Shown here in pieces: positions 1 to 64,000 of a stretch of DNA of 64,000 nucleotides. The DNA is from Nitrospiraceae bacterium (GTDB lineage: Bacteria > Nitrospirota > Nitrospiria > Nitrospirales > Nitrospiraceae). Where the stretch lies: assembly GCA_050246315.1 (NCBI GenBank), contig JBFWWG010000002.1, positions 524,811 through 588,810 on the forward strand. The letters are read 5' to 3'. How positions within the stretch are numbered: position 1 is the first letter of the stretch; each line of letters starts with the position of its first letter. The translations under genes and the position numbers were made by a program. The notes below the pieces were generated by a model. That model was not told where the DNA came from. It did no database searches and saw nothing but the letters and a program-made list of their open reading frames with translations.

Positions 1-1
1 C

Positions 2-229
2 CAGAAATGGGGCAACAGCTTGGCCATCCGAGTACCGAAGAGCATCGCCCAGCAGGCAGGGCTTAGGGTGAAAGATGATCTGGAGATCGAAGTGCGAAAA
101 GGCGCGCTTGTCCTAAGGCCGCACCTGCGTCGTGTCTATCGTCTGGAGGAGCTGGTCAAACGCATTACCCCGCGTAACATCCACGAGGAGATTGATTTCG
201 AAGGGCCAGTGGGCCGAGAGGCGTTGTGA
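2..229 (+). CDS. mazE: AbrB/MazE-family antitoxin (5' truncated by the window edge)
   Basis: Frame open from nt 2 reading QKWGNSLAIRVPK, the MazE signature; overlaps the downstream toxin start (GTGA). Confidence 0.9.
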   Translation, partial: QKWGNSLAIRVPKSIAQQAGLRVKDDLEIEVRKGALVLRPHLRRVYRLEELVKRITPRNIHEEIDFEGPVGREAL

Positions 230-567
230 AGAGCCGGCGGCCTTATGTGCCGGACCGTGGTGACATCGTCTGGCTGCGGTTTAGTCCCCAAGCGGGTCAT
301 GAACAGGCCGGACATCGACCAGCCCTTGTGCTTTCTCCAGCCAGCTACAATCGCCGCAGCGGGCTCATGCTATGTTGCCCGATGACTGGCCTGCGGAAGG
401 GCTATCCCTTCGAGGTGGTAGTTCCAGGCGAACCGGATCATGAAAGTGTCGTACTCGCGGACCAGGTTAAGAGTCTGGATTGGAAAGCCCGTAAAGCGGT
501 GAAAAAAGGGACTGCGCCGGTCGGCGTGATCGCGGATACACTCAGCAAACTTCAGACCTTGCTGTGA
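226..567 (+). CDS. mazF: MazF/PemK endoribonuclease toxin
   Basis: YVPDRGDIVW...PQAGHEQAGHRPALVLSP...DQVKSLDW motifs; coupled to the antitoxin. Confidence 0.95.
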   Translation: MKSRRPYVPDRGDIVWLRFSPQAGHEQAGHRPALVLSPASYNRRSGLMLCCPMTGLRKGYPFEVVVPGEPDHESVVLADQVKSLDWKARKAVKKGTAPVGVIADTLSKLQTLL

Positions 568-633
568 CAATCACAAGGGTTATCGCTAACTCTGATGCGT
601 AGCCGATTCGGAGAGAGTTGAGCAGAGAACACC

Positions 634-798
634 ATGGAAAGGCCAGCCTTCGTCCTTCTGGTTCTTCTCGGGGCCTCTGGATGTGCTCCCCTGCAAATGG
701 AGCCGTCCGACTCGATCGCAAAGGGAATCGCCGCTCTGCACGGCCCACCGCCGCGTAGGTTCCAACCGCCAGGTGCCACTAGCCTGCATTATTCATGA
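634..798 (+). pseudogene. Small lipoprotein-like ORF (54 aa), probably truncated by the MITE at 779
   Basis: MERPAFVLLVLLGASG-C: basic residue, hydrophobic core and lipobox-like ASGC; the last codons and the TGA stop lie inside the MITE terminal repeat. Confidence 0.4.
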
Positions 799-1023
799 CG
801 GTTCGTCGCAAAATCGTGAAGTCGCCAAGCGAGACGGGCAAGCACAGCCGCGAGAGACCGAGCGTACTTGAAACAGTACATCGAGGGACTAAGCGGCGAG
901 CACGCCCGCCATACCGCACTTCGTGTGAACCGGCGGCTCACCAGGCGCAGGCTCTCTTCATTGTCGCCCGCGGAGAAACACCACCAGTGTTATTGTTCGC
1001 TTTATCGTAACTGATGCCACCGG
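779..1023. mobile_element. MITE-like element, family A, copy lacking its right end
   Basis: Begins CTAG-CCTGCATTATTCATGA; colinear similarity to 27714-28024, e.g. identical GCGTACTTGAAACAGTA at 862-878 and 27801-27817. Confidence 0.7.
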
Positions 1024-1050
1024 AAAGAAATCGCAAGCGGTCTTACTCCA

Positions 1051-1108
1051 TTGACCCAAGAGCCTGCTGTCAGTACCATACTTTGATCATCTTAGCTATT
1101 AATAGCTA
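1051..1108 (+). promoter_or_regulatory. Putative sigma70 promoter followed by a perfect 16-bp palindrome (candidate operator)
   Basis: TTGACC-17 nt-TACCAT (1051-1079); TAGCTATTAATAGCTA at 1093-1108. Confidence 0.45.
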
Positions 1109-1424
1109 GCTACGAAGCGAAGGACGAAGGCAACAGCCACAAATGGATCGGAAAGGATTTTCCGCCACAGATTCGCCACCGGCAAAGAAACATCGGGGCA
1201 AGACTCACAAATCGATCTCTTGGGACCAGGTTGATTATAGTCACAGTTGAGCGTATCTTCACAGTCGTTCCAGATCGAATGATCTCTCCTCCAGATCTCA
1301 GACCTCACCCAAAAATGTCTTCGTGCTCACAATCATGCTCTGTTGGATGGAAGATTCCGATCGCGAGCCTATACCAGTAGGGAGAGCGGATGATGTCGGT
1401 CTTGGCTGAAAGATCGCTGACACA

Positions 1425-1853
1425 ATGAGTATGCGGCAGGACATTCATTTTGAATCCGGGCTTCTCCGCGTAGAGGCCACAGGGCTGTTCTCGCTAGAAG
1501 AGGCGACACGGGCATTCCTGGAAGTGCTTGGAGCTGTTGCTCAATACGGGGCAAAGAAAGTACTCATCGATGGTCGGAACGTGAAGGGCAATCCCAAAGA
1601 CTTTGAGCGCTTCTACTACGGCGAGTTCGCAGCTCAAGAAACTCAGAGGCTTTACAACGAAACCAAACTTTCTCCGCGGTTCGCGTATCTTCTTCGTGAG
1701 CCTCTTCGTGACCCGAGAAGGTTTGGGGAAATCGTTGCTCTCAATCGAGGGATGAAGATCATGGTTTGTGAAACCCTCGAAGAGGCTTACGAATGGCTTG
1801 AGCTTGCTCCCGTTAGCAAACCGCAGCAGGCGCCGCACGAAAAGCGCGTCTAA
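1425..1853 (+). CDS. Hypothetical protein, SpoIIAA/STAS-like fold
   Basis: 142 aa with KVLIDGR and terminal ETLEEAYEWL pattern typical of SpoIIAA-like proteins; lower GC than the flanks. Confidence 0.65.
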   Translation: MSMRQDIHFESGLLRVEATGLFSLEEATRAFLEVLGAVAQYGAKKVLIDGRNVKGNPKDFERFYYGEFAAQETQRLYNETKLSPRFAYLLREPLRDPRRFGEIVALNRGMKIMVCETLEEAYEWLELAPVSKPQQAPHEKRV

Positions 1854-1982
1854 TCGCGCAGAGTGGCCTGGGCGGCAAATAAGGTGTCCCCTCGTTCCCG
1901 TCTCAGCACTGCAGAAGCCGACGTAGGTCCTCCTCATGGCCGTCGCCAAATACACATCTTCGGTGTTGCTTGATTCTGCTCC

Positions 1983-3467
1983 CTATGCCTGCCTCCCTCC
2001 CCGACTCTTCTCCCCTAGCGCCCGCCTGAGTTCCACCATGCCCAACGTGTCTCGCGCGCAATAGGCGCGCAACGCGTCCGCGATGCGCTGCCGCTCCACC
2101 CAGTCGGTGATCTCGAAGACCATTCGCGCGTACTCGCGGGCCGCGACCGCTCCTTCGCCGATCTCAAGATCGTCATAAGCCAGTTCCGGCACCACCGCCG
2201 GCAGGACTGACTTGATTGAGTAGGAGCCGTTGAAGGCCGGGTGGTAGTAGTGGTCCTGCACGACCGCCAAGAGGTCCCACAACCGTTTGACGACAGCCTG
2301 CAATGCGGATCGGTGATGTGGAAATAATTCGGCCAACTGTTCGAGCACCGACCGCTCATACTGGGAATAGACACAGATCGTTCCGCGGTCGCCGAGCGAC
2401 TCCAAGAGGCGCCGCGTGAACTCCTCCCGAGGATCATCCGGCGTTTCCGAGAGATAGTCCTGGTGGAGAAGCGGGCCGGCTTCCGCCTCAACATGATTCG
2501 ACCACTGGACGGGGATCAGTTGAAACGGGTGCGTGCCGGGATAACAGGGGATCGCCGGCATGAACGTTTCAAAATCGAGATGGTGGACGGGATACTGGAC
2601 TGAAGCCAGGTTGTCAGCTAGGGCAGGACCGATCCATTCCCGGTTGTCCTTGACCCGGCGCTGGATCACCGTCAACGATACCGAATCGGGAACCTCGTCG
2701 ATCGTCTCTATTCCTTGATCGATCAGCTCCTGCGCCGTTGTCTTCCGGCCCGGCAGATGGTACACCCACCGGGTGGGTTTTCCTTTGATGCAGTGATCCC
2801 AGTAGGGACATTCGTAGGGCATATGACAATGGGCGTCAGGCTGGATCAACGGAGGAGCTGGTGCCTCGACCATCGTCCGCATCTCGGACAAGCGGGCCGG
2901 CAGTTCCTTGAGCCTTTCCATGACGAGTGGGGTCACGTCGCACAGAGTGAACAACCGTGCGAGATCCATGGCTCCGCCCGGATAGCGATACTCGGTGTTG
3001 AGGTGCATCAGCGATGCCCCTGAGAGGGGGAGCCCGGCCCCGATGGCGACATGGGCCTGGATGGCGAGGTCATCGAGATGATGAGCCTTGGGCCGGCCGG
3101 AGGATTTGACCTCGATCAGGCGCCAGCGTGATCCCTGCTCCTCCGGTGTCTCGCGCAGCAACACGTCCACCCGCACCAACGTGTGCTCGGAGAGCAACGC
3201 TGCCTCGAAGATTGCCGGCACGGATGGGTCCGCCATCAGCGCCGCCGTTTCGTCGAGCGCATCCTGGCTCTGTCGGTAACCGGCTTCGATCAGCTTGCCG
3301 CCGGGGAAATACCCTCGGGCGGTTTCGCCGACCGTTGATCCCATGTCCAAGATGGCCTGCCTGGATGCATTCGGTGGCGCGGCAAGTTCTGGCTCATGAA
3401 TCATCAGGTAGAGTCGTTTGTGACATTGAAGGCCGGCGAGGTAGCGAGACTTGGATAAACGTGTCAT
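1983..3467 (-). CDS. DUF2779-containing protein (Cas4/RecB-like nuclease domain plus RNase H/DnaQ-like domain)
   Basis: Start MTRLSKSRYLAGLQC; VDVL...IEVKS PD-(D/E)xK motif; CHMPYECPYWDHC; C-terminal LDFET...SYSIKSVLP...YCARD. Confidence 0.85.
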   Translation of the reverse strand: MTRLSKSRYLAGLQCHKRLYLMIHEPELAAPPNASRQAILDMGSTVGETARGYFPGGKLIEAGYRQSQDALDETAALMADPSVPAIFEAALLSEHTLVRVDVLLRETPEEQGSRWRLIEVKSSGRPKAHHLDDLAIQAHVAIGAGLPLSGASLMHLNTEYRYPGGAMDLARLFTLCDVTPLVMERLKELPARLSEMRTMVEAPAPPLIQPDAHCHMPYECPYWDHCIKGKPTRWVYHLPGRKTTAQELIDQGIETIDEVPDSVSLTVIQRRVKDNREWIGPALADNLASVQYPVHHLDFETFMPAIPCYPGTHPFQLIPVQWSNHVEAEAGPLLHQDYLSETPDDPREEFTRRLLESLGDRGTICVYSQYERSVLEQLAELFPHHRSALQAVVKRLWDLLAVVQDHYYHPAFNGSYSIKSVLPAVVPELAYDDLEIGEGAVAAREYARMVFEITDWVERQRIADALRAYCARDTLGMVELRRALGEKSRGGRQA

Positions 3468-3619
3468 AGAAGAGACTCGGACGGACACGGAAGAGGGCGG
3501 ACACCACCGCAATCGGCGGAGCCCGTCCCCTTGCAGCTCCGCACGAGCCATCATGAATAAAGAGCGCCGGCGCTGTCCAGCCTCAGTGTGCACAATCAGG
3601 TTCGTAAAATGGTGATCTC

Positions 3620-4945
3620 GTGAACGGTCGCGTGAATCAAATCCGCTGGTCGGTATTGAGCCTGGCGCTTCCAGTCACCGTCAGCAGCCTGTTGCAACGG
3701 GCCGAAGGGATTCTCGGGGTGTTCCTGGTCGGAGGATTGGGAGCCGAGCCGATTGCCGCAGTGGGACTGAGCCAGCTCTTGATCTTCATCGCTGCGACCT
3801 TGCTCGCCGGATTTTCCGTCAGCGGCAACGTACTGGTGGCACAACTCTGGGGCGCCCGCAGAACCGGCGATGCCGGGGCCGCCGCCACACATCTGCTGCT
3901 GATCGGTCTGGCAGTCTCCGGCCTGCTCGCCGTGCTTGGGGCGTTGCTCAGCCCCGCGTTGATGCGCCTCTTGGGGGCAGCGCCATCGGTCGTCGCCTTG
4001 GCACGCCCCTATGTGACCGTGATCTTCGCGATCCTGCCGATCACCGTGACCATTCAGATTTGCTCATCAGTCCTACAGGGCACGGGCAACACCCGCACGC
4101 CGGCCGTTGCACTAATCATGGTGAACGCCGTCTACGCCTCTCTCGCCTACGCCTTGATCTATGGAAAGGCGGGCCTTCCGGAACTGGGCGTGCAGGGCGC
4201 GGCGATCGGCGCCGCCGTCGCCGAGCTCGGCGGCGCGCTCTTTCTCCTCCGCCGCAGCCGCCATCTCTTGAACTGGCCGAGTGATATCCGGTGGGACCTG
4301 CTCCGCTCCGCCTGGCAGGTCGGTGCCCCGGCTTCCGGCGAACGAGTCGTCCAACAGGCCGGCGTCCTGCTCTATACCAAGCTCGTGATTGCATACGGGA
4401 CGGTCGCCTATGCCGCGCATCAAGTGGGCCTGTCGATCGAAGCCCTGTCGTTCTTACCCGGCTACGGCTTTGCGGTCGCAGCCGCCTCGATGGTGGGGCA
4501 AAGCATCGGCGCGGGCAAGTATCAGCGCGCCAAGATGGAAAATTGGGAGGCCAACCGCCAGGCAGCGATCATGATGGCGGGCATGGGCATCGTCTTCTTC
4601 TTCTTTCCCTATGCCCTACTCCGTCTCTTTACCGACGAGGCAGGGGTGATCGAGCTGGGCACGTCGTTTCTTCAGATCGTCGCCTTAATTCAGATTCCGC
4701 TGGCGCTGACGATGGTCCTCTCCGGATCGTTGCGCGGGGCCGGCGACACCCGCTTCATCATGGGTGCGACGTTCGTTGGGATGTGGGGCGTGCGGATTCC
4801 GGTCGCCTATGCGATGTCGCACCTGCTGCCCGGCACGGTCATCGCGGTCTGGTGGGGCATGGTCATCGATTGGACCGTCCGCATGGGGTTGCTTATTTGG
4901 CGCTACCGTTCCGAGCGGTGGCAGCAAATCAAGGTGATTCGATAG
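3620..4945 (+). CDS. MATE family efflux transporter
   Basis: 441 aa, about 12 TM helices, internal duplication with LQGTGNTRTP / LRGAGDTR and LGVQGAAI motifs. Confidence 0.93.
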   Translation: MNGRVNQIRWSVLSLALPVTVSSLLQRAEGILGVFLVGGLGAEPIAAVGLSQLLIFIAATLLAGFSVSGNVLVAQLWGARRTGDAGAAATHLLLIGLAVSGLLAVLGALLSPALMRLLGAAPSVVALARPYVTVIFAILPITVTIQICSSVLQGTGNTRTPAVALIMVNAVYASLAYALIYGKAGLPELGVQGAAIGAAVAELGGALFLLRRSRHLLNWPSDIRWDLLRSAWQVGAPASGERVVQQAGVLLYTKLVIAYGTVAYAAHQVGLSIEALSFLPGYGFAVAAASMVGQSIGAGKYQRAKMENWEANRQAAIMMAGMGIVFFFFPYALLRLFTDEAGVIELGTSFLQIVALIQIPLALTMVLSGSLRGAGDTRFIMGATFVGMWGVRIPVAYAMSHLLPGTVIAVWWGMVIDWTVRMGLLIWRYRSERWQQIKVIR

Positions 4946-5005
4946 CGTGTCTAGCTCGACGTCAACGTGATCGGTTGCGCAAGGTCAGACGGACATTCTG
5001 TGGGC

Positions 5006-5034
5006 TTGACTTAGTCACTATCATGATCCAGTAT
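5006..5034 (+). promoter_or_regulatory. TA operon promoter with palindromic operator overlapping the -35 element
   Basis: TTGACT (5006-5011) overlapped by TGACT-T-AGTCA (5007-5017); weak -10 CAGTAT at 17-nt spacing. Confidence 0.5.
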
Positions 5035-5289
5035 ATGGTCGTGATTAAGATCAACATACACGAGGCGAAGACCCATCTTTCCTATTACCTGGCGAAATTG
5101 AAAGGGAAAGGGGAAACGATTGTGATCTGTAATCGTAATCAGCCGATCGCGGAGATTCGTCCATTGCCGGCGCTTCCCACTCGCAAGCGTCCGATTGGAC
5201 TGGCCAAGGGGCTCATGACCATCCCCAAGGAGTTCTTCGATGAGTTGCCGGCCGACCTCTTAGACAACTTCTCCGGGAAGGAGACATGA
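5035..5289 (+). CDS. Phd/YefM-family antitoxin
   Basis: INIHEAKTHLS...GETIVICNRNQPIAEI signature at the 3' end of the 4291..5289 ORF; start is ATG 5035 or GTG 5041; ATGA overlap with vapC. Confidence 0.9.
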   Translation: MVVIKINIHEAKTHLSYYLAKLKGKGETIVICNRNQPIAEIRPLPALPTRKRPIGLAKGLMTIPKEFFDELPADLLDNFSGKET

Positions 5290-5672
5290 AGCTCCTCCTC
5301 GACACCTGTACGTTTCTCTGGATCATTTTAGACGATCACACCTTGTCGGACCGAGCAAGGGACCTCTTCACCGATCCTGCCAACGAAGCCTATCTCAGTG
5401 CTGTTTCAGTCTGGGAGATAGCGGTTAAGTTCAGTCTCGGAAAACTGCCGCTCCCTGAATCGCCGGAACGGTTTATTCCGGACCAACGCGAACGACATGC
5501 CATTGCGCCACTCGCGCTGGAGGAGCAGGCTGCGCTCTACCTCCATCGCCTCCCTACGCTTCATCGGGACCCCTTCGACCGCATGTTGATCTGCCAGACG
5601 ATCCAGCATGAGCTGACGCTGCTCACGCCCGATCCATTGATTACCCAATATGCGGTGAGGACCGCCTGGTAG
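5286..5672 (+). CDS. vapC: VapC/PIN-domain toxin
   Basis: MKLLLDT...SVWEI...HRDPFDRMLI PIN motifs. Confidence 0.93.
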   Translation: MKLLLDTCTFLWIILDDHTLSDRARDLFTDPANEAYLSAVSVWEIAVKFSLGKLPLPESPERFIPDQRERHAIAPLALEEQAALYLHRLPTLHRDPFDRMLICQTIQHELTLLTPDPLITQYAVRTAW

Positions 5673-5709
5673 GAGAAGGCGCTGCGGCAGCTTCGGGCCG
5701 ATCGGTAGA

Positions 5710-7434
5710 TTACACCTGAAACTGGGCGTCGTAGAGGCCTGCGTAGACGCCACCATGCTCCATCAACCGATCGTGGGTGCCTTCCTCGACGATCCGACCA
5801 TGGTCGAGCACGACGATCCGATCGACATCATGCAGGGTCGAGAGCCGATGGGCGATGATGAAGGTGGTGCGCCCTTTGGTGAGTTCGTTCAACGCCTCGC
5901 GGATTTTCACTTCGGTTTCCGTGTCGATGTTCGAGGTGGCTTCGTCGAAGATGACAATCGGGGGGTTCTTGAGCAACACCCGCGCGATCGACACCCGCTG
6001 CTTCTGCCCCACGGAGAGTTTGACGCCACGCTCGCCGATCCATGTGTCATAACCCTCGGGCAACTTCCGAATAAAGTCATGCGCCCGTGCCACTTCCGCC
6101 ACCGCCTCGATTCGGACCTGATCGGCCGAGAGGTCGCCGTAGGCAATGTTTTCGCGCACCGTGCCGTTGAAGAGGAACGGCTCCTGTTGCACGAGCCCGA
6201 TTTGGCTGCGAAGAAAGGCCAACGGTAGGTCGCGGATACCATACCTGTCGATCGAGATTGAACCACCCTTCGCGTCGTAGAACCGCATCAGCAACTTCAA
6301 CAAGGTGCTCTTGCCGGCGCCGCTCGGCCCGACCAGCGCCACCCGTTCCCCTGCCCTGACCGAGAGAGTCACCTCCCGCAAGACCGGCACATCCGGCCGG
6401 TAATGAAAGTGGACCTGGGCAAATCGGACGGCGCCTTCAAGACGAGCCGCGGGAGCGACCGCTCCGGGTTTATCCGTCACCTCCGGCCGCGTATCGAGCA
6501 CTTCGAAGACGCGTTCACTCGCCGCCAGGGCATGTTGCAGCATGTGGTTGACGGAATGGATCTGGTTGATCGGGACATAGAAGAGCGCCAGATAGGACAA
6601 AAACAGGACCAGCTCGCCGAGCGTCAATCGTCCTGCCAGAACCTCGGCCGAGCCGTACCAGAGGATCAACACCGTCCCCAGGCTCCCGACGAAAATCATG
6701 CTGGGTGAATAAACAGACCAGAGGTACATGGCTTTGAGGTTGCTCCGGCTGTACTCCTGGCTGAGCCGATTGAAGCGGTTCTGCTCATAGGACTGCCGGT
6801 TGAATCCCATCGATTCGCGGACCCCGGAGATCGCATCCTGCAGGTAGCTGTTCAGCTCGGCCAGGCCCTTCCTCACCTGGTGATAGTAGCCATGCACCGT
6901 GGTCGTGAAGTGGCTCGCGGAGAACACAAGAATCGGAATGGGCACCAAGGCCAGCATGGCAAGCTTCCAATTCAAACTCACCAGCATGATCATAATGCCT
7001 ACTAGCGTCAGGCAGGCCGTCAGCACTCCCTCCAATCCGTCGATAAAAATCCGCTCCACATGCTCCGTATCGTTGGAGACGCGGGACATGATCTCGCCGG
7101 TGGAACGGTTCTCGAAATAGCTGATCGACAACCGCTGGAGCGCGGCGAAGACTTCCTGGCGCAGGTCGTGAACGACCTGCTGCTCCAGCCGGTTGTTCAG
7201 CCTGATACGCAAGGACGCAAAGAGGTTTTTCAGTCCGTAGGCGACGACCAACCCGGCCAGAATCCATGGCAGCCACAACGGTTGGTTGGCCTGGATCACA
7301 TCGTCAATGACGATCTTGATGAACCAGGGCGGTACCAACTCCATGGCAGTGGCCGAGGCGGCACAGAGCACGGTGGCGATCGCCAGCCATCGGTAAGGAC
7401 GAAGATAGTAGAGGACGCGTAAGAGGGACTTCAC
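5710..7434 (-). CDS. ABC exporter, fused permease/ATPase (MsbA/MdlB-like)
   Basis: N-terminal TM domain; GPSGAGKS Walker A; LSVGQKQR signature; IFDEATS Walker B. Confidence 0.93.
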   Translation of the reverse strand: MKSLLRVLYYLRPYRWLAIATVLCAASATAMELVPPWFIKIVIDDVIQANQPLWLPWILAGLVVAYGLKNLFASLRIRLNNRLEQQVVHDLRQEVFAALQRLSISYFENRSTGEIMSRVSNDTEHVERIFIDGLEGVLTACLTLVGIMIMLVSLNWKLAMLALVPIPILVFSASHFTTTVHGYYHQVRKGLAELNSYLQDAISGVRESMGFNRQSYEQNRFNRLSQEYSRSNLKAMYLWSVYSPSMIFVGSLGTVLILWYGSAEVLAGRLTLGELVLFLSYLALFYVPINQIHSVNHMLQHALAASERVFEVLDTRPEVTDKPGAVAPAARLEGAVRFAQVHFHYRPDVPVLREVTLSVRAGERVALVGPSGAGKSTLLKLLMRFYDAKGGSISIDRYGIRDLPLAFLRSQIGLVQQEPFLFNGTVRENIAYGDLSADQVRIEAVAEVARAHDFIRKLPEGYDTWIGERGVKLSVGQKQRVSIARVLLKNPPIVIFDEATSNIDTETEVKIREALNELTKGRTTFIIAHRLSTLHDVDRIVVLDHGRIVEEGTHDRLMEHGGVYAGLYDAQFQV

Positions 7435-7526
7435 AAGGATATCGAGGTCGTTACTTCATCATACGGCACGACTGTACGGATGGGCAGCAATTGACGAAGA
7501 TTTTTTCATGCGAACGCCACGTCTCC

Positions 7527-8879
7527 TTAGCAATGTGTCCGCTCAGCCAAGGACGGTCTCGTATCCTTGCCGGTCCCGACACGAACTTCAATCCTCCCGA
7601 CGCCCTTCACATTGGCGCAGAGATCTCCCAGGCCCGGCGTGACAAGCCGGAATGGCCCGCCCTTCGCGTCAGGCAGCGATTCGCCGTCCAGTTCGTAAAT
7701 CAGAAGCCCATGCGCGCGCGCCTGCTGTAACGTCAAGGTGGCGGCATACTTGCCGTCCAGAGAATGAAACGTGACATGATCGGCCTCGATCGCCAACGCC
7801 GGCACATCGAGGAGCCCACTCACTTTAATGGCCCGCCCCTTCATCCCGGACACGACAGATCCGACCTCGGCCACCTGAAGATCCTTCGGTAATTGACCGA
7901 CCGCCTGTCGATCAAGAGTCACCGGTTGGACCACGGCTCCATCGATACGGAGTACGCCGGGCCCCGTCCGATCGGTGGTCGTGATCACCTTGATCATGGC
8001 CGTCAGAGCCTCGTTCACCGGCGTCGGAATGCCCAGTGCTCGCCCCTTCTGCACGATGTAGCCGTTCAAGTAGTCGATCTCCGTCGGGCGACCGGCCTTC
8101 CAGTCGTCATACATGGAGGTGTGGATATCCCGAAGCTCCTGCGTCCAGGTCACAACCCGATCGGCCATGTCCGGCGCGAGCGGCACCTTCAGCGCGGCAG
8201 ACACCGCCATCACCTCCTGGACGATCTGTTGGATGACCCGCAACATCTCCGGGTGATCCAACGCCTTGGCCACCCGGTCGTTGACCAGGACCGTCAGCGG
8301 ATTGAACACGCAATTCCAACACATCTTCTCCCACTTGCTTCGCCGTACGTCCTTGGAAAGCTGACAGGGAATCCCGGCTGCTGTGAATAGGTCGCGGATC
8401 TTCAAGAGCCGCTCGCTCTCGTGGCCCATCAGCTCGCCGATGGCCACCGCGCCCTTCTTATAGTGCTCGATCACCCCAGGCTCGGCGATCTTAGAATAGA
8501 TGAACGCCACCCCGCCGACGACACAATCCCGCTTAAACCGCGCGATCAGCCGGTCTTCTGTATCCACACCGTTCTGTAATGTCAGCAGGACGGTCCTCTC
8601 GGCGATGACGGGGGCCAGTTTCGCCGTCACTTCGTCGAGGTCGTAGGCCTTGACCGAGAGGATGATGAGGTCCGGCGGAGGCAATTCCCTGGGATCGGAT
8701 GCTGCGGGCGGATGAACGGTGAACGTTCCACCGGCGCTGCGAACGGTCAGACCGCGCGCCTTCACAGCTTCCAGCGTCCTGGGTCGCAACAGGAACGAGA
8801 CGTTCGGATTGGCCTTAGCCAAATGGGCGCCGAAAAATCCGCCGACAGATCCAGCCCCTACTACCAGGATATTGCGCAT
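7527..8879 (-). CDS. panE: 2-dehydropantoate 2-reductase fused to a C-terminal molybdopterin-oxidoreductase-like (sulfite oxidase fold) domain
   Basis: GAGSVGG, VKAY, LQNG, WEK..N, TSM..D, TEIDYLNG motifs; about 145 extra C-terminal aa with HSLDG and YELDGESLP..GGPFRLVTP motifs. Confidence 0.85.
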   Translation of the reverse strand: MRNILVVGAGSVGGFFGAHLAKANPNVSFLLRPRTLEAVKARGLTVRSAGGTFTVHPPAASDPRELPPPDLIILSVKAYDLDEVTAKLAPVIAERTVLLTLQNGVDTEDRLIARFKRDCVVGGVAFIYSKIAEPGVIEHYKKGAVAIGELMGHESERLLKIRDLFTAAGIPCQLSKDVRRSKWEKMCWNCVFNPLTVLVNDRVAKALDHPEMLRVIQQIVQEVMAVSAALKVPLAPDMADRVVTWTQELRDIHTSMYDDWKAGRPTEIDYLNGYIVQKGRALGIPTPVNEALTAMIKVITTTDRTGPGVLRIDGAVVQPVTLDRQAVGQLPKDLQVAEVGSVVSGMKGRAIKVSGLLDVPALAIEADHVTFHSLDGKYAATLTLQQARAHGLLIYELDGESLPDAKGGPFRLVTPGLGDLCANVKGVGRIEVRVGTGKDTRPSLAERTHC

Positions 8880-8966
8880 GATCGATCCCCCCGACGAGAC
8901 AGGATAAGGGCGGTACTATAGCACGGAGCAGAAAACCTCGGCACGGAGGTATAATGCGGTTCATCC

Positions 8967-9689
8967 ATGACCAACAGGATCTCCGAAGTCAGAGAGCGAC
9001 TGACACAAGCGAGACGAGTCACCGTGCTCACGGGGGCCGGCATTTCGGCCGACAGCGGTGTGCCCACATTTCGTGGGACAGACGGGCTCTGGCGAAACTT
9101 CCGCGCGGAAGATCTGGCCACGCCGGAGGCGTTCGAGCGCGATCCGAGATTGGTGTGGGAGTGGTACAACTGGCGGCGGGAGTTGATTGCGACCAAGCAG
9201 CCGAACCAGGCCCACGAGGCTCTGACGATCTTGGAGAGGCAGGTCAAAGACTTCTGGCTGATTACCCAGAACGTAGACGGTCTGCACCGGGCAGCAGGTT
9301 CGACCAAGCTCTCGGAGATTCACGGCAATATCTGGAAGGTTCGCTGTACCGGCTGCGGCACGATTGCGGACAATCGCGATGTGCCGATGCGCCTGCTCCC
9401 TTCTTGTTCAGGCTGCGAATCGCTGCTGAGACCGCACATCGTTTGGTTCGGAGAATCCCTCGCACCGGAAGACATCAATCGAATCTATGCCGCGCTGGAA
9501 GGTTGCGAGGTTTTGCTGATCGTCGGCACGTCGGGGCTCGTCTATCCGGCCGCTTCCTTCGCTCCGATCGCCAAATCTGCCGGCGCGTTCGTGGTCGAGG
9601 TCAATCTCGACTCGACCCCCAACAGCAATCTGGTCGATATTTCATTGCAGGGACGAGCCAAGGATCTGGTCCCACTGCTGATCTCCTGA
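8967..9689 (+). CDS. cobB: NAD-dependent protein deacylase (sirtuin)
   Basis: GAGISADSGVPTFRG, TQNVDGLH, two CxxC motifs, RPHIVWFGE, GTSGLVYPAA. Confidence 0.95.
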   Translation: MTNRISEVRERLTQARRVTVLTGAGISADSGVPTFRGTDGLWRNFRAEDLATPEAFERDPRLVWEWYNWRRELIATKQPNQAHEALTILERQVKDFWLITQNVDGLHRAAGSTKLSEIHGNIWKVRCTGCGTIADNRDVPMRLLPSCSGCESLLRPHIVWFGESLAPEDINRIYAALEGCEVLLIVGTSGLVYPAASFAPIAKSAGAFVVEVNLDSTPNSNLVDISLQGRAKDLVPLLIS

Positions 9690-9716
9690 CAGAACTCTGC
9701 GCAGCATCCCTCCAAC

Positions 9717-10466
9717 CTACCGAGATCCCACCAGTCCTGTCAGTTCGGACAAGCTCCTGATCGTTCGATAGGGATTAATCCCCTGCGGCGGCGCGAGGTC
9801 CGGCTGATCGCCCTGACGTCGGATCAGCACTGCGGCGAGGCCGGCCTTTTGTGCGCCCATCACGTCATCCCGGAGACTGTCCCCAATGTGCAGGGCTTCC
9901 TCCGGATCGAGCGCATGCTTTTCCAGGGCCAATCGAAAAATTCCGGGCGCCGGTTTCGCCGATCGAGCTAACGAAGAGATGGTGACGGTATCGAAATAGT
10001 CGGCGATTCCAAGCCCCTTGAGAACATTGAATAGACGGCTGTCAAAGTTCGAAATAATGCCCAACTCCACCCCACGATCCCGCAGGCCTTTCAATACGTC
10101 GATCGTTTCCGGGTACAGTTCCCAGAACTCCGGGCCGTCGAATCGCCGGAACACCTCTTCAAAAAAGTCGTCGAATCGCTCGAACAGGCCCACACGATAA
10201 AAAACATTGTGCACCACGTCGAACCACCAGAGCCGCTCGCACCGTTTGATCTCGGCCGGATCGCTGACCTGGAAGACAGGCGGCGGCGCATCCTGCATCG
10301 CACGCTTGAACGCTCCCGTGATCGCCTCGCGCGAGTCCGACCCTCGGCGGAAGCCGTATGGAACCGCCAACTCGAGGTAGATGTCTGCAACGGAACGCTT
10401 CACCCGGAACAGCGTCCCGGCAGCATCGAAGAACACGACATTGATCAAGGAGCCCGGCGATACCAT
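9717..10466 (-). CDS. HAD-IA family hydrolase
   Basis: FFDAAGTL, ISNFD, KPAPGIF, HIGDS..DD motifs; start trimmed to MVSPGSL. Confidence 0.88.
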   Translation of the reverse strand: MVSPGSLINVVFFDAAGTLFRVKRSVADIYLELAVPYGFRRGSDSREAITGAFKRAMQDAPPPVFQVSDPAEIKRCERLWWFDVVHNVFYRVGLFERFDDFFEEVFRRFDGPEFWELYPETIDVLKGLRDRGVELGIISNFDSRLFNVLKGLGIADYFDTVTISSLARSAKPAPGIFRLALEKHALDPEEALHIGDSLRDDVMGAQKAGLAAVLIRRQGDQPDLAPPQGINPYRTIRSLSELTGLVGSR

Positions 10467-10610
10467 CACCGACAGAGCTCCGCTTCGATCAAACGAACCT
10501 CGGGCATCACGTCGAGAAACATAACGATAACCACGTGAAATCGGGCATTTCTTTTGACAAGGTCTCCCCCCTCTGCTAGCGTCGATTCCATTGACAACAA
10601 GGGGTCTCTC

Positions 10611-11873
10611 ATGGCGTCCACACTCTTTGTCATCGACAGCAGCCCGGCCGTCCGCCGCATGATCGAACAACTCTCATCCGACCAGGGATACGAGGTCTAT
10701 AGCTTCCTGGACGGGCCCGCTGCCCTGGAGGCCGCGAGAAAGATGCCTCCGAAGGCCGTCATCGCAGATTACCATTTGAACAAGATCACCTTTTCCAGTT
10801 TTTGCAAGGAGCTCAATAAGCTCGACAATCTCACCGACACCCCGATCATCTCGCTGATCGATTCAGCCGATCACCCGGACGAAGGATTGTACCGCTCGCT
10901 CGGTGTGGCCGTCTTCCTCACCAAGCCGCTCCAACCGGGCAACCTATTAGAAACCCTCCGGGCGTTGGACACAGCCGGACAACCGGCTGTCAAAAAGGGA
11001 AAAGCGAGACGGACCTGGCCTCCTACCTCCCAAGCCACCGATCTGGAAGAGGGTGAGAGTCCCATCGAGGCCGGAGAAGAGTTGAATTTCTCGTTCGAGC
11101 CGGTCAAATCCAGTGGAGAGTCTGTCCCGACCCCGTCGGACGTTCCGCCAACCCCGAGACTTCAGGCCGATCAGGGGACGCCGGGTCAACCTCGTCCCCT
11201 ATCCCATATTCAACCGGCAGACGCCCGTTCCTCCGAACCCCCATCGTCGTCGAGACCTCCCGTTGCACCGCCTCACTTGGAGTTGGCCAGCAAGACCTTC
11301 TTCGATGCCATGGCCTCGGGCGTTGCCAGACAGGTGACCGAGTCCCTCACGGCATCTGTTCAAAGCCTCGTGTCCCGCGAAGTGGAACGTCAGGTCAATG
11401 AGAAAGTCCAGGATGCGGTGCGCACTCACCTCGCCGAAACTCTGTCGCCGGACGCCTTAACCGGTTCCATCGAGCCAATTGTGCGGCATGAGTTGCCCAG
11501 TCTGGTCAGCCAGCAGATTTCGAGCCACCTGGTCTCCCTGGAGCCGACCGTCCTTCATCGGATGGAGGAGACCACCAGACCCGCCATAGAATCAGCCGTC
11601 CAAGCCGCCGTAGAGCAAGCCACCGTCAATGCGATTGAACCGGCTGTCCAAAAGGTTCTGCCTGATGCCGTGCACCGACAGCTCGGCGACCTCGATCACG
11701 TGGTCACGAGCACGATCCAGGAGATGGTCGGGAGCCTGATGCGAGACGTACTGGAACGGGTAGCACGTGACATCGCCCAGACACGGATCGAACAGGCCGT
11801 GCAAGAGATCGTCCCCGCCGTGGCGGAAACTCAGGTGAGTGAAGAGATCAAACGCTTAAGTGCGCTCGAATAG
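10611..11873 (+). CDS. RomR-like protein: receiver domain, Pro-rich linker, helical C-terminal domain
   Basis: N-terminal receiver (VIDSS, ADY, TKP); long P/S/E-rich region; C-terminal EIVPAVAETQVSEEIKRL; lies upstream of valS. Confidence 0.75.
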   Translation: MASTLFVIDSSPAVRRMIEQLSSDQGYEVYSFLDGPAALEAARKMPPKAVIADYHLNKITFSSFCKELNKLDNLTDTPIISLIDSADHPDEGLYRSLGVAVFLTKPLQPGNLLETLRALDTAGQPAVKKGKARRTWPPTSQATDLEEGESPIEAGEELNFSFEPVKSSGESVPTPSDVPPTPRLQADQGTPGQPRPLSHIQPADARSSEPPSSSRPPVAPPHLELASKTFFDAMASGVARQVTESLTASVQSLVSREVERQVNEKVQDAVRTHLAETLSPDALTGSIEPIVRHELPSLVSQQISSHLVSLEPTVLHRMEETTRPAIESAVQAAVEQATVNAIEPAVQKVLPDAVHRQLGDLDHVVTSTIQEMVGSLMRDVLERVARDIAQTRIEQAVQEIVPAVAETQVSEEIKRLSALE

Positions 11874-11899
11874 CCGCCTGCACGCAGGAATCCGAGCCC

Positions 11900-12019
11900 T
11901 CAGGACTTCTTCGTCTTTTTTGCCGCCGCCCGCCGCGCCCGAGCCAACCCTTTCATCCGCTGCACATTCTTCCGATGTTTCCGTCTAACCTTCCGATCCT
12001 TCTCTCGTCCTCTGGGCAT
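11900..12019 (-). CDS. Small, highly basic protein (39 aa; absent from the ORF track)
   Basis: MPRGREKDRKVRRKHRKNVQRMKGLARARRAAAKKTKKS*; GGAG RBS at 12030-12033; upstream TTGTAC-17 nt-TATAGA with TGn (12080-12108). Confidence 0.7.
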   Translation of the reverse strand: MPRGREKDRKVRRKHRKNVQRMKGLARARRAAAKKTKKS

Positions 12020-12190
12020 CGTCATTCATCTCCGGGTTAAGTGCCACGCCGCCGTCTCCACCGGCCGGACGGCGCCCGATCTATAGCACAGGAGTTTCGG
12101 GCGTACAAGCACCACTGGGCCGAGATGCGCGCCTTGTCGCTCTATCACACGCATGCTAAGATGCCTTCCTTCAATCTGCCACAAACCTCC

Positions 12191-14941
12191 ATGAGCCATC
12201 GCGACCTTCCCAAGATTTACGACCCGCATGAGGTCGAGCAACGGTGGTACGATTTTTGGACCAAGCGAGGCTATTTTCATGCCCGCGCTGAGGACCCGGC
12301 GCAATCCTATTCCATCGTCATTCCTCCGCCTAATGTGACCGGCTCGCTCCACGTCGGACATGCGCTGAACAATTCATTGCAAGACATCCTCATCCGCTGG
12401 CGACGGATGCAGGGGCGCAACACGCTTTGGGTCCCAGGAATGGATCACGCCGGGATCGCCACGCAAAACGTGGTGGAGCGGAGGCTTACGGAAGAGGGCC
12501 TTTCCCGCGAAGCGCTTGGACGAGAGCAGTTCATCGAACGGGTCTGGGCCTGGAAAGAACAGTCCGGCGGGACCATCCTGCGACAACTCAGACGGCTGGG
12601 CGCCTCCTGCGACTGGGATCGCACCCGTTTCACGATGGATGAAGGGCTATCGAAGGCGGTCCGCGAGGTCTTTGTGCGCCTCCACGAAGACGGACTCCTC
12701 TATCGAGGCGAACGGTTGATCAACTGGTGTCCGCGCTGCCTCACCGCCCTCTCGGACATCGAAGTTGAGCATGAAGAGATCACGGGAAAACTCTATACGA
12801 TTCGCTATCCGCTGGCCGGCGATCCGTCACGATTTCTGTTGGTCGCCACGACCCGCCCTGAGACGATGCTCGGCGACACGGCAGTCGCCGTCCATCCGGA
12901 GGATGATCGTTACAAAGCTCTCATCGGCCGGCGGGCTTCGCTGCCCCTCACGAGCCGGACCATTCCAATCGTCGGGGACCCCATCCTCGTGGATCGCGAG
13001 TTCGGGACCGGCGCGGTCAAGATTACGCCGGCCCACGACTTTAACGACTTTGAAGCAGGCGAGCGGCATGGGCTCTCCAGAATCAAGATCCTGGATATCC
13101 ATGCCCAGCTCCAGGCCGGTCGCCTCGCAGAAGGTGCGCTGGCTGACCAGAACGTGATTCAAGCCGTCGCCGACCTTCCGGTTTCGAAGGCCCGTCCAAA
13201 GATTGAGCAGTTGCTCACCGAACGAGGTCTTCTCGACAAGGTCGATCCGCACAAGATGGCGCTCGGCAAATGCTACCGCTGCAAGACGGTCGTCGAACCA
13301 TTCTTGTCAGACCAGTGGTTCGTGAAGATCAAGCCGCTGGCAGAACCGGCCATCCAGGCCGTCGTGGACGGTCGCATCACGATTGTTCCGGAAGCCTGGA
13401 AGAACAACTATCTCGGCTGGATGCGAGACATCAAGGACTGGTGCATATCCAGACAAATCTGGTGGGGGCATCAGATTCCCGCTTGGTACTGCGAAACCTG
13501 TTATGGAAGGGCGTTCACTCGTCGATCCTCGGACGGAGTTCCGGTCATTCCATCTGACGCGGTTCCCATCGTTGGCAGGTCACAACCGGTATCCTGTCTC
13601 AAGGGTCACAGCGGAAGTCTCGTCCAGGACCCCGATGTGCTCGACACCTGGTTTTCGTCCGCCCTCTGGCCCTTCTCGACGCTGGGCTGGCCCGAGCAGA
13701 CGGCCGACCTGAAGAAGTATTACCCGACCGCCACATTGGTCACCGGGCTCGATATCCTGTTTTTCTGGGTCGCGCGTATGATCATGATGGGGCTGAAGTT
13801 CATGGGCGAGGTGCCGTTCCGCGAGGTCTATATCCATGCACTGGTCCGCGACGCCGAAGGGCAAAAGATGAGCAAGTCGAAGGGCAACGTCATCGACCCG
13901 CTCCATGTGATGGAACAGTACGGCACCGATGCCTTACGCTTCACCCTCGCCTCCATGTCCACACCGGGCCGTGACATCAAGCTTGCCGAGGAGCGGATCG
14001 AGGGCTACCGCAACTTCACCAACAAGATCTGGAACGCCGCCAGGTTCATCCTGATGAATCTGGAAGAACCACGAACATCGGTACCGGCCAAAGAGCGCTC
14101 TCTGCCGGATCGATGGATTCTGGCACGGTTAAGCGAAACGATCGGTTCCGTATCGCAGTCCTTGGAACACTATCGTTTTGACCAAGCTTGCTCGACCCTC
14201 TATCAGTTTGTCTGGCATGAGTACTGCGATTGGTACCTCGAGCTCGCGAAGGTGTCGTTGCAACAGCAGGACGCACCTGAAGCCGAATCCACGAAGCAGA
14301 CCCTGGCGGAATCCAGCGAAGTACTCATGCGGCTGTTGCACCCCTTCATGCCTTTCTTGACGGAGGAGATCTGGCAGACGCTTCCCCACGAAGGCGACAG
14401 TGTGATGATTCAGAGCTATCCTCGCGCCGATGCGGCCTGGGAGGACAAGGTAGCCCAGGAGGCCATCGCGCTCCTTCAACAGACAGTCGGCCTGGTCCGT
14501 ACCGCACGGTCGTTGCTGAACTATAGTCCCGCCGCCCAGGTCGCCTTTTTTGTCGAATGCCAGCAGGCCGGAAATACCGCCGCTCTGTCCCGCATGACTT
14601 CCTATCTCTCGTCCTTGGCTAAGGGACCGGCGCAAGTCGTCGTATCCCCGAGCCGGCCGACTGACAAGGTGCTGCGCCTGACCAGACAGGGCACGACCAT
14701 CGGCCTCACCGTGATGGGAGATGTGGACCTGCAGAAAGCCCTCGCGCGCATCGCCAAACAGCGCGAGGAGGAGACTCAGGAAGCCCGTCGCCTGGAGGGT
14801 AAATTAAAGAACAAGGACTTTGTCGACAAGGCGCCCGCCGAAGTGGTTGCCGACCATCACCAACGGTTAGCGCTGATTCAGGAGAATCAAACCATCCTCG
14901 ACAGCAGCATCAGCCAGCTCACGAGCATGTTGACACGATAA
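12191..14941 (+). CDS. valS: Valine--tRNA ligase
   Basis: PPPNVTGSLHVGH, DWCISRQ, KMSKS motifs and C-terminal coiled coil; start trimmed to MSHRDLPK. Confidence 0.98.
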   Translation: MSHRDLPKIYDPHEVEQRWYDFWTKRGYFHARAEDPAQSYSIVIPPPNVTGSLHVGHALNNSLQDILIRWRRMQGRNTLWVPGMDHAGIATQNVVERRLTEEGLSREALGREQFIERVWAWKEQSGGTILRQLRRLGASCDWDRTRFTMDEGLSKAVREVFVRLHEDGLLYRGERLINWCPRCLTALSDIEVEHEEITGKLYTIRYPLAGDPSRFLLVATTRPETMLGDTAVAVHPEDDRYKALIGRRASLPLTSRTIPIVGDPILVDREFGTGAVKITPAHDFNDFEAGERHGLSRIKILDIHAQLQAGRLAEGALADQNVIQAVADLPVSKARPKIEQLLTERGLLDKVDPHKMALGKCYRCKTVVEPFLSDQWFVKIKPLAEPAIQAVVDGRITIVPEAWKNNYLGWMRDIKDWCISRQIWWGHQIPAWYCETCYGRAFTRRSSDGVPVIPSDAVPIVGRSQPVSCLKGHSGSLVQDPDVLDTWFSSALWPFSTLGWPEQTADLKKYYPTATLVTGLDILFFWVARMIMMGLKFMGEVPFREVYIHALVRDAEGQKMSKSKGNVIDPLHVMEQYGTDALRFTLASMSTPGRDIKLAEERIEGYRNFTNKIWNAARFILMNLEEPRTSVPAKERSLPDRWILARLSETIGSVSQSLEHYRFDQACSTLYQFVWHEYCDWYLELAKVSLQQQDAPEAESTKQTLAESSEVLMRLLHPFMPFLTEEIWQTLPHEGDSVMIQSYPRADAAWEDKVAQEAIALLQQTVGLVRTARSLLNYSPAAQVAFFVECQQAGNTAALSRMTSYLSSLAKGPAQVVVSPSRPTDKVLRLTRQGTTIGLTVMGDVDLQKALARIAKQREEETQEARRLEGKLKNKDFVDKAPAEVVADHHQRLALIQENQTILDSSISQLTSMLTR

Positions 14942-14945
14942 CCCA

Positions 14946-15803
14946 ATGCAGCCGGTTTCACCTGAACAGATTCGCGAGGTCGTGATCAGGGCCCTGAAGG
15001 AAGACGCGCCCTTCGGCGACGTCACGACGACGGCTCTATTTTCCGAACCTGTACCAGCTTCTGCGGTTATCCTTGCCAAGCAACGCCTGACCGTGGCGGG
15101 CCTCGCGGTTGCGATCCGCACGTTTCAACAAGTTGATGCGGGCGTGACTGTCACCGAGCACCTATCGGACGGCTCGGTGGCGCAAACGGGAGCTGCCATC
15201 CTCACCGTCGCCGGAGACGCCCGATCTATACTAAGGGCGGAACGGGTTGCGCTGAACCTCTTGCAGCATCTCTCGGGGATCGCCACGCTCACCAGAGCCT
15301 ATTGCGACGCGATCCGCGGCTATCCGGCCAAAATTCTCGATACGCGCAAGACCCTGCCAGGTCTCCGGACCTTGGAAAAATGGGCGGTCACACTGGGTGG
15401 AGGGACCAACCATCGGTTTTCACTGAGCGACGGCATCATGATCAAAGACAACCATATCGCGCTGCTCGCGCAGGCGGGCCTGTCGCTGGCGGATGGCTGC
15501 CGCCGTGCCAGAGAGCGGGCCCCTCATCAACTGCGGATGATCGTCGAGGTCGATAGGTTGGAACAAATCCCCATGGCGCTCGCCGGAGGCGCTGACGTGA
15601 TCCTTCTAGACAATATGGTCCCAACCGACGTGCGTAAGGCTATTGATCTGATCAAGGGCCGGGCGCTGGTCGAGGTCTCCGGCGGCGTCGGCTTGGCGAC
15701 GGTACGGGACTATGCCGCGGCCGGGGCCGACTTCATCTCGATCGGGGCATTGACCCACTCGGCGCCCGCGGTGGACATCAGCCTCGACCTCAGCCCAGTG
15801 TAG
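14946..15803 (+). CDS. nadC: Nicotinate-nucleotide diphosphorylase (carboxylating)
   Basis: ERVALN, DTRKT, NHR, KDNH, LLDNM, SIGALTHS motifs. Confidence 0.96.
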   Translation: MQPVSPEQIREVVIRALKEDAPFGDVTTTALFSEPVPASAVILAKQRLTVAGLAVAIRTFQQVDAGVTVTEHLSDGSVAQTGAAILTVAGDARSILRAERVALNLLQHLSGIATLTRAYCDAIRGYPAKILDTRKTLPGLRTLEKWAVTLGGGTNHRFSLSDGIMIKDNHIALLAQAGLSLADGCRRARERAPHQLRMIVEVDRLEQIPMALAGGADVILLDNMVPTDVRKAIDLIKGRALVEVSGGVGLATVRDYAAAGADFISIGALTHSAPAVDISLDLSPV

Positions 15804-15829
15804 ATCGGAGGATCTGGCCCGGTCACGCT

Positions 15830-16684
15830 GTGTCATTGCTTGCACCGCCTCCCTTGTCAAGTGATCTGACCCAAGAAGCTGTCGCCTCCCTGCTTCGAAC
15901 CTGCGCCTTCGGACGCCGGTTACAGGTCTTGCAACAGACCGATTCGACCAATTCCGCCCTGCTCAAGCTGGCTCAAGACGGTGCCCCGCACGGGACGGTA
16001 GTCTGCGCTGAACACCAGACATTCGGTCGCGGCCGTCGAGGCCGGACATGGGTTTCTCGTCCGGGCCACAGTCTCTGCTTTTCGGTACTGCTCCGCGGCC
16101 GCCGGCTTTTATCCGAGGATGCCCACTGGCCTGCATGGGTCCCTCTGGCCAGCGGCACGGCGGTGGCATATGGTATCGCCGACACCATCGGTGTTACCCC
16201 GACGCTCAAGTGGCCAAACGATCTGCTCCTTGGCGACCGCAAACTGGGAGGTATCCTTTCGGAGAGCGTGTTGACGACTCAGTCCCCGCCGTTATTCATC
16301 GTCGGCATCGGACTCAACGTGACTCTGCCGAAGGAAGACATGCCGGAGGAATTGCTAGGCACGGCCACGTCGTTGATCTCGGCTACCGGCAGGCCGGTTG
16401 ACCGCGCGCGGCTTCTTTCCAATATTCTTGAGCGGTTGGAGGAACAGCTCGAACCGGTGCTGGACGGCGAGATCACGCAGGCCATTTCGGCCTATACAGA
16501 GTTGAGCTCAACGATCGGTCGAGAGGTCAGCATCGAGTTCACGGCCACGCCTCCCTTGATCGGATCGGCCAAGGCAGTGGCGCCCGATGGGGCCCTCCTC
16601 GTTCAGCCTCGCACCTCCGGGTCCGACCCTCGGAGGATGGGGATTGTTGCAGTTCGGGTTGGAGATGTGGTCCACTTACGGTGA
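15830..16684 (+). CDS. birA: Biotin--[acetyl-CoA carboxylase] ligase (no HTH domain)
   Basis: STN, QTFGRGRRGRTW, KWPND, KLGGIL, GIGLN motifs. Confidence 0.93.
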   Translation: MSLLAPPPLSSDLTQEAVASLLRTCAFGRRLQVLQQTDSTNSALLKLAQDGAPHGTVVCAEHQTFGRGRRGRTWVSRPGHSLCFSVLLRGRRLLSEDAHWPAWVPLASGTAVAYGIADTIGVTPTLKWPNDLLLGDRKLGGILSESVLTTQSPPLFIVGIGLNVTLPKEDMPEELLGTATSLISATGRPVDRARLLSNILERLEEQLEPVLDGEITQAISAYTELSSTIGREVSIEFTATPPLIGSAKAVAPDGALLVQPRTSGSDPRRMGIVAVRVGDVVHLR

Positions 16685-16708
16685 AGGCTGGACCATAGGC
16701 ACCTATCC

Positions 16709-17515
16709 ATGCTGCTCGCAATTGATATCGGCAACACCAACCTTGTCTGCGGACTTTTCGAGGGGACCCGGCTCAAAGGTCATTGGCGACTTGCCACCAA
16801 CCCTCAGAAGACGGCCGATGAATACGGACTCGAGCTACGCGGGCTGTCACAATTGGCCGGCTTCACGGTCGAACAGATCCACGGTGTGATTATCTCCAGC
16901 GTCGTCCCCTCGCTGACCTCGACAATTGAGACGATGAGTGAGGGGTTTTTCCACCGCATCCCCTATCTGGTCTCGTCCGACACCGATTCTGGCTTGCAGC
17001 TCCGGTACCCCAATCCGAAAGAGATCGGAAGCGATCGTATCGTCAACGCCGCGGCGGCCTATGCCCAGTACCGGACGGACCTGATCATCATCGATTTTGG
17101 GACCGCGACCACGTTCTGTGCAGTCACGCGACAGGGGGAATATCTGGGCGGGGTCATTGCACCCGGCTTGGGGATCTCCGCGGAGGCGCTCTGGTCACGA
17201 ACAGCCAAGCTGCCCAAGGTTGCACTGGTGAGCCCCAAATCCGTCATCGGACGCGACACCGCCAGCAGCATCCAATCGGGCCTCATCTTCGGCTACGCGG
17301 GCCTTGTGGATGAAATCGTGGATCGGATGCAGCGGGAACTGTGCACGATCCCGATGGTGATCGCAACGGGCGGCCTTGCGCCCGTGATCGCACCGGAATC
17401 GAGACGCATCCAGGCGGTGAAACCTTTTCTGACCCTCGAAGGGCTCGAACTCCTCCATCGCCGCAATCGAGGCGACCTCGTCGATCGCGAAGACCCGACC
17501 TCATCGGCAAGCTGA
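16709..17515 (+). CDS. coaX: Type III pantothenate kinase
   Basis: DIGNTN, GSDR, DFGTATT, GGVIAPG, ATGG motifs. Confidence 0.95.
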   Translation: MLLAIDIGNTNLVCGLFEGTRLKGHWRLATNPQKTADEYGLELRGLSQLAGFTVEQIHGVIISSVVPSLTSTIETMSEGFFHRIPYLVSSDTDSGLQLRYPNPKEIGSDRIVNAAAAYAQYRTDLIIIDFGTATTFCAVTRQGEYLGGVIAPGLGISAEALWSRTAKLPKVALVSPKSVIGRDTASSIQSGLIFGYAGLVDEIVDRMQRELCTIPMVIATGGLAPVIAPESRRIQAVKPFLTLEGLELLHRRNRGDLVDREDPTSSAS

Positions 17516-17640
17516 ATCTTCCCCTCCCCTTCCTTCCTCTCATGCTCCGCTCGCATCGTTGACTCGGCTAGATTTTCTGCCCACTTCCTGTTGACTTTAC
17601 CCATCCGGTGGCTATCTACAAACGACCATAGGTAGACCCA

Positions 17641-18237
17641 GTGGATGACAACATGGAAAACGGTAACAGTCTCAATGACTTATCAGACCAGGACATGACC
17701 GAGACCGCTCCGAACGATGGCCAACAGGTCAGCGATCTACAACAACTTCGTGACAGCCTTGCGACCAAGAGCGACGAGGCCAAGGCCAACCAAGATCGCT
17801 ACCTCAGAGCCGTAGCAGAACTGGAAAATTATAAGCGAGTCTCCCAACGAGAGCAGCGGGAGAGCATCCGCTACGGCAACGAATCCATCCTGAAGGAACT
17901 CCTTCCGGCCATCGACAATCTGGAGAGAGCAATCCAAGCCGCCAAGACCAACGCCGGCCCCGATGCTTTGATCCAAGGAGTGGAGTTAACCCTCAAACAA
18001 TTGCAGGAGGCGATAGGCCGATTCGGGGTGAAGCCGATCTCCTGCATCGGTCAACCATTCGATCCGACCTGCCAGCAGGCCGTGACCCAGGTCGCAAGCG
18101 AACGCATTGCGCCGGGGTGCGTGGTTGATGAGTTCCAAAAGGGCTATGTCTTGCACGACCGTGTTTTACGGGCCGCGATGGTGAGCGTGGCGGCAGCCGC
18201 TTCCGCCTCAGACTCGGAGTCCGGCCAAGATTCTTGA
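17641..18237 (+). CDS. grpE: Nucleotide exchange factor GrpE
   Basis: AELENYKR, LLPAIDNLERA, FDP, KGY..HDRVLRAAMV motifs; upstream of dnaK. Confidence 0.95.
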   Translation: MDDNMENGNSLNDLSDQDMTETAPNDGQQVSDLQQLRDSLATKSDEAKANQDRYLRAVAELENYKRVSQREQRESIRYGNESILKELLPAIDNLERAIQAAKTNAGPDALIQGVELTLKQLQEAIGRFGVKPISCIGQPFDPTCQQAVTQVASERIAPGCVVDEFQKGYVLHDRVLRAAMVSVAAAASASDSESGQDS

Positions 18238-18319
18238 TGCAACGGAAACGAAGCGGTCCGCTCGACCTGAAATCCGGTTGGCGGGTGACTCCATCGCTTC
18301 GTGAGGGAAGGAGAGACCC

Positions 18320-20242
18320 ATGGGGAAAGTTATCGGCATCGACTTGGGAACCACGAATTCCTGTGTGGCCATCATGAGCGGCGGCGATCCCGCCGTCATC
18401 GCCAATGCTGAGGGAAGCCGCACCACTCCCTCGGTGGTCGCGATCACCGATAAGAACGAGCGACTCGTCGGCCAAATCGCCAAACGTCAGGCCATCACCA
18501 ATCCCGAGAACACGATCTATTCTGTAAAGCGCCTGATGGGGCGGAAGTTCCGCAACCGCGAGGTGCAGGATGCCATGAAGCGTCTGCCCTACAAGGTGCT
18601 GGAAGCCGACAATGGCGACGCGCACGTGGAGATTCGAGGGAAACGATACAGCCCCGCCGAGGTCTCGGCCATGATTCTGCAAAAAATGAAGCAGACGGCC
18701 GAAGACTATTTGGGAGAGAAAGTGACCGAGGCAGTCATTACCGTCCCGGCTTACTTCGATGACAGCCAGCGCCAAGCCACCAAAGACGCGGGACAGATTG
18801 CCGGGTTGAACGTGTTACGCATCATCAATGAGCCGACCGCCGCTTCGCTGGCCTACGGCCTCGACAAGAAGAAAGACGAGCGCATCGCCGTCTACGATCT
18901 CGGGGGCGGTACCTTCGACATTTCGATCCTTGAAATCGGAGAAGGCGTCTTCGAGGTAAAGTCCACCAACGGCGACACCTACCTGGGCGGCGACGATTTC
19001 GACCTCCGGATCATGGATTGGCTCGTCGAGGAGTTCAAGAAGGATCAAGGCATTGATCTCAGAAAGGACCGCATGGCGCTCCAGCGGTTGAAGGAGGCCG
19101 CCGAGCGGGCCAAGATCGAACTCTCCTCGTCCCAAGAGAGCGAAATCAATCTCCCGTTTATCACGGCCGATGCCAGCGGTCCGAAGCACCTCGTCACCAA
19201 ACTGACGAGGGCGAAGCTCGAACAACTCGTCGATGACTTGGTTCAGCGCACGATCGAACCCTGCCGCAAGGCCTTGACCGATGCCGGAGTCGCCGCACGA
19301 GACATCCACGAAGTGGTGCTGGTCGGCGGCATGACCCGCATGCCGAAAGTCATTCAGACCGTCAAGGACTTCTTCGGCAAAGAACCCCATCGCGGCGTCA
19401 ACCCCGATGAAGTGGTCGCGGTGGGCGCCGGCATTCAAGGCGGCGTCCTTAAGGGCGAAGTCAAAGACGTTCTCCTGTTGGACGTAACTCCGTTGACCCT
19501 TGGGATCGAAACGCTCGGCGGGATCTTCACCCACCTGATCGAACGGAACACGACGATTCCCAGCAAGAAGAGTCAGGTGTTCTCGACCGCCGCGGACAAC
19601 CAGACGGCGGTCACGATCCGGGTGTTCCAAGGGGAACGCGAAATGGCCAACGACAACAAGCTCCTCGGGCAGTTCGATCTCGTGGGCATTCCGCCGGCTC
19701 CCCGCGGCATGCCGCAGGTCGAGGTGACGTTCGACATCGACGCCAACGGCATCGTGCACGTCTCGGCCAAGGATCTTGGTACGGGCAAAGAACAGTCCAT
19801 CAAGATCACCGCCTCAAGCGGCCTCAACAAGGACGAGATCGAGAAGCTCGTTCGCGACGCGCAAAGCCATTCGGACGATGATAAAAAGCGCCGGCAGTTG
19901 GCCGAAGCCCGCAACCAGGCCGATACGCTGATTTACGGCACGGAGAAGAACCTGAACGAGCACGGCGATAAGATTTCGGACGAGGAGAAGACCAAGATCA
20001 CGGACGCGGTGACCGCGTTGCGCAAGGCGATGGAGGGCAACGACCTCGACGCCATCCAATCCGCAACACAAACGCTGACGTCCGCCTCCCACAAGCTGGC
20101 CGAAGAGATGTACAAGAAGGCCAGTGCCGCCGCGTCTCCAGGCGGTGCCGGCGGACCGGAGGGCAACGGTGGCGCAACCGGCAAAACAGATGAAAAGGTT
20201 GTGGACGCGGAATTTGAAGAAGTAGACAAGGATAAGAAGTAG
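18320..20242 (+). CDS. dnaK: Chaperone DnaK
   Basis: [27 protein letters not shown] and C-terminal DAEFEEV motifs. Confidence 0.99.
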
Positions 20243-20260
20243 TTTACAATCACAACGACC

Positions 20261-20291
20261 GGGGCCGATCTCTAAACCGGAGGTCGGCCCC
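20261..20291 (+). terminator. Intercistronic stem-loop between dnaK and dnaJ (partial terminator or mRNA stabiliser)
   Basis: GGGGCCGATCTC-7 nt-GAGGTCGGCCCC; no strong U-tract. Confidence 0.55.
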
Positions 20292-20318
20292 TCCTGTTGA
20301 CCGACTTTCCAACCGGCC

Positions 20319-21449
20319 GTGGCATCTGTGAGCAAACGCGACTACTACGACGTCCTCGGGGTCGAACGCACCGCCTCCGACGACGAGATCAAAAAAGCGT
20401 TCCGGAAGCTGGCCCGCCAGCATCACCCCGACCTCCATGCAGCGGACAAGGACAAGAAACAGGCTGAAGAGAAATTCAAGGAAGCCAACGAGGCGTACGA
20501 GGTCCTGAGCGATGCGGAGAAGCGCAAGCGCTATGACATGTTCGGCCATAGCGGCGCTCAGGGCGGAGCCGGCTTCGAAGGATTCGATTTCGGACAAGGC
20601 GGTGGCTTCGGAGATATCTTCAACGACATCTTCGAAGACTTCTTCGGCGGGACGCGCGGGGGACGCCAGCGGGGAGAGCGAGGGTCCGACCTTCAATACA
20701 ATCTTGAAGTGACGTTTGAAGAGGCCATCTTCGGCAAGGAGACCAAGCTGAAGATTCCCCGCTGGGAGGTCTGCCACGACTGCAACGGCACCGGTGCCAA
20801 ATCGGCTGCCTCCATCAAGGCCTGTCCGAGTTGTCAAGGCGCCGGCCAGATTCGCCTCCAACAGGGATTCTTCAGCGTCAGCCGGACCTGCCATCATTGC
20901 GGCGGGACCGGCCACGTCATTACCGATCCTTGCAAGAGCTGCCAGGGACGCCAACGCGTCTACAAGGAACGACTGCTGGCCGTCCATATTCCTCCCGGCA
21001 TCGAAGGTGGGATGCGCCTGAGGCTGGCCAATGAGGGGGAACACGGAGTCAACGGCGGACCTCCCGGCGACCTCTTTGTCGCCGTCTCAGTCAAGCCTCA
21101 TTCGGTCTTTTCTCGCAAGGGACAGGAGATCTACTGCGACGCGCCGATCAATTTCGTCACGGCCACCCTGGGCGGACAGGTTGAGGTGCCGACCCTTCAT
21201 GGAACGGCCATGATCAAGATCACTCCCGGCACCCAGCACGAAAAGCAGTTTCGCATCAAAGGCGCCGGCGTGCCCAGTCTCAAGGGCGGGCAGCCCGGCG
21301 ATCAAGTCTGTATTGTCAAGATCCACATCCCCACGAAGCTCTCTCAGCGCCAGAAGGATCTCTTGGCCGAGTTTGCCAAGGAGAGCGGGCTCACGGCGGC
21401 GACGGAAGGGGATGGATTTTTCGATAAGGTCAAGACGCTCTTCGAGTAA
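20319..21449 (+). CDS. dnaJ: Chaperone DnaJ
   Basis: J domain with HPD, G/F region and four CxxCxGxG-type repeats. Confidence 0.98.
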
Positions 21450-21496
21450 CGGGCTCGCTCCCTGGACCCTGGTTTGCCCTCCACTATCGTCTCCGC

Positions 21497-22237
21497 ATGC
21501 CGGCCTTCTTCGTCACCAGTGAACAGGTGGTCGGGACAACCGTCATCATCCGCGGCGAGCTGTTGCGCCATCTTCGTGCCAGCCTGCGGGTTCGACCAGG
21601 CGAGGAACTAAGTCTCACCGAGGATCATACCCGACGCCTCCGCGTTCAGGTCACCTCGGTCACATCGGAACAACTGACCGCAATCGTGATCGAGACCTCC
21701 CTGCGGCCTGCTGAACTGGCACCGACGGTGATCCTTGGGCAGGCCCTACTCAAACACGATCAGATGGACTGGGTCATTCAAAAGGCGACGGAGCTGGGTG
21801 TCGCCGTCATCGTGCCACTCGTCACGAGCCGAGGCGTGGTCCGGCCGAACGGCACGCGCATCCGGACACAACGAGACCGTTGGAACCGGATTGCCTTCGA
21901 AGCCGCTCAGCAGGCGGAGCGTTGGGACAGCCCGGAGGTCATGGACCCTCAAGGTTGGCACGAGTGGATCGCCGCCCTCTCCCCCGCCGCCACCCGATTG
22001 ATGCTGCACGAACGCCGCCGATCGGCTGCTCTTTCGGATATCGCGCTCTCCGACTCAGCCGACCATCCGTTCGTCTTGGCGATAGGGCCGGAAGGAGGCT
22101 GGACAGAGGAGGAGGCGACTGCCGCCGACCTGAATGGGTTTCGATTGGTGAGTCTGGGCGAACGAATCCTTCGGGCGGAAACGGCGGCCCTGGCAGGTCT
22201 AACGCTTCTTCAGGGGCGCTTGGGACAGTTTCGCTAG
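21497..22237 (+). CDS. rsmE: 16S rRNA m3U1498 methyltransferase
   Basis: QKATELGV, EAAQQ, IGPEGG, LGERILRAETA motifs. Confidence 0.95.
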   Translation: MPAFFVTSEQVVGTTVIIRGELLRHLRASLRVRPGEELSLTEDHTRRLRVQVTSVTSEQLTAIVIETSLRPAELAPTVILGQALLKHDQMDWVIQKATELGVAVIVPLVTSRGVVRPNGTRIRTQRDRWNRIAFEAAQQAERWDSPEVMDPQGWHEWIAALSPAATRLMLHERRRSAALSDIALSDSADHPFVLAIGPEGGWTEEEATAADLNGFRLVSLGERILRAETAALAGLTLLQGRLGQFR

Positions 22238-22269
22238 CGCAGGCGTGGCGCTTCACGCCGGCATCGCCT

Positions 22270-23232
22270 TTAGGGGATCAGAGATAAAATGGTCCCATTC
22301 TCCCCGACCGCCCAGCCTCGCGGCGAACTCCCGACAAAAGACAACCCGAACAGCGAATGCTTGGCAATCGGTTGGTGAGGCAACCAGGTGATTCCTGCAT
22401 CGACGGTCGAATATAACGCCCCCCCCTCCCCCACCGTCCATCCGGTTTTCGAATCTGTGAAGCGGATTTTCAGGAAATCCGTCACGCGCTTGCATCCCCC
22501 GACACAGGAAATCGAGCGATCCACCCACTGCCGCCCACCGTCACTCGTTTGCAACATGATCCCCGCGTTTCCCACAACCCAGCCGTTGACCTCGTCCAGG
22601 AACGCCACATCAAAAAACGTTCCCGCGCTATGACTGGATTGCGCCTCCCAAGTCACGCCGCCGTCATGACTGACGAGAATCGTCCCGAGGGCTCCGACCG
22701 CCAGCCCATGCTGTTCGTTCAGGAAGGTGACGGCGTAGAGATTGGCGGTCGTCTCGGTGGATTGCTCGACCCAATGTCGGCCCCCATCTTCAGTATGGAG
22801 GATGACGCCACGATCACCCACGACCCAGCCTCGCTGGCCGCCGAGAAAGGTCACGGCATAGAGGGTCGCTTGGGTGCCGGTCGGCTGAGGAGTCCAGGTC
22901 TCTCCTCCATCGGTTGTGGCCAGGATCGTCCCGTTGGCCCCCGTCACCCATCCGCGACGATCGTCCGCAAAGAAGATTCCGGCCAGTAGCGTCCGCACTC
23001 CGCTGGTGAGCGTTCTCCATTTTTTTCCACCGTCGGTCGTCTTCAGAATGGTCCCACCGGCTCCGACGGCCCAGCCCAGTTGAGGGGATCGAGCCTGCAC
23101 CCCCATCAGGGTGTTCGTGGTCCCGCTCTTCTGCGGGGTCACGCGCACCCGTTCGGCGCCTTCGGCTGAATGAGAGAATGAACCCAGCGAATAGAGGAGG
23201 AGGATGGCCCAGACCCAGCCCATTACCGGCAT
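22270..23232 (-). CDS. Secreted YCF48-like beta-propeller protein
   Basis: Signal peptide; repeated GW.VG..G.IL.T.DGG..W blades. Confidence 0.88.
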   Translation of the reverse strand: MPVMGWVWAILLLYSLGSFSHSAEGAERVRVTPQKSGTTNTLMGVQARSPQLGWAVGAGGTILKTTDGGKKWRTLTSGVRTLLAGIFFADDRRGWVTGANGTILATTDGGETWTPQPTGTQATLYAVTFLGGQRGWVVGDRGVILHTEDGGRHWVEQSTETTANLYAVTFLNEQHGLAVGALGTILVSHDGGVTWEAQSSHSAGTFFDVAFLDEVNGWVVGNAGIMLQTSDGGRQWVDRSISCVGGCKRVTDFLKIRFTDSKTGWTVGEGGALYSTVDAGITWLPHQPIAKHSLFGLSFVGSSPRGWAVGENGTILSLIP

Positions 23233-23302
23233 GGCGCTCGATCAGGACTGAAGCCCGGCATACGGTATCGCGGATCGGCTGACATACGAGAGACGATCAC
23301 CT

Positions 23303-25063
23303 TCACTCCTTGATTCCGAGGGGGGCCATACCATGTTCCTCGAACATGCCCTGTTCCGGAAGCCCACGGTGTTCGACGGTGAACTCTCCGACCGGAACGG
23401 TGACGTACTGCTTCGGTTGGCAGCAAGATCCGTCCGGCAAGACGTCCCATGACCCTCGGCGCACCATCAATGTGCCCTTAGAAAGGTCGGGGTTAAACTC
23501 TCCCGGCTTTCCGACACCGAACACATGCCGCCGCGGGACCACAATTTTGATTTCGTTGTCGGACCATGACAGGATGTGCAGGGCCACCCCGTTCAGCAGC
23601 ACTTCCGTCCGGGAGATATCTTCGCCGACCTGAAACCGATCCCCCACGTAGGCTTGACTGCTTAGACCAAGCTGGATGGCCTCCCGCATGATGAGAAAAT
23701 CCCCGAAGCCGGTCCCCTTGATCGTGACAACTTCATCGAGTCCGGCTGAATGAGGTTCATAGGACGTCACCTGAGGGGTCACGACGGTGAAATGCCCGGC
23801 CTCGGTCGTGAGCACGGTTCGCTCGGCGCAGCAACTGCCATCGGGATTGGGTTTGACCGCTCCACGCTTCACTACGACGGGCCCGTCTTTCGCGCTGAAC
23901 GGCACCCAGACGTCTATTCTATCCTGATGCCATCGATAGACGACGGCCGGCACCCCGCCGATCTCAACCGCATTGTCTCCCGGTTCGAAATCGGCAAACG
24001 CATAGGGAGTCTCCCCGCTCTCCGAGTAATAGCCGAAATTCTCGCCGGTGATCCGAAGCAGCGTGCCGATGGGTCCCTTCTCAGGTTTGATCTTGGTCAC
24101 CTTCGGCACGGTCACGGTGAACTGTGCCAATGTGCGGGCAGTCCCGCCCGTCTTGAGGACCACCGGGCCCGATTCTGCGCCGAGCGGCACGTGGGCCACG
24201 ATGACCGAGTCCTTCCATTGGGCCACAACCGCGGGATGCTCGTTGAACAACACGGCGTCGCCTGCGCCCTTGCCGTTGCCGAACCCCAACCCGAACAACA
24301 CCACCTTCGTCCCAATCGGACCGGCCAAGGGATCGACACGAACCGCCGGCATCAACGCAATGCGAACGCTGTTGCTGAGTACATGTTGTACGGTCGCGCA
24401 ACAGGACCCGTCAGGAAGCGGATCCGACGAAGCCAGCCGGATATGAATGTCTCCATTGGCCGCATTCGCGGGAACTTCAACTTCAATCTTATCGTCCCGC
24501 CAACGGCGCGACCGGACGACTACGCCTCCGATCACCACATCATTAACGCCGAACATGGAATTGGGGTCGCGCGGTCCCGCCGTGGGTCCGAAATGTTCTC
24601 CCAGTAACTGCACGACTTCGCCCGGCTCCGCCTTCGCAGGAACAACTTCTCGGATGATCGGGCGCTGGACGGCAAAGGACCCGGCCGCGATCTTGTGTTT
24701 ACCCTTTTGGATCTCAACCGCTCCGTCCTTCGCTTCGTACGGCACCCTGACTTCAATCAAGCTGGGGTCCCACCGTTGAATCAGAGCCGGTATGCCGCCG
24801 AAAAGGACGCGGTTCACCCCCGTCGATTGAAAAGTCCCGAACCCGCCTCCGACGATAGACACCGTCGCACCGGGAGCGGCGCTGGATGGCTGAAGCTGCA
24901 CGGCCGGCTTTTGCTGCTTGGGGGCTTTTTTCGACGTTGCTGCGAACGCTTCTCCAGCGAGACCGGCCACGCCCGTAAGGACGAGAATCGACCCAACCAC
25001 CGCGCTGATCGTCAAGATCCCGCGAGAGGTCGCTGGAACGCTTGAACAACGATGGTTCGACAT
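23303..25063 (-). CDS. Secreted multi-IPT/TIG-domain protein with three PDGSCC motifs
   Basis: Signal peptide; five P..G..G..v.i.G..FG ... W.d..I.v.VP repeats. Confidence 0.85.
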   Translation of the reverse strand: MSNHRCSSVPATSRGILTISAVVGSILVLTGVAGLAGEAFAATSKKAPKQQKPAVQLQPSSAAPGATVSIVGGGFGTFQSTGVNRVLFGGIPALIQRWDPSLIEVRVPYEAKDGAVEIQKGKHKIAAGSFAVQRPIIREVVPAKAEPGEVVQLLGEHFGPTAGPRDPNSMFGVNDVVIGGVVVRSRRWRDDKIEVEVPANAANGDIHIRLASSDPLPDGSCCATVQHVLSNSVRIALMPAVRVDPLAGPIGTKVVLFGLGFGNGKGAGDAVLFNEHPAVVAQWKDSVIVAHVPLGAESGPVVLKTGGTARTLAQFTVTVPKVTKIKPEKGPIGTLLRITGENFGYYSESGETPYAFADFEPGDNAVEIGGVPAVVYRWHQDRIDVWVPFSAKDGPVVVKRGAVKPNPDGSCCAERTVLTTEAGHFTVVTPQVTSYEPHSAGLDEVVTIKGTGFGDFLIMREAIQLGLSSQAYVGDRFQVGEDISRTEVLLNGVALHILSWSDNEIKIVVPRRHVFGVGKPGEFNPDLSKGTLMVRRGSWDVLPDGSCCQPKQYVTVPVGEFTVEHRGLPEQGMFEEHGMAPLGIKE

Positions 25064-25178
25064 GGTGTGAGCTTCTGCTGCGTGGAAGATGTTGGAGTCC
25101 TGCGCATACCGCTAACTCCCCACGCAACAGAGATCGCTGTTCGAGATGGAGTTATCGCGAGGCGATGGATGATATCGG

Positions 25179-25208
25179 ACTATAACAAGGCATTTTTTTG
25201 AGTGTCAA
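25179..25208 (-). promoter_or_regulatory. sigma70 promoter of the IPT-YCF48 operon
   Basis: TTGACA-18 nt-TATAGT with an extended TGn element on the minus strand. Confidence 0.65.
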
Positions 25209-25232
25209 GGCAGCCGGAAGAAGACGAGTTGT

Positions 25233-25700
25233 CTACGTATCTGGCACGGTTTCGACGATCAGATCGAGCTCAACCGGAGCATTCAAGGGTAATTCGGCCG
25301 CGCCGACCGCTACCCGTGCGTGGCGCCCCTGATCTCCAAGCAGGGCCACGAGCAGGTCTGAGGCCCCGTTAACGACAGCCGGCTGTTGGACGAATCCCTC
25401 GGCGGAGGCGACATGACCGGTCAGGCGCACGACCTGAGCGATTCGGTCCAAATTGCCGAGCTCGCTTTTGACAATCGCCAAGGCATTGAGCATCGCCAGT
25501 CGAGCCGCGTCCACCCCTTGCTCAATCGTCACGTCGCGTCCCAGCTTGCCCGTCGAGGACAGTCGGCCGTTGTGCATCGGCAACACCCCGCTCAAGAACA
25601 ACAGTCGCCCCGTCCTGACCGCTGGCACATAATTGGCCACCGGTATGGGTGCGGCAGGGAGTTCCATGCCTAACTCTTTGAGACGTTGCTCCCAGGACAT
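25233..25700 (-). CDS. RidA/YjgF family protein
   Basis: MSWEQRLKELG..PVANYVP..SGVLP..NGASDLL..GRHARVAVG; start trimmed. Confidence 0.9.
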   Translation of the reverse strand: MSWEQRLKELGMELPAAPIPVANYVPAVRTGRLLFLSGVLPMHNGRLSSTGKLGRDVTIEQGVDAARLAMLNALAIVKSELGNLDRIAQVVRLTGHVASAEGFVQQPAVVNGASDLLVALLGDQGRHARVAVGAAELPLNAPVELDLIVETVPDT

Positions 25701-25747
25701 CGCTCTATCCTCCCACTTCTCGCGGCTGTTCAACGGCCGCTGCACTC

Positions 25748-26923
25748 TCAACCGCCCCTCAATGCGGCCAAATAGCTCTCGCCTGTCGGCAGGCGCGATG
25801 CACCGAACGCCTCTGCAATCGTTTGTCCCAAATCCGCGAAGGTTCGGAGCGTACCCAGATTCACGCCCTTGGCGATACGGGGGCCGAACAGCAGCACTGG
25901 CCTCGGATCGCTGCCCGCTTCTCCGCTTCCCAGCACATCCCGCGCATAGTCGGCGGTCATGCACACCAGATCACCTGGCTTGAGCTTGGCCTGAAATTCC
26001 AACAGAGCGGTATCGAGCCTCCCCAACGCCTGAACCCAGTTGAAGGCGAAGGAGGCGGCGCCTCCCCACTCCACGTCGTCGAACAGCCCGGCGACGATCA
26101 ACCCTCTCGGGGTGGTGGTCAGCGTCTTCATCAACTCGCTCCAGGCCGCTGTCGTGCTCCGGACCGGAACTGTTCTGGTGAAGCCGTTGCCGTTGAAGAG
26201 ATCCCCGACCTTTCCGATCCCCGTCACCAGTTGCTCCACGCTCACCAGCGCTTCAAACACAGTTTGCCCAGGAGCCGCCTTGCAGCTCTCCCGCATCTGA
26301 TCCAGCCACCGGAAGGCCCCGGGCGGTCCTCCGATCGGTCGTGCCACTACACGGGCGATCGGACAAAGGGCTTGCACAGCTTTCCGGACATCGCGACACA
26401 CGCGGAACAAGTCCGGCGGAGAGCACACACTGTCATGTGCCGCGACATGACAGGTCGCGCCCTGATCACCCCAAATGAGTAGTTGCTTGCGTGTCAGCGC
26501 TTCGGCGACCGTTTGGCCCAGAAGGGTGTGGAAGTCGGGACAGGTGATCGGCTGCACCGACAACCTGGCGGCCCGCTCCACCGCCTCCCTGAGCGAAGCC
26601 GGAAGCGCGTCCCGATAGGAGGGGAACGGTTCAGCCGGCACCACCCCGGAGAGTTCCCAGAGGCTCGTCAGCGGATCGGCCCCGGACACGGACGAGACCA
26701 TCCGTCCGAAACAACCCTCCGGCTGGTCCACACGCCGCAGACGGGAAGGACTCACCACATGGCCCAGTCCCAAGGCCTCCAGCGTCGGAAGGGAGAGATC
26801 GGGAACAGCTCCGAGCACCGCTGCGAGCCCCCTCCGATGCTGTTCCAGCTTTTTTTGCTCGGACTCGGAAGAAGGGCCGGTCCCCAGACCGTTCACGAGA
26901 AGCAAAATGATCCGCTGAATCAC
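25748..26923 (-). CDS. deoB: Phosphopentomutase homologue with degenerate catalytic and metal-binding residues
   Basis: LPTLEALGLG, RVVARP, GIGKVGDLF, TFADLGQTIAE motifs and position after deoC; see finding for lost residues. Confidence 0.8.
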   Translation of the reverse strand: MIQRIILLLVNGLGTGPSSESEQKKLEQHRRGLAAVLGAVPDLSLPTLEALGLGHVVSPSRLRRVDQPEGCFGRMVSSVSGADPLTSLWELSGVVPAEPFPSYRDALPASLREAVERAARLSVQPITCPDFHTLLGQTVAEALTRKQLLIWGDQGATCHVAAHDSVCSPPDLFRVCRDVRKAVQALCPIARVVARPIGGPPGAFRWLDQMRESCKAAPGQTVFEALVSVEQLVTGIGKVGDLFNGNGFTRTVPVRSTTAAWSELMKTLTTTPRGLIVAGLFDDVEWGGAASFAFNWVQALGRLDTALLEFQAKLKPGDLVCMTADYARDVLGSGEAGSDPRPVLLFGPRIAKGVNLGTLRTFADLGQTIAEAFGASRLPTGESYLAALRGG

Positions 26924-26974
26924 GCGCGCACTATAGCAGAAGCAACGGGGACCGAAAAGACCGCGGGGCGATCA

Positions 26975-27670
26975 TCATCCAGCCACTCGCCCCGTGACCG
27001 GCCGCCGCTCGGCAACCTCGGCAAGAATCTTGACGCCCGCGCTGGTCCCGATTCGATCGGCGCCCGCATCGAGCAGAGCCAGGGCCGTCACGAGATCTCG
27101 AATTCCACCCGACGCTTTGATCTTGGCCCGGCCGGCCACAGCGTCCTTCATCAACCGGACATCCTCTACCGTCGCGCCACCAGCCGCAAAGCCGGTGGAG
27201 GTCTTCACATAGTCCATGCCGGCCTCCACCGCAAGTCGGCAAGCTGTTCGTTTCTCCTCTTGAGTCAGCAGGCAGGTCTCAAGGATGACTTTATGTTCCA
27301 CACCAGGGGTCGCACGGACGACCTCAGCCATGTCCCGCCGAACGTAATCGAGATCGCCGGACTTGAGCCGGCTCACGTTCAAGACCATGTCCAGCACGGT
27401 CGCGCCCATCTCCACCCCCTCGCAGGCTTCTGCCACCTTGGCACGGAAGGTCTGACCGCCGAGCGGAAAGCCGACCGGCATCCCGACGCGAATGTTCGCA
27501 CCGTTCACTGCCGCCACGGCCGCTTCAACTTGGCAGGGCGGCACAAAAATGACCGTGAACCCAAGGCTCTTCGCCTCCTCGCAGAGCCGAAGCACATCGC
27601 CTCGTGTGGCCTCCGGGCGAAGAATCGTATGGTCGATCAATCCGGCTACCCGATCCATTCGAACCATCAT
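26975..27670 (-). CDS. deoC: Deoxyribose-phosphate aldolase
   Basis: IDHT, GFPLG, KVILE, VKTSTGF, IKASGGIR, RIGTS motifs; AAGGAG RBS before ATG 27670. Confidence 0.96.
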   Translation of the reverse strand: MMVRMDRVAGLIDHTILRPEATRGDVLRLCEEAKSLGFTVIFVPPCQVEAAVAAVNGANIRVGMPVGFPLGGQTFRAKVAEACEGVEMGATVLDMVLNVSRLKSGDLDYVRRDMAEVVRATPGVEHKVILETCLLTQEEKRTACRLAVEAGMDYVKTSTGFAAGGATVEDVRLMKDAVAGRAKIKASGGIRDLVTALALLDAGADRIGTSAGVKILAEVAERRPVTGRVAG

Positions 27671-27713
27671 CCGCCATCTCCTTGAGCGGCTTCCAGGACG
27701 ACCGCTCGATCGG

Positions 27714-28024
27714 CCAGCCCGCATCATTCACGAGGGTTCGTCACGAAACCGACAAGACGCCAAGCGAGACAGGCACCACGTAGAGCCACAAGAAGTTGAT
27801 GCGTACTTGAAACAGTATGTTGAGACCTTGAGGGGCGAGCCTGCCCGCCATACCACACTTCGTGTGAGCCGGCGGCTCGTCGGGCGAAGCCCGTCCTCAT
27901 TGTCATCGCCGGAGAAACACCTTCGGCTGTCATGGCTTATCGCAGCCGGGGCACCCGTTGCTCCTTGGCGGCAACGGGTCGCACGGCGGTTGCAGTAGAA
28001 GCCATCGTGAATAATGCTGGCCAG
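27714..28024. mobile_element. MITE-like element, family A, complete copy (about 303 bp plus 4-bp flanking repeats)
   Basis: CCAG|CCCGCATCATTCACGA ... TCGTGAATAATGCTGG|CCAG: 16-bp terminal inverted repeats (14/16 match), flanking CCAG direct repeat, no transposase. Confidence 0.8.
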
Positions 28025-28044
28025 GGGTGTGCACCGTATCGACT

Positions 28045-29079
28045 CTATAACCGAGTCCCGGTCAGCCGCCGAAACGGTCGTTTCTGAAATTTCTCCACCG
28101 CATGGTTATGTTCCTCCAGCGTCGAGGAGAAATAATGGGTACCGTCGTTCCGCGACACAAAGTACAGGTAGGCCGCGTTGGCGGGATACAAGGCTGCGCG
28201 AATCGAGTGGGCCCCAGGGCTGGCGATGGGACCAGGCGGAAGTCCGCGCACCCGATAGGTATTGTAAGGACTGTGATTGGACAGGTCTCGCTTGCGCAGG
28301 TTTCCATCGAAATGCTCCAGTCCGTAAATGACCGTCGGATCGCTTTGCAAGGGAATCTTCCGCCTCAATCGATTGTGAAAAACCGCCGAGATCAACTCGC
28401 GCTCGGCTCCCACGCTGGTTTCCTTTTCGATCACGGACGCGAGCGTCAGGACTTGGTGCGTCGTCATCCGCATGTCGGTGGCCCGTATCCGCCAGGCCGG
28501 AGTGAAGACCTGCCACAGTTTCGAGACCATGAGGTGAATCAAATCCTTGGCTTTGGTTCCCTTGGCAACATGATACGTATCCGGGAAGAGGTATCCCTCC
28601 AGACTGACGGCATTGATCTCCAGCGACCGGATGAAATCGCGGTCCATACAGAGGCGCCGAAACTCCCGCGCGTCAACCAGATTATCGATGTCCAACATCT
28701 CCGCGATCTGGGCAACCGAATACCCTTCCGGGATTGTAATCGGATGCAAGACCACCTGGCCGGCGACCAATTTGTCGAGGATCTCCTGCGGGGTCATCCC
28801 CTGATGCAATTCATACTCGCCGGAAATGATTCGCCGATCGGCTGAGTTGGAGCGCCCCAGCAGCACAAAACGGGAGCGGCTCTTGATGAGCCGTTCCTGT
28901 TCGAGCTGGACCGCGACCTGCTGGAAGGTCGCCCCATCAGGAATCATCACAAGCTTCGGTTGGGCTCGGCTGGGATCACCCGAGACCGGAGAGTCGGCCC
29001 ATCGGATCATCTGATAGCCGATGACACCCGTCACCAGGAAGGCAACGAGAAGGACCAGCAGCATCAGTCGTCCGTACAT
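28045..29079 (-). CDS. mltG: Endolytic transglycosylase MltG
   Basis: LEGYLFPDTY, LASVIEKE, LQSDPT, SPYNTY, GLPPGPI motifs. Confidence 0.96.
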   Translation of the reverse strand: MYGRLMLLVLLVAFLVTGVIGYQMIRWADSPVSGDPSRAQPKLVMIPDGATFQQVAVQLEQERLIKSRSRFVLLGRSNSADRRIISGEYELHQGMTPQEILDKLVAGQVVLHPITIPEGYSVAQIAEMLDIDNLVDAREFRRLCMDRDFIRSLEINAVSLEGYLFPDTYHVAKGTKAKDLIHLMVSKLWQVFTPAWRIRATDMRMTTHQVLTLASVIEKETSVGAERELISAVFHNRLRRKIPLQSDPTVIYGLEHFDGNLRKRDLSNHSPYNTYRVRGLPPGPIASPGAHSIRAALYPANAAYLYFVSRNDGTHYFSSTLEEHNHAVEKFQKRPFRRLTGTRL

Positions 29080-29097
29080 CGTCGAGATCGGTTTGCC

Positions 29098-29634
29098 TTA
29101 TCCCGCCGGCGCTCCCCCACCCCACGAATCTTCAGGATCCGTCGGCCAGTCATCGGCCAATGCCATACCCGACGCATCGGGGGAATCCGAGTGGGAAGTC
29201 GCGGATGTGTGGCTGGCAAGGTAGCTTTGCAGCAGGATTGCCGCCGCAACGCGATCCACCACCTGCTTGCGTTTGGCGCGGCTCAGATCGGCTTCGATCA
29301 GCAACGCTTCGGCGCTCTGGGTGGTATGGCGTTCATCCCAGGTCACGATCGGGACCGAAAGCAGCGGCTGCAGACGGCGACGGAAATCCTCGACCGCCGC
29401 GGCCTCCGGGCCAACCTCCCCGGTGGTACGGATTGGCAAACCGAGCACGACCCCTCCCGCCTCATGGTCGCGCACGAGGGCTGTAATATGGGCCAGATCG
29501 GCCTCAAGTGTTCTCCGCCGATAGGTTTCCAACGGTTGCGCCGTCCAACCCAGCTCATCGCTGAGCGCCACTCCGATCCGCTTCGTCCCGTAGTCCAACC
29601 CGAGAATCCGCTTGCTCTTCAGCTTACTGTCCAA
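29098..29634 (-). CDS. ruvX: RuvX/YqgF pre-16S rRNA nuclease
   Basis: LGLDYGTKRIGVA, WDER, VDRVAAAILL motifs. Confidence 0.94.
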   Translation of the reverse strand: MDSKLKSKRILGLDYGTKRIGVALSDELGWTAQPLETYRRRTLEADLAHITALVRDHEAGGVVLGLPIRTTGEVGPEAAAVEDFRRRLQPLLSVPIVTWDERHTTQSAEALLIEADLSRAKRKQVVDRVAAAILLQSYLASHTSATSHSDSPDASGMALADDWPTDPEDSWGGGAPAG

Positions 29635-32254
29635 GTGCCTTCTCCACCAGCGGAAAGACCTTTTCGAGGGCGCGGGGCAACCCTTCAGGTTGCTTGCCTC
29701 CGGCCTGCGCGAGTTCCGGCCGCCCCCCCCCGGTCCCTCCGACCTCGGCCGCCATGGATTTGATCAGCTCGCCTGCTTTGATCGCGGCGGTCAGGTCCTT
29801 GGTCACCGCGACCAGCAGGGAGACTTTGTCATCAGCCACGCCACCCAGCGCCACTACGCCTGATTTGAGCCTATCACGAACCCGATCGGCCAGTGCCCGC
29901 ATCCCGTTCATGTCCATCCCGTCTGTCCGTTGCACATGAACCTGCACCAGGCCGATCGAGCGGACCTGGGCATCACTCGACGCGCCGCTGGCAAGCTTGA
30001 GCTTCAGTTCTTCCAGTTCACGTTCCTTGTCTTTGAGCTGCGCGGCCATCCTTTTTGTCCGGCCGACGAGATCCGCCGGGGCGACCTTCAGAATTTCAGA
30101 CATCTCGCGAACGTCCGCTTCGAGCCGCTTCAATGCCGACAACGCCCCCACCCCTGTCTGCGCTTCAATCCGGCGCACCCCGGCAGCCACGCCCGTCTCG
30201 GACAGGATCCGGAATAGGCCGATCTCACCGGTGTGACGGCAGTGAGTTCCGCCGCACAGTTCCTTGCTGAATGCTTCGATGGTCACGACGCGGACCTGCT
30301 CTCCGTATTTGTCCCCAAAGAAGGCCAGCGCACCAGCAGAAACCGCATCCTGGATGCCCATCACCTCAGTCCGTACCGGCTCGTTGCGGCGAATCTGGTC
30401 ATTGACGACCGTTTCAACCTCGTCGATATCCTTGTCGGACAACGTCTTGAAATGTGCGAAGTCGAACCGCAGTCGATTCGGGGCCACCAGCGAACCATAT
30501 TGTTTGACATGGGGGCCCAGCAGATCTCGGAGGGCGGCGTGGACGAGGTGCGTCGCCGTATGGTTGCGGGCAGCATCCTGCCTCGTGTTGACTCGCACCT
30601 GGGCCTGCAGCCGATCTCCTTCGGACACTCGGCCGCTCCGGACCCTGCCCTTGTGCACAACTGTCGTTGGGAACGGTCTGACAGTCTCCATAATCTCGAT
30701 GTGACCTTCCGGTCCCACCAAAACCCCTTGATCCCCTACCTGACCGCCGCCTTCCGCATAGAACGGTGTGACGTCAAGCACACATTCGATGTCCTCGCCG
30801 GCCACCGCCTCCTTGACCAGGCGATCAGCCTTTACGATCGCCTGCAACACGCTCTCGGTCTGCAACCGTTCGTACCCGACGAACTGCGTCGCCGGCACCC
30901 GCGCCGCCAGGTCCTCGAACATCGGGTTGACGGCCTCGACCTCGAATGCGGCGGATTTCCGCGCCCTGGTCCTCTGCTCGTCAATCGCCAGGTCAAATCC
31001 CTCCTGATCGACGGTGAGCCCCTGCTCACGGCAAGCCTCGGCGATCAAATCCATCGGAAAGCCGTACGTATCGTAGAGTTTGAATACCTCCGGGCCCGCG
31101 AGCACCGGCTGACCGGCCGTTTTGGCCTTCGCTACCATGTCATTCAAAATCGGCAAGCCTTGGTCCAGCGTGGCAATAAATCGTTCTTCCTCCCCTTGCG
31201 TCACCTCGGTGATCGTACCGGCCGCAGCACTCAGCTCCGGGTAAAACGATCCCATAGACAGAGCCACCGAGCCGGTCAGGTCGTATAAGAACGGTTCCGG
31301 AACACCCAGCAAACGACCGTGCCGAGCGGCACGCCGGAGAATCCGGCGGAGCACATATCCGCGGCCTTCGTTCGAAGGCAAAATCCCGTCGGCCACCAAG
31401 AAGGCGATGGCCCGTAGGTGGTCGGCAACGACGCGCATGGACCGATCGTCCGCAAGGCTCGCCCCATATCGTTTTCCGGTCCTGGCCGCGATCGCGTCAA
31501 GAATCGGCGCGAAGACGTCGCCGTCATAGTTGCTGTGCTTCCCCTGCACGACGGCCGCCAGACGCTCCAATCCCATGCCGGTATCTATGCTCGGTCTGGG
31601 AAGCGGCTGCCGTTCGCCCTTTTCGTCTTGATTGAACTGCATGAACACGAGGTTCCAGATCTCGATCACGCGATCGCCCTCTCCGTTCGGCAGGTCGTCG
31701 CCCGGCACGGCCGCTCCCTGATCGAAGTGAATTTCCGAGCAGGGACCACAGGGACCCGTATCGCCCATTTGCCAGAAATTATCCTTCTCACCAAACCGCA
31801 TGATGCGTGTCTCCGGCACGCCGATTCTTTTCCAAAGAGCTGCCGCATCATCGTCGTCCTGGTAGACCGTGACCCAGAGCCGATCCCGGGCCAATCCGAT
31901 TTCCTTGGTCAGAAATTCCCACCCAAACTCGATGGCCTCGGCTTTGAAGTAGTCCCCGAACGAGAAGTTCCCCAACATCTCGAAGAAAGTGTGGTGCCGT
32001 GCCGTATAGCCGACATTCTCAAGATCATTGTGCTTTCCGCCTGCCCGCACACATTTCTGCACCGTCACAGCTCGCTTGTAGGCCCGACGCTCCTCGCCGA
32101 GGAACACGCGCTTGAATTGATTCATCCCGGCATTCGTAAACAACAGGGTGGGGTCCGCCTGGGGAATCAGGGGCGAGCTGACTACAGCCTGATGGCCCTG
32201 CCGCTCAAAATACCCAAGAAACGCCCGGCGGATAGCTTCTGTCGTGTGATTCAT
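29624..32254 (-). CDS. alaS: Alanine--tRNA ligase
   Basis: FTNAGM, HHTFFEMLGNFS, DTGMGLER, HTATH, ELCGGTH motifs. Confidence 0.99.
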   Translation of the reverse strand: MNHTTEAIRRAFLGYFERQGHQAVVSSPLIPQADPTLLFTNAGMNQFKRVFLGEERRAYKRAVTVQKCVRAGGKHNDLENVGYTARHHTFFEMLGNFSFGDYFKAEAIEFGWEFLTKEIGLARDRLWVTVYQDDDDAAALWKRIGVPETRIMRFGEKDNFWQMGDTGPCGPCSEIHFDQGAAVPGDDLPNGEGDRVIEIWNLVFMQFNQDEKGERQPLPRPSIDTGMGLERLAAVVQGKHSNYDGDVFAPILDAIAARTGKRYGASLADDRSMRVVADHLRAIAFLVADGILPSNEGRGYVLRRILRRAARHGRLLGVPEPFLYDLTGSVALSMGSFYPELSAAAGTITEVTQGEEERFIATLDQGLPILNDMVAKAKTAGQPVLAGPEVFKLYDTYGFPMDLIAEACREQGLTVDQEGFDLAIDEQRTRARKSAAFEVEAVNPMFEDLAARVPATQFVGYERLQTESVLQAIVKADRLVKEAVAGEDIECVLDVTPFYAEGGGQVGDQGVLVGPEGHIEIMETVRPFPTTVVHKGRVRSGRVSEGDRLQAQVRVNTRQDAARNHTATHLVHAALRDLLGPHVKQYGSLVAPNRLRFDFAHFKTLSDKDIDEVETVVNDQIRRNEPVRTEVMGIQDAVSAGALAFFGDKYGEQVRVVTIEAFSKELCGGTHCRHTGEIGLFRILSETGVAAGVRRIEAQTGVGALSALKRLEADVREMSEILKVAPADLVGRTKRMAAQLKDKERELEELKLKLASGASSDAQVRSIGLVQVHVQRTDGMDMNGMRALADRVRDRLKSGVVALGGVADDKVSLLVAVTKDLTAAIKAGELIKSMAAEVGGTGGGRPELAQAGGKQPEGLPRALEKVFPLVEKALGQ

Positions 32255-32278
32255 GACACAGTCCTTCCGTACATCCAG

Positions 32279-32806
32279 CTAGTCGCCGTCAACGTCCTTG
32301 TTGGGCAGACGTTCCGCTCCCAGGGCTTCGACAATCAGATCCTCGTTAAATCCGCGTTGCCTCAGAACAGAGGCGAGACGCGCCTGCGACCCAGCTCGCC
32401 CTCTTGCTTTCTGTTCCTGCATGACCAGGGATGCCAACCGCCGTTCAGTCCCTCGTCCATACAAGCGCGTCAGTGTCTCAGCGACCAAGGGCTCATCGAA
32501 GCCTTTGGCCAACAATTCCGCTTCGAGGGCCACCCACGCCATCGGGCGCCGCGCAAGCCGTGATTCGGCCCATCGCAAGGCGAACGCGCGATCATTCAAA
32601 TACCCAAGTTCGATACAACGTTCGACGGCCTTACGCACGGCACGCTCGGGCAGGCTCCGCCGTTGTAGATACCCGGTAACCTGTGCGACGGTCCGATCCC
32701 CTTGCGACAAGTATCTGAATGCCAAGAGAACAGGGTCCTGCCGAGCGAATACCGTTCGGCGCCGCGAGGAGGAGCCCTTCATGGCATCACTGCCATGGTC
32801 GGCCAT
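32279..32806 (-). CDS. recX: Regulatory protein RecX
   Basis: GYLNDRAFA, L..KG, L.QRGF motifs; directly after recA. Confidence 0.88.
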   Translation of the reverse strand: MADHGSDAMKGSSSRRRTVFARQDPVLLAFRYLSQGDRTVAQVTGYLQRRSLPERAVRKAVERCIELGYLNDRAFALRWAESRLARRPMAWVALEAELLAKGFDEPLVAETLTRLYGRGTERRLASLVMQEQKARGRAGSQARLASVLRQRGFNEDLIVEALGAERLPNKDVDGD

Positions 32807-32833
32807 GTCCCGTCGCGCGATTCTGGAGGAGCG

Positions 32834-33925
32834 TCACCCCCGCACCGCGTGAGACCGCCGCTCCTTCTCCTCGCTTTTTCCGTCGGTCTTCTTGTCATCC
32901 TTGTCGGTCCGCTTGTCGGGCGACTTTGTCCCAACTCCGGATGCTTCACGGACTCGCTGCTCGATCTCACGCGCCGTCGACGGATTGTTCTTCAAATAAT
33001 CCCGCACTTGCTCCCGTCCCTGACCCAATCGCTCTCCTTTATAGGAATACCAGGCTCCGGATTTCTCCAAAACCCGTTTTTCGACCCCGAGATCCACCAG
33101 TTCGCCCATTTTGGAGATGCCTTCCGCAAACATGATATCGAATTCCGCCTGTTTGAAGGGCGGAGCCATTTTGTTCTTGACTACCTTGACACGGACGCGG
33201 CTACCGGTCACGTCAGTGCCTTCCTTGATCGATTCAATCCGACGGATGTCGAGCCGGACAGAAGAATAGAACTTGAGAGCATTTCCGCCCGTTGTGGTCT
33301 CGGGATTCCCAAACATCACTCCCAACTTCATGCGAATCTGGTTAATGAAAATGACCATCGTCTGGGACTTCGAAATGGCCGCCGTCAATTTCCTCAGCGC
33401 CTGCGACATCAGGCGCGCCTGCAATCCCATGTGGGCATCGCCCATCTCCCCTTCGATTTCCGCACGGGGCACCAAGGCTGCCACGGAATCGATGACCAGT
33501 AAATCAACAGCCCCGCTGCGAACCAATGTTTCAGCAATTTCCAGGGCCTGCTCTCCGGTATCAGGCTGCGAGACCAGCAGATCGTCAGTATTGACGCCCA
33601 ATTTGCGTGCATAGCCAAGATCCAGGGCATGCTCGGCGTCGATAAAGGCAGCGATGCCCCCGGACTTCTGCGCTTCAGCAATCACGTGCAGCGACAGGGT
33701 GGTCTTCCCGGAGGATTCAGGACCAAAAATCTCGATGACTCGACCCCGTGGCAATCCACCAATCCCCAACGCGATATCCAACGAGAGGGAGCCGGAGGAC
33801 ACGACCGGCGTATCGACGATCACCTCTGCCGTGCCGAGTTTCATCACCGCCCCCTTGCCATACTGCTTTTCAATTTGAGACAGCGCCAAGTCCAGCGCAC
33901 GTTTCTTGTCGTCTTTTTCAGCCAT
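32834..33925 (-). CDS. recA: Recombinase RecA
   Basis: [23 protein letters not shown] motifs. Confidence 0.99.
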
Positions 33926-34080
33926 TCCAGGCTCCTCCGTTGGGATCGAAATTGTGGAATTATACCCGACGCGATCCCGAAAAACCTAGGCCGATGCCGG
34001 GTATGGATGCCCGATTCTTCTCATGCGAACACAGGCAGATCATGTTAGAGTGGTTCTTCCATCTTTGGCGCCGCATCAAC

Positions 34081-35523
34081 ATGCACTTTTGCTCATCACC
34101 CGCACAAGCGATCGGGCTCCGATCACGCCGTGGCCTCGTCCTTTGGTTCGTGATGACACTGCTTTTCGACGCAATCGGCGTTCATGCCGACCAGCCGGCC
34201 GGTCCGGCAGCATCCACCTCCTCTCAGACGAGACCGTCGACGATCATGGTACATGCCGCCGCCCCGCTCGCCCTCCTCAAGCCGGCATTGGATGAACTGG
34301 ATACCGCGTTGCACCACCGGACCGATGACCGCTGGACAGAGCTTTCCCAAGGAGCCGGCTTCATCAGATATGTTTGGAAGCGAGATCGGGTGGAATGGAC
34401 CGTCCGAGGAAATCAAGTTGAGTTCAACTTGACCCTCACATTTACGGCCGATACCGCGCGGTCGCCCCAAAGCAAGAACGTTGCCTCCTGCGGACTTCCT
34501 ACGTCGGGCAGATCGCCGGGCAGAGTCGTTGCGCACATCAGATCCGTCCTCTCTTTGGACCCCCAATACAGCGTGAGGGCTTCCAGTAAGGTCACCTCCG
34601 TCCAGGTCATCGCGAGCTGTCTCCGCGCATCGGACCGGGCGGACCTGACCCCCACGGTTGCCTATCTTCTGCGCACCGATCTTCAGCAGATGCTTCCGAT
34701 CCTCGACACTCACATCCAGCGCCAATTCCAGTTTAGAGAACCGGCCCACAAGGCCTGGAGCGCTCTGCAGCGTCCCGTGTCGGTAGCAGATCAGCAACAC
34801 ACGGCGCTCCTCCTTGACCCACGAGAAACCAGGGCTGGATCCATCGTGGGCCAGGACAGTTTGTTGAAGGCAGCGATTGGGTTCATCGTGTTGCCCAGAC
34901 TGACGAATGGTCATGTTGCGGGCACGCCGGCAACTTCGCTCCCACCACTCAAGCCCACGCCTGCCTCCAATGGCTTCCACCTCTCGCTCGATGTCCCGGT
35001 TCCCTATGAGGAGGCCAACGAGCAATTGACCCAACGTCTCGTCGGACAAACCTATGGGACGGAGCCTGGAACGGTCGCCATACGGCAGGTTCATTTCCAC
35101 CCGGCCGGTGAAAAGGCCGCCCTTGAAATCACTCTGGACTTGGCCGGCCTTGCGCCGATGACACTCCTGATGCAAGGCACCCCGACATATGACCCGGAAA
35201 CCCAAACCGTCCGCTTTTCTCATTTTGACTACCGGATTCAGAATCGTTCCATGCTGACCGATCTCGCAGAGTCATTGCTGCACGAGGAATTTCGTCAATG
35301 GTTGGAACAAAGCGCGATCATCCCTCTGGCGGACAAACTGGAGGATGCCCGGCAACAATTGGAAGCCGGCCTCAATCGAGATGTTGATGGCGGGACCCTG
35401 CAAGGTCGGATATCGTCGCTGCGTCTGGTCAGTCTCACTATGAAGCCCACACTGGTACTCGGCCGATTCACCGCCGACGGCGACTTGCATTACCATCTGC
35501 AAGAACAGCCTCCTTCCCGCTAG
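34081..35523 (+). CDS. DUF4403-like exported protein (start uncertain)
   Basis: Signal-peptide-like segment (LVLWFVMTLLFDAIGVHA); AW..LQ.P, L.LDP and GTP.YD patterns. Confidence 0.65.
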   Translation: MHFCSSPAQAIGLRSRRGLVLWFVMTLLFDAIGVHADQPAGPAASTSSQTRPSTIMVHAAAPLALLKPALDELDTALHHRTDDRWTELSQGAGFIRYVWKRDRVEWTVRGNQVEFNLTLTFTADTARSPQSKNVASCGLPTSGRSPGRVVAHIRSVLSLDPQYSVRASSKVTSVQVIASCLRASDRADLTPTVAYLLRTDLQQMLPILDTHIQRQFQFREPAHKAWSALQRPVSVADQQHTALLLDPRETRAGSIVGQDSLLKAAIGFIVLPRLTNGHVAGTPATSLPPLKPTPASNGFHLSLDVPVPYEEANEQLTQRLVGQTYGTEPGTVAIRQVHFHPAGEKAALEITLDLAGLAPMTLLMQGTPTYDPETQTVRFSHFDYRIQNRSMLTDLAESLLHEEFRQWLEQSAIIPLADKLEDARQQLEAGLNRDVDGGTLQGRISSLRLVSLTMKPTLVLGRFTADGDLHYHLQEQPPSR

Positions 35524-35779
35524 CCTGCCTTCTCCAGGAAAGCTTTCATCAGAGTCGGCGCTTTTCCACCCCGCAATCATGCATCTTGCGATGGGACGAC
35601 AGCTCGGACCGTTGGAGACTCTCATCGAGACCAGGCAGTTCCACTGGTCCAATCGCGCCCCTACAGCGCGCTCCACCTATCGCGAGCAAGAACCTGGATT
35701 GTCCGAAACAACAATTGCATGTTATAGTCCCTCCCTGAAGAATTTGAATCGTGCGCCCCTTCTCATCGCTTGTTTGAGT

Positions 35780-35855
35780 GGCGGTGTAGCTCAGTTGGTA
35801 GAGCAGCGGACTCATAAGCCGCGGGTCACCCGTTCAATCCGGGTCACCGCCACCA
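35780..35855 (+). tRNA. tRNA-Met (CAT), probably elongator
   Basis: Full cloverleaf: GGCGGTG/CACCGCC acceptor stem, CT-CAT-AA loop, GTTCAATC T-loop, encoded CCA; G1-C72 is paired so it is not the initiator; G4 rather than C4 argues against Ile2. Confidence 0.95.
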
Positions 35856-36071
35856 TATCCGAGCCTTGCTTGAACTGGTGGCAGATTTGCCCCTTATCGT
35901 AGCTGACGCCACCGAAGAGGCACCTCAACTAGCCTTCCACTTCTAATCGCACTTCGCGTGAACCGCCTTGCCTCCCCGCTGGCTGCGGCCTCGCTGGCCG
36001 GCCATATTGAACATTCTGCGAGCTGTCCTGATTTCTGCTGTGGTCGTGTACGACTCTGCGTGCTCGGGAGT

Positions 36072-36326
36072 TCAAAAAGGCTTTTCAATAGCCTGCTCTC
36101 GCTGACCTTTTCTTCGATTCGGGCGGATAGGTTGCAGAGGTGACGTTCCACTACTTGCCATGCGTCCACCCTGCCAAAATCCTCGCCACCACGAATCGCC
36201 CCGTTTCTCCACCCTCTGTTTAGCCTCCACCTGCCGCTCCAGAAACCGAAGATGTGCCTCAAGGGACCGGATAGACCGCTCCAAATTGATCACCTGCCGA
36301 TTGAAGCCTTGATTCGCAATCATCAC
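36072..36326 (-). CDS. Small hypothetical helical protein, possibly frameshifted (may continue to 35894)
   Basis: Strong GAGGAGG RBS; coiled-coil-like LERSIRSLEAHLRFLERQV; downstream of the repressor in the same orientation. Confidence 0.45.
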   Translation of the reverse strand: MMIANQGFNRQVINLERSIRSLEAHLRFLERQVEAKQRVEKRGDSWWRGFWQGGRMASSGTSPLQPIRPNRRKGQREQAIEKPF

Positions 36327-36352
36327 ATCCTCCTCTGTTTTGTAGTCCGAAG

Positions 36353-36520
36353 ACTAGAACCTATCTCAAAATCAAGAAAGCTCACTTCTGACGATAGTCG
36401 GTTGGGCAAATTAAGAGTTCTTAGGCGCGTTTCACAGGAAAACATCAATTCGTTGATGACTCAGGAACCTTTTGGAAAACGCATTCCCGCTCGACAAGCA
36501 ATTTTGAGATAGGTTCTAGT
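36353..36520. mobile_element. MITE-like element, family B (168 bp)
   Basis: Perfect 20-bp inverted repeats ACTAGAACCTATCTCAAAAT (36353-36372) and ATTTTGAGATAGGTTCTAGT (36501-36520); CTAG at both ends; AT-rich interior. Confidence 0.85.
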
Positions 36521-37058
36521 TGCAATGACGAATAACGCCGACGACAACCCCTTCGATATGAAATTCATCGGTCGGATGAACGGGAATCGGGCGCATGGCA
36601 GGGTTGGCAGGATGAAGCTCGACGTGCGCGCCTCTCCGTACAAATGTCTTGATCGTGGCCTCCCGATTGAGGAGCGCGATCACGGCCTGTCCGTTGCGTG
36701 CCATGTGTTGTTTCCTGACCACGACGTAATCTCCAGGCAGGATGCCCTCATCACGCATCGACTCTCCCTTGATCCTGAGGACCATGGTGCCGCCGGCCTC
36801 TATCATCGCTTGCGGGACCTCTATCAGGTCGGATTGAGCGATCGGTTCGATCGGAGACCCAGCCGCTACAACCCCCGCCATCGGCAGCACGCGCTTTTCA
36901 GTCAGCTTTTTCAGAATGACATCCACGACCCCGGGGATACGTCGCGTTCCTCCTTCATAGCGGGTCACGGTCATCCGGGTCGTCCGTAACTCCTGGGCCA
37001 ACTCTTCTTGTGTCAATCCAAGGGCCTGGCGGCGACGCTTCAGTTCATCCGGCTTCAT
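36516..37058 (-). CDS. XRE-HTH plus peptidase S24 repressor (LexA/CI-like)
   Basis: LGLTQEELA..YE.G XRE HTH; VAAG cleavage site; GESM Ser and ATIK Lys catalytic dyad. Confidence 0.9.
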   Translation of the reverse strand: MKPDELKRRRQALGLTQEELAQELRTTRMTVTRYEGGTRRIPGVVDVILKKLTEKRVLPMAGVVAAGSPIEPIAQSDLIEVPQAMIEAGGTMVLRIKGESMRDEGILPGDYVVVRKQHMARNGQAVIALLNREATIKTFVRRGAHVELHPANPAMRPIPVHPTDEFHIEGVVVGVIRHCN

Positions 37059-37059
37059 A

Positions 37060-37096
37060 TGTATCCAATGGTTACAGTTTTCATGCCTCTTGTCAA
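37060..37096 (-). promoter_or_regulatory. Repressor promoter with candidate autoregulatory operator
   Basis: TTGACA at 37096-37091; palindrome TGTAACCA-T-TGGATACA (37076-37060) covering the -10 region, 1 nt before the ATG. Confidence 0.65.
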
Positions 37097-37182
37097 GCCC
37101 CCACCTGTCTCCCGAGTCGCTTTACCGCCAGTCTACACCTGCACTTCAGAACCCCGCCCACCGCCCGATAAGAGATCAACAC

Positions 37183-37449
37183 ATGATGACGCGCCTCCCA
37201 ACCATGGCAGAAATCAGCCTCACCAGGCCTTCCCACACGGGACGCCGCATCATCGCAGCGTTCCTCGGAACCGCCGCCGCTATAGTGTGGTTCCTCATCG
37301 CCCTCTCCCTCTGGCATGCACAGGTTCCTGCAACCTGGTTACAAGACCTCCTCCTCCTCTTGGGCGGATTGCTCGCCTTCTTAGCCCCCTGCACGTTCGT
37401 CTGGGCCATCGTGCGTACTTATGAATGGGCAAAAGGGCTGCTTCGCTGA
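37183..37449 (+). CDS. Small two-TM membrane protein, divergent from the repressor
   Basis: Two hydrophobic stretches (IIAAFLGTAAAIVWFLIALSLW; LLLLLGGLLAFLAPCTFVWAIV). Confidence 0.6.
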   Translation: MMTRLPTMAEISLTRPSHTGRRIIAAFLGTAAAIVWFLIALSLWHAQVPATWLQDLLLLLGGLLAFLAPCTFVWAIVRTYEWAKGLLR

Positions 37450-37588
37450 TTTCAGCAATCCTTCCCTACCGTAGACGCCTTGCCTCATTGACAGAGTTTC
37501 TCAAGGTGTCTCCTCTGAAACCTGTCCGTGATCAGCGCCTTCGGCCGAGGATGCAACCTCCTCCCAATCCTGCCGCTTGTGATTATTC

Positions 37589-37618
37589 TTGACAAATATA
37601 CTCCACTTTCCATACACT
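37589..37618 (+). promoter_or_regulatory. sigma70 promoter for yezD-porin-modA-lipoprotein
   Basis: TTGACA-18 nt-TACACT. Confidence 0.6.
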
Positions 37619-37704
37619 CCAGCATCTGCATCAATCATTCATCATCCTTCAGATCAAGGTGCTCATCGGATGAAGGCATACGGTGAGACACCCGGAGGAA
37701 CGCC

Positions 37705-37899
37705 ATGGGAAACCGTGAATCCGTTGCTCAGTGGAACGACCAAGCGATTGAGGATGTCATCCTGCGAAGCCTGCTAGGGATTCGCTACGGTTCGATCGAG
37801 ATCATCGTGCACGACTCGCGGATCGTCCAGATTGAACGCAAAGAAAAAGTACGATTCGACATGGCTCAGGCACGGGCCGACTCGAAAAGCGTGGGCTGA
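37705..37899 (+). CDS. YezD/OscA family (DUF2292) small protein
   Basis: IRYGSIEIIVHDSRIVQIERKEKVR signature; GGAGG RBS. Confidence 0.88.
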   Translation: MGNRESVAQWNDQAIEDVILRSLLGIRYGSIEIIVHDSRIVQIERKEKVRFDMAQARADSKSVG

Positions 37900-37914
37900 A
37901 ACCGTATCGGCCCA

Positions 37915-38005
37915 GAAGGCTGCCGGCCGTCCAGCACATACTGGAGGCCCAGCCTTCCTCTAATTAGCAGCCGACCAGGCGAGCTGACCGGACAACCGGA
38001 GGTTC
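37915..38005 (+). other. Tandem related stem-loops between yezD and the porin gene (candidate cis-regulatory RNA)
   Basis: GAAGGCTG-CC-GGCC-G-TCCAG-CACATA-CTGGA-GGCC-CAGCCTTC and CTGA-CCGG-ACAA-CCGG-AGG. Confidence 0.5.
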
Positions 38006-38029
38006 CCATGTCACGAAGGAGCTTCAGAC

Positions 38030-39670
38030 ATGAGAACGTCCGGTGTGCGCCCTTTCATCATTCTTATCCTTCCAGCAATCTTGGCCCTGACTCCACCCGC
38101 AGAGGCTGTCGAAGAGGGGCAACTCGTCAAGAAGGAGGGGAAGTGGGAATACTATTCGGGAGAAGACCCCGGTCTGAAATATCTCTACCTCAAGGGGATC
38201 ATCACTCAGGACGAATACGAAAAGGGTCTCAAGGTGCTCGAGACCAAAGAGCACGCGTCGAAACCCAATTTCAATATCGACGTCAATAACGGGCTGAACA
38301 TCCGTGTCGGGTCGAAATTCCTGCTGAAAATACGGCTCCTCACTCAAGTACGCTACACCTACAGCGATTACAATGAAGGCTGGGGCACAATCGGGGATTC
38401 ACGCAATCCAGAAATTCTCGGTGGCCAGGTGGAATATCGAGCCGTCAGGAAACAGAGCGATTCCAGTCAGTTCTCGGTTCCCCGCGCCCACCTGCAATTC
38501 ATGGGATATGCGTTCGATCCGGATTTCCGTTACAACATCTCCTGGGCGTTCGATCAAACCACCTGGGATCAGGAGGGGAGCAGTGGACGGGCCGGCCTCC
38601 TGGACGCTTATATTTCCTCCTGGCACATCCCCTGGGCAACCGTCCAGATCGGCCAGCAGCGTGTCTGGTTCAATCGCGCCTTGATCAGCTCCATGGCCAC
38701 CTCCACCTTTGCGGACAATCTGATCGTCCAAAATGCGTTTGCAGCCAACCTGCAAGGCAGCCGCGACATCGGGATCAGCGTGCTGACCGACGAAGACCGA
38801 TACAAGTTCAACTATGCCGTCGGGATCTGGGGAGGAGTCGGGGCCAACCTTGCACGAGAGGGCACAGCCGTCAGTCAAAACGTCCTCCCTCCAACCGGGA
38901 CACCGGGAGCGCCCCCAGCCACGATCACTCGCACCTACAACTACGGCACCCGCTTCATGACCGGTGAGCTCATGTATACCGCCCGGCTGCTCTACAAGAT
39001 CTCCGGCAATCCAGGGTATGGCCAAGGAGACATTCTCAACTCACGGATACCCCAGGCCGCCATCGCGTTCGGCTATGCGTATAACCCGGCTCAGAACTAT
39101 CTGAGTTCGACTCGTTCGGACATTGTCCAGCGCGCCTACCGCCAGCGCGTCGCCAAAGCCTATAACGGCCGACTCCTCGCCGGGGGCATTTACGATTTCC
39201 AAACGTATGATGTGGACTTTATTGCGAAGTACCAAGGCTGGTCGCTCCAGGCCGAAGGCTACTACCGCCACCAGCGCGTGCGCAGTACCGACAGCGGAAC
39301 CCAACCATACGATCTCAACACGATCCCGTCTCCCCAAATTCTTGGTCCACCGGTGAACCTGGGCCAGGCCTGGGGCTATTACGTGCAGGTTGGGAAATAT
39401 ATCATTCCCCGCAAACTTGAACTCGCCGTACGATATGGATTCATGGACCCGTCAACCGAGCAGACTCACGACCTGCTCAAGGAATTCGGCGCCGCCATCA
39501 ACTACAGTTTCGACGGGACCTACAACAACCGACTCGTTATCGACTATTCCAACATCACGATGGGAAGCGGCGGGCGGGCCCCTGATCGCTTTCCCTTTGA
39601 GAGCGAACCGGGCTTCGGACGCGATCTGATCGAAAATCGGATCAACGTGCAGTACCAATTCTATTTCTGA
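38030..39670 (+). CDS. Outer-membrane porin, OprO/OprP-like (copy A)
   Basis: Signal peptide; GIITQDEYE helical segment; alternating beta-strands; C-terminal VQYQFYF. Confidence 0.8.
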   Translation: MRTSGVRPFIILILPAILALTPPAEAVEEGQLVKKEGKWEYYSGEDPGLKYLYLKGIITQDEYEKGLKVLETKEHASKPNFNIDVNNGLNIRVGSKFLLKIRLLTQVRYTYSDYNEGWGTIGDSRNPEILGGQVEYRAVRKQSDSSQFSVPRAHLQFMGYAFDPDFRYNISWAFDQTTWDQEGSSGRAGLLDAYISSWHIPWATVQIGQQRVWFNRALISSMATSTFADNLIVQNAFAANLQGSRDIGISVLTDEDRYKFNYAVGIWGGVGANLAREGTAVSQNVLPPTGTPGAPPATITRTYNYGTRFMTGELMYTARLLYKISGNPGYGQGDILNSRIPQAAIAFGYAYNPAQNYLSSTRSDIVQRAYRQRVAKAYNGRLLAGGIYDFQTYDVDFIAKYQGWSLQAEGYYRHQRVRSTDSGTQPYDLNTIPSPQILGPPVNLGQAWGYYVQVGKYIIPRKLELAVRYGFMDPSTEQTHDLLKEFGAAINYSFDGTYNNRLVIDYSNITMGSGGRAPDRFPFESEPGFGRDLIENRINVQYQFYF

Positions 39671-39710
39671 GACGGCAACGGATCATTCCATCAGTACGAG
39701 GAGACCCATC

Positions 39711-40535
39711 ATGAGACGACTCCGTCTGCATTTTGGAACGTACCTGCTCTTCAGCCTGGTCGCCATCCTGATCCAGGTCACATCTCTGCCCGCCCAACAA
39801 CCGGAGCCCCTGACCATTGCGGCCGCAAACAGTCTTCGCGACGCATTCCGCGAGGTGCTTCCCCTCTTCGAATCACGACATCCGGATATCAGGGTGCGCG
39901 TGATCTACGGCCCTTCCCAGACACTCCGGAAGCAAATCGAGGAGGGGGCGCCGGTCGATGTGTTCCTTCCGTCGCTGTTCGAGGAGATCGAAGATCTGGA
40001 GAAGAAGAGCTTGCTGATCAACGGAACCAAATATGTCTATGGAGGGACCTCCTTGGTATTGGTGACCAATGCGGCGTTGCCGGCTCCCGTCGACTCGATC
40101 CAGGCCCTCAAGACCGTCTCGATACGGCGCTTGGCCGTCGGTGATCCCAAAACGTCCTCCGTCGGGAAAGTGGCGGCACAATTTCTCAAATATAGTCGGC
40201 TGGATGAACGGCTTCGGTCGCACTACGTGTATGGCGAACACTCCCGAGCGGTTCTCGACCTGGTAGCTCAAGGAGAGGCGGAGTTGGGGATTGTGTATCG
40301 AACCGATGCGGTCTCCAACACAAAAGTGCGGATCGTCGATACGGCCCCTCAGGACTCTCACACACCCATCCACTATGGAGTCGCGGTGGTCTGGTCCCAC
40401 AGGAATCTGGCCTGGGGCCAAGGATTCATTGAGTTCCTCTCGAAGGCTGAGGTCCAGGCCTCGTTGCAGAAGTACGGATTTGATCGTGTCTCGACCGACA
40501 CCGGCCTTGGCCAACGGAAGGAGGTCAAACCATGA
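39711..40535 (+). CDS. modA: ModA-family oxyanion-binding protein (paralog 1)
   Basis: LTIAAANSL, YGPSQTL, GAPVDVF, GIVYRTDA, LQKYGF motifs. Confidence 0.85.
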   Translation: MRRLRLHFGTYLLFSLVAILIQVTSLPAQQPEPLTIAAANSLRDAFREVLPLFESRHPDIRVRVIYGPSQTLRKQIEEGAPVDVFLPSLFEEIEDLEKKSLLINGTKYVYGGTSLVLVTNAALPAPVDSIQALKTVSIRRLAVGDPKTSSVGKVAAQFLKYSRLDERLRSHYVYGEHSRAVLDLVAQGEAELGIVYRTDAVSNTKVRIVDTAPQDSHTPIHYGVAVVWSHRNLAWGQGFIEFLSKAEVQASLQKYGFDRVSTDTGLGQRKEVKP

Positions 40536-41266
40536 ACCACATCAACAAGCGGAGGATGGAGAGCCGAGCCTGGCCGCTCCCAGCGGCTGCAGTCATGATC
40601 GGCCTGGCAGTCCTCCCCGGTTGCGCAGGTCAGCCTCCCACCAAGACTACCTCTGTGTTGGAAGCAGGGCGGAACGTGGTCCAGCTTGAGGCCGATCCGG
40701 AGTCCACCTCCAATTCTCATCCGGCCACCCTCACGTCCGCGGAGGTCGGAACGTTGCTGCGAGGAGTGCGCGCCTGGGAACGGCGAAACCTTTTCCATCG
40801 ACTCTACGCCGGGGAAGCTCCAAGGACCAGAGCCTTTCGGGACAATGAGATCGCCCTGTTGGCGCCCGCACTCTCCAAGGCCTTGGCGCAGGCCGATCCC
40901 TCCGAGCGTATCTATTTCCACCTGAGCCACGCCACCGAAGCCGGTGAGGAGGAGACGACCACCGGATGGATTGCTGTCCGAGAGCCGATTCTCTATTTGG
41001 CAGTGAGCGAGGTGCACGACCGACACGGCCCGGTTCCGGACATCAGCAAATACGATCGCCAGATGCCGAACGTTCCGGAGGTTTCCGCCGCATTCGACGT
41101 GATCTTCGAACCGGAGGAGTATCTCCAGGCAGTTGAGAGCAAGGGGCGCTTCTGGGCGACGGATCAACGCGAAGAGTTGCAAATCCGTTATCGAGAAGCA
41201 TTGGGGTCCATGCCGACACATCCCGGCCTACCAATGAACTCAGCGCCGACCCCGTCTCTACCTTGA
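40532..41266 (+). CDS. Uncharacterised lipoprotein (copy A)
   Basis: Lipobox LPGC; paralogous to 56209..56910. Confidence 0.8.
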   Translation: MNHINKRRMESRAWPLPAAAVMIGLAVLPGCAGQPPTKTTSVLEAGRNVVQLEADPESTSNSHPATLTSAEVGTLLRGVRAWERRNLFHRLYAGEAPRTRAFRDNEIALLAPALSKALAQADPSERIYFHLSHATEAGEEETTTGWIAVREPILYLAVSEVHDRHGPVPDISKYDRQMPNVPEVSAAFDVIFEPEEYLQAVESKGRFWATDQREELQIRYREALGSMPTHPGLPMNSAPTPSLP

Positions 41267-41615
41267 GTTGGAGACAAGGCATCATGGTGATGCTGGTCGT
41301 GGATGATGATACGGTTATCGCGTCTGAAGCGGCGTGCAGACGCTTTTGCCGGATCGGAGTGCTCGGCACTCGCAGGGTCACGGAGGAGCCCCTTCATGTC
41401 GTTAGGCTCACCCGCATGATTCATGAACGCTTCTGCTGCAATCGCGGATTCGCCACTGCAACAGCGCCAACATACAAGGTCGAAGGCACAGGGTCTCTCC
41501 GCCTCGATATGATCGAACGATGCACGATTGTGAGAAATGGTCGCCTTCCCTCAAGCATCGTGCCGCCCGATTCAACCGCTCGGCCCGGGTGGCACGGAGG
41601 AGACCCGAAGCATGA

Positions 41616-43241
41616 TCAAGGAATGGCAGGGCTGGTCAAATCGTTATGCACGCTGTTGTTGCTTGCGTTCACGTCAATGCCCCCGGCAGGAGGTGGTTTA
41701 TCGAGATCGACGAATTGAAACGTCCCGAAGGGTTGGATCTGGTCGTCGGACGGCAATTGATCTCGGTTCCAGCCTCCGCCGAGCGCACGGATCAGTGCGA
41801 CCGAGGATGTCAGGAGTTCGGCCTTGATCTGGACAGACTCGATGCGTGCCGTGAGCGTTTGGACCTGCGCATAGATCAGTTCGAGGCTGGAGGCCAGCCC
41901 ACCTTGATAGAGCTCCATAGTCAGATTTTGAGCCTTGAAGTTGGCTCCGACGGAGGCGTCTTGCCGGTTGGCCGCGACGGTCAGCCGGTTGGTCAAGCTC
42001 AAATTGTTCTCGACCTCGCGAAACGCATTGAGCACCGTCGAACGGTAGAGGTCTTCCGTCTCACGATAGGCAGACCAGGCCTGCTGCAATTGGGCGCGGC
42101 GATACCCGCCTTGGAAAACCGGCAGCGCAACAGTGGCGCCATAGGACCAAAAACTATTGGCCAGCGAGATCAAATTGATACCGACATCCTCGAATCCACC
42201 GCCGATCCGAAACCTCACATCGGGAAAAAAGGCGGCACGGGCGATGCCGATAGCGCGGTTCGCCTGCGCCATCCGGCGTTCCATAGCGGCAACGTCGGGC
42301 CGACGTTCCAGCAAGGTGGATGGGATCGTCTGCGGAACTGAAAAATTCACGACCCGTAGCTCATCGACCGGCTTGATGGTGAAACTGGCCGGGGCCATGT
42401 TGACGAGAATGGCGATCGCCTGTTCCGCCACCTGACGTTGTCCTTGAACGCGGGCTAACTGCGTCTCGGTACTGAACAGCAGGGATTCGACGCGAGCGAC
42501 GTCAAGCGCCGACGCGATCGCGCCGGCAAATTGGGCCTTGACGAGATCAAGCGATTGTCGATACAGCGTGATCGACTGAGAATAGATGGCGATTTGCGCG
42601 TCGTAGCCGCGCAGGGTGAAATAGTTCGCCCCGATTTCCGCCTGAAGGCTGAGGCGCGCAAGCCCCCAGTCGGCGGCGCGTTCTTCGGCACGGTAGGTTT
42701 CCACTCGCGTCGCATTGCGGATCGCCGACCAGAAGTCGGGTTCCCACGCTGCCAATCCGCCTAGGAGCACGGTCGATTGTCTACTATCGATATCGGGCGG
42801 GCGAAACAGCGCATTATCGGATAGGCGGTTGTTTGAAGCGTCAAAACCCACACCAACCTGCGGGATACGGCGCGACCTGGCCTTCATCATCATATCCCGA
42901 GCCTGTATGAACCGCTCGGCGGCGGCCTGTAGATCCGGATTGGCCACCATCGCCTGATCAATGAGCCTGTTCAGAACCGGATCGTCGTAGAGTTGCCACC
43001 AATCCGGTCGCAATTCGTCATCCGACGGCTTGGCTTCGACGAAGGGACTCGCGCCTCGCCATGAGGCAGGGACGACATATTGAGGCGGTTCATAGGAAGG
43101 CGCGAGGTCGGCATGCGGCAGCCAGTCGCTTTGGCATGCGGAGAGAGTGAGCATCAAGAGGAGCAGGCCGCTGCGCCGCTGAAAGGCACGAACCATAGAC
43201 GGCACGTCTGAGTTCACACGCGGTCGCAGGCCGATGATCAT
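41616..43241 (-). CDS. RND efflux outer-membrane factor lipoprotein (NodT/OprM-like)
   Basis: Lipobox LSAC; WW.LYDDPVL, NPDL, LLERRPDV, ALGGGW motifs. Confidence 0.93.
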   Translation of the reverse strand: MIIGLRPRVNSDVPSMVRAFQRRSGLLLLMLTLSACQSDWLPHADLAPSYEPPQYVVPASWRGASPFVEAKPSDDELRPDWWQLYDDPVLNRLIDQAMVANPDLQAAAERFIQARDMMMKARSRRIPQVGVGFDASNNRLSDNALFRPPDIDSRQSTVLLGGLAAWEPDFWSAIRNATRVETYRAEERAADWGLARLSLQAEIGANYFTLRGYDAQIAIYSQSITLYRQSLDLVKAQFAGAIASALDVARVESLLFSTETQLARVQGQRQVAEQAIAILVNMAPASFTIKPVDELRVVNFSVPQTIPSTLLERRPDVAAMERRMAQANRAIGIARAAFFPDVRFRIGGGFEDVGINLISLANSFWSYGATVALPVFQGGYRRAQLQQAWSAYRETEDLYRSTVLNAFREVENNLSLTNRLTVAANRQDASVGANFKAQNLTMELYQGGLASSLELIYAQVQTLTARIESVQIKAELLTSSVALIRALGGGWNRDQLPSDDQIQPFGTFQFVDLDKPPPAGGIDVNASNNSVHNDLTSPAIP

Positions 43242-44509
43242 GGCGAAACCGACGAGGAATGTGCCGCTTGTTCCTTAGGCTCTGATTGTTGCGGTGACTC
43301 CGACTGATCAGGCGGTCTCAATTTGTCCTTTGACGCCACGGTTTCGGTATTGACGAGGTCGTAACCCGCTGCCGGCGTCACAAGGCGCACCTTGTCGCCT
43401 TCAAGCAACGCAGCGCTGGGATTGTTGATGATCCGGTCGCTTGCCGAAAGCCCCTCCGCGACTTCGACAAATTGATCCATGAGTTTGCTCACCGTGATGG
43501 ATTTCAAGTGAACTCTGTCGTCCTCCGTCACCACGGCCACTTGCGTGCCGTGCTCCTGGAACACCAACGCGGTGGACGGCATCGTGAATGCTTGTCGATC
43601 GACCGGAGCCGTGAGATGGACCTCGGCGTAAGAACCGGGCCAGAGCGTTCGGTCCTCATTGTCGATCGTAAAGACCGTCACCGCGGTGCGCGTACTTACA
43701 TCGAAGCCTTTTGAGACCGTCAGAAATTTTCCAATGAAATGACGTTTGGGCAATTGCGGCACGGTCACGTCGGCCGTCAGACCCGGCTGGAGGAAAGGCC
43801 CGAACGATTCCGGCACGTTGACGAAAAGACGCAATATGTGGACGTCGGCCACTGTAAACAGGTTGCTTTTCGCATTGGGGGTGTTGAGGTTACCTTCCTT
43901 GCTGACCAAGTCGCCGACATTAATGTTGCGCTGGGTCACCACGCCGTCGAAGGGGGCGACGATTGTTTTGAACCGTATGAACGCTTCGATATTCCTGACC
44001 TTTTGTTCTGCGGCCTTGACCTTCGCCGCTTCGGCTTTCAACTCCTGTTCCTTGACGGTGATCGATTGTTCGGAGACTGCGTGATTGGGACGGAGCGCGA
44101 TCCAGCGCTTGGCGGTCACCTCGGCAAGCTTATACCTGGCACGTTCCGTATCCAAATCTGCCTTGGACTGCGCATATTCGGCGTCGAGATCCGGCGCATT
44201 GATTTCGGCGAGAATGTCGCCTTTCTTCACATGGTCTCCGTAGTCCTTGTACCACATTTTTACATAGCCGGTGACGCGCGCGTACATGGGCGCCTCGTAC
44301 CAGCCCACGATATTGCCGGGAAGCGTAATGGTCTCGGTCGCCGGCACCGGCTTTGCGGAGACGACGGCCACGGTCGAAATGGCCTCTTCGAGTGTCTTCT
44401 CCCGCAGCAGCGCGGCGTCACCTCTACTCTCATAGACCCGATAGCCCACATAGCCCACGCACAACAAGACCGCTGAAAGGACCATGCCTCTTCCACCGAA
44501 TGTCTTCAT
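43238..44509 (-). CDS. RND periplasmic adaptor (MFP)
   Basis: N-terminal TM anchor; ARVTGYV, GDHVKKGD, APFDGVV, PGSY motifs. Confidence 0.93.
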   Translation of the reverse strand: MKTFGGRGMVLSAVLLCVGYVGYRVYESRGDAALLREKTLEEAISTVAVVSAKPVPATETITLPGNIVGWYEAPMYARVTGYVKMWYKDYGDHVKKGDILAEINAPDLDAEYAQSKADLDTERARYKLAEVTAKRWIALRPNHAVSEQSITVKEQELKAEAAKVKAAEQKVRNIEAFIRFKTIVAPFDGVVTQRNINVGDLVSKEGNLNTPNAKSNLFTVADVHILRLFVNVPESFGPFLQPGLTADVTVPQLPKRHFIGKFLTVSKGFDVSTRTAVTVFTIDNEDRTLWPGSYAEVHLTAPVDRQAFTMPSTALVFQEHGTQVAVVTEDDRVHLKSITVSKLMDQFVEVAEGLSASDRIINNPSAALLEGDKVRLVTPAAGYDLVNTETVASKDKLRPPDQSESPQQSEPKEQAAHSSSVSP

Positions 44510-46203
44510 GAGGTCTGTCCCTTTTGCCGGGCCATTCGCCGGCTGTAGATCATCGCGTATACGCAGGGCACGAAAAACAGCGTAAAGATGGTGGCCACGA
44601 GCAAGCCGCCGATGACGGCGCGACCCAACGGCGCATTCTGAGAATAGCCCGTCGCCATGGGAACCATTCCGATAATCATGGCCGAGGCGGTCATGAGTAC
44701 CGGGCGGAAGCGGGTCTTCCCGGCTTCGACCGCGGCCAAGAGCGCGTCGCCGTGCTCATGGAGCCGCTCACGAGCATACGACACAACGAGGATCGAATTG
44801 GCGGTCCCCGTGCCCATGGTCATGATGGCCCCCGTCAGTGCGGGCTCCGACAGACGCGTATGAGTCAGGAACAACGCCCACGCGATGCCCGCCAAGGCAC
44901 CGGGCAACGCCGTAATGATGATGAAGGGGTCGAGCCAGGATTGGAAATTGACGACGATCAGCAGATACACCAGCACGACCGCGGCGAGTAGGCCGAAGAT
45001 CAGCTCGAAATAGGCGTCGTGCATCAGCGACGCCTGGCCATGGATTTCGACCTCGGCGCTGCGCGGCTTCTCGTGCTCCATGTTGTGGACAATCTTCTCG
45101 ACATCCGTCAGCACACCGCCGAGATCGCGCCCTTCGGCGGAGACATAGACGTTGAACAGCGGCATGATGTTCCCGTGCGTGATCACGCCGGGCGTGCCCT
45201 CCGCCGACAACTCGGCCAAATTGCCGAGGAGTTGCACATCACGATCGTTCGAAGAACTACCCGCGGCATCGACCGGGACCGTTTTGATACTATTGACGCT
45301 GTTGATCTGCGACTGCGGCGTATACACATTGATCAGATACGACATGCCCGTACTCGGATCGAGCCAGTAAATTTGATCGACCTGTTGACTCCCGGCGGTC
45401 GTCATGAGCAGGTTGTCGGCCATGTTCTTCAGGGTCCGGTTGACTCCGAGTCCGAACGTGCGGTCGCCTTCCACCATCAGGGTCGGCGTGCGCATCGTCT
45501 GCTGAATCACCACATCCGCAGCGCCGGGAATCTCGCGAAACTTCCCAACTAATTTACGGGCAAACTCATAGTTGGGGTACATGTCCGGGCCGTTGACCTG
45601 CACGTCGATCGGCGCAGGGGCGCCGAAGTTGAGAATTTTTGCGGTCAGATCGGAAGGCTGGAACGTGAACTCCGTTCCTGGATAGCGTTCTCTCAAGCCC
45701 TTGCGGAGAATGCGCCGATAGTCCCACACCGGCGATTTCTCATCCTTCAACAGGATCGTCAGATCACAATCCTGGGACCCGATCGTCGGCGTCGGAATGA
45801 AGGCGAGGTTGTGCGGCCCGACCGGCAGACCGCAATTGCTGACAATGTTTTCGACCTGGCCCGGCAGCAACTGCTCGATGCTGTTGGAGACGAGCGTGGC
45901 AATGCGCCCCGACACTTCGATGCGCGTCCCAAGCGGCGCCCGCATATGCATCTGAATGACTCCGGACCTGATCTCGGGAAAGTAATCGCGTCCCAAGAAG
46001 AAAAAGAGGGACAGGGAAGCCACCGCGATGGCCAGCGAGATCGTGACGAAGGTCTTACGACGGGCGATCACCCGTTCGAGCAGCCTGCCATAGCCCTCGC
46101 GAAACCGCTCGAAGCGGCGCTCGAACCCCCTCTGAAAGCGGACGAACGGATTCCCCGACGGCTTGACGCCGTCATGTCCATCCTGGTTATGCGGCTGCGA
46201 CAT
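44506..46203 (-). CDS. RND permease, C-terminal half (TM7-12)
   Basis: NFQSWLDPFII, ANSILVV, RFRPVLMT, PLGRAVIGGL motifs. Confidence 0.85.
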   Translation of the reverse strand: MSQPHNQDGHDGVKPSGNPFVRFQRGFERRFERFREGYGRLLERVIARRKTFVTISLAIAVASLSLFFFLGRDYFPEIRSGVIQMHMRAPLGTRIEVSGRIATLVSNSIEQLLPGQVENIVSNCGLPVGPHNLAFIPTPTIGSQDCDLTILLKDEKSPVWDYRRILRKGLRERYPGTEFTFQPSDLTAKILNFGAPAPIDVQVNGPDMYPNYEFARKLVGKFREIPGAADVVIQQTMRTPTLMVEGDRTFGLGVNRTLKNMADNLLMTTAGSQQVDQIYWLDPSTGMSYLINVYTPQSQINSVNSIKTVPVDAAGSSSNDRDVQLLGNLAELSAEGTPGVITHGNIMPLFNVYVSAEGRDLGGVLTDVEKIVHNMEHEKPRSAEVEIHGQASLMHDAYFELIFGLLAAVVLVYLLIVVNFQSWLDPFIIITALPGALAGIAWALFLTHTRLSEPALTGAIMTMGTGTANSILVVSYARERLHEHGDALLAAVEAGKTRFRPVLMTASAMIIGMVPMATGYSQNAPLGRAVIGGLLVATIFTLFFVPCVYAMIYSRRMARQKGQTS

Positions 46204-47686
46204 GATGACTCTTCATCAGATATTTCGCCATGGTGGGCACCAACGTGCGCGACAGGATGAAGGAGGCGAGCATCGCGATGATGACCGCCTCCGCCATGGG
46301 CTTGAACAGGTAGCCGGCGACGCCGCCGAGCTCGAAGAGCGGGAGCCAGACGATCGCGATACACAAGGTGGCGACCAGCGTCGGGACGACGATCTCATTG
46401 GCGGCGTCGATGATGGCCTGCTCCAGCGGCTTGCCCATTTCGATATGGCGGTCGATATTCTCGATCATCACGGTCGCGTCATCGACCAGAATACCGACGG
46501 CCAGCGCCAACCCGCCCAAGGTCATCACGTTGATCGTCTCTCCGAGCCAATGCAAGCCGAGAATGGCGCTCAAGATCGACAGCGGGATCGAGGTCCATAC
46601 GATGACCGTGGCCCTCCATGAGCCGAGCAACAGCAGCACGATGAGGCCGACCAGGGCGCCGGCGGTCGCCATTTCATGCACGACATCCGAGATCGAATCC
46701 TTCACGAAGGTCGAGGCGTCGTCGAGAAGCCTGATCCTCACACCCTCCGGAGAGATTTGCTCGGCGCGCGGGATCATCTTCTTGATTCCATCGACCACGT
46801 CGAGGGTCGAGGCCTCCGTGCTCTTCATCGCGACGATGATGACGGTCTGCTTGCCCTTCACCAACACCGCGTTCTGTTGCACCCGGCCCATGAGGCGCAC
46901 GGTCGCGACGTCGCGCAGATAGATATACGCGTTGCCTTCCCGTTTGATCGGGATATTCGCGAAATCCTCGATCTTCAACGGTGACGCGTTCGTCAGGACG
47001 ATCCAGTCGGTCGGCTTGATCTTGATGTCGCCGGACGGCAACACGAGGTATTGCTGCATGAGAACATCGTGAATGTCCGAGGGAGTGAGATGGCGGGCGA
47101 GCATCTTCTGTTGATCGAGGTTGACCATGACCTGCATATCCTGGCCCCCGTAGGGATGCGGCAGGACGATCCCCGGCACCGTCACGAGCAAGGGGCGGAT
47201 GCGCATGTAGGCGAGGTTGTAGAGCTCCGCGGGCGTCATGCTGTCGGAGCTGATTTCGAGCATGGCCACCGGTATCGACGAGGGTGCCAGGCGCATGACC
47301 ATGGGCGGGGAAATATCGGGCGGCAGCGCCTTGACGACGTTCTGCGCAATACCCACGATATCTGCTTCGGCACGGCCTACGTCGACGCCGTCCTGCAGGA
47401 AAATATTGGTGATGCTGCTCCCGTAGTAGGAATGACTATGAATGTACTTAATGCCCTCCACGGTCGAGGTCAGGAAGCGTTCGAATAGATACGTGATGCG
47501 CCCTTCCACCTGCTGCGGCAACAGACCGGAGTAGATCCAGACCACGGAGGTAACGGGAATCGTAATATTCGGGAAGACGTCCGTCGGCATGTGGAGAATG
47601 GTAAGACTCCCCATCGCCACGATCAGGATCGACATGACGACGAAGGTATACGGTCTGCGCAGGGCGATGAGGACAATTTGGTTCAT
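46187..47686 (-). CDS. RND permease, N-terminal half (TM1-6)
   Basis: ALRRPYTF, DVFPNI, GILVDDATVMIENI, LFKPMA motifs; stop overlaps the start of the C-terminal half. Confidence 0.85.
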   Translation of the reverse strand: MNQIVLIALRRPYTFVVMSILIVAMGSLTILHMPTDVFPNITIPVTSVVWIYSGLLPQQVEGRITYLFERFLTSTVEGIKYIHSHSYYGSSITNIFLQDGVDVGRAEADIVGIAQNVVKALPPDISPPMVMRLAPSSIPVAMLEISSDSMTPAELYNLAYMRIRPLLVTVPGIVLPHPYGGQDMQVMVNLDQQKMLARHLTPSDIHDVLMQQYLVLPSGDIKIKPTDWIVLTNASPLKIEDFANIPIKREGNAYIYLRDVATVRLMGRVQQNAVLVKGKQTVIIVAMKSTEASTLDVVDGIKKMIPRAEQISPEGVRIRLLDDASTFVKDSISDVVHEMATAGALVGLIVLLLLGSWRATVIVWTSIPLSILSAILGLHWLGETINVMTLGGLALAVGILVDDATVMIENIDRHIEMGKPLEQAIIDAANEIVVPTLVATLCIAIVWLPLFELGGVAGYLFKPMAEAVIIAMLASFILSRTLVPTMAKYLMKSHHVAAA

Positions 47687-47836
47687 AGGCGAACTCTGCC
47701 AACCACGGGTGCCACAACAGTTGGATGTTTGATCATGACCTTAATGGATTTCAATGATTAACGGATGTCTCTGATTCGAAGTCTTGGGACAGGGCCGACC
47801 ATCCAAATACGAGAATATATAGCAATGCCTGCACAG

Positions 47837-47963
47837 ACAGCAAACTCCATACAGCAAACTCCATACCTGATCGTCACATGTTATCAACCGATGGGTCGGG
47901 AATGGAGGAAGGATGCATGTCATGCTGATACGGACAGGACCTCGCTGATACGGACGGGACCTC
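47837..47963. repeat. Two short tandem duplications
   Basis: ACAGCAAACTCCAT x2 (47837-47864); GCTGATACGGAC(A/G)GGACCTC x2 (47924-47963). Confidence 0.8.
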
Positions 47964-48157
47964 TGCAACGCCGACTCGGTTCGGACCGGACAACTTAACA
48001 ACTCTCCATGGTGCATCCGTTCACAGAGCGCGCCGTGCGGAATCACACGATTTTGAGGGTCGTGCGGGCGAGGGGGTCGTATAAGCCTCAGTGAAGAACT
48101 CGTTGGAGATGCGATGGTTGGGCTGGTTTTCTCTGATTGATCCCTTCGAGACAATCG

Positions 48158-48174
48158 TGGGCATTGATCTTGCT
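48158..48174 (+). promoter_or_regulatory. Putative sigma54 (-24/-12) promoter of modA paralog 2
   Basis: TGGGCAT-TGATC-TTGCT with exact GG-N10-GC spacing, about 70 nt before the ATG. Confidence 0.6.
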
Positions 48175-48242
48175 GTCATACCCGCCTCAATAGTCTCGAC
48201 TCATGGACCCCTCGTGAGAAGAAGATCCGAGAAAGGAGCATC

Positions 48243-49058
48243 ATGACGCGGAACTTGGCATTCTGGATGGCGATGACGATCATCAGCGGACTTGGAAGCA
48301 TCGTGACGACGGAAGAGCAGGCCCGCGCCGAGACCCTGACGGTGGGAGCCGCGCAAAGCTTACAAGCGGCTCTTCAGGAAATTGTGCCGATGTTCGAGAA
48401 AGAGTATGAAGCGACGGTACGCGTTGTGTACGGTCCGTCACAAACGCTTCGCCGCGAAATCGAGAAGGGCGCACCGATCGACGTATTCCTCCCTGCGGCG
48501 GTGGAGGAGGTCGAGAAACTGCACGCAAAGGGGCTGACTCTCAGCGGCGCACCGCGCGTCTACGCACAGACCTCGCTCGTCCTCGTGATGTCGGCGGCCT
48601 CCCGCGCCATCGCGGTCTCCTTGAACGATGCGTTGCCGAATCGAGCGACGCACCTCGCGATCGGTGATCCCCGCACCTCCTCGTTGGGAGTGGCCACGGC
48701 CAGAGCCCTTACCCAGCTTGATCCTGCGTACAAGACCCGCTTCAGCCTTCTCTATGCTCAACATAACGAGGATCTCGTGAATCTGGTTCATCTGGGGAAG
48801 GCGGACGTGGGCATCGTCTACCGCATCGATGCGATCAACAACGGACGACTGCGCATCATTGATGAAGCCCCGGTCGGAACGCATACGGCGGTCCGGTTCG
48901 GAGAGGCGGTGGTATCGACCTGTCGGCCGGCATCCGTGGACACCGCAAAAAAGTTTTCCGATTTCATGGTGAGTCCGCGCATACAAAAACTCTTGCTCAA
49001 GTATGGATTTGACCCCGTGCCTTCGAAAGAGGCGGAGATGAAAAACGGAAGTCACTGA
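48243..49058 (+). CDS. modA: ModA-family oxyanion-binding protein (paralog 2)
   Basis: LTVGAAQSL, YGPSQTL, GAPIDVF, GIVYRIDA, LKYGF motifs; AAGGAG RBS. Confidence 0.85.
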   Translation: MTRNLAFWMAMTIISGLGSIVTTEEQARAETLTVGAAQSLQAALQEIVPMFEKEYEATVRVVYGPSQTLRREIEKGAPIDVFLPAAVEEVEKLHAKGLTLSGAPRVYAQTSLVLVMSAASRAIAVSLNDALPNRATHLAIGDPRTSSLGVATARALTQLDPAYKTRFSLLYAQHNEDLVNLVHLGKADVGIVYRIDAINNGRLRIIDEAPVGTHTAVRFGEAVVSTCRPASVDTAKKFSDFMVSPRIQKLLLKYGFDPVPSKEAEMKNGSH

Positions 49059-49199
49059 GCATGGGCAGTGACGAAGAAACACCGAACTCCGACGTCTCTG
49101 AGGCCGAGTCCCGGCGCTCTCCACCATGATCTTCCAACCATCATCCTCAAAATGGTCGGATGCACCTTCATTCTCGGCGGGAACCGATCCGCGATGTCG

Positions 49200-50285
49200 T
49201 CAGCGCGAGATCAGGTGCACCGCGCCGGCCTTGATAGCGGCCTTCACATAGATGCCCGGTTGCAGTCCGAGGTCAAGCAAGGAAGAGCGGGTGACCAGGG
49301 CCGTCACGAGGAATCCACAATCGACCCGGACCTTGGCCAAGGCGCCGACCGATTGGATATCGGTGATGCACCCGAAAAGATGGTTTCTGGCGCTCGTCAC
49401 CCCCGACTCAGCCGGTTCCAACACCACATCCTCAGCCCTGATGCAGACATACACGTCCTGCGCGATGCCTTCCGAACCGACGGCGGCCAGCAGTAATCCA
49501 CCCACCTCCACGGTCACCAGGCCGTCAGCCTCCCCGATCACGCGTCCCTGCAGCACGGTTTCAACCCCGACCACCTGAGCCACCTCCGCATCCAACGGAC
49601 GGCTGAACACCTCCTGAGGTGTCCCGGTTTGCACGACGCGACCATGGTTGATGACAACCATGGTATCGCCGAGTTCCAAGGCTTCCGCCCAATCGTGCGT
49701 GACGACGAGTGTTGGAATTGCCAAGCGCTTGAGCAGTCCGCGCAATTCACCGCACAAACGGGCGCGTGTCGGCACATCCAATGCGGAGAGCGGCTCATCT
49801 AATAGCAACAGACGGGGCCGTCGCACAATCGCCCGGGCCAGGGCGACCCGTTGCTGCTGTCCGCCGGACAATTGGTTGGGACGGCGCTCGGCCAAGTCTT
49901 CGATGTGCATAAGGCGCAGTACATCAGTGATGCGTTGTACCCGTTCTGTCTTCGGGAGGTCGCCGAGGCCGAACGCGAGGTTCCCGGCCACGGTGCAATG
50001 GGGAAACAGCGCATAGTCCTGGGACATGTAGCCCAACGCACGTGCCTGCGGAGAACGGACAATACCGTCTCGGACGTCGAGCCACCGTTCGCCGTCGAAT
50101 CGAATCGTCCCTTCTTCCGGCCGCTCCAATCCGGCCAAGCATCTGAGCACCGTGGTTTTTCCGGACCCGGATGGACCAAACAGAATCGTCACCGATGGAG
50201 GGTCCAGTGGAACCCGGAGCCGAGCTTCTACCGTCAGCTTGCTGGGAAAGGTCTTCCGGAAATCGAGGCTTATTTCTGCGGCCAT
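49200..50285 (-). CDS. modC: Molybdate ABC transporter ATPase with C-terminal TOBE domains
   Basis: GPSGSGKT, LSGGQQQR, LLDEP motifs; TSARN...VTRSSLLDLGL TOBE domain. Confidence 0.93.
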   Translation of the reverse strand: MAAEISLDFRKTFPSKLTVEARLRVPLDPPSVTILFGPSGSGKTTVLRCLAGLERPEEGTIRFDGERWLDVRDGIVRSPQARALGYMSQDYALFPHCTVAGNLAFGLGDLPKTERVQRITDVLRLMHIEDLAERRPNQLSGGQQQRVALARAIVRRPRLLLLDEPLSALDVPTRARLCGELRGLLKRLAIPTLVVTHDWAEALELGDTMVVINHGRVVQTGTPQEVFSRPLDAEVAQVVGVETVLQGRVIGEADGLVTVEVGGLLLAAVGSEGIAQDVYVCIRAEDVVLEPAESGVTSARNHLFGCITDIQSVGALAKVRVDCGFLVTALVTRSSLLDLGLQPGIYVKAAIKAGAVHLISR

Positions 50286-50944
50286 GCCGCCCACATGGTG
50301 CGATTGAGGCCGTATACGCCGAGTAGTACGAGATACGAGATGGCCAGCAGGAGCGCGGACGTCTTGCCGGCAACCGCATAGTTCAAAGATTGGACTTCAT
50401 CATAGATTTCGATGGAGACCGTGCGCGTGACCCCTTCGATATTGCCGCCTACCATCAGCACCACCCCGAATTCTCCAAGCGTATGGGCGAAACTGAGCAC
50501 GAAGCCGGTAATGATCCCCGCAGCCGACAGGGGGATGATCAATTTCAGAAACGTGCCGAGCTTGGACACACCCAACGTCCAGGACATTTCGACCAAACGC
50601 CGATCGACCTGTTGAAAGGCCGAGGCAAACGGCTGCACGGCAAACGGCAAACTATACAAGACCGAGGCAATCAAGAGACCTTCGAACGTAAAGGGCAAGG
50701 GATGCCCCACGATCTCCGTGTACCAGCGGCCTACCGGACTGTGAGGGCCGATGGCGACCAGAACATAAAATCCGATGACGGTCGGCGGCAGCACCAACGG
50801 GAGGGCCACCACCGACTCGACCAATACCTTCCAGCGTTGCCGCGAATAGGTGAGCCAGTAGGCAATCGGCAGGCCGACCGCCAACAGAATCACGGCGGTC
50901 AGCAGCGCCAACTCAAGCGTGAGCAGAATCGCCGTCCAGTTCAC
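50270..50944 (-). CDS. modB: Molybdate ABC transporter permease
   Basis: LPLVLPPTVIGF, FAHTLGEFG motifs; GTG start after GGAGG. Confidence 0.94.
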   Translation of the reverse strand: MNWTAILLTLELALLTAVILLAVGLPIAYWLTYSRQRWKVLVESVVALPLVLPPTVIGFYVLVAIGPHSPVGRWYTEIVGHPLPFTFEGLLIASVLYSLPFAVQPFASAFQQVDRRLVEMSWTLGVSKLGTFLKLIIPLSAAGIITGFVLSFAHTLGEFGVVLMVGGNIEGVTRTVSIEIYDEVQSLNYAVAGKTSALLLAISYLVLLGVYGLNRTMWAAWPQK

Positions 50945-51028
50945 GTATGCGAGACCTCCTCCGTCGGCTGACGCGCCCGCCCCGGTGTATCCTGGCAAGC
51001 AGGCGCGTCGGAGCGCCCTCGGAAGACC

Positions 51029-51232
51029 TTATTTGCCGACCAGCACTTCGGTCGCCTTGATGGCGACGGTCACTTGATCATTGACCTTGAGTCCCATGCT
51101 TTTCACGGAGCCTTCCGTAATGGCGGCGACGAATTCCAGATTTCCCACCTTCACGGCTACTTCGGCCATGGCCTGACCCTCGGTAATTTTCGTGACCGTC
51201 CCCTGAAATTGATTGCGCGCGCTGAGCTTCAT
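51029..51232 (-). CDS. mop: Mop/TOBE molybdate-binding protein (molbindin)
   Basis: MKLSARNQFQG...IT..SV..MGL...IKATEV signature. Confidence 0.93.
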   Translation of the reverse strand: MKLSARNQFQGTVTKITEGQAMAEVAVKVGNLEFVAAITEGSVKSMGLKVNDQVTVAIKATEVLVGK

Positions 51233-51675
51233 CTATTCCCTCCTTGGTATTGGTGAATGAGTTGTGAACTGGACGATCCTCTCGCTCCCGCTCCTGATCT
51301 CGACCGCTCATCAATAGGGTCGTGAGCCCCACCTGAGGCAGCCTTGCATTCGAACTGTACGCCCCATTTCCGACCGATGCCTTCGTCCTCGGTGCCTTCC
51401 TTGGTACCGGAAACGCTCGTATACCCGCGCGCCTCCCCTTCTCGAATGACACGATAGCCGGCCGGGCATTTCCGCATCATGAGCGCATCGGCCTGCCTGC
51501 GGTAGGGAGACATCAGGTGCCCCCCGCGGTCCTCCTTGTAGGAATAGGAGACCAATCCTCCCGACGGCGTTTCCCGCACCATCTGAACCGCGTCTGAGCA
51601 GCCGGTAGCCGCGCCCCAGAGCCAGAGCAGCACCAGACCCTGACAGACCGGCGCGCTCGTCACCCGCCCGTTCAT
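51229..51675 (-). CDS. Small uncharacterised lipoprotein
   Basis: Lipobox ATGC; KCPAGYRVIREGE...W.VQFEC Cys pair. Confidence 0.7.
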   Translation of the reverse strand: MNGRVTSAPVCQGLVLLWLWGAATGCSDAVQMVRETPSGGLVSYSYKEDRGGHLMSPYRRQADALMMRKCPAGYRVIREGEARGYTSVSGTKEGTEDEGIGRKWGVQFECKAASGGAHDPIDERSRSGAGARGSSSSQLIHQYQGGNR

Positions 51676-51739
51676 GACATGCCGCTCCTCCAGACCATCG
51701 CATTCGTTGCACGTGACCATGCCACCGTACGCAAGCCGT

Positions 51740-52543
51740 TTACGATGGAAGGACGAAGCCGTAGCGTGTCATGATCGCCCGCCCTTCCTCCGTTTGGAGG
51801 AACGCGAGAAATGACTTGGCACGATCCTGATTCGACGAATTCTTAAGAATCACGACCCCATGTTCCAAGGCCGGGTGGGCGTCCGCTGGAATCTCCCAAT
51901 ATTTCCCTATCCTCTTCATCGTGGGAGTCATGGCCAGTGACAGCGCGATCAACCCGATATCCGAGGCACCGGATTCGATGAACTGTCCCGCCTGCGAAAT
52001 ATTCTCCCCGAACACCAACTTGCCCTTGACCCGATCGTGCACCTTGAAATGTTCCATGGCCGCGACGGCGGCACGGCCGTAGGGTGCATGTTTGGGATTC
52101 GCAATCGCGACCTTCTTGACCAAGGGATCGAGCAGGACGTCCATCCCCCGCTCCTCCACCGGAAGCGGAGATTTTGCCAAGGTCCAGAGCACGAGGCGAC
52201 CGACGGCATACTTGGACAGCGATCCGGGCACGGTCAGCTCCGCGTCCTCGAGCTTCTTCGGATAGGCCATATCGGCGGAGAAGAAGACATCGAACGGAGC
52301 CCCGTTCTGAATCTGCGAGTAGAAATTTCCGGATGAACCGAGCGTCAACTTGACCCGTTCACCGGTCTTCTTTTCATACTCGCCGACCAGCTCCTTGAAG
52401 GCGAAATTCAGACTTGATGCCGCGGCAATCGTCAGATCGCCGGCCTGCGCCGAGGAAGGACTTCCCAGCGCCGAAAGCAGCGCGATGACGATCAGCACGC
52501 GGCCGATATTCCAAATCGAACTCCTGTTCCCTGCCACCTTCAT
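51740..52543 (-). CDS. modA: Molybdate-binding protein ModA (canonical, paralog 3)
   Basis: AAASSL, GSSG, GAPFDVFFSAD, IANPKHAPYG, GENISQ motifs. Confidence 0.93.
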   Translation of the reverse strand: MKVAGNRSSIWNIGRVLIVIALLSALGSPSSAQAGDLTIAAASSLNFAFKELVGEYEKKTGERVKLTLGSSGNFYSQIQNGAPFDVFFSADMAYPKKLEDAELTVPGSLSKYAVGRLVLWTLAKSPLPVEERGMDVLLDPLVKKVAIANPKHAPYGRAAVAAMEHFKVHDRVKGKLVFGENISQAGQFIESGASDIGLIALSLAMTPTMKRIGKYWEIPADAHPALEHGVVILKNSSNQDRAKSFLAFLQTEEGRAIMTRYGFVLPS

Positions 52544-52688
52544 GAATTCCTCCATCTCACACTCGATCGTGAGCCGAACCCTATCACCGTCTTCACCCTT
52601 CACTCAACCATCCTTACGACGAGAGGTGATACCGTCAACCGCCCTGCTCCGCCGCACCTCGAGTGACTGGATCATGCTTTGCCGCCTG

Positions 52689-53363
52689 TCACGGACGCGC
52701 CGGCTGATCCTCCGGCTGCTGCGGCAATGGCGGATCGATCACCTGGATGCGAATGATGTTGGACACGTTCCGCGCGCCGGACTTGTCCCCTGGATTGATG
52801 ATTCTCGCAAACCCCGGAGCATCGAGCAGCACGCCGTCCTTCGCATACGCGACGATCACTTGATGTTGTCCTCCGATCGCCGGGACCAACTCCCCCATGG
52901 AGTAGGCTTGCTGATAACAATCGCTGCCCGTAATCAAGATGATCTTCCGGTTGACATCATTCCTGACCCCCGAGTTCAGCAATACTTCCGCCTGCTGAAG
53001 CAAATCATACAAGAGCACGCCGGTCCATTCACCCGTTTCAAACCCGGTCGGGCTTGCTCCCGATCGATAAAAGGCCCACACCGTCGTTTGGGTCGGCTGC
53101 CCTCGTAGTCTAGCCAGATCGAGGGTCATAGGGTTCTTCACCTTACCACCCAAGCGAAACTGCGTAGACGGCCCGCCCGGACAATTGAGGAAATGCTTCC
53201 GCTGTTCTTCCGGAGACAGATTAGCCGGAACCGGTTGATGGTCGTCGGCCGCCTCGACGCCATCCAACACCTGGGCCCGGCCCGGGGTCGGCCATTGTCC
53301 GAGAGAAAGGACCGCTCCCAGTAGAATGCCCAGCAGCACCGCTCGCGACGCACAATCCCTCAT
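52689..53363 (-). CDS. Exported molybdopterin-oxidoreductase-like (sulfite oxidase fold) domain protein
   Basis: Sec-type signal; GKVKNP..L, WTGVLL.DLL, GSDCY, VAYAKDG, ARII.PGD, RNV motifs. Confidence 0.75.
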   Translation of the reverse strand: MRDCASRAVLLGILLGAVLSLGQWPTPGRAQVLDGVEAADDHQPVPANLSPEEQRKHFLNCPGGPSTQFRLGGKVKNPMTLDLARLRGQPTQTTVWAFYRSGASPTGFETGEWTGVLLYDLLQQAEVLLNSGVRNDVNRKIILITGSDCYQQAYSMGELVPAIGGQHQVIVAYAKDGVLLDAPGFARIINPGDKSGARNVSNIIRIQVIDPPLPQQPEDQPARP

Positions 53364-53482
53364 CTCATCCCTCCTTGTAGGGAATGGTTGAAGAGTCCCA
53401 GACCGTCAGGACGACCCGGGATCGTTGGTGCAGCGGGCCGTCGCGTGGCCGACGACCCGCTGCCAGTCCAGGTGGCGGTCAT
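53360..53482 (-). CDS. Possible 40-aa linker/leader peptide crossing a strong hairpin
   Basis: GGGAGG RBS 5 nt before the ATG; TGA overlaps the next ATG (ATGA); hairpin 53430-53463 lies inside. Confidence 0.3.
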   Translation of the reverse strand: MTATWTGSGSSATRRPAAPTIPGRPDGLGLFNHSLQGGMR

Positions 53483-53509
53483 GGGGGCCTCCCTGGACAC
53501 CGAACGCCG

Positions 53510-54328
53510 TTAGCTTGACGCCTTCGTAATCGAGTGGCCGAGATGCAACAACCGGCACGGAACCGGAGCCATCGTGCGTTCAGCGCGCTTGATCCAGGCC
53601 TCCCAGGCGCCGACCTGGACATCGATCCGTTCGCCCGGCGCCCATTGAACCGACGAGCAGGGCGAGGGAGCAATCTGAGCTGAGATGGAGACCTCTCCGA
53701 GATCCAGCGATAACAACTGCCCTTCGGAGGTCTGCCGGATATCGGTCAATCGTGCCCGCAACCAGATGCGCGCATCACGATCGGCATGCCACGTCCAACG
53801 ACCACGGATGGAGTCATTCGATGGCTCAGGCCGTTCCACGTGCAGCGTCACACGGGAGGGATCCACCACCACATTGACCGTATCCCAAGTTTGCAAGCCG
53901 GCGGTCTGACTGCCCTGGGGCTGTACACTCTTCAAGATCACCTCGTCTCCATGAAGCTTGACAGTGACAACCGGGAGGCTGCCCTCTCGTTGAACCAGCA
54001 CCACGCGTCCGATCCATCGATTCCAGCGTCGCCGACCCCGGCGGAACAAACCAGCCTCCAGACAAACCGCCTCCGCTGGAATCCGAGCCGTGACCTTCTG
54101 GCCGGCCAGGAACGACAGGTCGCCTGAGGTCTGTTCCGTCCATCGCACCCGCAGGCGCGTGCGATGGCCCATGACCAATCGCACACTGAACCTGGTCAGC
54201 CCTCGATGAACCGCCTCAATCACCCCCGGAAGCAGGTTGTGCCCGCTCGATAGGACTACCTCGCCTCCCGGTGGACCTGAGACGGGTCCGTCCCTGTCAG
54301 GCAGCATCGGTTGCCTCATCCAGTCCAT
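53510..54328 (-). CDS. Protein with three degenerate tandem TOBE-like domains
   Basis: SGHNLLPGVI...GQKVTARI; RWNRWIGRV...WDTVNVVV; RIWLRARL...GERIDVQV; GGAGG RBS. Confidence 0.65.
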   Translation of the reverse strand: MDWMRQPMLPDRDGPVSGPPGGEVVLSSGHNLLPGVIEAVHRGLTRFSVRLVMGHRTRLRVRWTEQTSGDLSFLAGQKVTARIPAEAVCLEAGLFRRGRRRWNRWIGRVVLVQREGSLPVVTVKLHGDEVILKSVQPQGSQTAGLQTWDTVNVVVDPSRVTLHVERPEPSNDSIRGRWTWHADRDARIWLRARLTDIRQTSEGQLLSLDLGEVSISAQIAPSPCSSVQWAPGERIDVQVGAWEAWIKRAERTMAPVPCRLLHLGHSITKASS

Positions 54329-54393
54329 GGTCTGCCTCCCTTCAGTGGTCATGATGACGATGGCCGCCGGCATTCGGCCGGCCGGCATCGTGA

Positions 54394-56154
54394 TCAGAAG
54401 AATATTTGATACTGCACCCGAATCAGGTTCTCGATGAGCGTGCCTCCGCGGGCATCAAGGGGAACCGTCCCGGATTGAGGAGGAAGGGGTGCGCTGCGAC
54501 CGATCGCATAGCCGTCGGTGCCCATCGCGATGTTGCTGTAGGTCACCATGATCTGATGGTCGTAGGTGCCGTTCAGAAACCAGTTGAGCGAGAGGTCCAC
54601 CTGCTTGACCAGATCTCCGCCCGACCGAGTGTCGGGATCCCAATAGGCATAGCGGCCGGCGATCTCCAGATGACGAGGGATGACGTAGTAGCCGGTTTGC
54701 ACATACCATCCGGTCGCATTGCCGAGCAGCCCCGGAGCCGAGGCCAGACAGCCCGTGTTCGGATCGTTGTTCGCCACCGGCCGCATGCAGGGCAAGCCCT
54801 TCTCGTGCCTGGTGATGTTCTTAAAGTAGTATTCCGCCTGCAGCGAGAAGCCTCGATACTTGAACACGCCGTCGAGCCCCCAGGTGAGGTAGTCCACTAT
54901 CCCCCACCCGAGCTGACGGGCGTTGCCGTATGCGGCAATCTGCCTGCGAAAATTGAGATTGGCCAGGTCCGTGCCGATGTAGGAACTGTTGGAACTGGCA
55001 TTGACCGCCGGGTTATAGGCGATCCCGCCGCCCACGGCCATTTGAGGCGTCTCCGAATAAACGATGTCACCCTCTCCATATCCTGGGCGGCCCATGATGT
55101 TCCAATTCAAGCGCGCCGTGTACATCAGCTGGTTGACGTCGTTCCGTAGGTTGGCGTTGATGTTGCGTTGAGGACCCGGACAGCCGCTCGGCGAGGGCAA
55201 TGGATTCTGGCCGGTCGTGCCCCCCGGACAACCATCCGTCGGCTGCTCGCTGAAGAACCCGCCGAAGCGGTTGAAACTCGGTCCGGCCCCGTTGAAGATT
55301 CCCAAGTAATAATTGACCGGGTAAATTTCTTCATCGTTCATAATCGTGATGCCGATGTCCCGCCGATCCAGTCCGCTGGCCGTGAAGGCATCCATCACCA
55401 AGGCGCGCTCGGCGAACTGCATCGAGGCCGTCGAATTGATCTGCGCCCGGTTGGAGAAGACCTTGTACTGGCCGAACATGACGTTGAACAGCGGGTAGTG
55501 GGTGCTCTGGAAGGACAAGTCCAGGAGCCGGACCGATCCCGGGGTTTGGGAATTCTCCGCCGTCTCCCCGGAAAGCTGTATGAAGTATTTGAAGTCGGGA
55601 TTGAACAGGTGCCCCATGAAATAGAGTCGGGCGCGCCGCACATTGAACGAGGACCCTGTTTCATCCGACCGGTTGGCTCGATAGTCCCCGAACACGCCGA
55701 GCAGCTCTGGAAAATTCTTGGCATCCCCGGGATCTCGATAGGCGTCATTCCGAAAGCGCTGGGTAAAGCGTAACTGCGCGCGAAACCGGATTTTCAAGTA
55801 GAACGCGTTGTCGTTCATTGAAAAATTGAACCCGCGGTCGTACCAGCTCCTGGAACTGGGTGAAAGGAGATAGGACCGTTCTTCCGATTCTTTCTTGACC
55901 TTCTCGTATTCCTCCTCCGTGATGAGCCCGCTCTTCAGCGCCCTCTCCAATAGCAGCTTGGTGGCTGGATCGGTGCTTTCCACGAAGACATACTTGCCGT
56001 CCTTCTCGATCAACTTCCCCGCATCCGCGGCATGGGTCTCGGAACCGACGGCAAGTGCCACGGCTACGACAAACAGACCGAGACCAAGCCGTCGTCGTTC
56101 CCGAGGGAAAATCAGGCCGACCGGCCGATCGACCAATCGTGAGATCATCGTCAT
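54394..56154 (-). CDS. Outer-membrane porin, OprO/OprP-like (copy B)
   Basis: Signal peptide; GLITEEEYE; FNVRRARL; GQYKV; C-terminal VQYQIFF; paralog of 38030..39670. Confidence 0.82.
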   Translation of the reverse strand: MTMISRLVDRPVGLIFPRERRRLGLGLFVVAVALAVGSETHAADAGKLIEKDGKYVFVESTDPATKLLLERALKSGLITEEEYEKVKKESEERSYLLSPSSRSWYDRGFNFSMNDNAFYLKIRFRAQLRFTQRFRNDAYRDPGDAKNFPELLGVFGDYRANRSDETGSSFNVRRARLYFMGHLFNPDFKYFIQLSGETAENSQTPGSVRLLDLSFQSTHYPLFNVMFGQYKVFSNRAQINSTASMQFAERALVMDAFTASGLDRRDIGITIMNDEEIYPVNYYLGIFNGAGPSFNRFGGFFSEQPTDGCPGGTTGQNPLPSPSGCPGPQRNINANLRNDVNQLMYTARLNWNIMGRPGYGEGDIVYSETPQMAVGGGIAYNPAVNASSNSSYIGTDLANLNFRRQIAAYGNARQLGWGIVDYLTWGLDGVFKYRGFSLQAEYYFKNITRHEKGLPCMRPVANNDPNTGCLASAPGLLGNATGWYVQTGYYVIPRHLEIAGRYAYWDPDTRSGGDLVKQVDLSLNWFLNGTYDHQIMVTYSNIAMGTDGYAIGRSAPLPPQSGTVPLDARGGTLIENLIRVQYQIFF

Positions 56155-56208
56155 GTAAGCCTCTCCTGTGTTGGTCACACCATGGATGAGCTGGAGACCA
56201 ATGACTGC

Positions 56209-56910
56209 TTATTTGGTGGAACCAGGAGAGGACCTGGTCGCGCCCTGTCCTGCTTCCCCTGATTGGAGGAACTTGCGAAGCTCCACCGCTCGGATTTCTT
56301 TGGGGTCGGTGACCCAGAAACGTCCCGGGTCGAAATACAGGATGTAGTCCTTCGCCGGTGGAGGCGGCGTGGGATAGTTGCGGTAGTAGAGATCGGCCTT
56401 CCTGACCGGGACTTGGGTGTGATACTGCTCGACCGTGAGGTACAGGTACGGTTCCCTGACCGCTACCCAACCGGACAGCAGATCTCTTCCATACTCCGGA
56501 TTGTTGCCGGGGCCGAGCAGGGCGAAGTGCGCCCGTTCATCGGGTCCGATCCGTTGGAACGCTTCCACGAGATACGGAGCAACCAGCTCGATCTCGTCCT
56601 CTCGAAAGACCGGTATCGGAGGGGCCTCTTCGGTGAACCACCGCAGCGGCAGACGTTGCTGCACGCGCAAGGAAAATCCCTTCAACAACGCGGCGACTTC
56701 GTCCGACGTCAAGGTGACCGGGTGGGTGAAGGACGGTTCATCGATGGTTCGCTGGGCCGTCACCACGACTCGCGGCCCCTCGTAGATCGTCTGCGTGGTA
56801 TACGGAACCCGCGCACAGCCGGCCGCCGCGACGGCGATCATGGCCGCCGCCATCGCGAAGCGCGTCCTCGATCGAGGCATCTCATCCTGCGCAACCGTTC
56901 TCCTCTTCAT
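56209..56910 (-). CDS. Uncharacterised lipoprotein (copy B)
   Basis: Lipobox AAGC; HPVTLT..EV..LL.G, F...EI, GW.AVREP.LYL motifs shared with 40532..41266. Confidence 0.8.
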   Translation of the reverse strand: MKRRTVAQDEMPRSRTRFAMAAAMIAVAAAGCARVPYTTQTIYEGPRVVVTAQRTIDEPSFTHPVTLTSDEVAALLKGFSLRVQQRLPLRWFTEEAPPIPVFREDEIELVAPYLVEAFQRIGPDERAHFALLGPGNNPEYGRDLLSGWVAVREPYLYLTVEQYHTQVPVRKADLYYRNYPTPPPPAKDYILYFDPGRFWVTDPKEIRAVELRKFLQSGEAGQGATRSSPGSTK

Positions 56911-57004
56911 CGGTCCCCCTCATCTGTTCGAATGGTTGTCGTATTTAATAAAATAAAAGACTGTTATACTTGACACCCTAAGCACAAAAAATACGAGGCT
57001 CCGA

Positions 57005-57859
57005 TTAACGAACGACGGGCCGGGCGTAATTGGCTCCCGGCACGCCATAGCCCGCGCTCCGAACGATGCGTTGCGCCTCGGGCGTTTGAATGAACGCCAA
57101 AAAATCTTCGCAGAGCGATCGATTCGGGCAGTACCGCTCCATCGCCATCGAGTGCACCGTCGGCTCATACCCACGCTCTGCCACCGCCACGATCCGAACC
57201 CGTTCCCGTTCCCTCACCGCCTCATGCTCGAAAATGATGCCCAGGTCGGCCTCCCCGCCGAGGACATGGTCAAGGACCCCTCGAGAGTCGGTCGCGACGT
57301 CCAGCCGGCCTCGCAACTTCCCCTTCAGATCGAACTCTTGCAACACCTCCTCCGTCTGTCTCCCCAGATTGGTCCGTTGCGGTTCCGCAATCGCGAGCCT
57401 GAGCCCTTCGCTTACCCGTCCGAGTTCTTCAAACGATTCCGGAGCATCCGCCACCGCTTCAGGCGCGACCAAGACCAGACGTTCCTTGGCATAGGCCCGT
57501 TTGGTGCCGGGCAGGACGTAGTACTTCATCTCCAGTCGGGTGATCAGCTCGTCGCCGCCTGGCGCCACCAGATGAATCGGGCCCCTCCCGATGAAAAATT
57601 CTCCGGTCATGCTGTTCTCCATCCCGGCAATCGTCCGCCTGAGATCCAACCCATCATCGAAGTACAACATGACTTTGACATGCTGATGTTTGGCTTCATA
57701 GGCCTCGGCAAGCGCCTTCAACGGCACGCCCAGGCTCGGCGACCCGGCGATCACGAGCACCTCTCGGGATTGGCCGGCATGGGAGGGCACGGTAAGGCCC
57801 CCTACGGCGGCCATGGCGCACAGGTACAGCAACGGACGCATCATCCGTATGATTCTCAT
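57005..57859 (-). CDS. Highly divergent ModA-like substrate-binding protein (paralog 4)
   Basis: Signal peptide; AGSPSL, YAKERLVLV, LAIAEP..T.LG, GEADLGII, FLAFIQTPEAQRIV..GY motifs. Confidence 0.75.
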   Translation of the reverse strand: MRIIRMMRPLLYLCAMAAVGGLTVPSHAGQSREVLVIAGSPSLGVPLKALAEAYEAKHQHVKVMLYFDDGLDLRRTIAGMENSMTGEFFIGRGPIHLVAPGGDELITRLEMKYYVLPGTKRAYAKERLVLVAPEAVADAPESFEELGRVSEGLRLAIAEPQRTNLGRQTEEVLQEFDLKGKLRGRLDVATDSRGVLDHVLGGEADLGIIFEHEAVRERERVRIVAVAERGYEPTVHSMAMERYCPNRSLCEDFLAFIQTPEAQRIVRSAGYGVPGANYARPVVR

Positions 57860-57912
57860 GACCTCTCCTCTATCAATCCATCCTCTGGTCGTCGTGCGCG
57901 AACCATTCGTCG

Positions 57913-59109
57913 TTAGGCTGAGCGCTTGTCCAACAGCTCCCGCACCATCCCGGTCTCTCTCGTATCGTAGCCGCCCAACGCCTCCACTTCCGTCCGGAAC
58001 GGACGGCTCACGATCGTATCCAGAAACTGCTGCAGCGCCGGATGGGATTTCAACAGGACGGCCGAGACCACCAGATCATAGCGCTCCGCTTGCAGCGCGA
58101 GAAAATCCAAGCCGAATGCCGCAGCGGCCGCGCCCACTCCCACACCCACGTCCGCCATGCCGTCCGCGACGGTGCGGGCGACGGCAAAATGCGACGGCAC
58201 GACATGGCGGTATCCCCTCACCTGCGCCGGCTTCACACCGGCATCGGCCAAGCGCTGATCCAACAACAACCTGGCGCCGGCGCCTTCTTCCCGATTCACG
58301 AGCGTGACATCTCGCCGCCCCAGGTCGCCGGCTTCCCTGATCCCACGGGGGTTGCCTCGCCTCACCAACCATCCCTGTTCCCATGCCGCAAACGTGACGA
58401 CGGTATACTGTTCTGGATCAAGATGCCGCCGCAGATAGGGCAGATTCGACTCTCCGGTCTTGCGGTCCACCACATGAACGCCGGCAACATGGACCTCGGA
58501 TCGCTTTAGCGCCTCCACGGCCGCCGCGCTGCCGGCCATCCACCCGACGACCGACGCCCCTCCTTGGCGACGCCTGAGATACTCGCCGGCCAGGTAAATG
58601 GCGGGATCGCAACCAGCCACCGCAATCTCCTCACGGATCGACGCCCATTCCCGCAGCAACCGGACACGGACCTTGGTGCATCCGTGCTTGGATTTCCCCG
58701 AAGGCAGACCCGTGACGAGTCCATCGGCCGGAACGGTATAGGTCAGCACCTCCCCCAGATGCGTCACCGGCCTGACGATCACGCGGGACCCGACTTGCAC
58801 CACCTTCACGCGGTGGCGCAGCTCACTGCCCGCCGCGGCTCGCTCCACCCCGACCAATTCGCCCTCGATCTCTTCGCCGCTTGAAATCAAATTGAAGAGG
58901 TCTTCGATACGGCAGTGCAGCACGCCGGCCAGTCTCAGCGCAACCGCAGTGGTGGGCAGGTATTGATTGGCTTCGATCGCGCAGACCGCCTGTCTCGTGA
59001 TGCCGGAGCGCGCGGCCAATTCGGTTTGCGAGAACCCGCGCCCCATCCGAACCTGGCGCAGGCGATTCTCGATATTCTCAGCCGGCTCGGCTTTGCTCTT
59101 GTCGCTCAT
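57913..59109 (-). CDS. XRE-HTH regulator with C-terminal PBP (molybdate-sensing-type) domain
   Basis: NRLRQVR..FSQTELA...RQAV.AIE...P; AGCDPA, GSAAA..AL, HVAGVH, VNREEGAGAR, ERYDLV motifs. Confidence 0.88.
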   Translation of the reverse strand: MSDKSKAEPAENIENRLRQVRMGRGFSQTELAARSGITRQAVCAIEANQYLPTTAVALRLAGVLHCRIEDLFNLISSGEEIEGELVGVERAAAGSELRHRVKVVQVGSRVIVRPVTHLGEVLTYTVPADGLVTGLPSGKSKHGCTKVRVRLLREWASIREEIAVAGCDPAIYLAGEYLRRRQGGASVVGWMAGSAAAVEALKRSEVHVAGVHVVDRKTGESNLPYLRRHLDPEQYTVVTFAAWEQGWLVRRGNPRGIREAGDLGRRDVTLVNREEGAGARLLLDQRLADAGVKPAQVRGYRHVVPSHFAVARTVADGMADVGVGVGAAAAAFGLDFLALQAERYDLVVSAVLLKSHPALQQFLDTIVSRPFRTEVEALGGYDTRETGMVRELLDKRSA

Positions 59110-59287
59110 GGGGCGCCACATGTAACAAATAGAAGCGGTGATGTCAAGTATGCTGTCACCTCCTCGCACCGTCCAGACGTGGCCGAAAGCCGTTTCCGGC
59201 AAGGACACCGAATACCCTAATATCCATCAGGAGTACGGAGGTAGGCATAGCACGATCAATACCCATGTATCGCTCGACAGGGGTGGC

Positions 59288-59319
59288 AGGGGCTTGTCGA
59301 CAGGAGCGAGCAAGCCCCT
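59288..59319. other. GC-rich hairpin (GTAG-REP-like or terminator) downstream of the ABC ATPase gene
   Basis: AGGGGCTTG-TCG...CGA-G-CAAGCCCCT; minus strand reads GTAGGGGC...GCCCC. Confidence 0.4.
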
Positions 59320-59397
59320 ACTACAAGCGAGGCGAGCGGGAGACGGTGGGCTCCTCGATCGCACGGAACAGGTCGAATGAAGCCCGCCGCAGCGCCT

Positions 59398-60237
59398 TTA
59401 CGGTCCAGTCAGTTCAAGATAGTCCGGCCAGTGGTCACCCGTCCCTTTTGGATGCATGGATGGATGCATGGACGCCGGCACGCAGTAGGCCAGGCCGTCT
59501 TCTCTGATCACGACCTCAAGCTCAATTCGATAGAGGCGTCGCAGCACATCTTTGGTCATCACGTGGAGTGGATGGCCTTGGGCGATCGCCGTTCCGCCGG
59601 ACAACAGTACGACCTTATCCGATACCTGAAACGCATGATCAGGAAAATGGGTCGATTTGATGACCGTATAGCCTTCGGCGGCCAAGTTGCGAATATGCTC
59701 CAAGAGGCGGAGCTGATTGCCATAGTCCAGACCGCTGACCGGCTCATCCATGATCAATAACCGGGCGCCTTGAGCCAATGCCCGGGCAATCAAGACCAAC
59801 TGCCGTTCTCCGCCGCTGATGGCCGTATACGGACGCTGCGCCAAATGCTGGATGCCAAGCCGGCCGAGCGCCGACATGACAATGGAACGGTCCCGATTCG
59901 AATACCCTCCATAGAAGGATTGATGGGCCAGACGCCCCAGCATCACCACGTCCCGAACCACATAGGGAAATGATAGGGAGTGCGCCTGAGGAACATAGGC
60001 CATTTTGCGCGCCATCTCACTCCGAGACAGTTGCGCAATCGGCTGCTCGTCCAACAAGACGCGGCCTGCCGCAGGAGCCAGGAGCCCCAGCAGGATTTTG
60101 AGCAGCGAACTTTTCCCACTTCCGTTCGGCCCCAACAAAGCAAGCACCTCTCCCTTCTCAACTACGAGGGAGACCTCCTGCAGGACCGTGCGGTCGCCAT
60201 ATTTGAACGCAATCCTCTCCGCTTCCATGAGACTCAT
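59398..60237 (-). CDS. Type II ABC importer ATPase (FecE/MolC-like)
   Basis: GPNGSGKS, ISGGERQ, IMDEP, STH motifs. Confidence 0.92.
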   Translation of the reverse strand: MSLMEAERIAFKYGDRTVLQEVSLVVEKGEVLALLGPNGSGKSSLLKILLGLLAPAAGRVLLDEQPIAQLSRSEMARKMAYVPQAHSLSFPYVVRDVVMLGRLAHQSFYGGYSNRDRSIVMSALGRLGIQHLAQRPYTAISGGERQLVLIARALAQGARLLIMDEPVSGLDYGNQLRLLEHIRNLAAEGYTVIKSTHFPDHAFQVSDKVVLLSGGTAIAQGHPLHVMTKDVLRRLYRIELEVVIREDGLAYCVPASMHPSMHPKGTGDHWPDYLELTGP

Positions 60238-61307
60238 GAGAGCCATCCGCTGCGCACGTGACGAAGCACCGCAACGAACACGGGAATGCCGATCAGTTCC
60301 GTCGCCACGCCGATCGGCACCTCCACCGCAAAGAGACTCCTCGCGAGATCATCAACGCAGAGGAGAAACAAGGCGCCGATCACCGCACTGGCCGGCAGGA
60401 CCCGTTGATTGTTGGCTCCGACCAGCAGCCGAGCGATATGGGGGATGACCAGACCGACCCACACGATCATTCCGGCAAGCGTCACCGTTAACGCGCTGAC
60501 CAGTGTGGCGCAGGCGATCACGGAGAGCCGGATTCGCGTCACATTGACGCCGAGCGTATGAGCTTCCTCATCGCCCATGCTCAGAGCATTGAGATACTTG
60601 GCCGAAGCCATGAGGGCGACGGTGCCCAGGATCATGGGCCCGGCCAACAGCAAGACGGTGCGCAGGTCCACGAGTGAGAGGCGTCCCATAAGCCAGAATA
60701 CGATGGCCGGCAACTGATCGTACGGATCCGCTAACGCCTTCACGATGGACAGCAGGGCCGTGAACAGACCGCCGGTAATGATGCCGCCCAAGACCAACAT
60801 CAACAGGGAATCCGCTCCATAGAATCTGGCAATCAACAACGTAATCCCCACCGCCGCCAGTCCCATGAGAAACGCCCCGAGCTGAACCATAACCCACGAA
60901 TCTCCGACCAGCATCGCCGCTGCCGCCCCGAACGAGGCGCCGGCCAAGACCCCAAGCAGTCCGGGCGACACCAACGGGTTGCGGAACATGGCTTGAAAAG
61001 CGGCCCCGGACACGGAGAGCGCCGCACCGATCAACATGGCCGCAAAGACGCGAGGAAGCCGGAGATCGAACACCACGGTTTTCAGTTCGTCGTAACGTTC
61101 CGGAGCAAGGCCCGCGACGCCAAACGTCGTAGTCATGATGAGGTGGTACAAGTCGGACCATGGCACGGGATAGCGCCCGATCGCCAAAGACACGACGCCC
61201 ATCCCGATCAACACGGGCACGGACACCCAGACGGACATGATCCACCGTATGAACGGCGCCTGATCGATCGACCGCATGTCCATCGCAATATCGGTCTGTC
61301 CCATCAT
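60234..61307 (-). CDS. Type II ABC importer permease (FecCD family, MolB-like)
   Basis: SLAIGRY, LRLPR, FRNPLV, SLLMLVL, LPAIVFWLMG, WVGLVIPH motifs. Confidence 0.92.
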   Translation of the reverse strand: MMGQTDIAMDMRSIDQAPFIRWIMSVWVSVPVLIGMGVVSLAIGRYPVPWSDLYHLIMTTTFGVAGLAPERYDELKTVVFDLRLPRVFAAMLIGAALSVSGAAFQAMFRNPLVSPGLLGVLAGASFGAAAAMLVGDSWVMVQLGAFLMGLAAVGITLLIARFYGADSLLMLVLGGIITGGLFTALLSIVKALADPYDQLPAIVFWLMGRLSLVDLRTVLLLAGPMILGTVALMASAKYLNALSMGDEEAHTLGVNVTRIRLSVIACATLVSALTVTLAGMIVWVGLVIPHIARLLVGANNQRVLPASAVIGALFLLCVDDLARSLFAVEVPIGVATELIGIPVFVAVLRHVRSGWLS

Positions 61308-62356
61308 GGAATTCCTTTCAGCATCTCCTCCGCCTCCTCCTCCGACAATTGATAACGGAAGAACTGGACGTAGAACCGCTTCATTGCGCCGGTCAGATCC
61401 ACGTCACCGACCCGACCCGGATGGAACAGCGTCGCAGCCCACAACACTGTCAGCGGCTGCTCGGCCGTTCGGTATCCCCACGGATGAGCGCCGGCGGGAA
61501 TCGCATGGACCCGTCGCTGGCGGACCGCCTTCACGTGCCGGAATCGCGGCTCCTGATAGACTTGCTCGATCTCAACCGGAGCGCTCACGATCAGAATATC
61601 GGGATTCCACGCCAACACCTGCTCGGGCGACACCGGCAGACTCTCGGTCAGGCGGCCGTCGGACGTCACGCTCACTCCCCCACCTTCCGTGATCCACCAT
61701 TCTCCGATCAGATGCGGCACACTCATCATTCTCAGGCTTAAGAACAAGACGCGAGGCCGATCGGAGCTTGGCAGACTCCCCACGGCCGATTGAACGACCC
61801 CCAATGTCTCGCCCAGAAACTCCAGGTATCTTCTGGCCTCATCACGCCGCTCCAGCGCCTCCCCCAGCAACACAATGGTGCGCTCCATGTCGTCACGGTT
61901 CCTCCACGAGAGGCACAGGACGCGTAAGCCCTTGTTCGTCAACGCGTCGGCCAGGGCACGATCCATGGTCAATACGACATCCGGGCGGAGTGCGATCAAT
62001 GCTTCCATATTGGGTTCGTGGCCGGGTCCCTGGACGACGGGGAGCGAGGAGAGTGCCGGAGCGATCCGTCGCTGATACTGGTGGCGTCGGGTCTGCGCAA
62101 AATAGGGAAGCCCGTTCACAATGGCATCGCCTCTTCCCAACGCGAAGACAAAGCTGTTCAAGACCGGAACAGGCCCGAGCGTGGCGACTCGCGTAATGCC
62201 GGCCGGCAACTCCACCGTCCGACCCGCCAGATCGACGAACGTCCGCGCTGCGCCGCTCCCTTGGCCCAATGCCGGTGAGGAACGCGCACCGACCAAGAGC
62301 AGACACCACAGCAGCGAGCATGCAAGGATCGCTGCAACCCGACATGACCGATTCAT
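61304..62356 (-). CDS. Type II ABC importer periplasmic binding protein
   Basis: Signal peptide; FVDLAGRTV, NMEALIALRPD, EQVLAWNPD, VKAV...RV motifs; start MNRSC overlaps the tonB stop. Confidence 0.9.
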   Translation of the reverse strand: MNRSCRVAAILACSLLWCLLLVGARSSPALGQGSGAARTFVDLAGRTVELPAGITRVATLGPVPVLNSFVFALGRGDAIVNGLPYFAQTRRHQYQRRIAPALSSLPVVQGPGHEPNMEALIALRPDVVLTMDRALADALTNKGLRVLCLSWRNRDDMERTIVLLGEALERRDEARRYLEFLGETLGVVQSAVGSLPSSDRPRVLFLSLRMMSVPHLIGEWWITEGGGVSVTSDGRLTESLPVSPEQVLAWNPDILIVSAPVEIEQVYQEPRFRHVKAVRQRRVHAIPAGAHPWGYRTAEQPLTVLWAATLFHPGRVGDVDLTGAMKRFYVQFFRYQLSEEEAEEMLKGIP

Positions 62357-63507
62357 TGAATTCCATAGCTGATCGGAATCTTCACCGTAATGGACTCCTT
62401 CCCGAGGTCGTAGGTCAATGAAACCGGCGAGAGCCTGCCCAGCAGTTTCAAGGCTTCGTCGTCGAGGATGTCGTGTCCCGAACTGTGGAGGACCTCCAAA
62501 TCGGTCAACGTCCCGTCGTTCCACATCACCGCCCTGACCACGACTCGCCCTTCCAGTTTACGATCCAACGCAAGCTGCGGATACCGCTTCATCCGTTCGA
62601 TGTGGCTTTGCAACAGCTCTTTCAACCACCCGTAGTGGGCCTGCGAGCCAGGGGCTGCTTTCGCCGTAGGCCGGCTCTCGGGTGCGTCGCGCCGGCTCCA
62701 TTGAGGCCTTGGGACAGATCCGTGCGCAGCCACCCGCACCTCCACCTCTTGAGTGTGACGATTGACGGATGCCGCCGGGCGTTCCACCAGGCCGTCTTCG
62801 AATGCCCGTTGCTGCGTGGGGACCTTGTGCACCACCTCACCACGCTCGACCGGTTTGGATAGATTGGATATAGGAGTCGAAGCTGACACGGTTGGCGAAT
62901 GGGGCGCATCCGAGACGGGATCGCTAAGAACCGCGCTTGCCGACGACACAGCAGTCGGGCTCACGGACTCAGGAACGCTGCGCACTTCCGTTGCCACTCC
63001 CGACGGTTCGGGCAGAACGGCAGCAACCTCTCGCTCCATGATGCCCTCCTCCGCACGTTGGACCTCATGCTGAATGACTTCAGCGCTACGGCTGACGCTT
63101 CGTTGTTCAACCGGCATGCTGGCGTTCAACGGCGGCGCAACGGACGCTGTGGCCTCAACCGCCGCTGCGTCTCGACGCTCAACCGTTCGATCCTGAACAG
63201 GCTGCTTCTCAACCGTCTGCTCCATGGCCCGACGATCCTGAATCGGTCGTTCCTGAACCGTCTGCGCCTTTGACGGCCGCTCCTGAACCGGTTGTCGAGG
63301 TGGCGGCTCGGAAGGAGGCGCTTCCGGAGGTGATACGGTGGATCGCTGGGATTGGTGCATCACCACTTCCCATCGAAACGGTTCGTCCGGTAAGGGCCTG
63401 GGCTGGAACTGCGCCATCAAGAACGCTCCGGCCACACAAAGGGCATGCAGAATGACGGACACGCTCCAACCCTGTGCGTGGTAGGACGGTTTCACCGACT
63501 GATCCAC
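62353..63507 (-). CDS. tonB: Energy transducer TonB
   Basis: N-terminal TM with SxxxH; long P/Q/E/S linker; C-terminal YP..A....EGRV, SSGH.ILD.EAL. Confidence 0.88.
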   Translation of the reverse strand: MDQSVKPSYHAQGWSVSVILHALCVAGAFLMAQFQPRPLPDEPFRWEVVMHQSQRSTVSPPEAPPSEPPPRQPVQERPSKAQTVQERPIQDRRAMEQTVEKQPVQDRTVERRDAAAVEATASVAPPLNASMPVEQRSVSRSAEVIQHEVQRAEEGIMEREVAAVLPEPSGVATEVRSVPESVSPTAVSSASAVLSDPVSDAPHSPTVSASTPISNLSKPVERGEVVHKVPTQQRAFEDGLVERPAASVNRHTQEVEVRVAAHGSVPRPQWSRRDAPESRPTAKAAPGSQAHYGWLKELLQSHIERMKRYPQLALDRKLEGRVVVRAVMWNDGTLTDLEVLHSSGHDILDDEALKLLGRLSPVSLTYDLGKESITVKIPISYGIQ

Positions 63508-63615
63508 TCATTCCCTCGCCCGATTTGGCTATGTCACGCCCCTCCTGAAATCCGATCAGGCAGAGACCTCGATGCCATATATAATATATTCTCGTCAACT
63601 ATAATGGACACTGGG

Positions 63616-64000
63616 TCAAAACTTTAAGCCGATCGAGCCGGCCACTGTGAAGGGAGCGCCAGGAAAATAGGCGGCGTTGCCGCCGAGCCGATCTTCAAAG
63701 GCATTGATCACGCCGACGTACCTCTTGTCGAACAGATTCAAGAACTGTACGCTCAGGAACCCGTCCTTGACGCCTGGAATAGCTCGAAACAGCTTCGGAT
63801 TGGTATAGGTCAGGAACAAGTCCACGACGGTATAGGGGGAGACTCGCTCCGTATTGGTCACGTTCCCGAACCGGGCGCCGATGTAGCGGACGACCGGGGC
63901 AATCTCCAAGCCATACAGTTTGTAACTGATTCCTCCCTTGAGCATGAACTCAGGAAAATCCGGGGTCGCGTGCCCCTTGGTTTGGACGATCGCTCCCGAG
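63616..64000 (-). CDS. TonB-dependent receptor, C-terminal part (5' end outside the window)
   Basis: YTVVDL, NLFDKRY, PGAPFT motifs; ends ...GLKF. Confidence 0.9.
   Translation of the reverse strand, partial: SGAIVQTKGHATPDFPEFMLKGGISYKLYGLEIAPVVRYIGARFGNVTNTERVSPYTVVDLFLTYTNPKLFRAIPGVKDGFLSVQFLNLFDKRYVGVINAFEDRLGGNAAYFPGAPFTVAGSIGLKF

Follow-up and report, generated by a model that had tools for sequence, protein, structure and literature searches.

Candidate outer-membrane gateways for molybdate and sulfur oxyanions in a mosaic locus of a Nitrospiraceae nitrite oxidiser

The 26 kb from position 37,589 to the end of the window, the 64,000-nucleotide stretch of DNA analysed here, belong to a nitrite oxidiser of the Nitrospiraceae and, by gene content and synteny, combine four units into a mosaic. 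In our main reading, to which we assign a probability of roughly 0.55, two of these are back-to-back oxyanion-uptake units and two are add-on cassettes, with each uptake unit opening with a trio of genes that would form an outer-membrane gateway. The trio (porin, lipoprotein and ModA-like protein) is the new element of the locus, an undescribed three-gene set. The first unit is a conserved Mo operon: XRE-PBP regulator, ModA-like gene, lipoprotein, OprP-fold porin, modA, (lipoprotein, mop), modB and modC. The second, the sulfur unit, carries a paralogous trio in the order oscA–porin–ModA-like–lipoprotein. An accessory CRP–monooxygenase–TBDR–TonB–type II ABC cassette, present in 9 of 350 relatives, makes up the third, and a separate ModA-plus-RND cassette, which other genera have elsewhere, the fourth.

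Profile searches of the ORFs and homology recovered the parts that a sequence-only reading of this DNA had listed. All four ModA-family proteins exceed the family cut-off, modB and Mop pass their models, and modC, which adjoins modB and has a TOBE domain, scores 266.6 bits against a TIGR02142 cut-off of 285 (WtpC model: 288.9 against 440). The two porins, the three lipoproteins, the regulator with both domains in one protein, and the type II ABC importer with TonB and receptor are likewise present. A few details need correcting: the supposed triple-TOBE protein has two supported repeats and an unassigned third segment, the leftmost gene is DUF2292/OscA-like, and the RND pump has its permease split into two ORFs, a split conserved across genera with the halves fused in one genome. 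The exported sulfite-oxidase-fold domain is partial. The host is a nitrite oxidiser, as indicated by the N-terminal 43 residues of a Nitrospira-type NxrA at two contig ends of the assembly (4.39 Mb, 30 contigs, 100% complete by markers). Since the ModA and porin paralogues of the window are the only ones in this assembly, their clustering is not due to chance. All nine locus genes tested display dN/dS values of 0.06–0.24.

Features of the locus, with coordinates in the window
Feature	Position	Strand	Basis
oscA promoter with TTGACA	37577..37607	+	20.6 bits on Mo-operator matrix (ambiguous); sulfur-type box degenerate
DUF2292/OscA-like small protein, first gene of sulfur arm	37705..37899	+	PF10055, E 1.6e-15
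porin1, paralogue of porin2, sulfur-arm trio	38030..39670	+	homology only
ModA1, ModA-like, intact five-contact oxyanion site	39711..40535	+	TIGR01256 165 bits, cut-off 62.5
lipo1, lipoprotein of family without Pfam model, sulfur-arm trio	40532..41266	+	lipobox-like Cys
RND outer-membrane factor (NodT type)	41616..43241	-	profile searches
RND membrane-fusion protein	43238..44509	-	profile searches
RND permease, C-terminal half	44506..46203	-	profile searches
RND permease, N-terminal half	46187..47686	-	profile searches
ModA2, intact oxyanion site, divergent to RND pump	48243..49058	+	TIGR01256 124 bits, cut-off 62.5
modC, ATPase with TOBE domain	49200..50285	-	profile searches
modB permease	50270..50944	-	TIGR02141 224.6 bits, cut-off 182.6
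Mop/molbindin	51029..51232	-	passes TIGR00638
lipo2, small lipoprotein without family	51229..51675	-	lipobox-like Cys
ModA3, predicted cognate binding protein of ModBC	51740..52543	-	TIGR01256 212 bits, cut-off 62.5
exported sulfite-oxidase-fold domain, rare accessory	52689..53363	-	PF00174 37.4 bits, partial, after signal-like N-terminus
multi-TOBE protein, two repeats supported (residues ~40-186)	53510..54328	-	domain searches
porin2, OprP/OprO-fold barrel with N-terminal helical (SHOCT-like) segment	54394..56154	-	PF07396, structure model
lipo3, lipoprotein, confident structure model	56209..56910	-	model, lipobox-like Cys
candidate operator upstream of lipo3, strong half-site reversed	56955..56976	-	motif search
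ModA4, ModA-like, degenerate oxyanion site, conserved Cys motif	57005..57859	-	TIGR01256 77 bits, cut-off 62.5
XRE-HTH + PBP_like regulator	57913..59109	-	PF01381 + PF12727
candidate operator over -35 box of regulator gene	59129..59159	-	motif search
type II ABC ATPase	59398..60246	-	profile search
FecCD/BtuC-type permease	60234..61307	-	PF01032
class III binding protein, distant relative of H. influenzae MolA	61304..62356	-	homology
TonB	62353..63507	-	profile search
weaker candidate operator upstream of tonB	63580..63610	-	15.5 bits; four relatives have 26-28 bits at this site
TonB-dependent receptor (762 aa), 3' end only	63616..64000	-	complete just past window edge

Comparison of neighbourhoods in relatives displays a strictly collinear Mo operon, comprising porin2, lipo3, ModA4, ModA3, modBC and the regulator. 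Upstream of porin2, lipo3 and ModA4 are found in all 74 loci whose upstream sequence extends to 2 kb or more, and the regulator in 64 of 64; downstream, ModA3 follows in all 66 loci with at least 2.5 kb. More variable members are lipo2 (55/66), mop (36/66, a count limited by flank length) and multi-TOBE homologues, which come after porin2 in 14 of the 66. By sequence, ModA3 and ModBC constitute a type I molybdate importer with predicted molybdate transport, and the anion-site motifs of ModA3 are nearly invariant (kept in 69–76 of 76 orthologues). For the sulfite-oxidase-fold protein, a sequence search gave no solved relative, no Cys is common to three homologues, and no twin-arginine was seen.

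Of 70 family genomes, the same 41 contain close orthologues of both porin2 and ModA4, and one genome carries a third trio. Kin may also lose adjacent genes together by shared deletion, which mimics co-occurrence. Porin2 scores 51.8 bits on PF07396 (cut-off 20.9) and weakly on NF040900 (29.8 bits, cut-off 150); it contains 37 Arg and 16 Lys, and the top Foldseek matches of its model (pLDDT 72) are OprP 2o4v (E 1.7e-15) and 4rjw. The confident model of lipo3 gave no match to any solved fold. It belongs to a large family (1435 clusters at E<=0.001) that has no Pfam model, with other members adjoining tatC/ppiA or slp-like genes; hence the family is not oxyanion-specific.

The contact positions of ModA4 were assigned by alignment, with Ser12, Ser39 and Tyr170 in E. 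coli ModA numbering. Among 76 aligned orthologues, Ser is found at the Ser12 equivalent in 59 and at the Ser39 equivalent in 11, and Tyr at the Tyr170 equivalent in 14, so that the Ser/Ser/Tyr contacts are not retained as a set. These side chains belong to the five-contact oxyanion site of ModA, according to the available text of PMC7604516. Despite mostly losing two of them, ModA4 is under purifying selection, with a dN/dS of 0.18 (ModA3: 0.17).

Across genera, the neighbours and promoter box of the left unit link it to sulfur. In relatives, the unit runs on into importers of sulfate or sulfonate, with sbp/cysT, SsuA-family or encapsulin-desulfurase genes following its trio, and the top match of the box in the host genome is the sir-cysH-cysD-cysN operon (27.4 versus 20.9 bits). 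The host's own sulfur arm has lost the box (3.4 bits) and has no adjacent importer; sbp-cysTWA lies on contig C3. The OscA-like protein passes the DUF2292 cut-off and stays below that of NF033785 (45.8 versus 85). Porin1 has no Pfam match and is 37% identical to porin2 across 567 columns, while lipo1 and lipo3 are paralogues at 36%. Porin1 and ModA1 were both searched for in 67 genomes and co-occur in the same 37, with one more porin1 cut by a contig end. ModA1 keeps the Ser/Ser/Tyr contacts in 9 of 9 rows aligned to solved ModA, a molybdate-type site that sits in a sulfur unit.

No ModE (TIGR00637) match was found in the assembly, and the XRE-PBP protein probably stands in for it, repressing the Mo side through a candidate operator of the form ATACTTGAC-N4/5-GTCAAGTAT (core TTGAC-N4-GTCAA). 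The regulator has an upstream match of at least 15 bits in 52 of 61 loci, versus 0/66 for modB and 0/78 for modA3, and lipo3 has one in only 19 of 77. The inverted half-site occurs at spacer 4 in 19 and at spacer 5 in 15 of 61 loci, and in at most two at each of 12 other spacers. Across the genome, 3 of 1085 TTGACA windows reach 20 bits, all three at this locus. The -35 hexamer is part of the matrix, and a score of 15 bits was also attained in 12 of 61 shuffle sets.

The accessory cassette shares this candidate operator with the Mo operon, and its strongest instance (G000:C2:593335) lies within the cassette beyond the window, where a 148-aa ORF, a luciferase-like monooxygenase and a CRP/FNR regulator are also encoded. 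The class III binding protein matches 3psa with E 1.4e-15, and has better scores with three other class III proteins. The cassette would be an occasional member of the XRE-PBP regulon, perhaps serving chelated Mo.

In comammox genomes, a single unrelated porin usually takes the place of each trio. Among 15 family loci around the regulator (14 from amoA-positive genomes, plus G165), the Mo trio is replaced by one AlgE-type porin in 11 and kept in two, with two lacking an intact porin there; the sulfur trio is replaced by another OprP-type porin in three of these loci.

The molybdate importer and the sulfur unit each carry their own three-gene set, which points to a dedicated outer-membrane step for scarce oxyanions. 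From these sequences we infer physical interaction, ligands, direction of regulation and order of hand-off as follows. The OprP-fold porin, the outer-membrane lipoprotein and the ModA-like periplasmic protein most likely act as one gateway, in which the porin would admit a tetrahedral oxyanion and the lipoprotein would assemble or tether the gateway. Behind the pore, the ModA-like protein would deliver the anion to the actual binding protein of an inner-membrane importer, with ModA3 feeding ModBC in the Mo arm, and Sbp feeding CysTWA or SsuA feeding SsuBC in the sulfur arm. A role of ModA4 as low-affinity relay or structural adaptor fits the loss of its ligand side chains. Mop and the TOBE proteins may buffer cytoplasmic molybdate, with the regulator predicted to act over the -35 box.

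The sequence-only reading had taken the entire 26 kb, including the left unit, ModA2 and the RND pump, as one layered scavenging pathway possibly discriminating Mo from W, which we consider quite unlikely. The missing sulfur box and importer of the host's left unit would suit such a pathway, as would its promoter, ranking fourth genome-wide on the Mo matrix, the full ModA-type sites of ModA1 and ModA2 (Ser/Ser/Tyr contacts of the latter are kept in the aligned rows covering the sites), and the operator shared by the TBDR cassette. However, the promoter score is not decisive, since left-arm promoters of relatives reach 17–25 bits in 6 of 18 cases, partly via overlap with the regulator's own site. 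The sulfur linkage of the left unit, and the ModA2-RND cassette being separate from the Mo operon in 8 other genomes, speak against including either in the pathway; the left unit probably belongs with genes that respond only to S, the case which that reading had itself named as counting against it. Nothing points to tungsten specifically, since no TupB (best 53 bits, cut-off 320) or AOR (PF02730) was found in the assembly; WtpA reaches 26 bits against a cut-off of 355.

An ordinary porin with an ABC importer could also account for each arm, with the lipoprotein as a generic assembly or stabilising factor and the ModA-like proteins as independent periplasmic buffers or decoys without physical hand-off; ModA1 would then trap toxic molybdate ahead of the sulfate importer. 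Comammox genomes manage with one AlgE-type porin, paralogues of the lipoprotein are found in unrelated contexts, and in three genomes (G108, G162, G169) a diverged pair of porin2 and lipoprotein lacks a ModA-like gene, so that this partner is not obligatory for the porin2 class. Nevertheless, neither ModA4 nor ModA1 was found without its own porin type among the 70 genomes searched, and a buffer should retain its site, which ModA4 mostly has not, though other surfaces are kept; we regard this explanation as unlikely. Very unlikely, in our view, is that a CRP/FNR-family regulator reads the motif, with the Mo operon and TBDR cassette responding to oxygen or nitrogen oxides instead of molybdate, and ModA4 and the cassette handling another ligand. 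This idea stems from the resemblance of the core to FNR/HcpR boxes (HcpR: atTTGAccnnggTCAAat, in the available text of PMC545781); the CRP/FNR gene of the cassette, four paralogues in the genome, and the lack of MolA K221 and R264 equivalents in the class III binding protein also agree with it. The motif nevertheless tracks the XRE-PBP gene, extra copies included, in genomes without the cassette, its flanking ATA is 84–97% conserved, and three of its four best genome matches are at this locus, unlike a global regulon.

Extending the gateway reading, we tentatively propose, at less than even odds, a Nitrospiraceae three-protein outer-membrane machine of OprP-fold porin, lipoprotein of uncharted fold and pseudo-ModA relay, which duplication and retuning would have adapted both to molybdate and to sulfur oxyanions. 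A molybdate-sensing XRE-PBP repressor with an operator of its own would control it, and the same regulon would sometimes recruit a TonB-dependent route with a monooxygenase to obtain chelated Mo. The machine would have been kept by canonical nitrite oxidisers, while in most comammox lineages a single AlgE-type porin would have taken its place. If true, the two guilds would differ in trace-metal strategy in a hidden way.

Several known systems resemble parts of the locus. The regulator joins an HTH to a PBP_like domain (209 bits) as TaoR does; its HTH is of the XRE-type HTH_3 class, however, and not the HTH_17 named for TaoR in the available text of PMC11980592. The candidate operator differs from the boxes of ModE and the Desulfovibrio integrase-Mop regulators listed in PMC545781. 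In Geobacter sulfurreducens, the OprP-like porin ExtI, implicated in selenite/tellurite entry, is likewise encoded beside a partner gene (PMC5877670, in part), but ExtH is rhodanese-like and its cluster a cytochrome conduit, whereas the trio partner has no family and importer genes lie downstream. H. influenzae MolABC also combines a class III binding protein with a BtuCD-type importer (FecCD permease and ATPase) next to ModABC (PMC4031551, in part). Of the MolA ligand residues K221, R264 and Y301 (bioRxiv 10.64898/2026.10.15.759412, in part), the first two are not kept in the 3psa alignment; the W-G-Y motif (G300-Y301), common to both proteins, is kept in 8 of 10 rows, and a TBDR, TonB, monooxygenase and CRP regulator are added here. 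ModA3, modB, modC(TOBE) and mop match the standard type I importer of the E. coli and Azotobacter type, except that an XRE-PBP regulator instead of ModE heads the operon, with a porin, lipoproteins and a degenerate second ModA inside it. As in oscA-sbp-cysTWA sulfur-starvation operons, the DUF2292 gene comes first, with sbp-cysTWA or ssuABC-like genes downstream in relatives, but here the trio lies between oscA and the importer. OprP/OprO are coupled to the Pst system in Pseudomonas. With PstS-PstCAB they present the same arrangement of an anion-selective barrel feeding a binding protein and ABC importer, and OprP is the best fold match of porin2. Yet porin2 is longer (545 versus 411 residues), with its N-terminal helical segment, and the trio porins are found in mod or cys/ssu contexts with two dedicated partner genes, rather than beside phosphate uptake genes.

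All components that the sequence-only reading had listed from 37.7 kb to the window end were confirmed by the ORF list and family scans, and both porins and all four ModA paralogues of the 4.39-Mb assembly are confined to this region. The TonB-dependent receptor (TBDR) extends past the window end; upstream then lie a 148-aa ORF, a luciferase-like monooxygenase and a CRP/FNR regulator. In gene maps of relatives the region falls into four units. Two are cassettes, ModA2-RND and TBDR; the others are the Mo operon and a left unit.

Judged from its genes, the host very probably oxidises nitrite, because the ends of two contigs carry the first 43 residues of an otherwise unassembled Nitrospira-type NxrA, identical to those of a genus-mate; an initial suspicion that NXR is absent was thereby ruled out. 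The assembly also encodes NarG, FdhA and a NapA-like enzyme, NarG representing an extra Mo demand in a species that also owns the TBDR cassette. An Rfam scan at the gathering threshold gave no riboswitch. Contigs from RNA runs (four sets, 44500-64000) were rejected as expression evidence, as the best, X1, displays a flat, DNA-like depth over an 18-kb contig.

Coordinates of features in the window and in related loci (window positions unless prefixed; L, loci taken from genomes; G000:C2, a contig of the host assembly)
Feature	Location	Remarks
tRNA	35780-35852	Single match of the Rfam scan; flanks left end of locus; could be an insertion site
Short LexA-like gene	36516-37058	Flanks left end of locus
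Element CTGACCGGA-x-x-ACCGGA	37984-38002	Between oscA and porin1; 7/7 genomes with oscA; no Rfam match at gathering threshold
ModA2 and RND pump	41616-49058; L073, L074, L075, L077, L078, L079, L081, L082	Co-travel across genera at unusually high identity
HTH_17 and TOBE proteins	L052:16677-17096; L012:14907-15347	Adjoin modC in some relatives; possible second Mo regulator
Sulfite-oxidase-fold homologue	L185:14317-14916	PEP-CTERM-like tail at end (by eye), hinting at surface display
Second locus type	L064:10624-19634; L084:1381-11722; L085	Regulator copy, winged-helix protein, multi-TOBE, diverged porin2, lipoprotein, divergent 1400-aa TPS-domain protein, operator-like sites
Exported 350-370-aa protein	L020:18052-19098; L088:881-1990	Unannotated; often heads or replaces sulfur arm
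AlgE-type replacement porins	L048:7865-9430; L051:8107-9651; L054, L055, L056, L059, L060	N-terminal segment (~residues 9-66) common to porin1/porin2
lipo2 paralogue beside lipo1/lipo3 paralogue	G000:C2:61005-62242	Possible partnership of the two lipoprotein families
NarG-type nitrate reductase	L037 (G000:C2:179343-184493)	Host and relative G002; not among matches in relative G001

The Mo operon is strongly conserved. Among the best 80 of 284 confirmed porin2 loci from GTDB, lipo3 and ModA4 lie upstream of porin2 in 74/74 loci with enough flank and the XRE-PBP regulator in 64/64, and downstream follow ModA3 (66/66), modB (63), lipo2 (55) and mop (36); a multi-TOBE gene is present in 14 of these loci and a sulfite-oxidase-fold gene in one. 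The regulator was found in 68/70 family genomes. The inner-membrane importer is an ordinary ModABC; the front end and the regulator are not ordinary.

Both arms of the locus carry a porin, a ModA-like protein and a lipoprotein, since porin1 and porin2 (37% identical) and lipo1 and lipo3 (36%) are paralogues. We read this trio as a putative outer-membrane capture and hand-off module that is used twice, with a probability of roughly 55%. The 70 family genomes searched (47 porin-positive, 20 of 25 listed porin-negative and three genus-mates) are a non-random sample that includes kin, which do not count as independent. Close porin2 orthologues occur in 41 of them, and exactly these 41 also hold ModA4 orthologues; porin1 and ModA1 likewise share an identical set of 37 among the 67 searched for both. 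One genome, G012, carries a third trio. The trio occurs in 40/45 amoA-negative versus 1/25 amoA-positive genomes searched, and another amoA-positive genome, G100, holds a diverged trio. Operons without the trio usually comprise the regulator, an AlgE-type porin, modA, modB and modC (11/15 family loci fetched and 2/3 from a sister family), and in G080, G104 and G119 the left trio is swapped for another OprP-type porin. The short segment that the AlgE-type porins have in common with porin1 and porin2 is their sole likeness, which suggests a periplasmic docking peptide retained on an unrelated barrel. In the phylum sample, the porin class is present in 40/64 family genomes, 1/1 of a sister family and 0/235 others. 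Named porin2 homologues come from Nitrospiraceae, among which Nitrospira tepida has one at 86%; N. defluvii and N. moscoviensis also carry the porin in named records.

Structural models offer a further level of detail. The porin2 model is a barrel (pLDDT 72) with OprP and OprO as best matches, preceded by two N-terminal helices with a weak SHOCT score. For lipo3 (pLDDT 88, pTM 0.84), Foldseek gave no match at E ≤ 0.001 and the best VIA score among 48,161 chains was Z 4.1, which does not by itself prove a new fold; the family is large and has no Pfam model, and matches in the atlas search were limited to unnamed Nitrospirota clusters. Complex prediction for ModA4 and lipo3 scored 0.00 in two runs with no controls folded, and speaks neither for nor against binding. 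ModA1 and ModA2 retain the five-contact ModA site as described in the available part of PMC7604516, and ModA3 carries motifs of its own that vary hardly at all. In ModA4, the side-chain positions are kept in 59/76 (Ser), 11/76 (Ser) and 14/76 (Tyr) orthologues, and another 41 positions, a Cys-Pro-x-Arg motif among them, reach at least 95% conservation in the 76. Its pairwise dN/dS of 0.18 (ModA3, 0.17; nine genes tested span 0.06-0.24) indicates that ModA4 is maintained, but probably not as a tight anion binder.

A candidate operator emerged from a matrix trained on regulator promoters of 12 relatives, with the host species excluded. In the host genome, the promoter of the crp cassette ranks 1st (29.3 bits), the regulator's own 2nd (21.8), oscA 4th (20.6) and tonB 11th (15.5); only 3/1085 TTGACA windows reach at least 20 bits, all at this locus. 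Among the best 80 of 284 loci, sites of at least 15 bits precede the regulator in 52/61, lipo3 in 19/77, modB in 0/66 and modA3 in 0/78 (shuffle maxima at 15 bits: 12, 6, 0 and 2 sets). The spacer between inverted half-sites is most often 4 or 5. In the regions upstream of lipo3, reversed strong half-sites (17/77) outnumber forward ones (6), an excess that a -35 box does not account for. No ModE was found in the assembly, and the candidate operator differs from the ModE boxes in the available part of PMC545781, though its core resembles FNR/HcpR boxes.

From its neighbours and promoters, the left arm (oscA and the porin1 trio) is a sulfur unit. Behind it in relatives lie Sbp and CysT (G086, G141), SsuA-family importers (G012, G004, G100) or a family 2A encapsulin with cysteine desulfurase (G010); no such sbp/cysT, SsuA-family or encapsulin-desulfurase gene follows it in G014, G021 and G019. 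A separate box is present in 16/18 left-arm promoters, and its top genome match (27.4 bits; next 20.9) precedes an operon for a sulfite-reductase-like protein, CysH, CysD and CysN. The box presumably resembles that of CymR; a search gave no confirmation of this identity, and the gene heading the cys operon, Rrf2-like by eye, has no NCBIfam match at 1e-30. In the host, only a decayed copy of the box (3.4 bits) stands upstream of oscA, and a different contig carries sbp-cysTWA. The left unit might have come under Mo control there.

In eight of the ModA2 loci fetched from other genera, ModA2 stands head-to-head with the same RND pump (permease 72-96% identity), away from the Mo operon; only in this genus does it abut modC. 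The RND permease is split at an identical point, fused in G094, and doubled in its N-terminal half in G127, G147 and G016. An assembly-error frameshift is excluded as the cause of the split, which recurs in three genus-mates and seven other genomes. With an efflux pump next to it, a ModA-type protein could sense oxyanions in the periplasm or act as a chaperone for their export.

The TBDR-cassette binding protein has orthologues in 9/350 family genomes. In the seven loci with enough sequence (near-identical G002 and one 3-kb contig excluded), 23-34-bit sites precede the monooxygenase, crp, tonB or TBDR gene in 7/7, and in 5/7 the neighbour of the cassette is the left arm or a regulator gene. 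Its architecture and W-G-Y motif are like those of MolABC in the available part of PMC4031551, whereas its binding protein, unlike MolA, is without two basic ligands. Tentatively, the substrate might be chelated Mo opened by the monooxygenase.

There are three rival readings. A porin with independent helpers is rather unlikely; the diverged porin2-lipoprotein pair of G108, G162 and G169, which is without a ModA-like gene, speaks for it and against strict obligacy of the trio. The sequence-only reading had joined the 26 kb into a single layered Mo/W pathway. This we consider improbable, given the division into four units, the sulfur link of the left arm in relatives and the position of ModA2-RND away from the Mo operon elsewhere. 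For the operator motif, the main rival is FNR-type control with another ligand, to which the FNR/HcpR-like core points; we regard it as quite improbable. The twice-used capture and hand-off module stays our preferred reading of the trio. The regulator class is widespread and uncharacterised, and the candidate operator opens it to direct gel-shift testing.

In the literature searched, which excludes most subscription papers and all supplements, we found no description of the trio or the operator. In their available parts, the sole mention in the N. marina preprint is a molybdenum ABC module, and PMC6147048 and PMC11672702 name only ModABC, WtpABC, TupABC and ModE. Supplements of Nitrospira genome papers, which this negative does not cover, may list trio genes. 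General porins are usually credited with molybdate passage through the outer membrane. An entry step with several dedicated proteins would be new, as would the use of the ModA fold for a pseudo-binding-protein relay. NXR, on which nitrite oxidation relies, is a Mo enzyme, and in soft waters and reactors nitrification may therefore be limited by Mo capture. That NXR drives the trio is unsupported as such, as most comammox genomes do without the trio although comammox, too, oxidise nitrite; the contrast between canonical, amoA-negative Nitrospira and comammox is a testable niche difference. One of the closest precedents of the trio is OprP-PstS. ExtI-ExtH, as described in the available part of PMC5877670, also belongs among them.

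Follow-up and report, generated by a model that had tools for sequence, protein, structure and literature searches.

A 64,000-nucleotide stretch of DNA from a nitrite-oxidising Nitrospira (the window) carries two related three-gene sets, each made up of genes for an anion porin, a binding protein of the molybdate type and an uncharacterised lipoprotein (Table 1), and our analysis suggests that these are paralogous envelope uptake modules built from an OprP-related porin, a ModA-type binding protein and a lipoprotein peculiar to the Nitrospirales. In the explanation that we favour, and that we hold, taken whole, to be moderately probable, the lipoprotein would be attached to the outer membrane at its inner leaflet and would use a conserved loop (residues 166-184) to dock on its own porin at the periplasmic rim, where it might cap or gate the channel or hand solute to the binding protein encoded nearby. 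Module B would mediate uptake of molybdate (or tungstate) within an operon that runs from a regulator to modABC, and module A would take up a group-VI oxyanion under sulfur-related control. The set of lipoprotein, porin and binding protein would recur for phosphate (OprP-type porin, PstS) and for urea (porin-like barrel, UrtA) and, because the same arrangement recurs for these substrates, the lipoprotein family may quite generally assist specific porins that supply ABC importers.

Table 1. Features of the window discussed in the text, in order of position.
Feature	Coordinates	Strand	Evidence
yezD-type small protein (DUF2292), first gene of module A	37705..37899	+	PF10055 56.8 bits
Porin A, 546 aa, OprP-related outer-membrane barrel	38030..39670	+	homology to porin B
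ModA-type periplasmic binding protein A, 274 aa	39711..40535	+	TIGR01256 164.9 bits, PF13531 171 bits
Lipoprotein A, 244 aa, uncharacterised Nitrospirales family	40532..41266	+	lipobox LPGC, Cys31
Fourth ModA-type binding protein	48243..49058	+	TIGR01256 123.7 bits
modC with TOBE domain	49200-50294	-	modB/modC pair matched by PF00528, PF00005, PF03459
modB	50270-50998	-	modB/modC pair matched by PF00528, PF00005, PF03459
Small lipoprotein orf163, second uncharacterised family	51229..51720	-	lipobox ATGC
Canonical ModA of modABC transporter	51740..52603	-	TIGR01256 212.1 bits
Molybdopterin-oxidoreductase-domain protein, 224 aa	52689..53363	-	PF00174 37.4 bits
TOBE (Mop) domain protein, 292 aa, in module B operon	53510..54388	-	PF03459 27.5 bits, TIGR00638 33 bits
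Porin B, 586 aa from ATG 56154	54394..56154	-	PF07396 Porin_O_P 51.8 bits
Lipoprotein B, 233 aa, paralogue of lipoprotein A	56209..56910	-	lipobox AAGC
Divergent ModA-like binding protein B, 284 aa	57005..57859	-	TIGR01256 76.8 bits, PF13531 107 bits
XRE-HTH and PBP_like regulator, heads module B operon	57913..59208	-	PF12727 209 bits, PF01381 39.7 bits

Each member of one triad resembles its counterpart in the other to a degree that is far beyond chance: in pairwise BLASTP comparisons the porins are 37% identical over 567 columns (E 5e-104), the lipoproteins 37% identical over 200 columns (E 6e-32) and the binding proteins 28% identical over 272 columns (E 3e-24). The original prediction of a duplicated module of porin, lipoprotein and ModA is thus borne out, with all six genes at or near the positions it gave, and the motifs it quoted are all visible in the alignments of the porins (GIITQDEYEK/GLITEEEYEK, LMYTARL, PGYGxGDI, YNPA and LIENxIxVQYQ) and of the lipoproteins (HPxTLTSxEV, FRxxEIxLxAPxL and GWxAVREPxLYL). 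As it had also described, gene order differs between the modules with all partners kept, being porin-ModA-lipoprotein in A and ModA-lipoprotein-porin in B; the step from ModA to lipoprotein is common to both, and in module A the ModA stop codon overlaps the lipoprotein start (ATGA). The open frame of porin B begins at a GTG (position 56178), and the internal ATG at 56154, the start given in the original prediction, has an AGGAG box before it and is the likelier start.

Among Nitrospira relatives the three genes stay together in most loci. Porin A and ModA A are retained upstream in 62 of the 64 lipoprotein A loci that have at least 2.7 kb of upstream sequence, and the full B triad is retained in 37 of 42 loci. 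An orthologue of the regulator (XRE-HTH and PBP_like) is present in 54 of 80 related loci, and where lipoprotein A and the regulator occur together the layout is back-to-back and divergent in 52 of 54 loci and convergent in the remaining 2. The facing orientation claimed for the two modules is seen in the window, though it is not the usual layout; because the back-to-back arrangement is the usual one, the facing arrangement is a derived rearrangement.

The two copies had further been proposed to have specialised, with A following yezD and B following a Mo-type regulator, and the modules do sit behind these genes and in different regulatory and metabolic settings. The yezD-type gene exceeds the cut-off of its family (22 bits) and falls short of the narrower OscA equivalog NF033785 (45.8 bits against a cut-off of 85). 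Many relatives have an orthologue of this gene 5' of porin A, and 43 of 63 have genes for the uptake of sulfate or sulfonate 3' of module A. Judged by its neighbours (modABC, TOBE, Mo-type regulator), module B belongs to a molybdate operon, and of the two modules only B appears to be tied to molybdate. All four ModA-type copies exceed the curated TIGR01256 cut-off of 62.5 bits, and the fourth is approximately 43% identical to the module A copy (tblastn 42.6%). In ModA A the AAANSL serine, the serine of PSQ and the VYRTDA tyrosine are all present, while ModA-like B has a 12-residue insertion, no PSQ serine and a Phe for the Tyr of the VYxxDA motif, at positions that we take to correspond to residues of E. 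coli ModA. Nitrospira needs molybdenum for its nitrite oxidoreductase and lives where trace oxyanions are scarce, and few studies have dealt with how molybdate, sulfate, phosphate or urea pass the outer membrane of these important nitrifiers.

Both porins are extended at the N-terminus, porin A by about 70 residues after the signal peptide, and the C-terminus of porin A is aromatic (...QYQFYF). Porin B was the sole protein above the Porin_O_P cut-off (20.9 bits) in a genome-wide scan; a profile search gave no direct Pfam match for porin A at E ≤ 0.01, and the porin profile matched 0 PDB sequences, with none to the solved OprP or OprO. The modules resemble the OprP/OprO and PstS-PstCAB system of the Pseudomonas Pho regulon in this Porin_O_P membership of porin B, in encoding a porin alongside the high-affinity binding protein and the ABC importer of an oxyanion system, and in the presence in this genome of a phosphate version with the same lipoprotein family. 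They differ from it in that porin A misses the Pfam model, both porins are N-terminally extended and no solved relative is found by sequence. We know of no described lipoprotein partner for OprP/OprO, and a literature search for one found no such paper. In the ExtHIJKL system of Geobacter an OprP-like porin, ExtI, is encoded with a rhodanese-type lipoprotein, ExtH, in a selenite/tellurite context. Porin B does match porin_ExtI (NF040900) weakly (29.8 bits, far below the cut-off of 150); however, there are no cytochromes or rhodanese at the Nitrospira modules and the lipoprotein family is unrelated.

Profile searches with lipoproteins A and B found no Pfam or NCBIfam match. The signal peptide of each ends in a lipobox with a cysteine, as in lipoproteins generally, and Cys31 of lipoprotein A is the sole invariant column among 55 family members. 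An alanine follows this cysteine in both proteins, which by the E. coli rule would imply sorting to the outer membrane. An AF2 model of lipoprotein A (pLDDT 83.5) had no Foldseek match in the PDB at E ≤ 0.001, and the best of 48161 solved chains reached only Z 4.1; LptE, RcsF, MlaA, BamB-E and SusD were absent from the fold matches listed, which does not exclude a likeness to them. Because the family has neither a Pfam name nor a solved fold match, its structure would be new, and its genes could serve as metagenomic markers of loci for oxyanion acquisition. The lipoprotein family occurs in each of the 56 genomes sampled from two families of the Nitrospirales and was not found in the 194 other Nitrospirota genomes searched; it is lineage-specific, known so far only from the Nitrospirales.

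A complex prediction with three chains points to the porin as the partner of the lipoprotein. With the porin entered as a monomer (OprP-type porins are trimers), the porin-lipoprotein ipSAE was 0.65 (0.65, 0.62 and 0.67 in individual runs) and the lipoprotein made all its confident contacts with the porin, while the best of three controls, including one in which the porin was replaced, gave 0.00. In a calibration whose setup differed from that used here (three chains, with unpaired alignments of our own), 116 of 157 solved complexes attained a value of 0.65, as did 2 of 215 mismatched pairs. The runs share at least 37% of contacts, with a partner pLDDT of at least 72. The predicted contact loop, residues 166-184 of lipoprotein A (GPVPDISKYDRQMPNVPEV; family motif Y-x-R-x-x-P-x-x-P), is placed against the turns of many barrel strands, and such docking fits the lid or hand-off role that had been proposed. 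Within the A-type family no block is better conserved than this loop (majority identity 0.87 versus 0.76 overall), which itself served as a search pattern and which is the least confident part of the model of the lipoprotein alone (residues 172-175 below pLDDT 50). The interface residues of the porin are not more conserved than the rest (0.66 versus 0.62; 1210 of 10000 random sets as good). Because there are no PDB sequence matches to the porin and no fold matches to the lipoprotein, the prediction could not have memorised a solved relative.

This genome encodes seven copies of the lipoprotein, five of which lie within 1.3 kb of a porin-like gene: the two in the triads, one with an OprP-type porin in a phosphate locus and two beside a barrel encoded ahead of a urea transporter. 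Lipoprotein D shares an operon with a Porin_O_P porin, which at 25% identity belongs to the OprP-related type of modules A and B, and adjoins PstS and Ppx, an arrangement also found in related loci L091, L115, L118, L121 and L128. Lipoproteins E and F are encoded 304 and 1281 bases from, and divergently to, the gene for a 463-aa protein 5' of urtA; the model of this protein is a 16-strand barrel (pLDDT 64) with matches to DcaP (E 2.5e-16) and OprP (E 6.6e-10), and its family compares with the module porin type at an hhalign probability of 0.7%. A further family member lies beside a BBP2 porin in locus L112. Synteny and the predicted contact make a porin partner plausible, which agrees in part with the original prediction of a dedicated partner for an oxyanion porin; given the phosphate and urea loci, the family is not specific to molybdate or to oxyanions.

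The order and overlap of the ModA and lipoprotein genes would equally suit a lipoprotein that partners the binding protein, tethering or concentrating the ModA-type protein (PstS in phosphate loci) at a membrane, with the porin, whose position moves between modules, as only a co-regulated neighbour. In L115, L118 and L128 PstS immediately precedes the lipoprotein in the same orientation, which favours such a partnership, yet we consider it unlikely given that all confident contacts predicted for the lipoprotein were with the porin and the score fell to 0.00 when the porin was replaced, that the genes for lipoproteins E and F point away from those for the porin and UrtA and do not follow a binding protein, and that no binding protein is near the TatC-linked copies described below. 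It might also be argued that adjacency is merely inherited synteny and that the role of the lipoprotein is unrelated, as all the evidence comes from one bacterial order, whose relatives share gene order by descent, and 20 of 51 sampled copies are located elsewhere. We regard this as quite improbable: descent alone is hard to accept because the association recurs with porins of no detectable mutual sequence similarity (OprP-related, the 463-aa family and BBP2) in different orders and strands, and the complex prediction passes its controls.

In 18 genomes, a porin-like ORF lies within 1.3 kb of 31 of 51 sampled lipoprotein genes, in loci chosen non-randomly from 150 listed of 302 matches and with porin profiles derived from lipoprotein-adjacent porins. 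The other 20 have no recognised porin neighbour, and 10 of them follow TatC, beta-propeller and/or cyclophilin isomerase genes. Loci of this TatC-linked type, 10 in all, in which the lipoprotein comes after TsaB, RimI, TatC, a beta-propeller protein and a cyclophilin isomerase of the periplasm, were sampled from both families of the Nitrospirales. Together with the presence of the lipoprotein in every sampled genome of these families and a predicted barrel-rim contact that would suit an assembly factor too, this type raises the prospect that the family consists of envelope-biogenesis or folding helpers, such as dedicated barrel assembly factors, with the porin-adjacent copies needed only during porin making. 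Such a role seems to us rather unlikely. The lipoprotein partners only some porins (4 of at least 7 in this genome); the porins that have a partner belong to nutrient systems that depend on a binding protein, a sign that transport is involved; and, although this is not decisive, fold searches gave no likeness to known Bam or Lpt lipoproteins. The TatC-linked copy of this genome keeps the loop motif, as does lipoprotein B, and representatives P0134 and P0140, known from sequence and not from gene context, align with it and keep the motif as well. That TatC-linked copies without a porin nearby retain the same loop counts against a porin partnership, as does the lack of any family member on the contigs of three further porin-like genes of this genome (two BBP2 and one weak Porin_4).

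Lipoproteins bound to outer-membrane barrels are known from the LptD-LptE plug-and-barrel and from RcsF or MlaA with OmpC/OmpF, and the contact predicted here is alike in placing an outer-membrane lipoprotein physically on a beta-barrel. Those systems, however, serve lipopolysaccharide, stress sensing or lipid asymmetry and not nutrient uptake, the Nitrospirales lipoprotein shows no sequence or fold likeness to their lipoproteins in our searches, and it is predicted to touch the barrel by a loop only and not by a whole domain. SusC-SusD, a TonB-dependent transporter with a lipoprotein lid, likewise pairs a nutrient-specific outer-membrane channel with a dedicated lipoprotein encoded beside it, and is often duplicated for different substrates. 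SusD sits on the cell surface and covers the outer face of a TonB-dependent barrel of 22 strands, whereas the Nitrospira barrel is porin-like and TonB-independent, the contact would be periplasmic and there is no homology.

A porin-docking lipoprotein encoded beside a binding protein would extend the route from porin through binding protein to ABC importer by a new component, and would offer a testable case of a gated or coupled porin. A stronger form of this proposal, in which a hitherto unrecognised class of Nitrospirales lipoprotein with its own fold plugs the periplasmic mouth of substrate-specific porins by means of the conserved loop and releases solute to the cognate binding protein, in a relay that has been copied to serve molybdate, a sulfur oxyanion, phosphate and urea, is possible but doubtful; if it is true, 'passive' specific porins can couple to periplasmic binding proteins in a gated outer-membrane-to-ABC relay. 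A second uncharacterised lipoprotein family is shared between the window and the phosphate locus, where a paralogue of orf163 (42% identical) adjoins lipoprotein D in the porin operon.

Profile scans and an open reading frame (ORF) listing placed two sets of three genes, each comprising a porin, a ModA-type binding protein and a lipoprotein, where the original prediction had put them, and profile scans also recovered the yezD-type gene and the PBP_like regulator (a Mo-type regulator in its terms) that it had placed ahead of modules A and B, respectively (Table). Judged by pairwise alignment, the porins (37% identity, E 5e-104), the lipoproteins (37%, E 6e-32) and the binding proteins (28%, E 3e-24) of the two modules are paralogues, and every motif that the original prediction had listed as shared is present in these alignments. 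Within module A, the stop codon of the ModA gene overlaps the start codon of the lipoprotein gene (ATGA). Of the two candidate starts of porin B, the ATG at 56154, which is preceded by an AGGAG box, is the most likely. Module B is followed on its 3' side, in order, by genes for a TOBE protein, a molybdopterin-oxidoreductase-domain protein, a canonical modA, a small lipoprotein, modB and modC. Judging from how its close homologues are named, the organism belongs to Nitrospira/Nitrospiraceae.

Coordinates of the genes of modules A and B, of further members of the lipoprotein family in the window's genome (G000; C2 and C5 are its contigs) and of the barrel-like protein upstream of urtA (L010 is a stretch on C5)
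Feature	Position	Strand	Basis or setting
DUF2292/yezD gene, module A	37705-37899	+	PF10055 56.8 bits
Porin A	38030-39670	+	ORF listing
ModA-type binding protein A	39711-40535	+	TIGR01256 164.9 bits, cut-off 62.5
Lipoprotein A	40532-41266	+	lipobox cysteine
XRE-HTH + PBP_like regulator, module B	59208-57913	-	profile scan
Divergent ModA-like protein B	57859-57005	-	TIGR01256 76.8 bits
Lipoprotein B	56910-56209	-	lipobox cysteine
Porin B	56154 or 56178 to 54394	-	Porin_O_P 51.8 bits
Lipoprotein C	C2:612665-613471		after TatC, beta-propeller, cyclophilin isomerase; without porin nearby
Lipoprotein D	C2:61005-61931		operon with 562-aa Porin_O_P porin, Slp lipoprotein, orf163 paralogue
Lipoproteins E, F	C5:269872-272027		304 and 1281 bases from the 463-aa protein preceding urtA
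Seventh, weakest paralogue	G000 C2:217367-218365
463-aa protein	L010:10331-11722 = G000 C5:272331-273722		upstream of urtA

The three genes keep together across relatives. Using a narrow alignment that reaches only A-type lipoprotein orthologues, and one genome per species, we collected 80 loci, all in Nitrospira-type records. ModA A and porin A lie directly upstream of the lipoprotein in 62 of the 64 loci with at least 2.7 kb of upstream sequence, the exceptions being L044, in which no porin was detected, and L063, in which yezD is followed directly by lipoprotein A (8538-9445) and both porin A and ModA A are missing; L063 is a natural deletion that retains the lipoprotein. A full B triad was found in 37 of the 42 loci that include the regulator and at least 4.5 kb beyond it (none in three, part in two). 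The two modules are divergent and back-to-back in 52 of the 54 loci containing both lipoprotein A and the regulator, and convergent in two, which makes the convergent layout of the window, also seen in L037 and L077, a derived rearrangement. Lipoprotein A and modC, the last gene of the module B operon, are separated by an RND efflux operon and by a fourth ModA-type gene. In L011, the closest relative, lipoprotein A is followed by the same genes, but the sequence stops within modB, short of module B.

Just 3' of lipoprotein A, at 41407-41453, contigs from all four RNA-library runs that we used either end or become dissimilar, consistent with a strain-variable junction bordering a rearrangement that swapped sulfur-uptake genes for the RND operon. 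Just upstream of module A and close to the opposite edge of the rearranged block are a tRNA gene (35780-35852, +) and a gene for a repressor with a LexA-like HTH and an S24 peptidase domain (36516-37058, -). These four runs (metatranscriptome or transcriptome, from three studies) yielded contigs matching parts of module A with 0-3 differences; two of them span its ModA/lipoprotein junction, although such contigs neither prove transcription nor rule out DNA carry-over. Coverage of module B was minimal and says nothing either way.

The lipoproteins belong to a family that matched no model in Pfam or NCBIfam profile scans. A profile search of 1.84 billion representatives returned 833 clusters at E <= 0.001 (346 at E <= 1e-10), and the source names examined and the Atlas cluster taxa, by which we judged range beyond the phylum, were all Nitrospira or Nitrospirota. 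Among 250 sampled Nitrospirota genomes, the family was present in all 39 from the window's family and all 17 from another family of that order (1 to 9 matches in each positive genome), and in none of the other 194. The AlphaFold2 model of lipoprotein A is confident (pLDDT 83.5, pTM 0.76). Foldseek found no PDB match to it at E <= 0.001, and the best VIA-align score against 48161 chains (Z 4.1, to levivirus coat proteins and TANGO2) was below the meaningful level.

The original prediction held that the lipoprotein is a dedicated partner of the porin. When mature porin A, mature ModA A and residues 31-235 of lipoprotein A (the scored partner) were modelled together, a porin-lipoprotein contact was predicted in each of three runs (ipSAE 0.65, 0.62 and 0.67), against 0.00 in all three controls, two with the partner replaced and one with the porin replaced. 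In calibration the ipSAE mark was attained in 116 of 157 solved complexes and 2 of 215 mismatched pairs, counts that hold only roughly here because our prediction used its own alignments and three chains. The runs have at least 37% of contacts in common, and the pLDDT of the lipoprotein partner was at least 72. Confident contacts connect lipoprotein residues 166-184 to porin residues 84-87, 100, 156-169, 198-224, 255-256, 329-336, 461 and 495-498, which are scattered along the entire barrel sequence. Outer-membrane barrels have a periplasmic C-terminus and strands that alternate; with the last strands read by eye, residues 461 and 495-498 would lie at periplasmic strand ends, and the loop 166-184 would thus sit at the periplasmic mouth of the porin.

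This loop is the most conserved block of A-type lipoproteins (0.87 vs 0.76) and the least confident stretch of the lone lipoprotein model. Its core motif (R176 in 40, P179 in 34 and P182 in 30 of 55 sequences) is common to lipoproteins A, B and C of the window's genome. Two observations weigh against the predicted contact: the porin interface positions are not enriched for conservation relative to other porin positions, and lipoprotein C, the TatC-linked paralogue, keeps the loop motif without an adjacent porin gene. The prediction named no confident contact between lipoprotein and ModA, which is not evidence against such binding, and a sequence search of solved structures with the module porin profile gave no match at E <= 1.

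We then considered the family beyond the two modules. Seven family ORFs were found in the window's genome, and we examined 38 further stretches from 17 genomes, a non-random sample chosen from 150 listed of 302 matches. To call porin-like ORFs, we used profiles of three groups (module porins, phosphate porins and the 463-aa family) and added one Pfam BBP2 porin. Such an ORF lies within 1.3 kb of 31 of the 51 family genes in these stretches and the window's genome. The operon of lipoprotein D adjoins genes for a PstS-type binding protein and Ppx, and this phosphate-type pairing recurs in L091-L093, L095, L115, L118, L121 and L128, with PstS, PhoU, PstB or PhoB-type genes alongside in all five loci whose neighbours were scanned (L091, L115, L118, L121 and L128). 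The 20 family genes lacking a porin neighbour comprise 10 that follow TatC and/or propeller and cyclophilin genes, 3 in urea-transport contexts beside unassigned proteins of 427-618 aa, 2 beside NUDIX and HhH-GPD genes, 1 after a copper P-type ATPase gene and 4 of unassigned context. From the porin side, all four porin-like ORFs that profiles found in the window's genome have a family neighbour, a count that is partly circular because the profiles derive from lipoprotein-adjacent porins; neither the two BBP2 porins nor the weak Porin_4 match on contig C1 has such a neighbour.

In L008 (8665-11937) and nine further loci, one paralogue type ends the row TsaB, RimI, TatC, beta-propeller, cyclophilin isomerase. 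This TatC-linked lipoprotein gene is convergent with the gene for a TolC-type outer-membrane factor belonging to an RND pump in at least five loci (L008, L108, L110, L114 and L125); the same pump lies beside the lipoprotein in L122, whose upstream genes were not assigned. In the window, lipoprotein A is placed relative to the RND pump as the TatC-linked type is.

All named members of the 463-aa family are Nitrospira-group hypothetical proteins. The model of this protein has 16 long strands (pLDDT 64, pTM 0.65) and matches porins, including DcaP (E 2.5e-16), OprP (E 6.6e-10) and the OmpF type. Comparison of the family with the module porins by hhalign gave a probability of 0.7%, BLASTP against one BBP2 porin found nothing, and a sequence search of solved structures with its profile gave no match at E <= 1. 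It is thus the model that suggests that the protein is a porin, and the protein probably serves these bacteria as their outer-membrane channel for urea or amides.

Module B lies within an operon ending in modABC, with TOBE and Mo-enzyme-type genes behind the PBP_like regulator, and molybdate (or tungstate) would therefore be the natural reading of its substrate. Same-strand sulfur-uptake genes follow module A in 43 of the 63 relatives with at least 3 kb downstream (24 SsuABC-type, 12 Sbp-CysTW(A) and 7 with a sulfate-binding protein only; one example of each kind, L015, L017 and L027, was annotated against NCBIfam), their place being taken in the window by the RND operon. On the residue correspondence that we assume between the two binding proteins and ModA-type motifs, protein A retains these motifs and the B copy has lost some. 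Together with the DUF2292 and sulfur-gene setting, this makes a group-VI oxyanion system whose control is linked to sulfur the best reading of module A. Judged by title, none of the papers returned by searches on OscA, sulfur starvation or DUF2292 concerned DUF2292 function, and an Rfam scan of the window found one tRNA only and no Moco or other riboswitch. The fourth ModA-type binding protein (48243-49058, +) is 43% identical to the module A copy; its gene stands alone between the RND operon and modC, beside a 137-aa ORF of no assigned function (47741-48154), and is covered by a contig of depth 180 in one RNA-library run.

The module porins are relatives of OprP. We know of no lipoprotein partner described for OprP or OprO, and full-text literature searches found no paper on one; searches for a Nitrospira or molybdate porin and for a ModA-lipoprotein-porin pair returned nothing relevant, as judged from the listings. 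LptE, RcsF, MlaA and SusD are lipoproteins bound to barrels. None of the four was listed among the profile or fold matches of the window's family, and to our knowledge none of them is the partner of a porin delivering to an ABC importer. We place the modules with such known systems, in which a dedicated lipoprotein accompanies an outer-membrane channel; in the modules the binding is predicted, and localisation and selectivity are putative.

Both porins have a conserved N-terminal extension (38030-38330 and 55870-56154) with a weak SHOCT-like motif (porin B against PF09851, E 0.0047), and among Atlas clusters with a Pfam annotation, those nearest the lipoprotein contain SHOCT proteins from other phyla, with scores of 0.87 and 0.76 and a structure TM of 0.47/0.57; these matches fall below the level of a reliable lead. 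The AcrB-type RND transporter between the modules (44506-47686, -) consists of two ORFs that overlap by 17 bases and span profile positions 4-494 and 499-1021. L011 shows the same split (100% and 98% identity for the N- and C-terminal ORFs), so that either the pump is naturally in two parts or both sequences share a frameshift. Finally, the small lipoprotein encoded between modA and modB (orf163; 51229-51720, -) belongs to a second family, which matched no Pfam or NCBIfam family and also occurs at L009:8922-9242 (-) and G000 C1:117016-117300. Its members share a lipobox and the motif VRETPxGGxVSYS...KCPxGxRxIxEG...WGxQFxC, and of the two copies outside the window, one, 42% identical, neighbours lipoprotein D in the operon of the phosphate porin and the other lies elsewhere.
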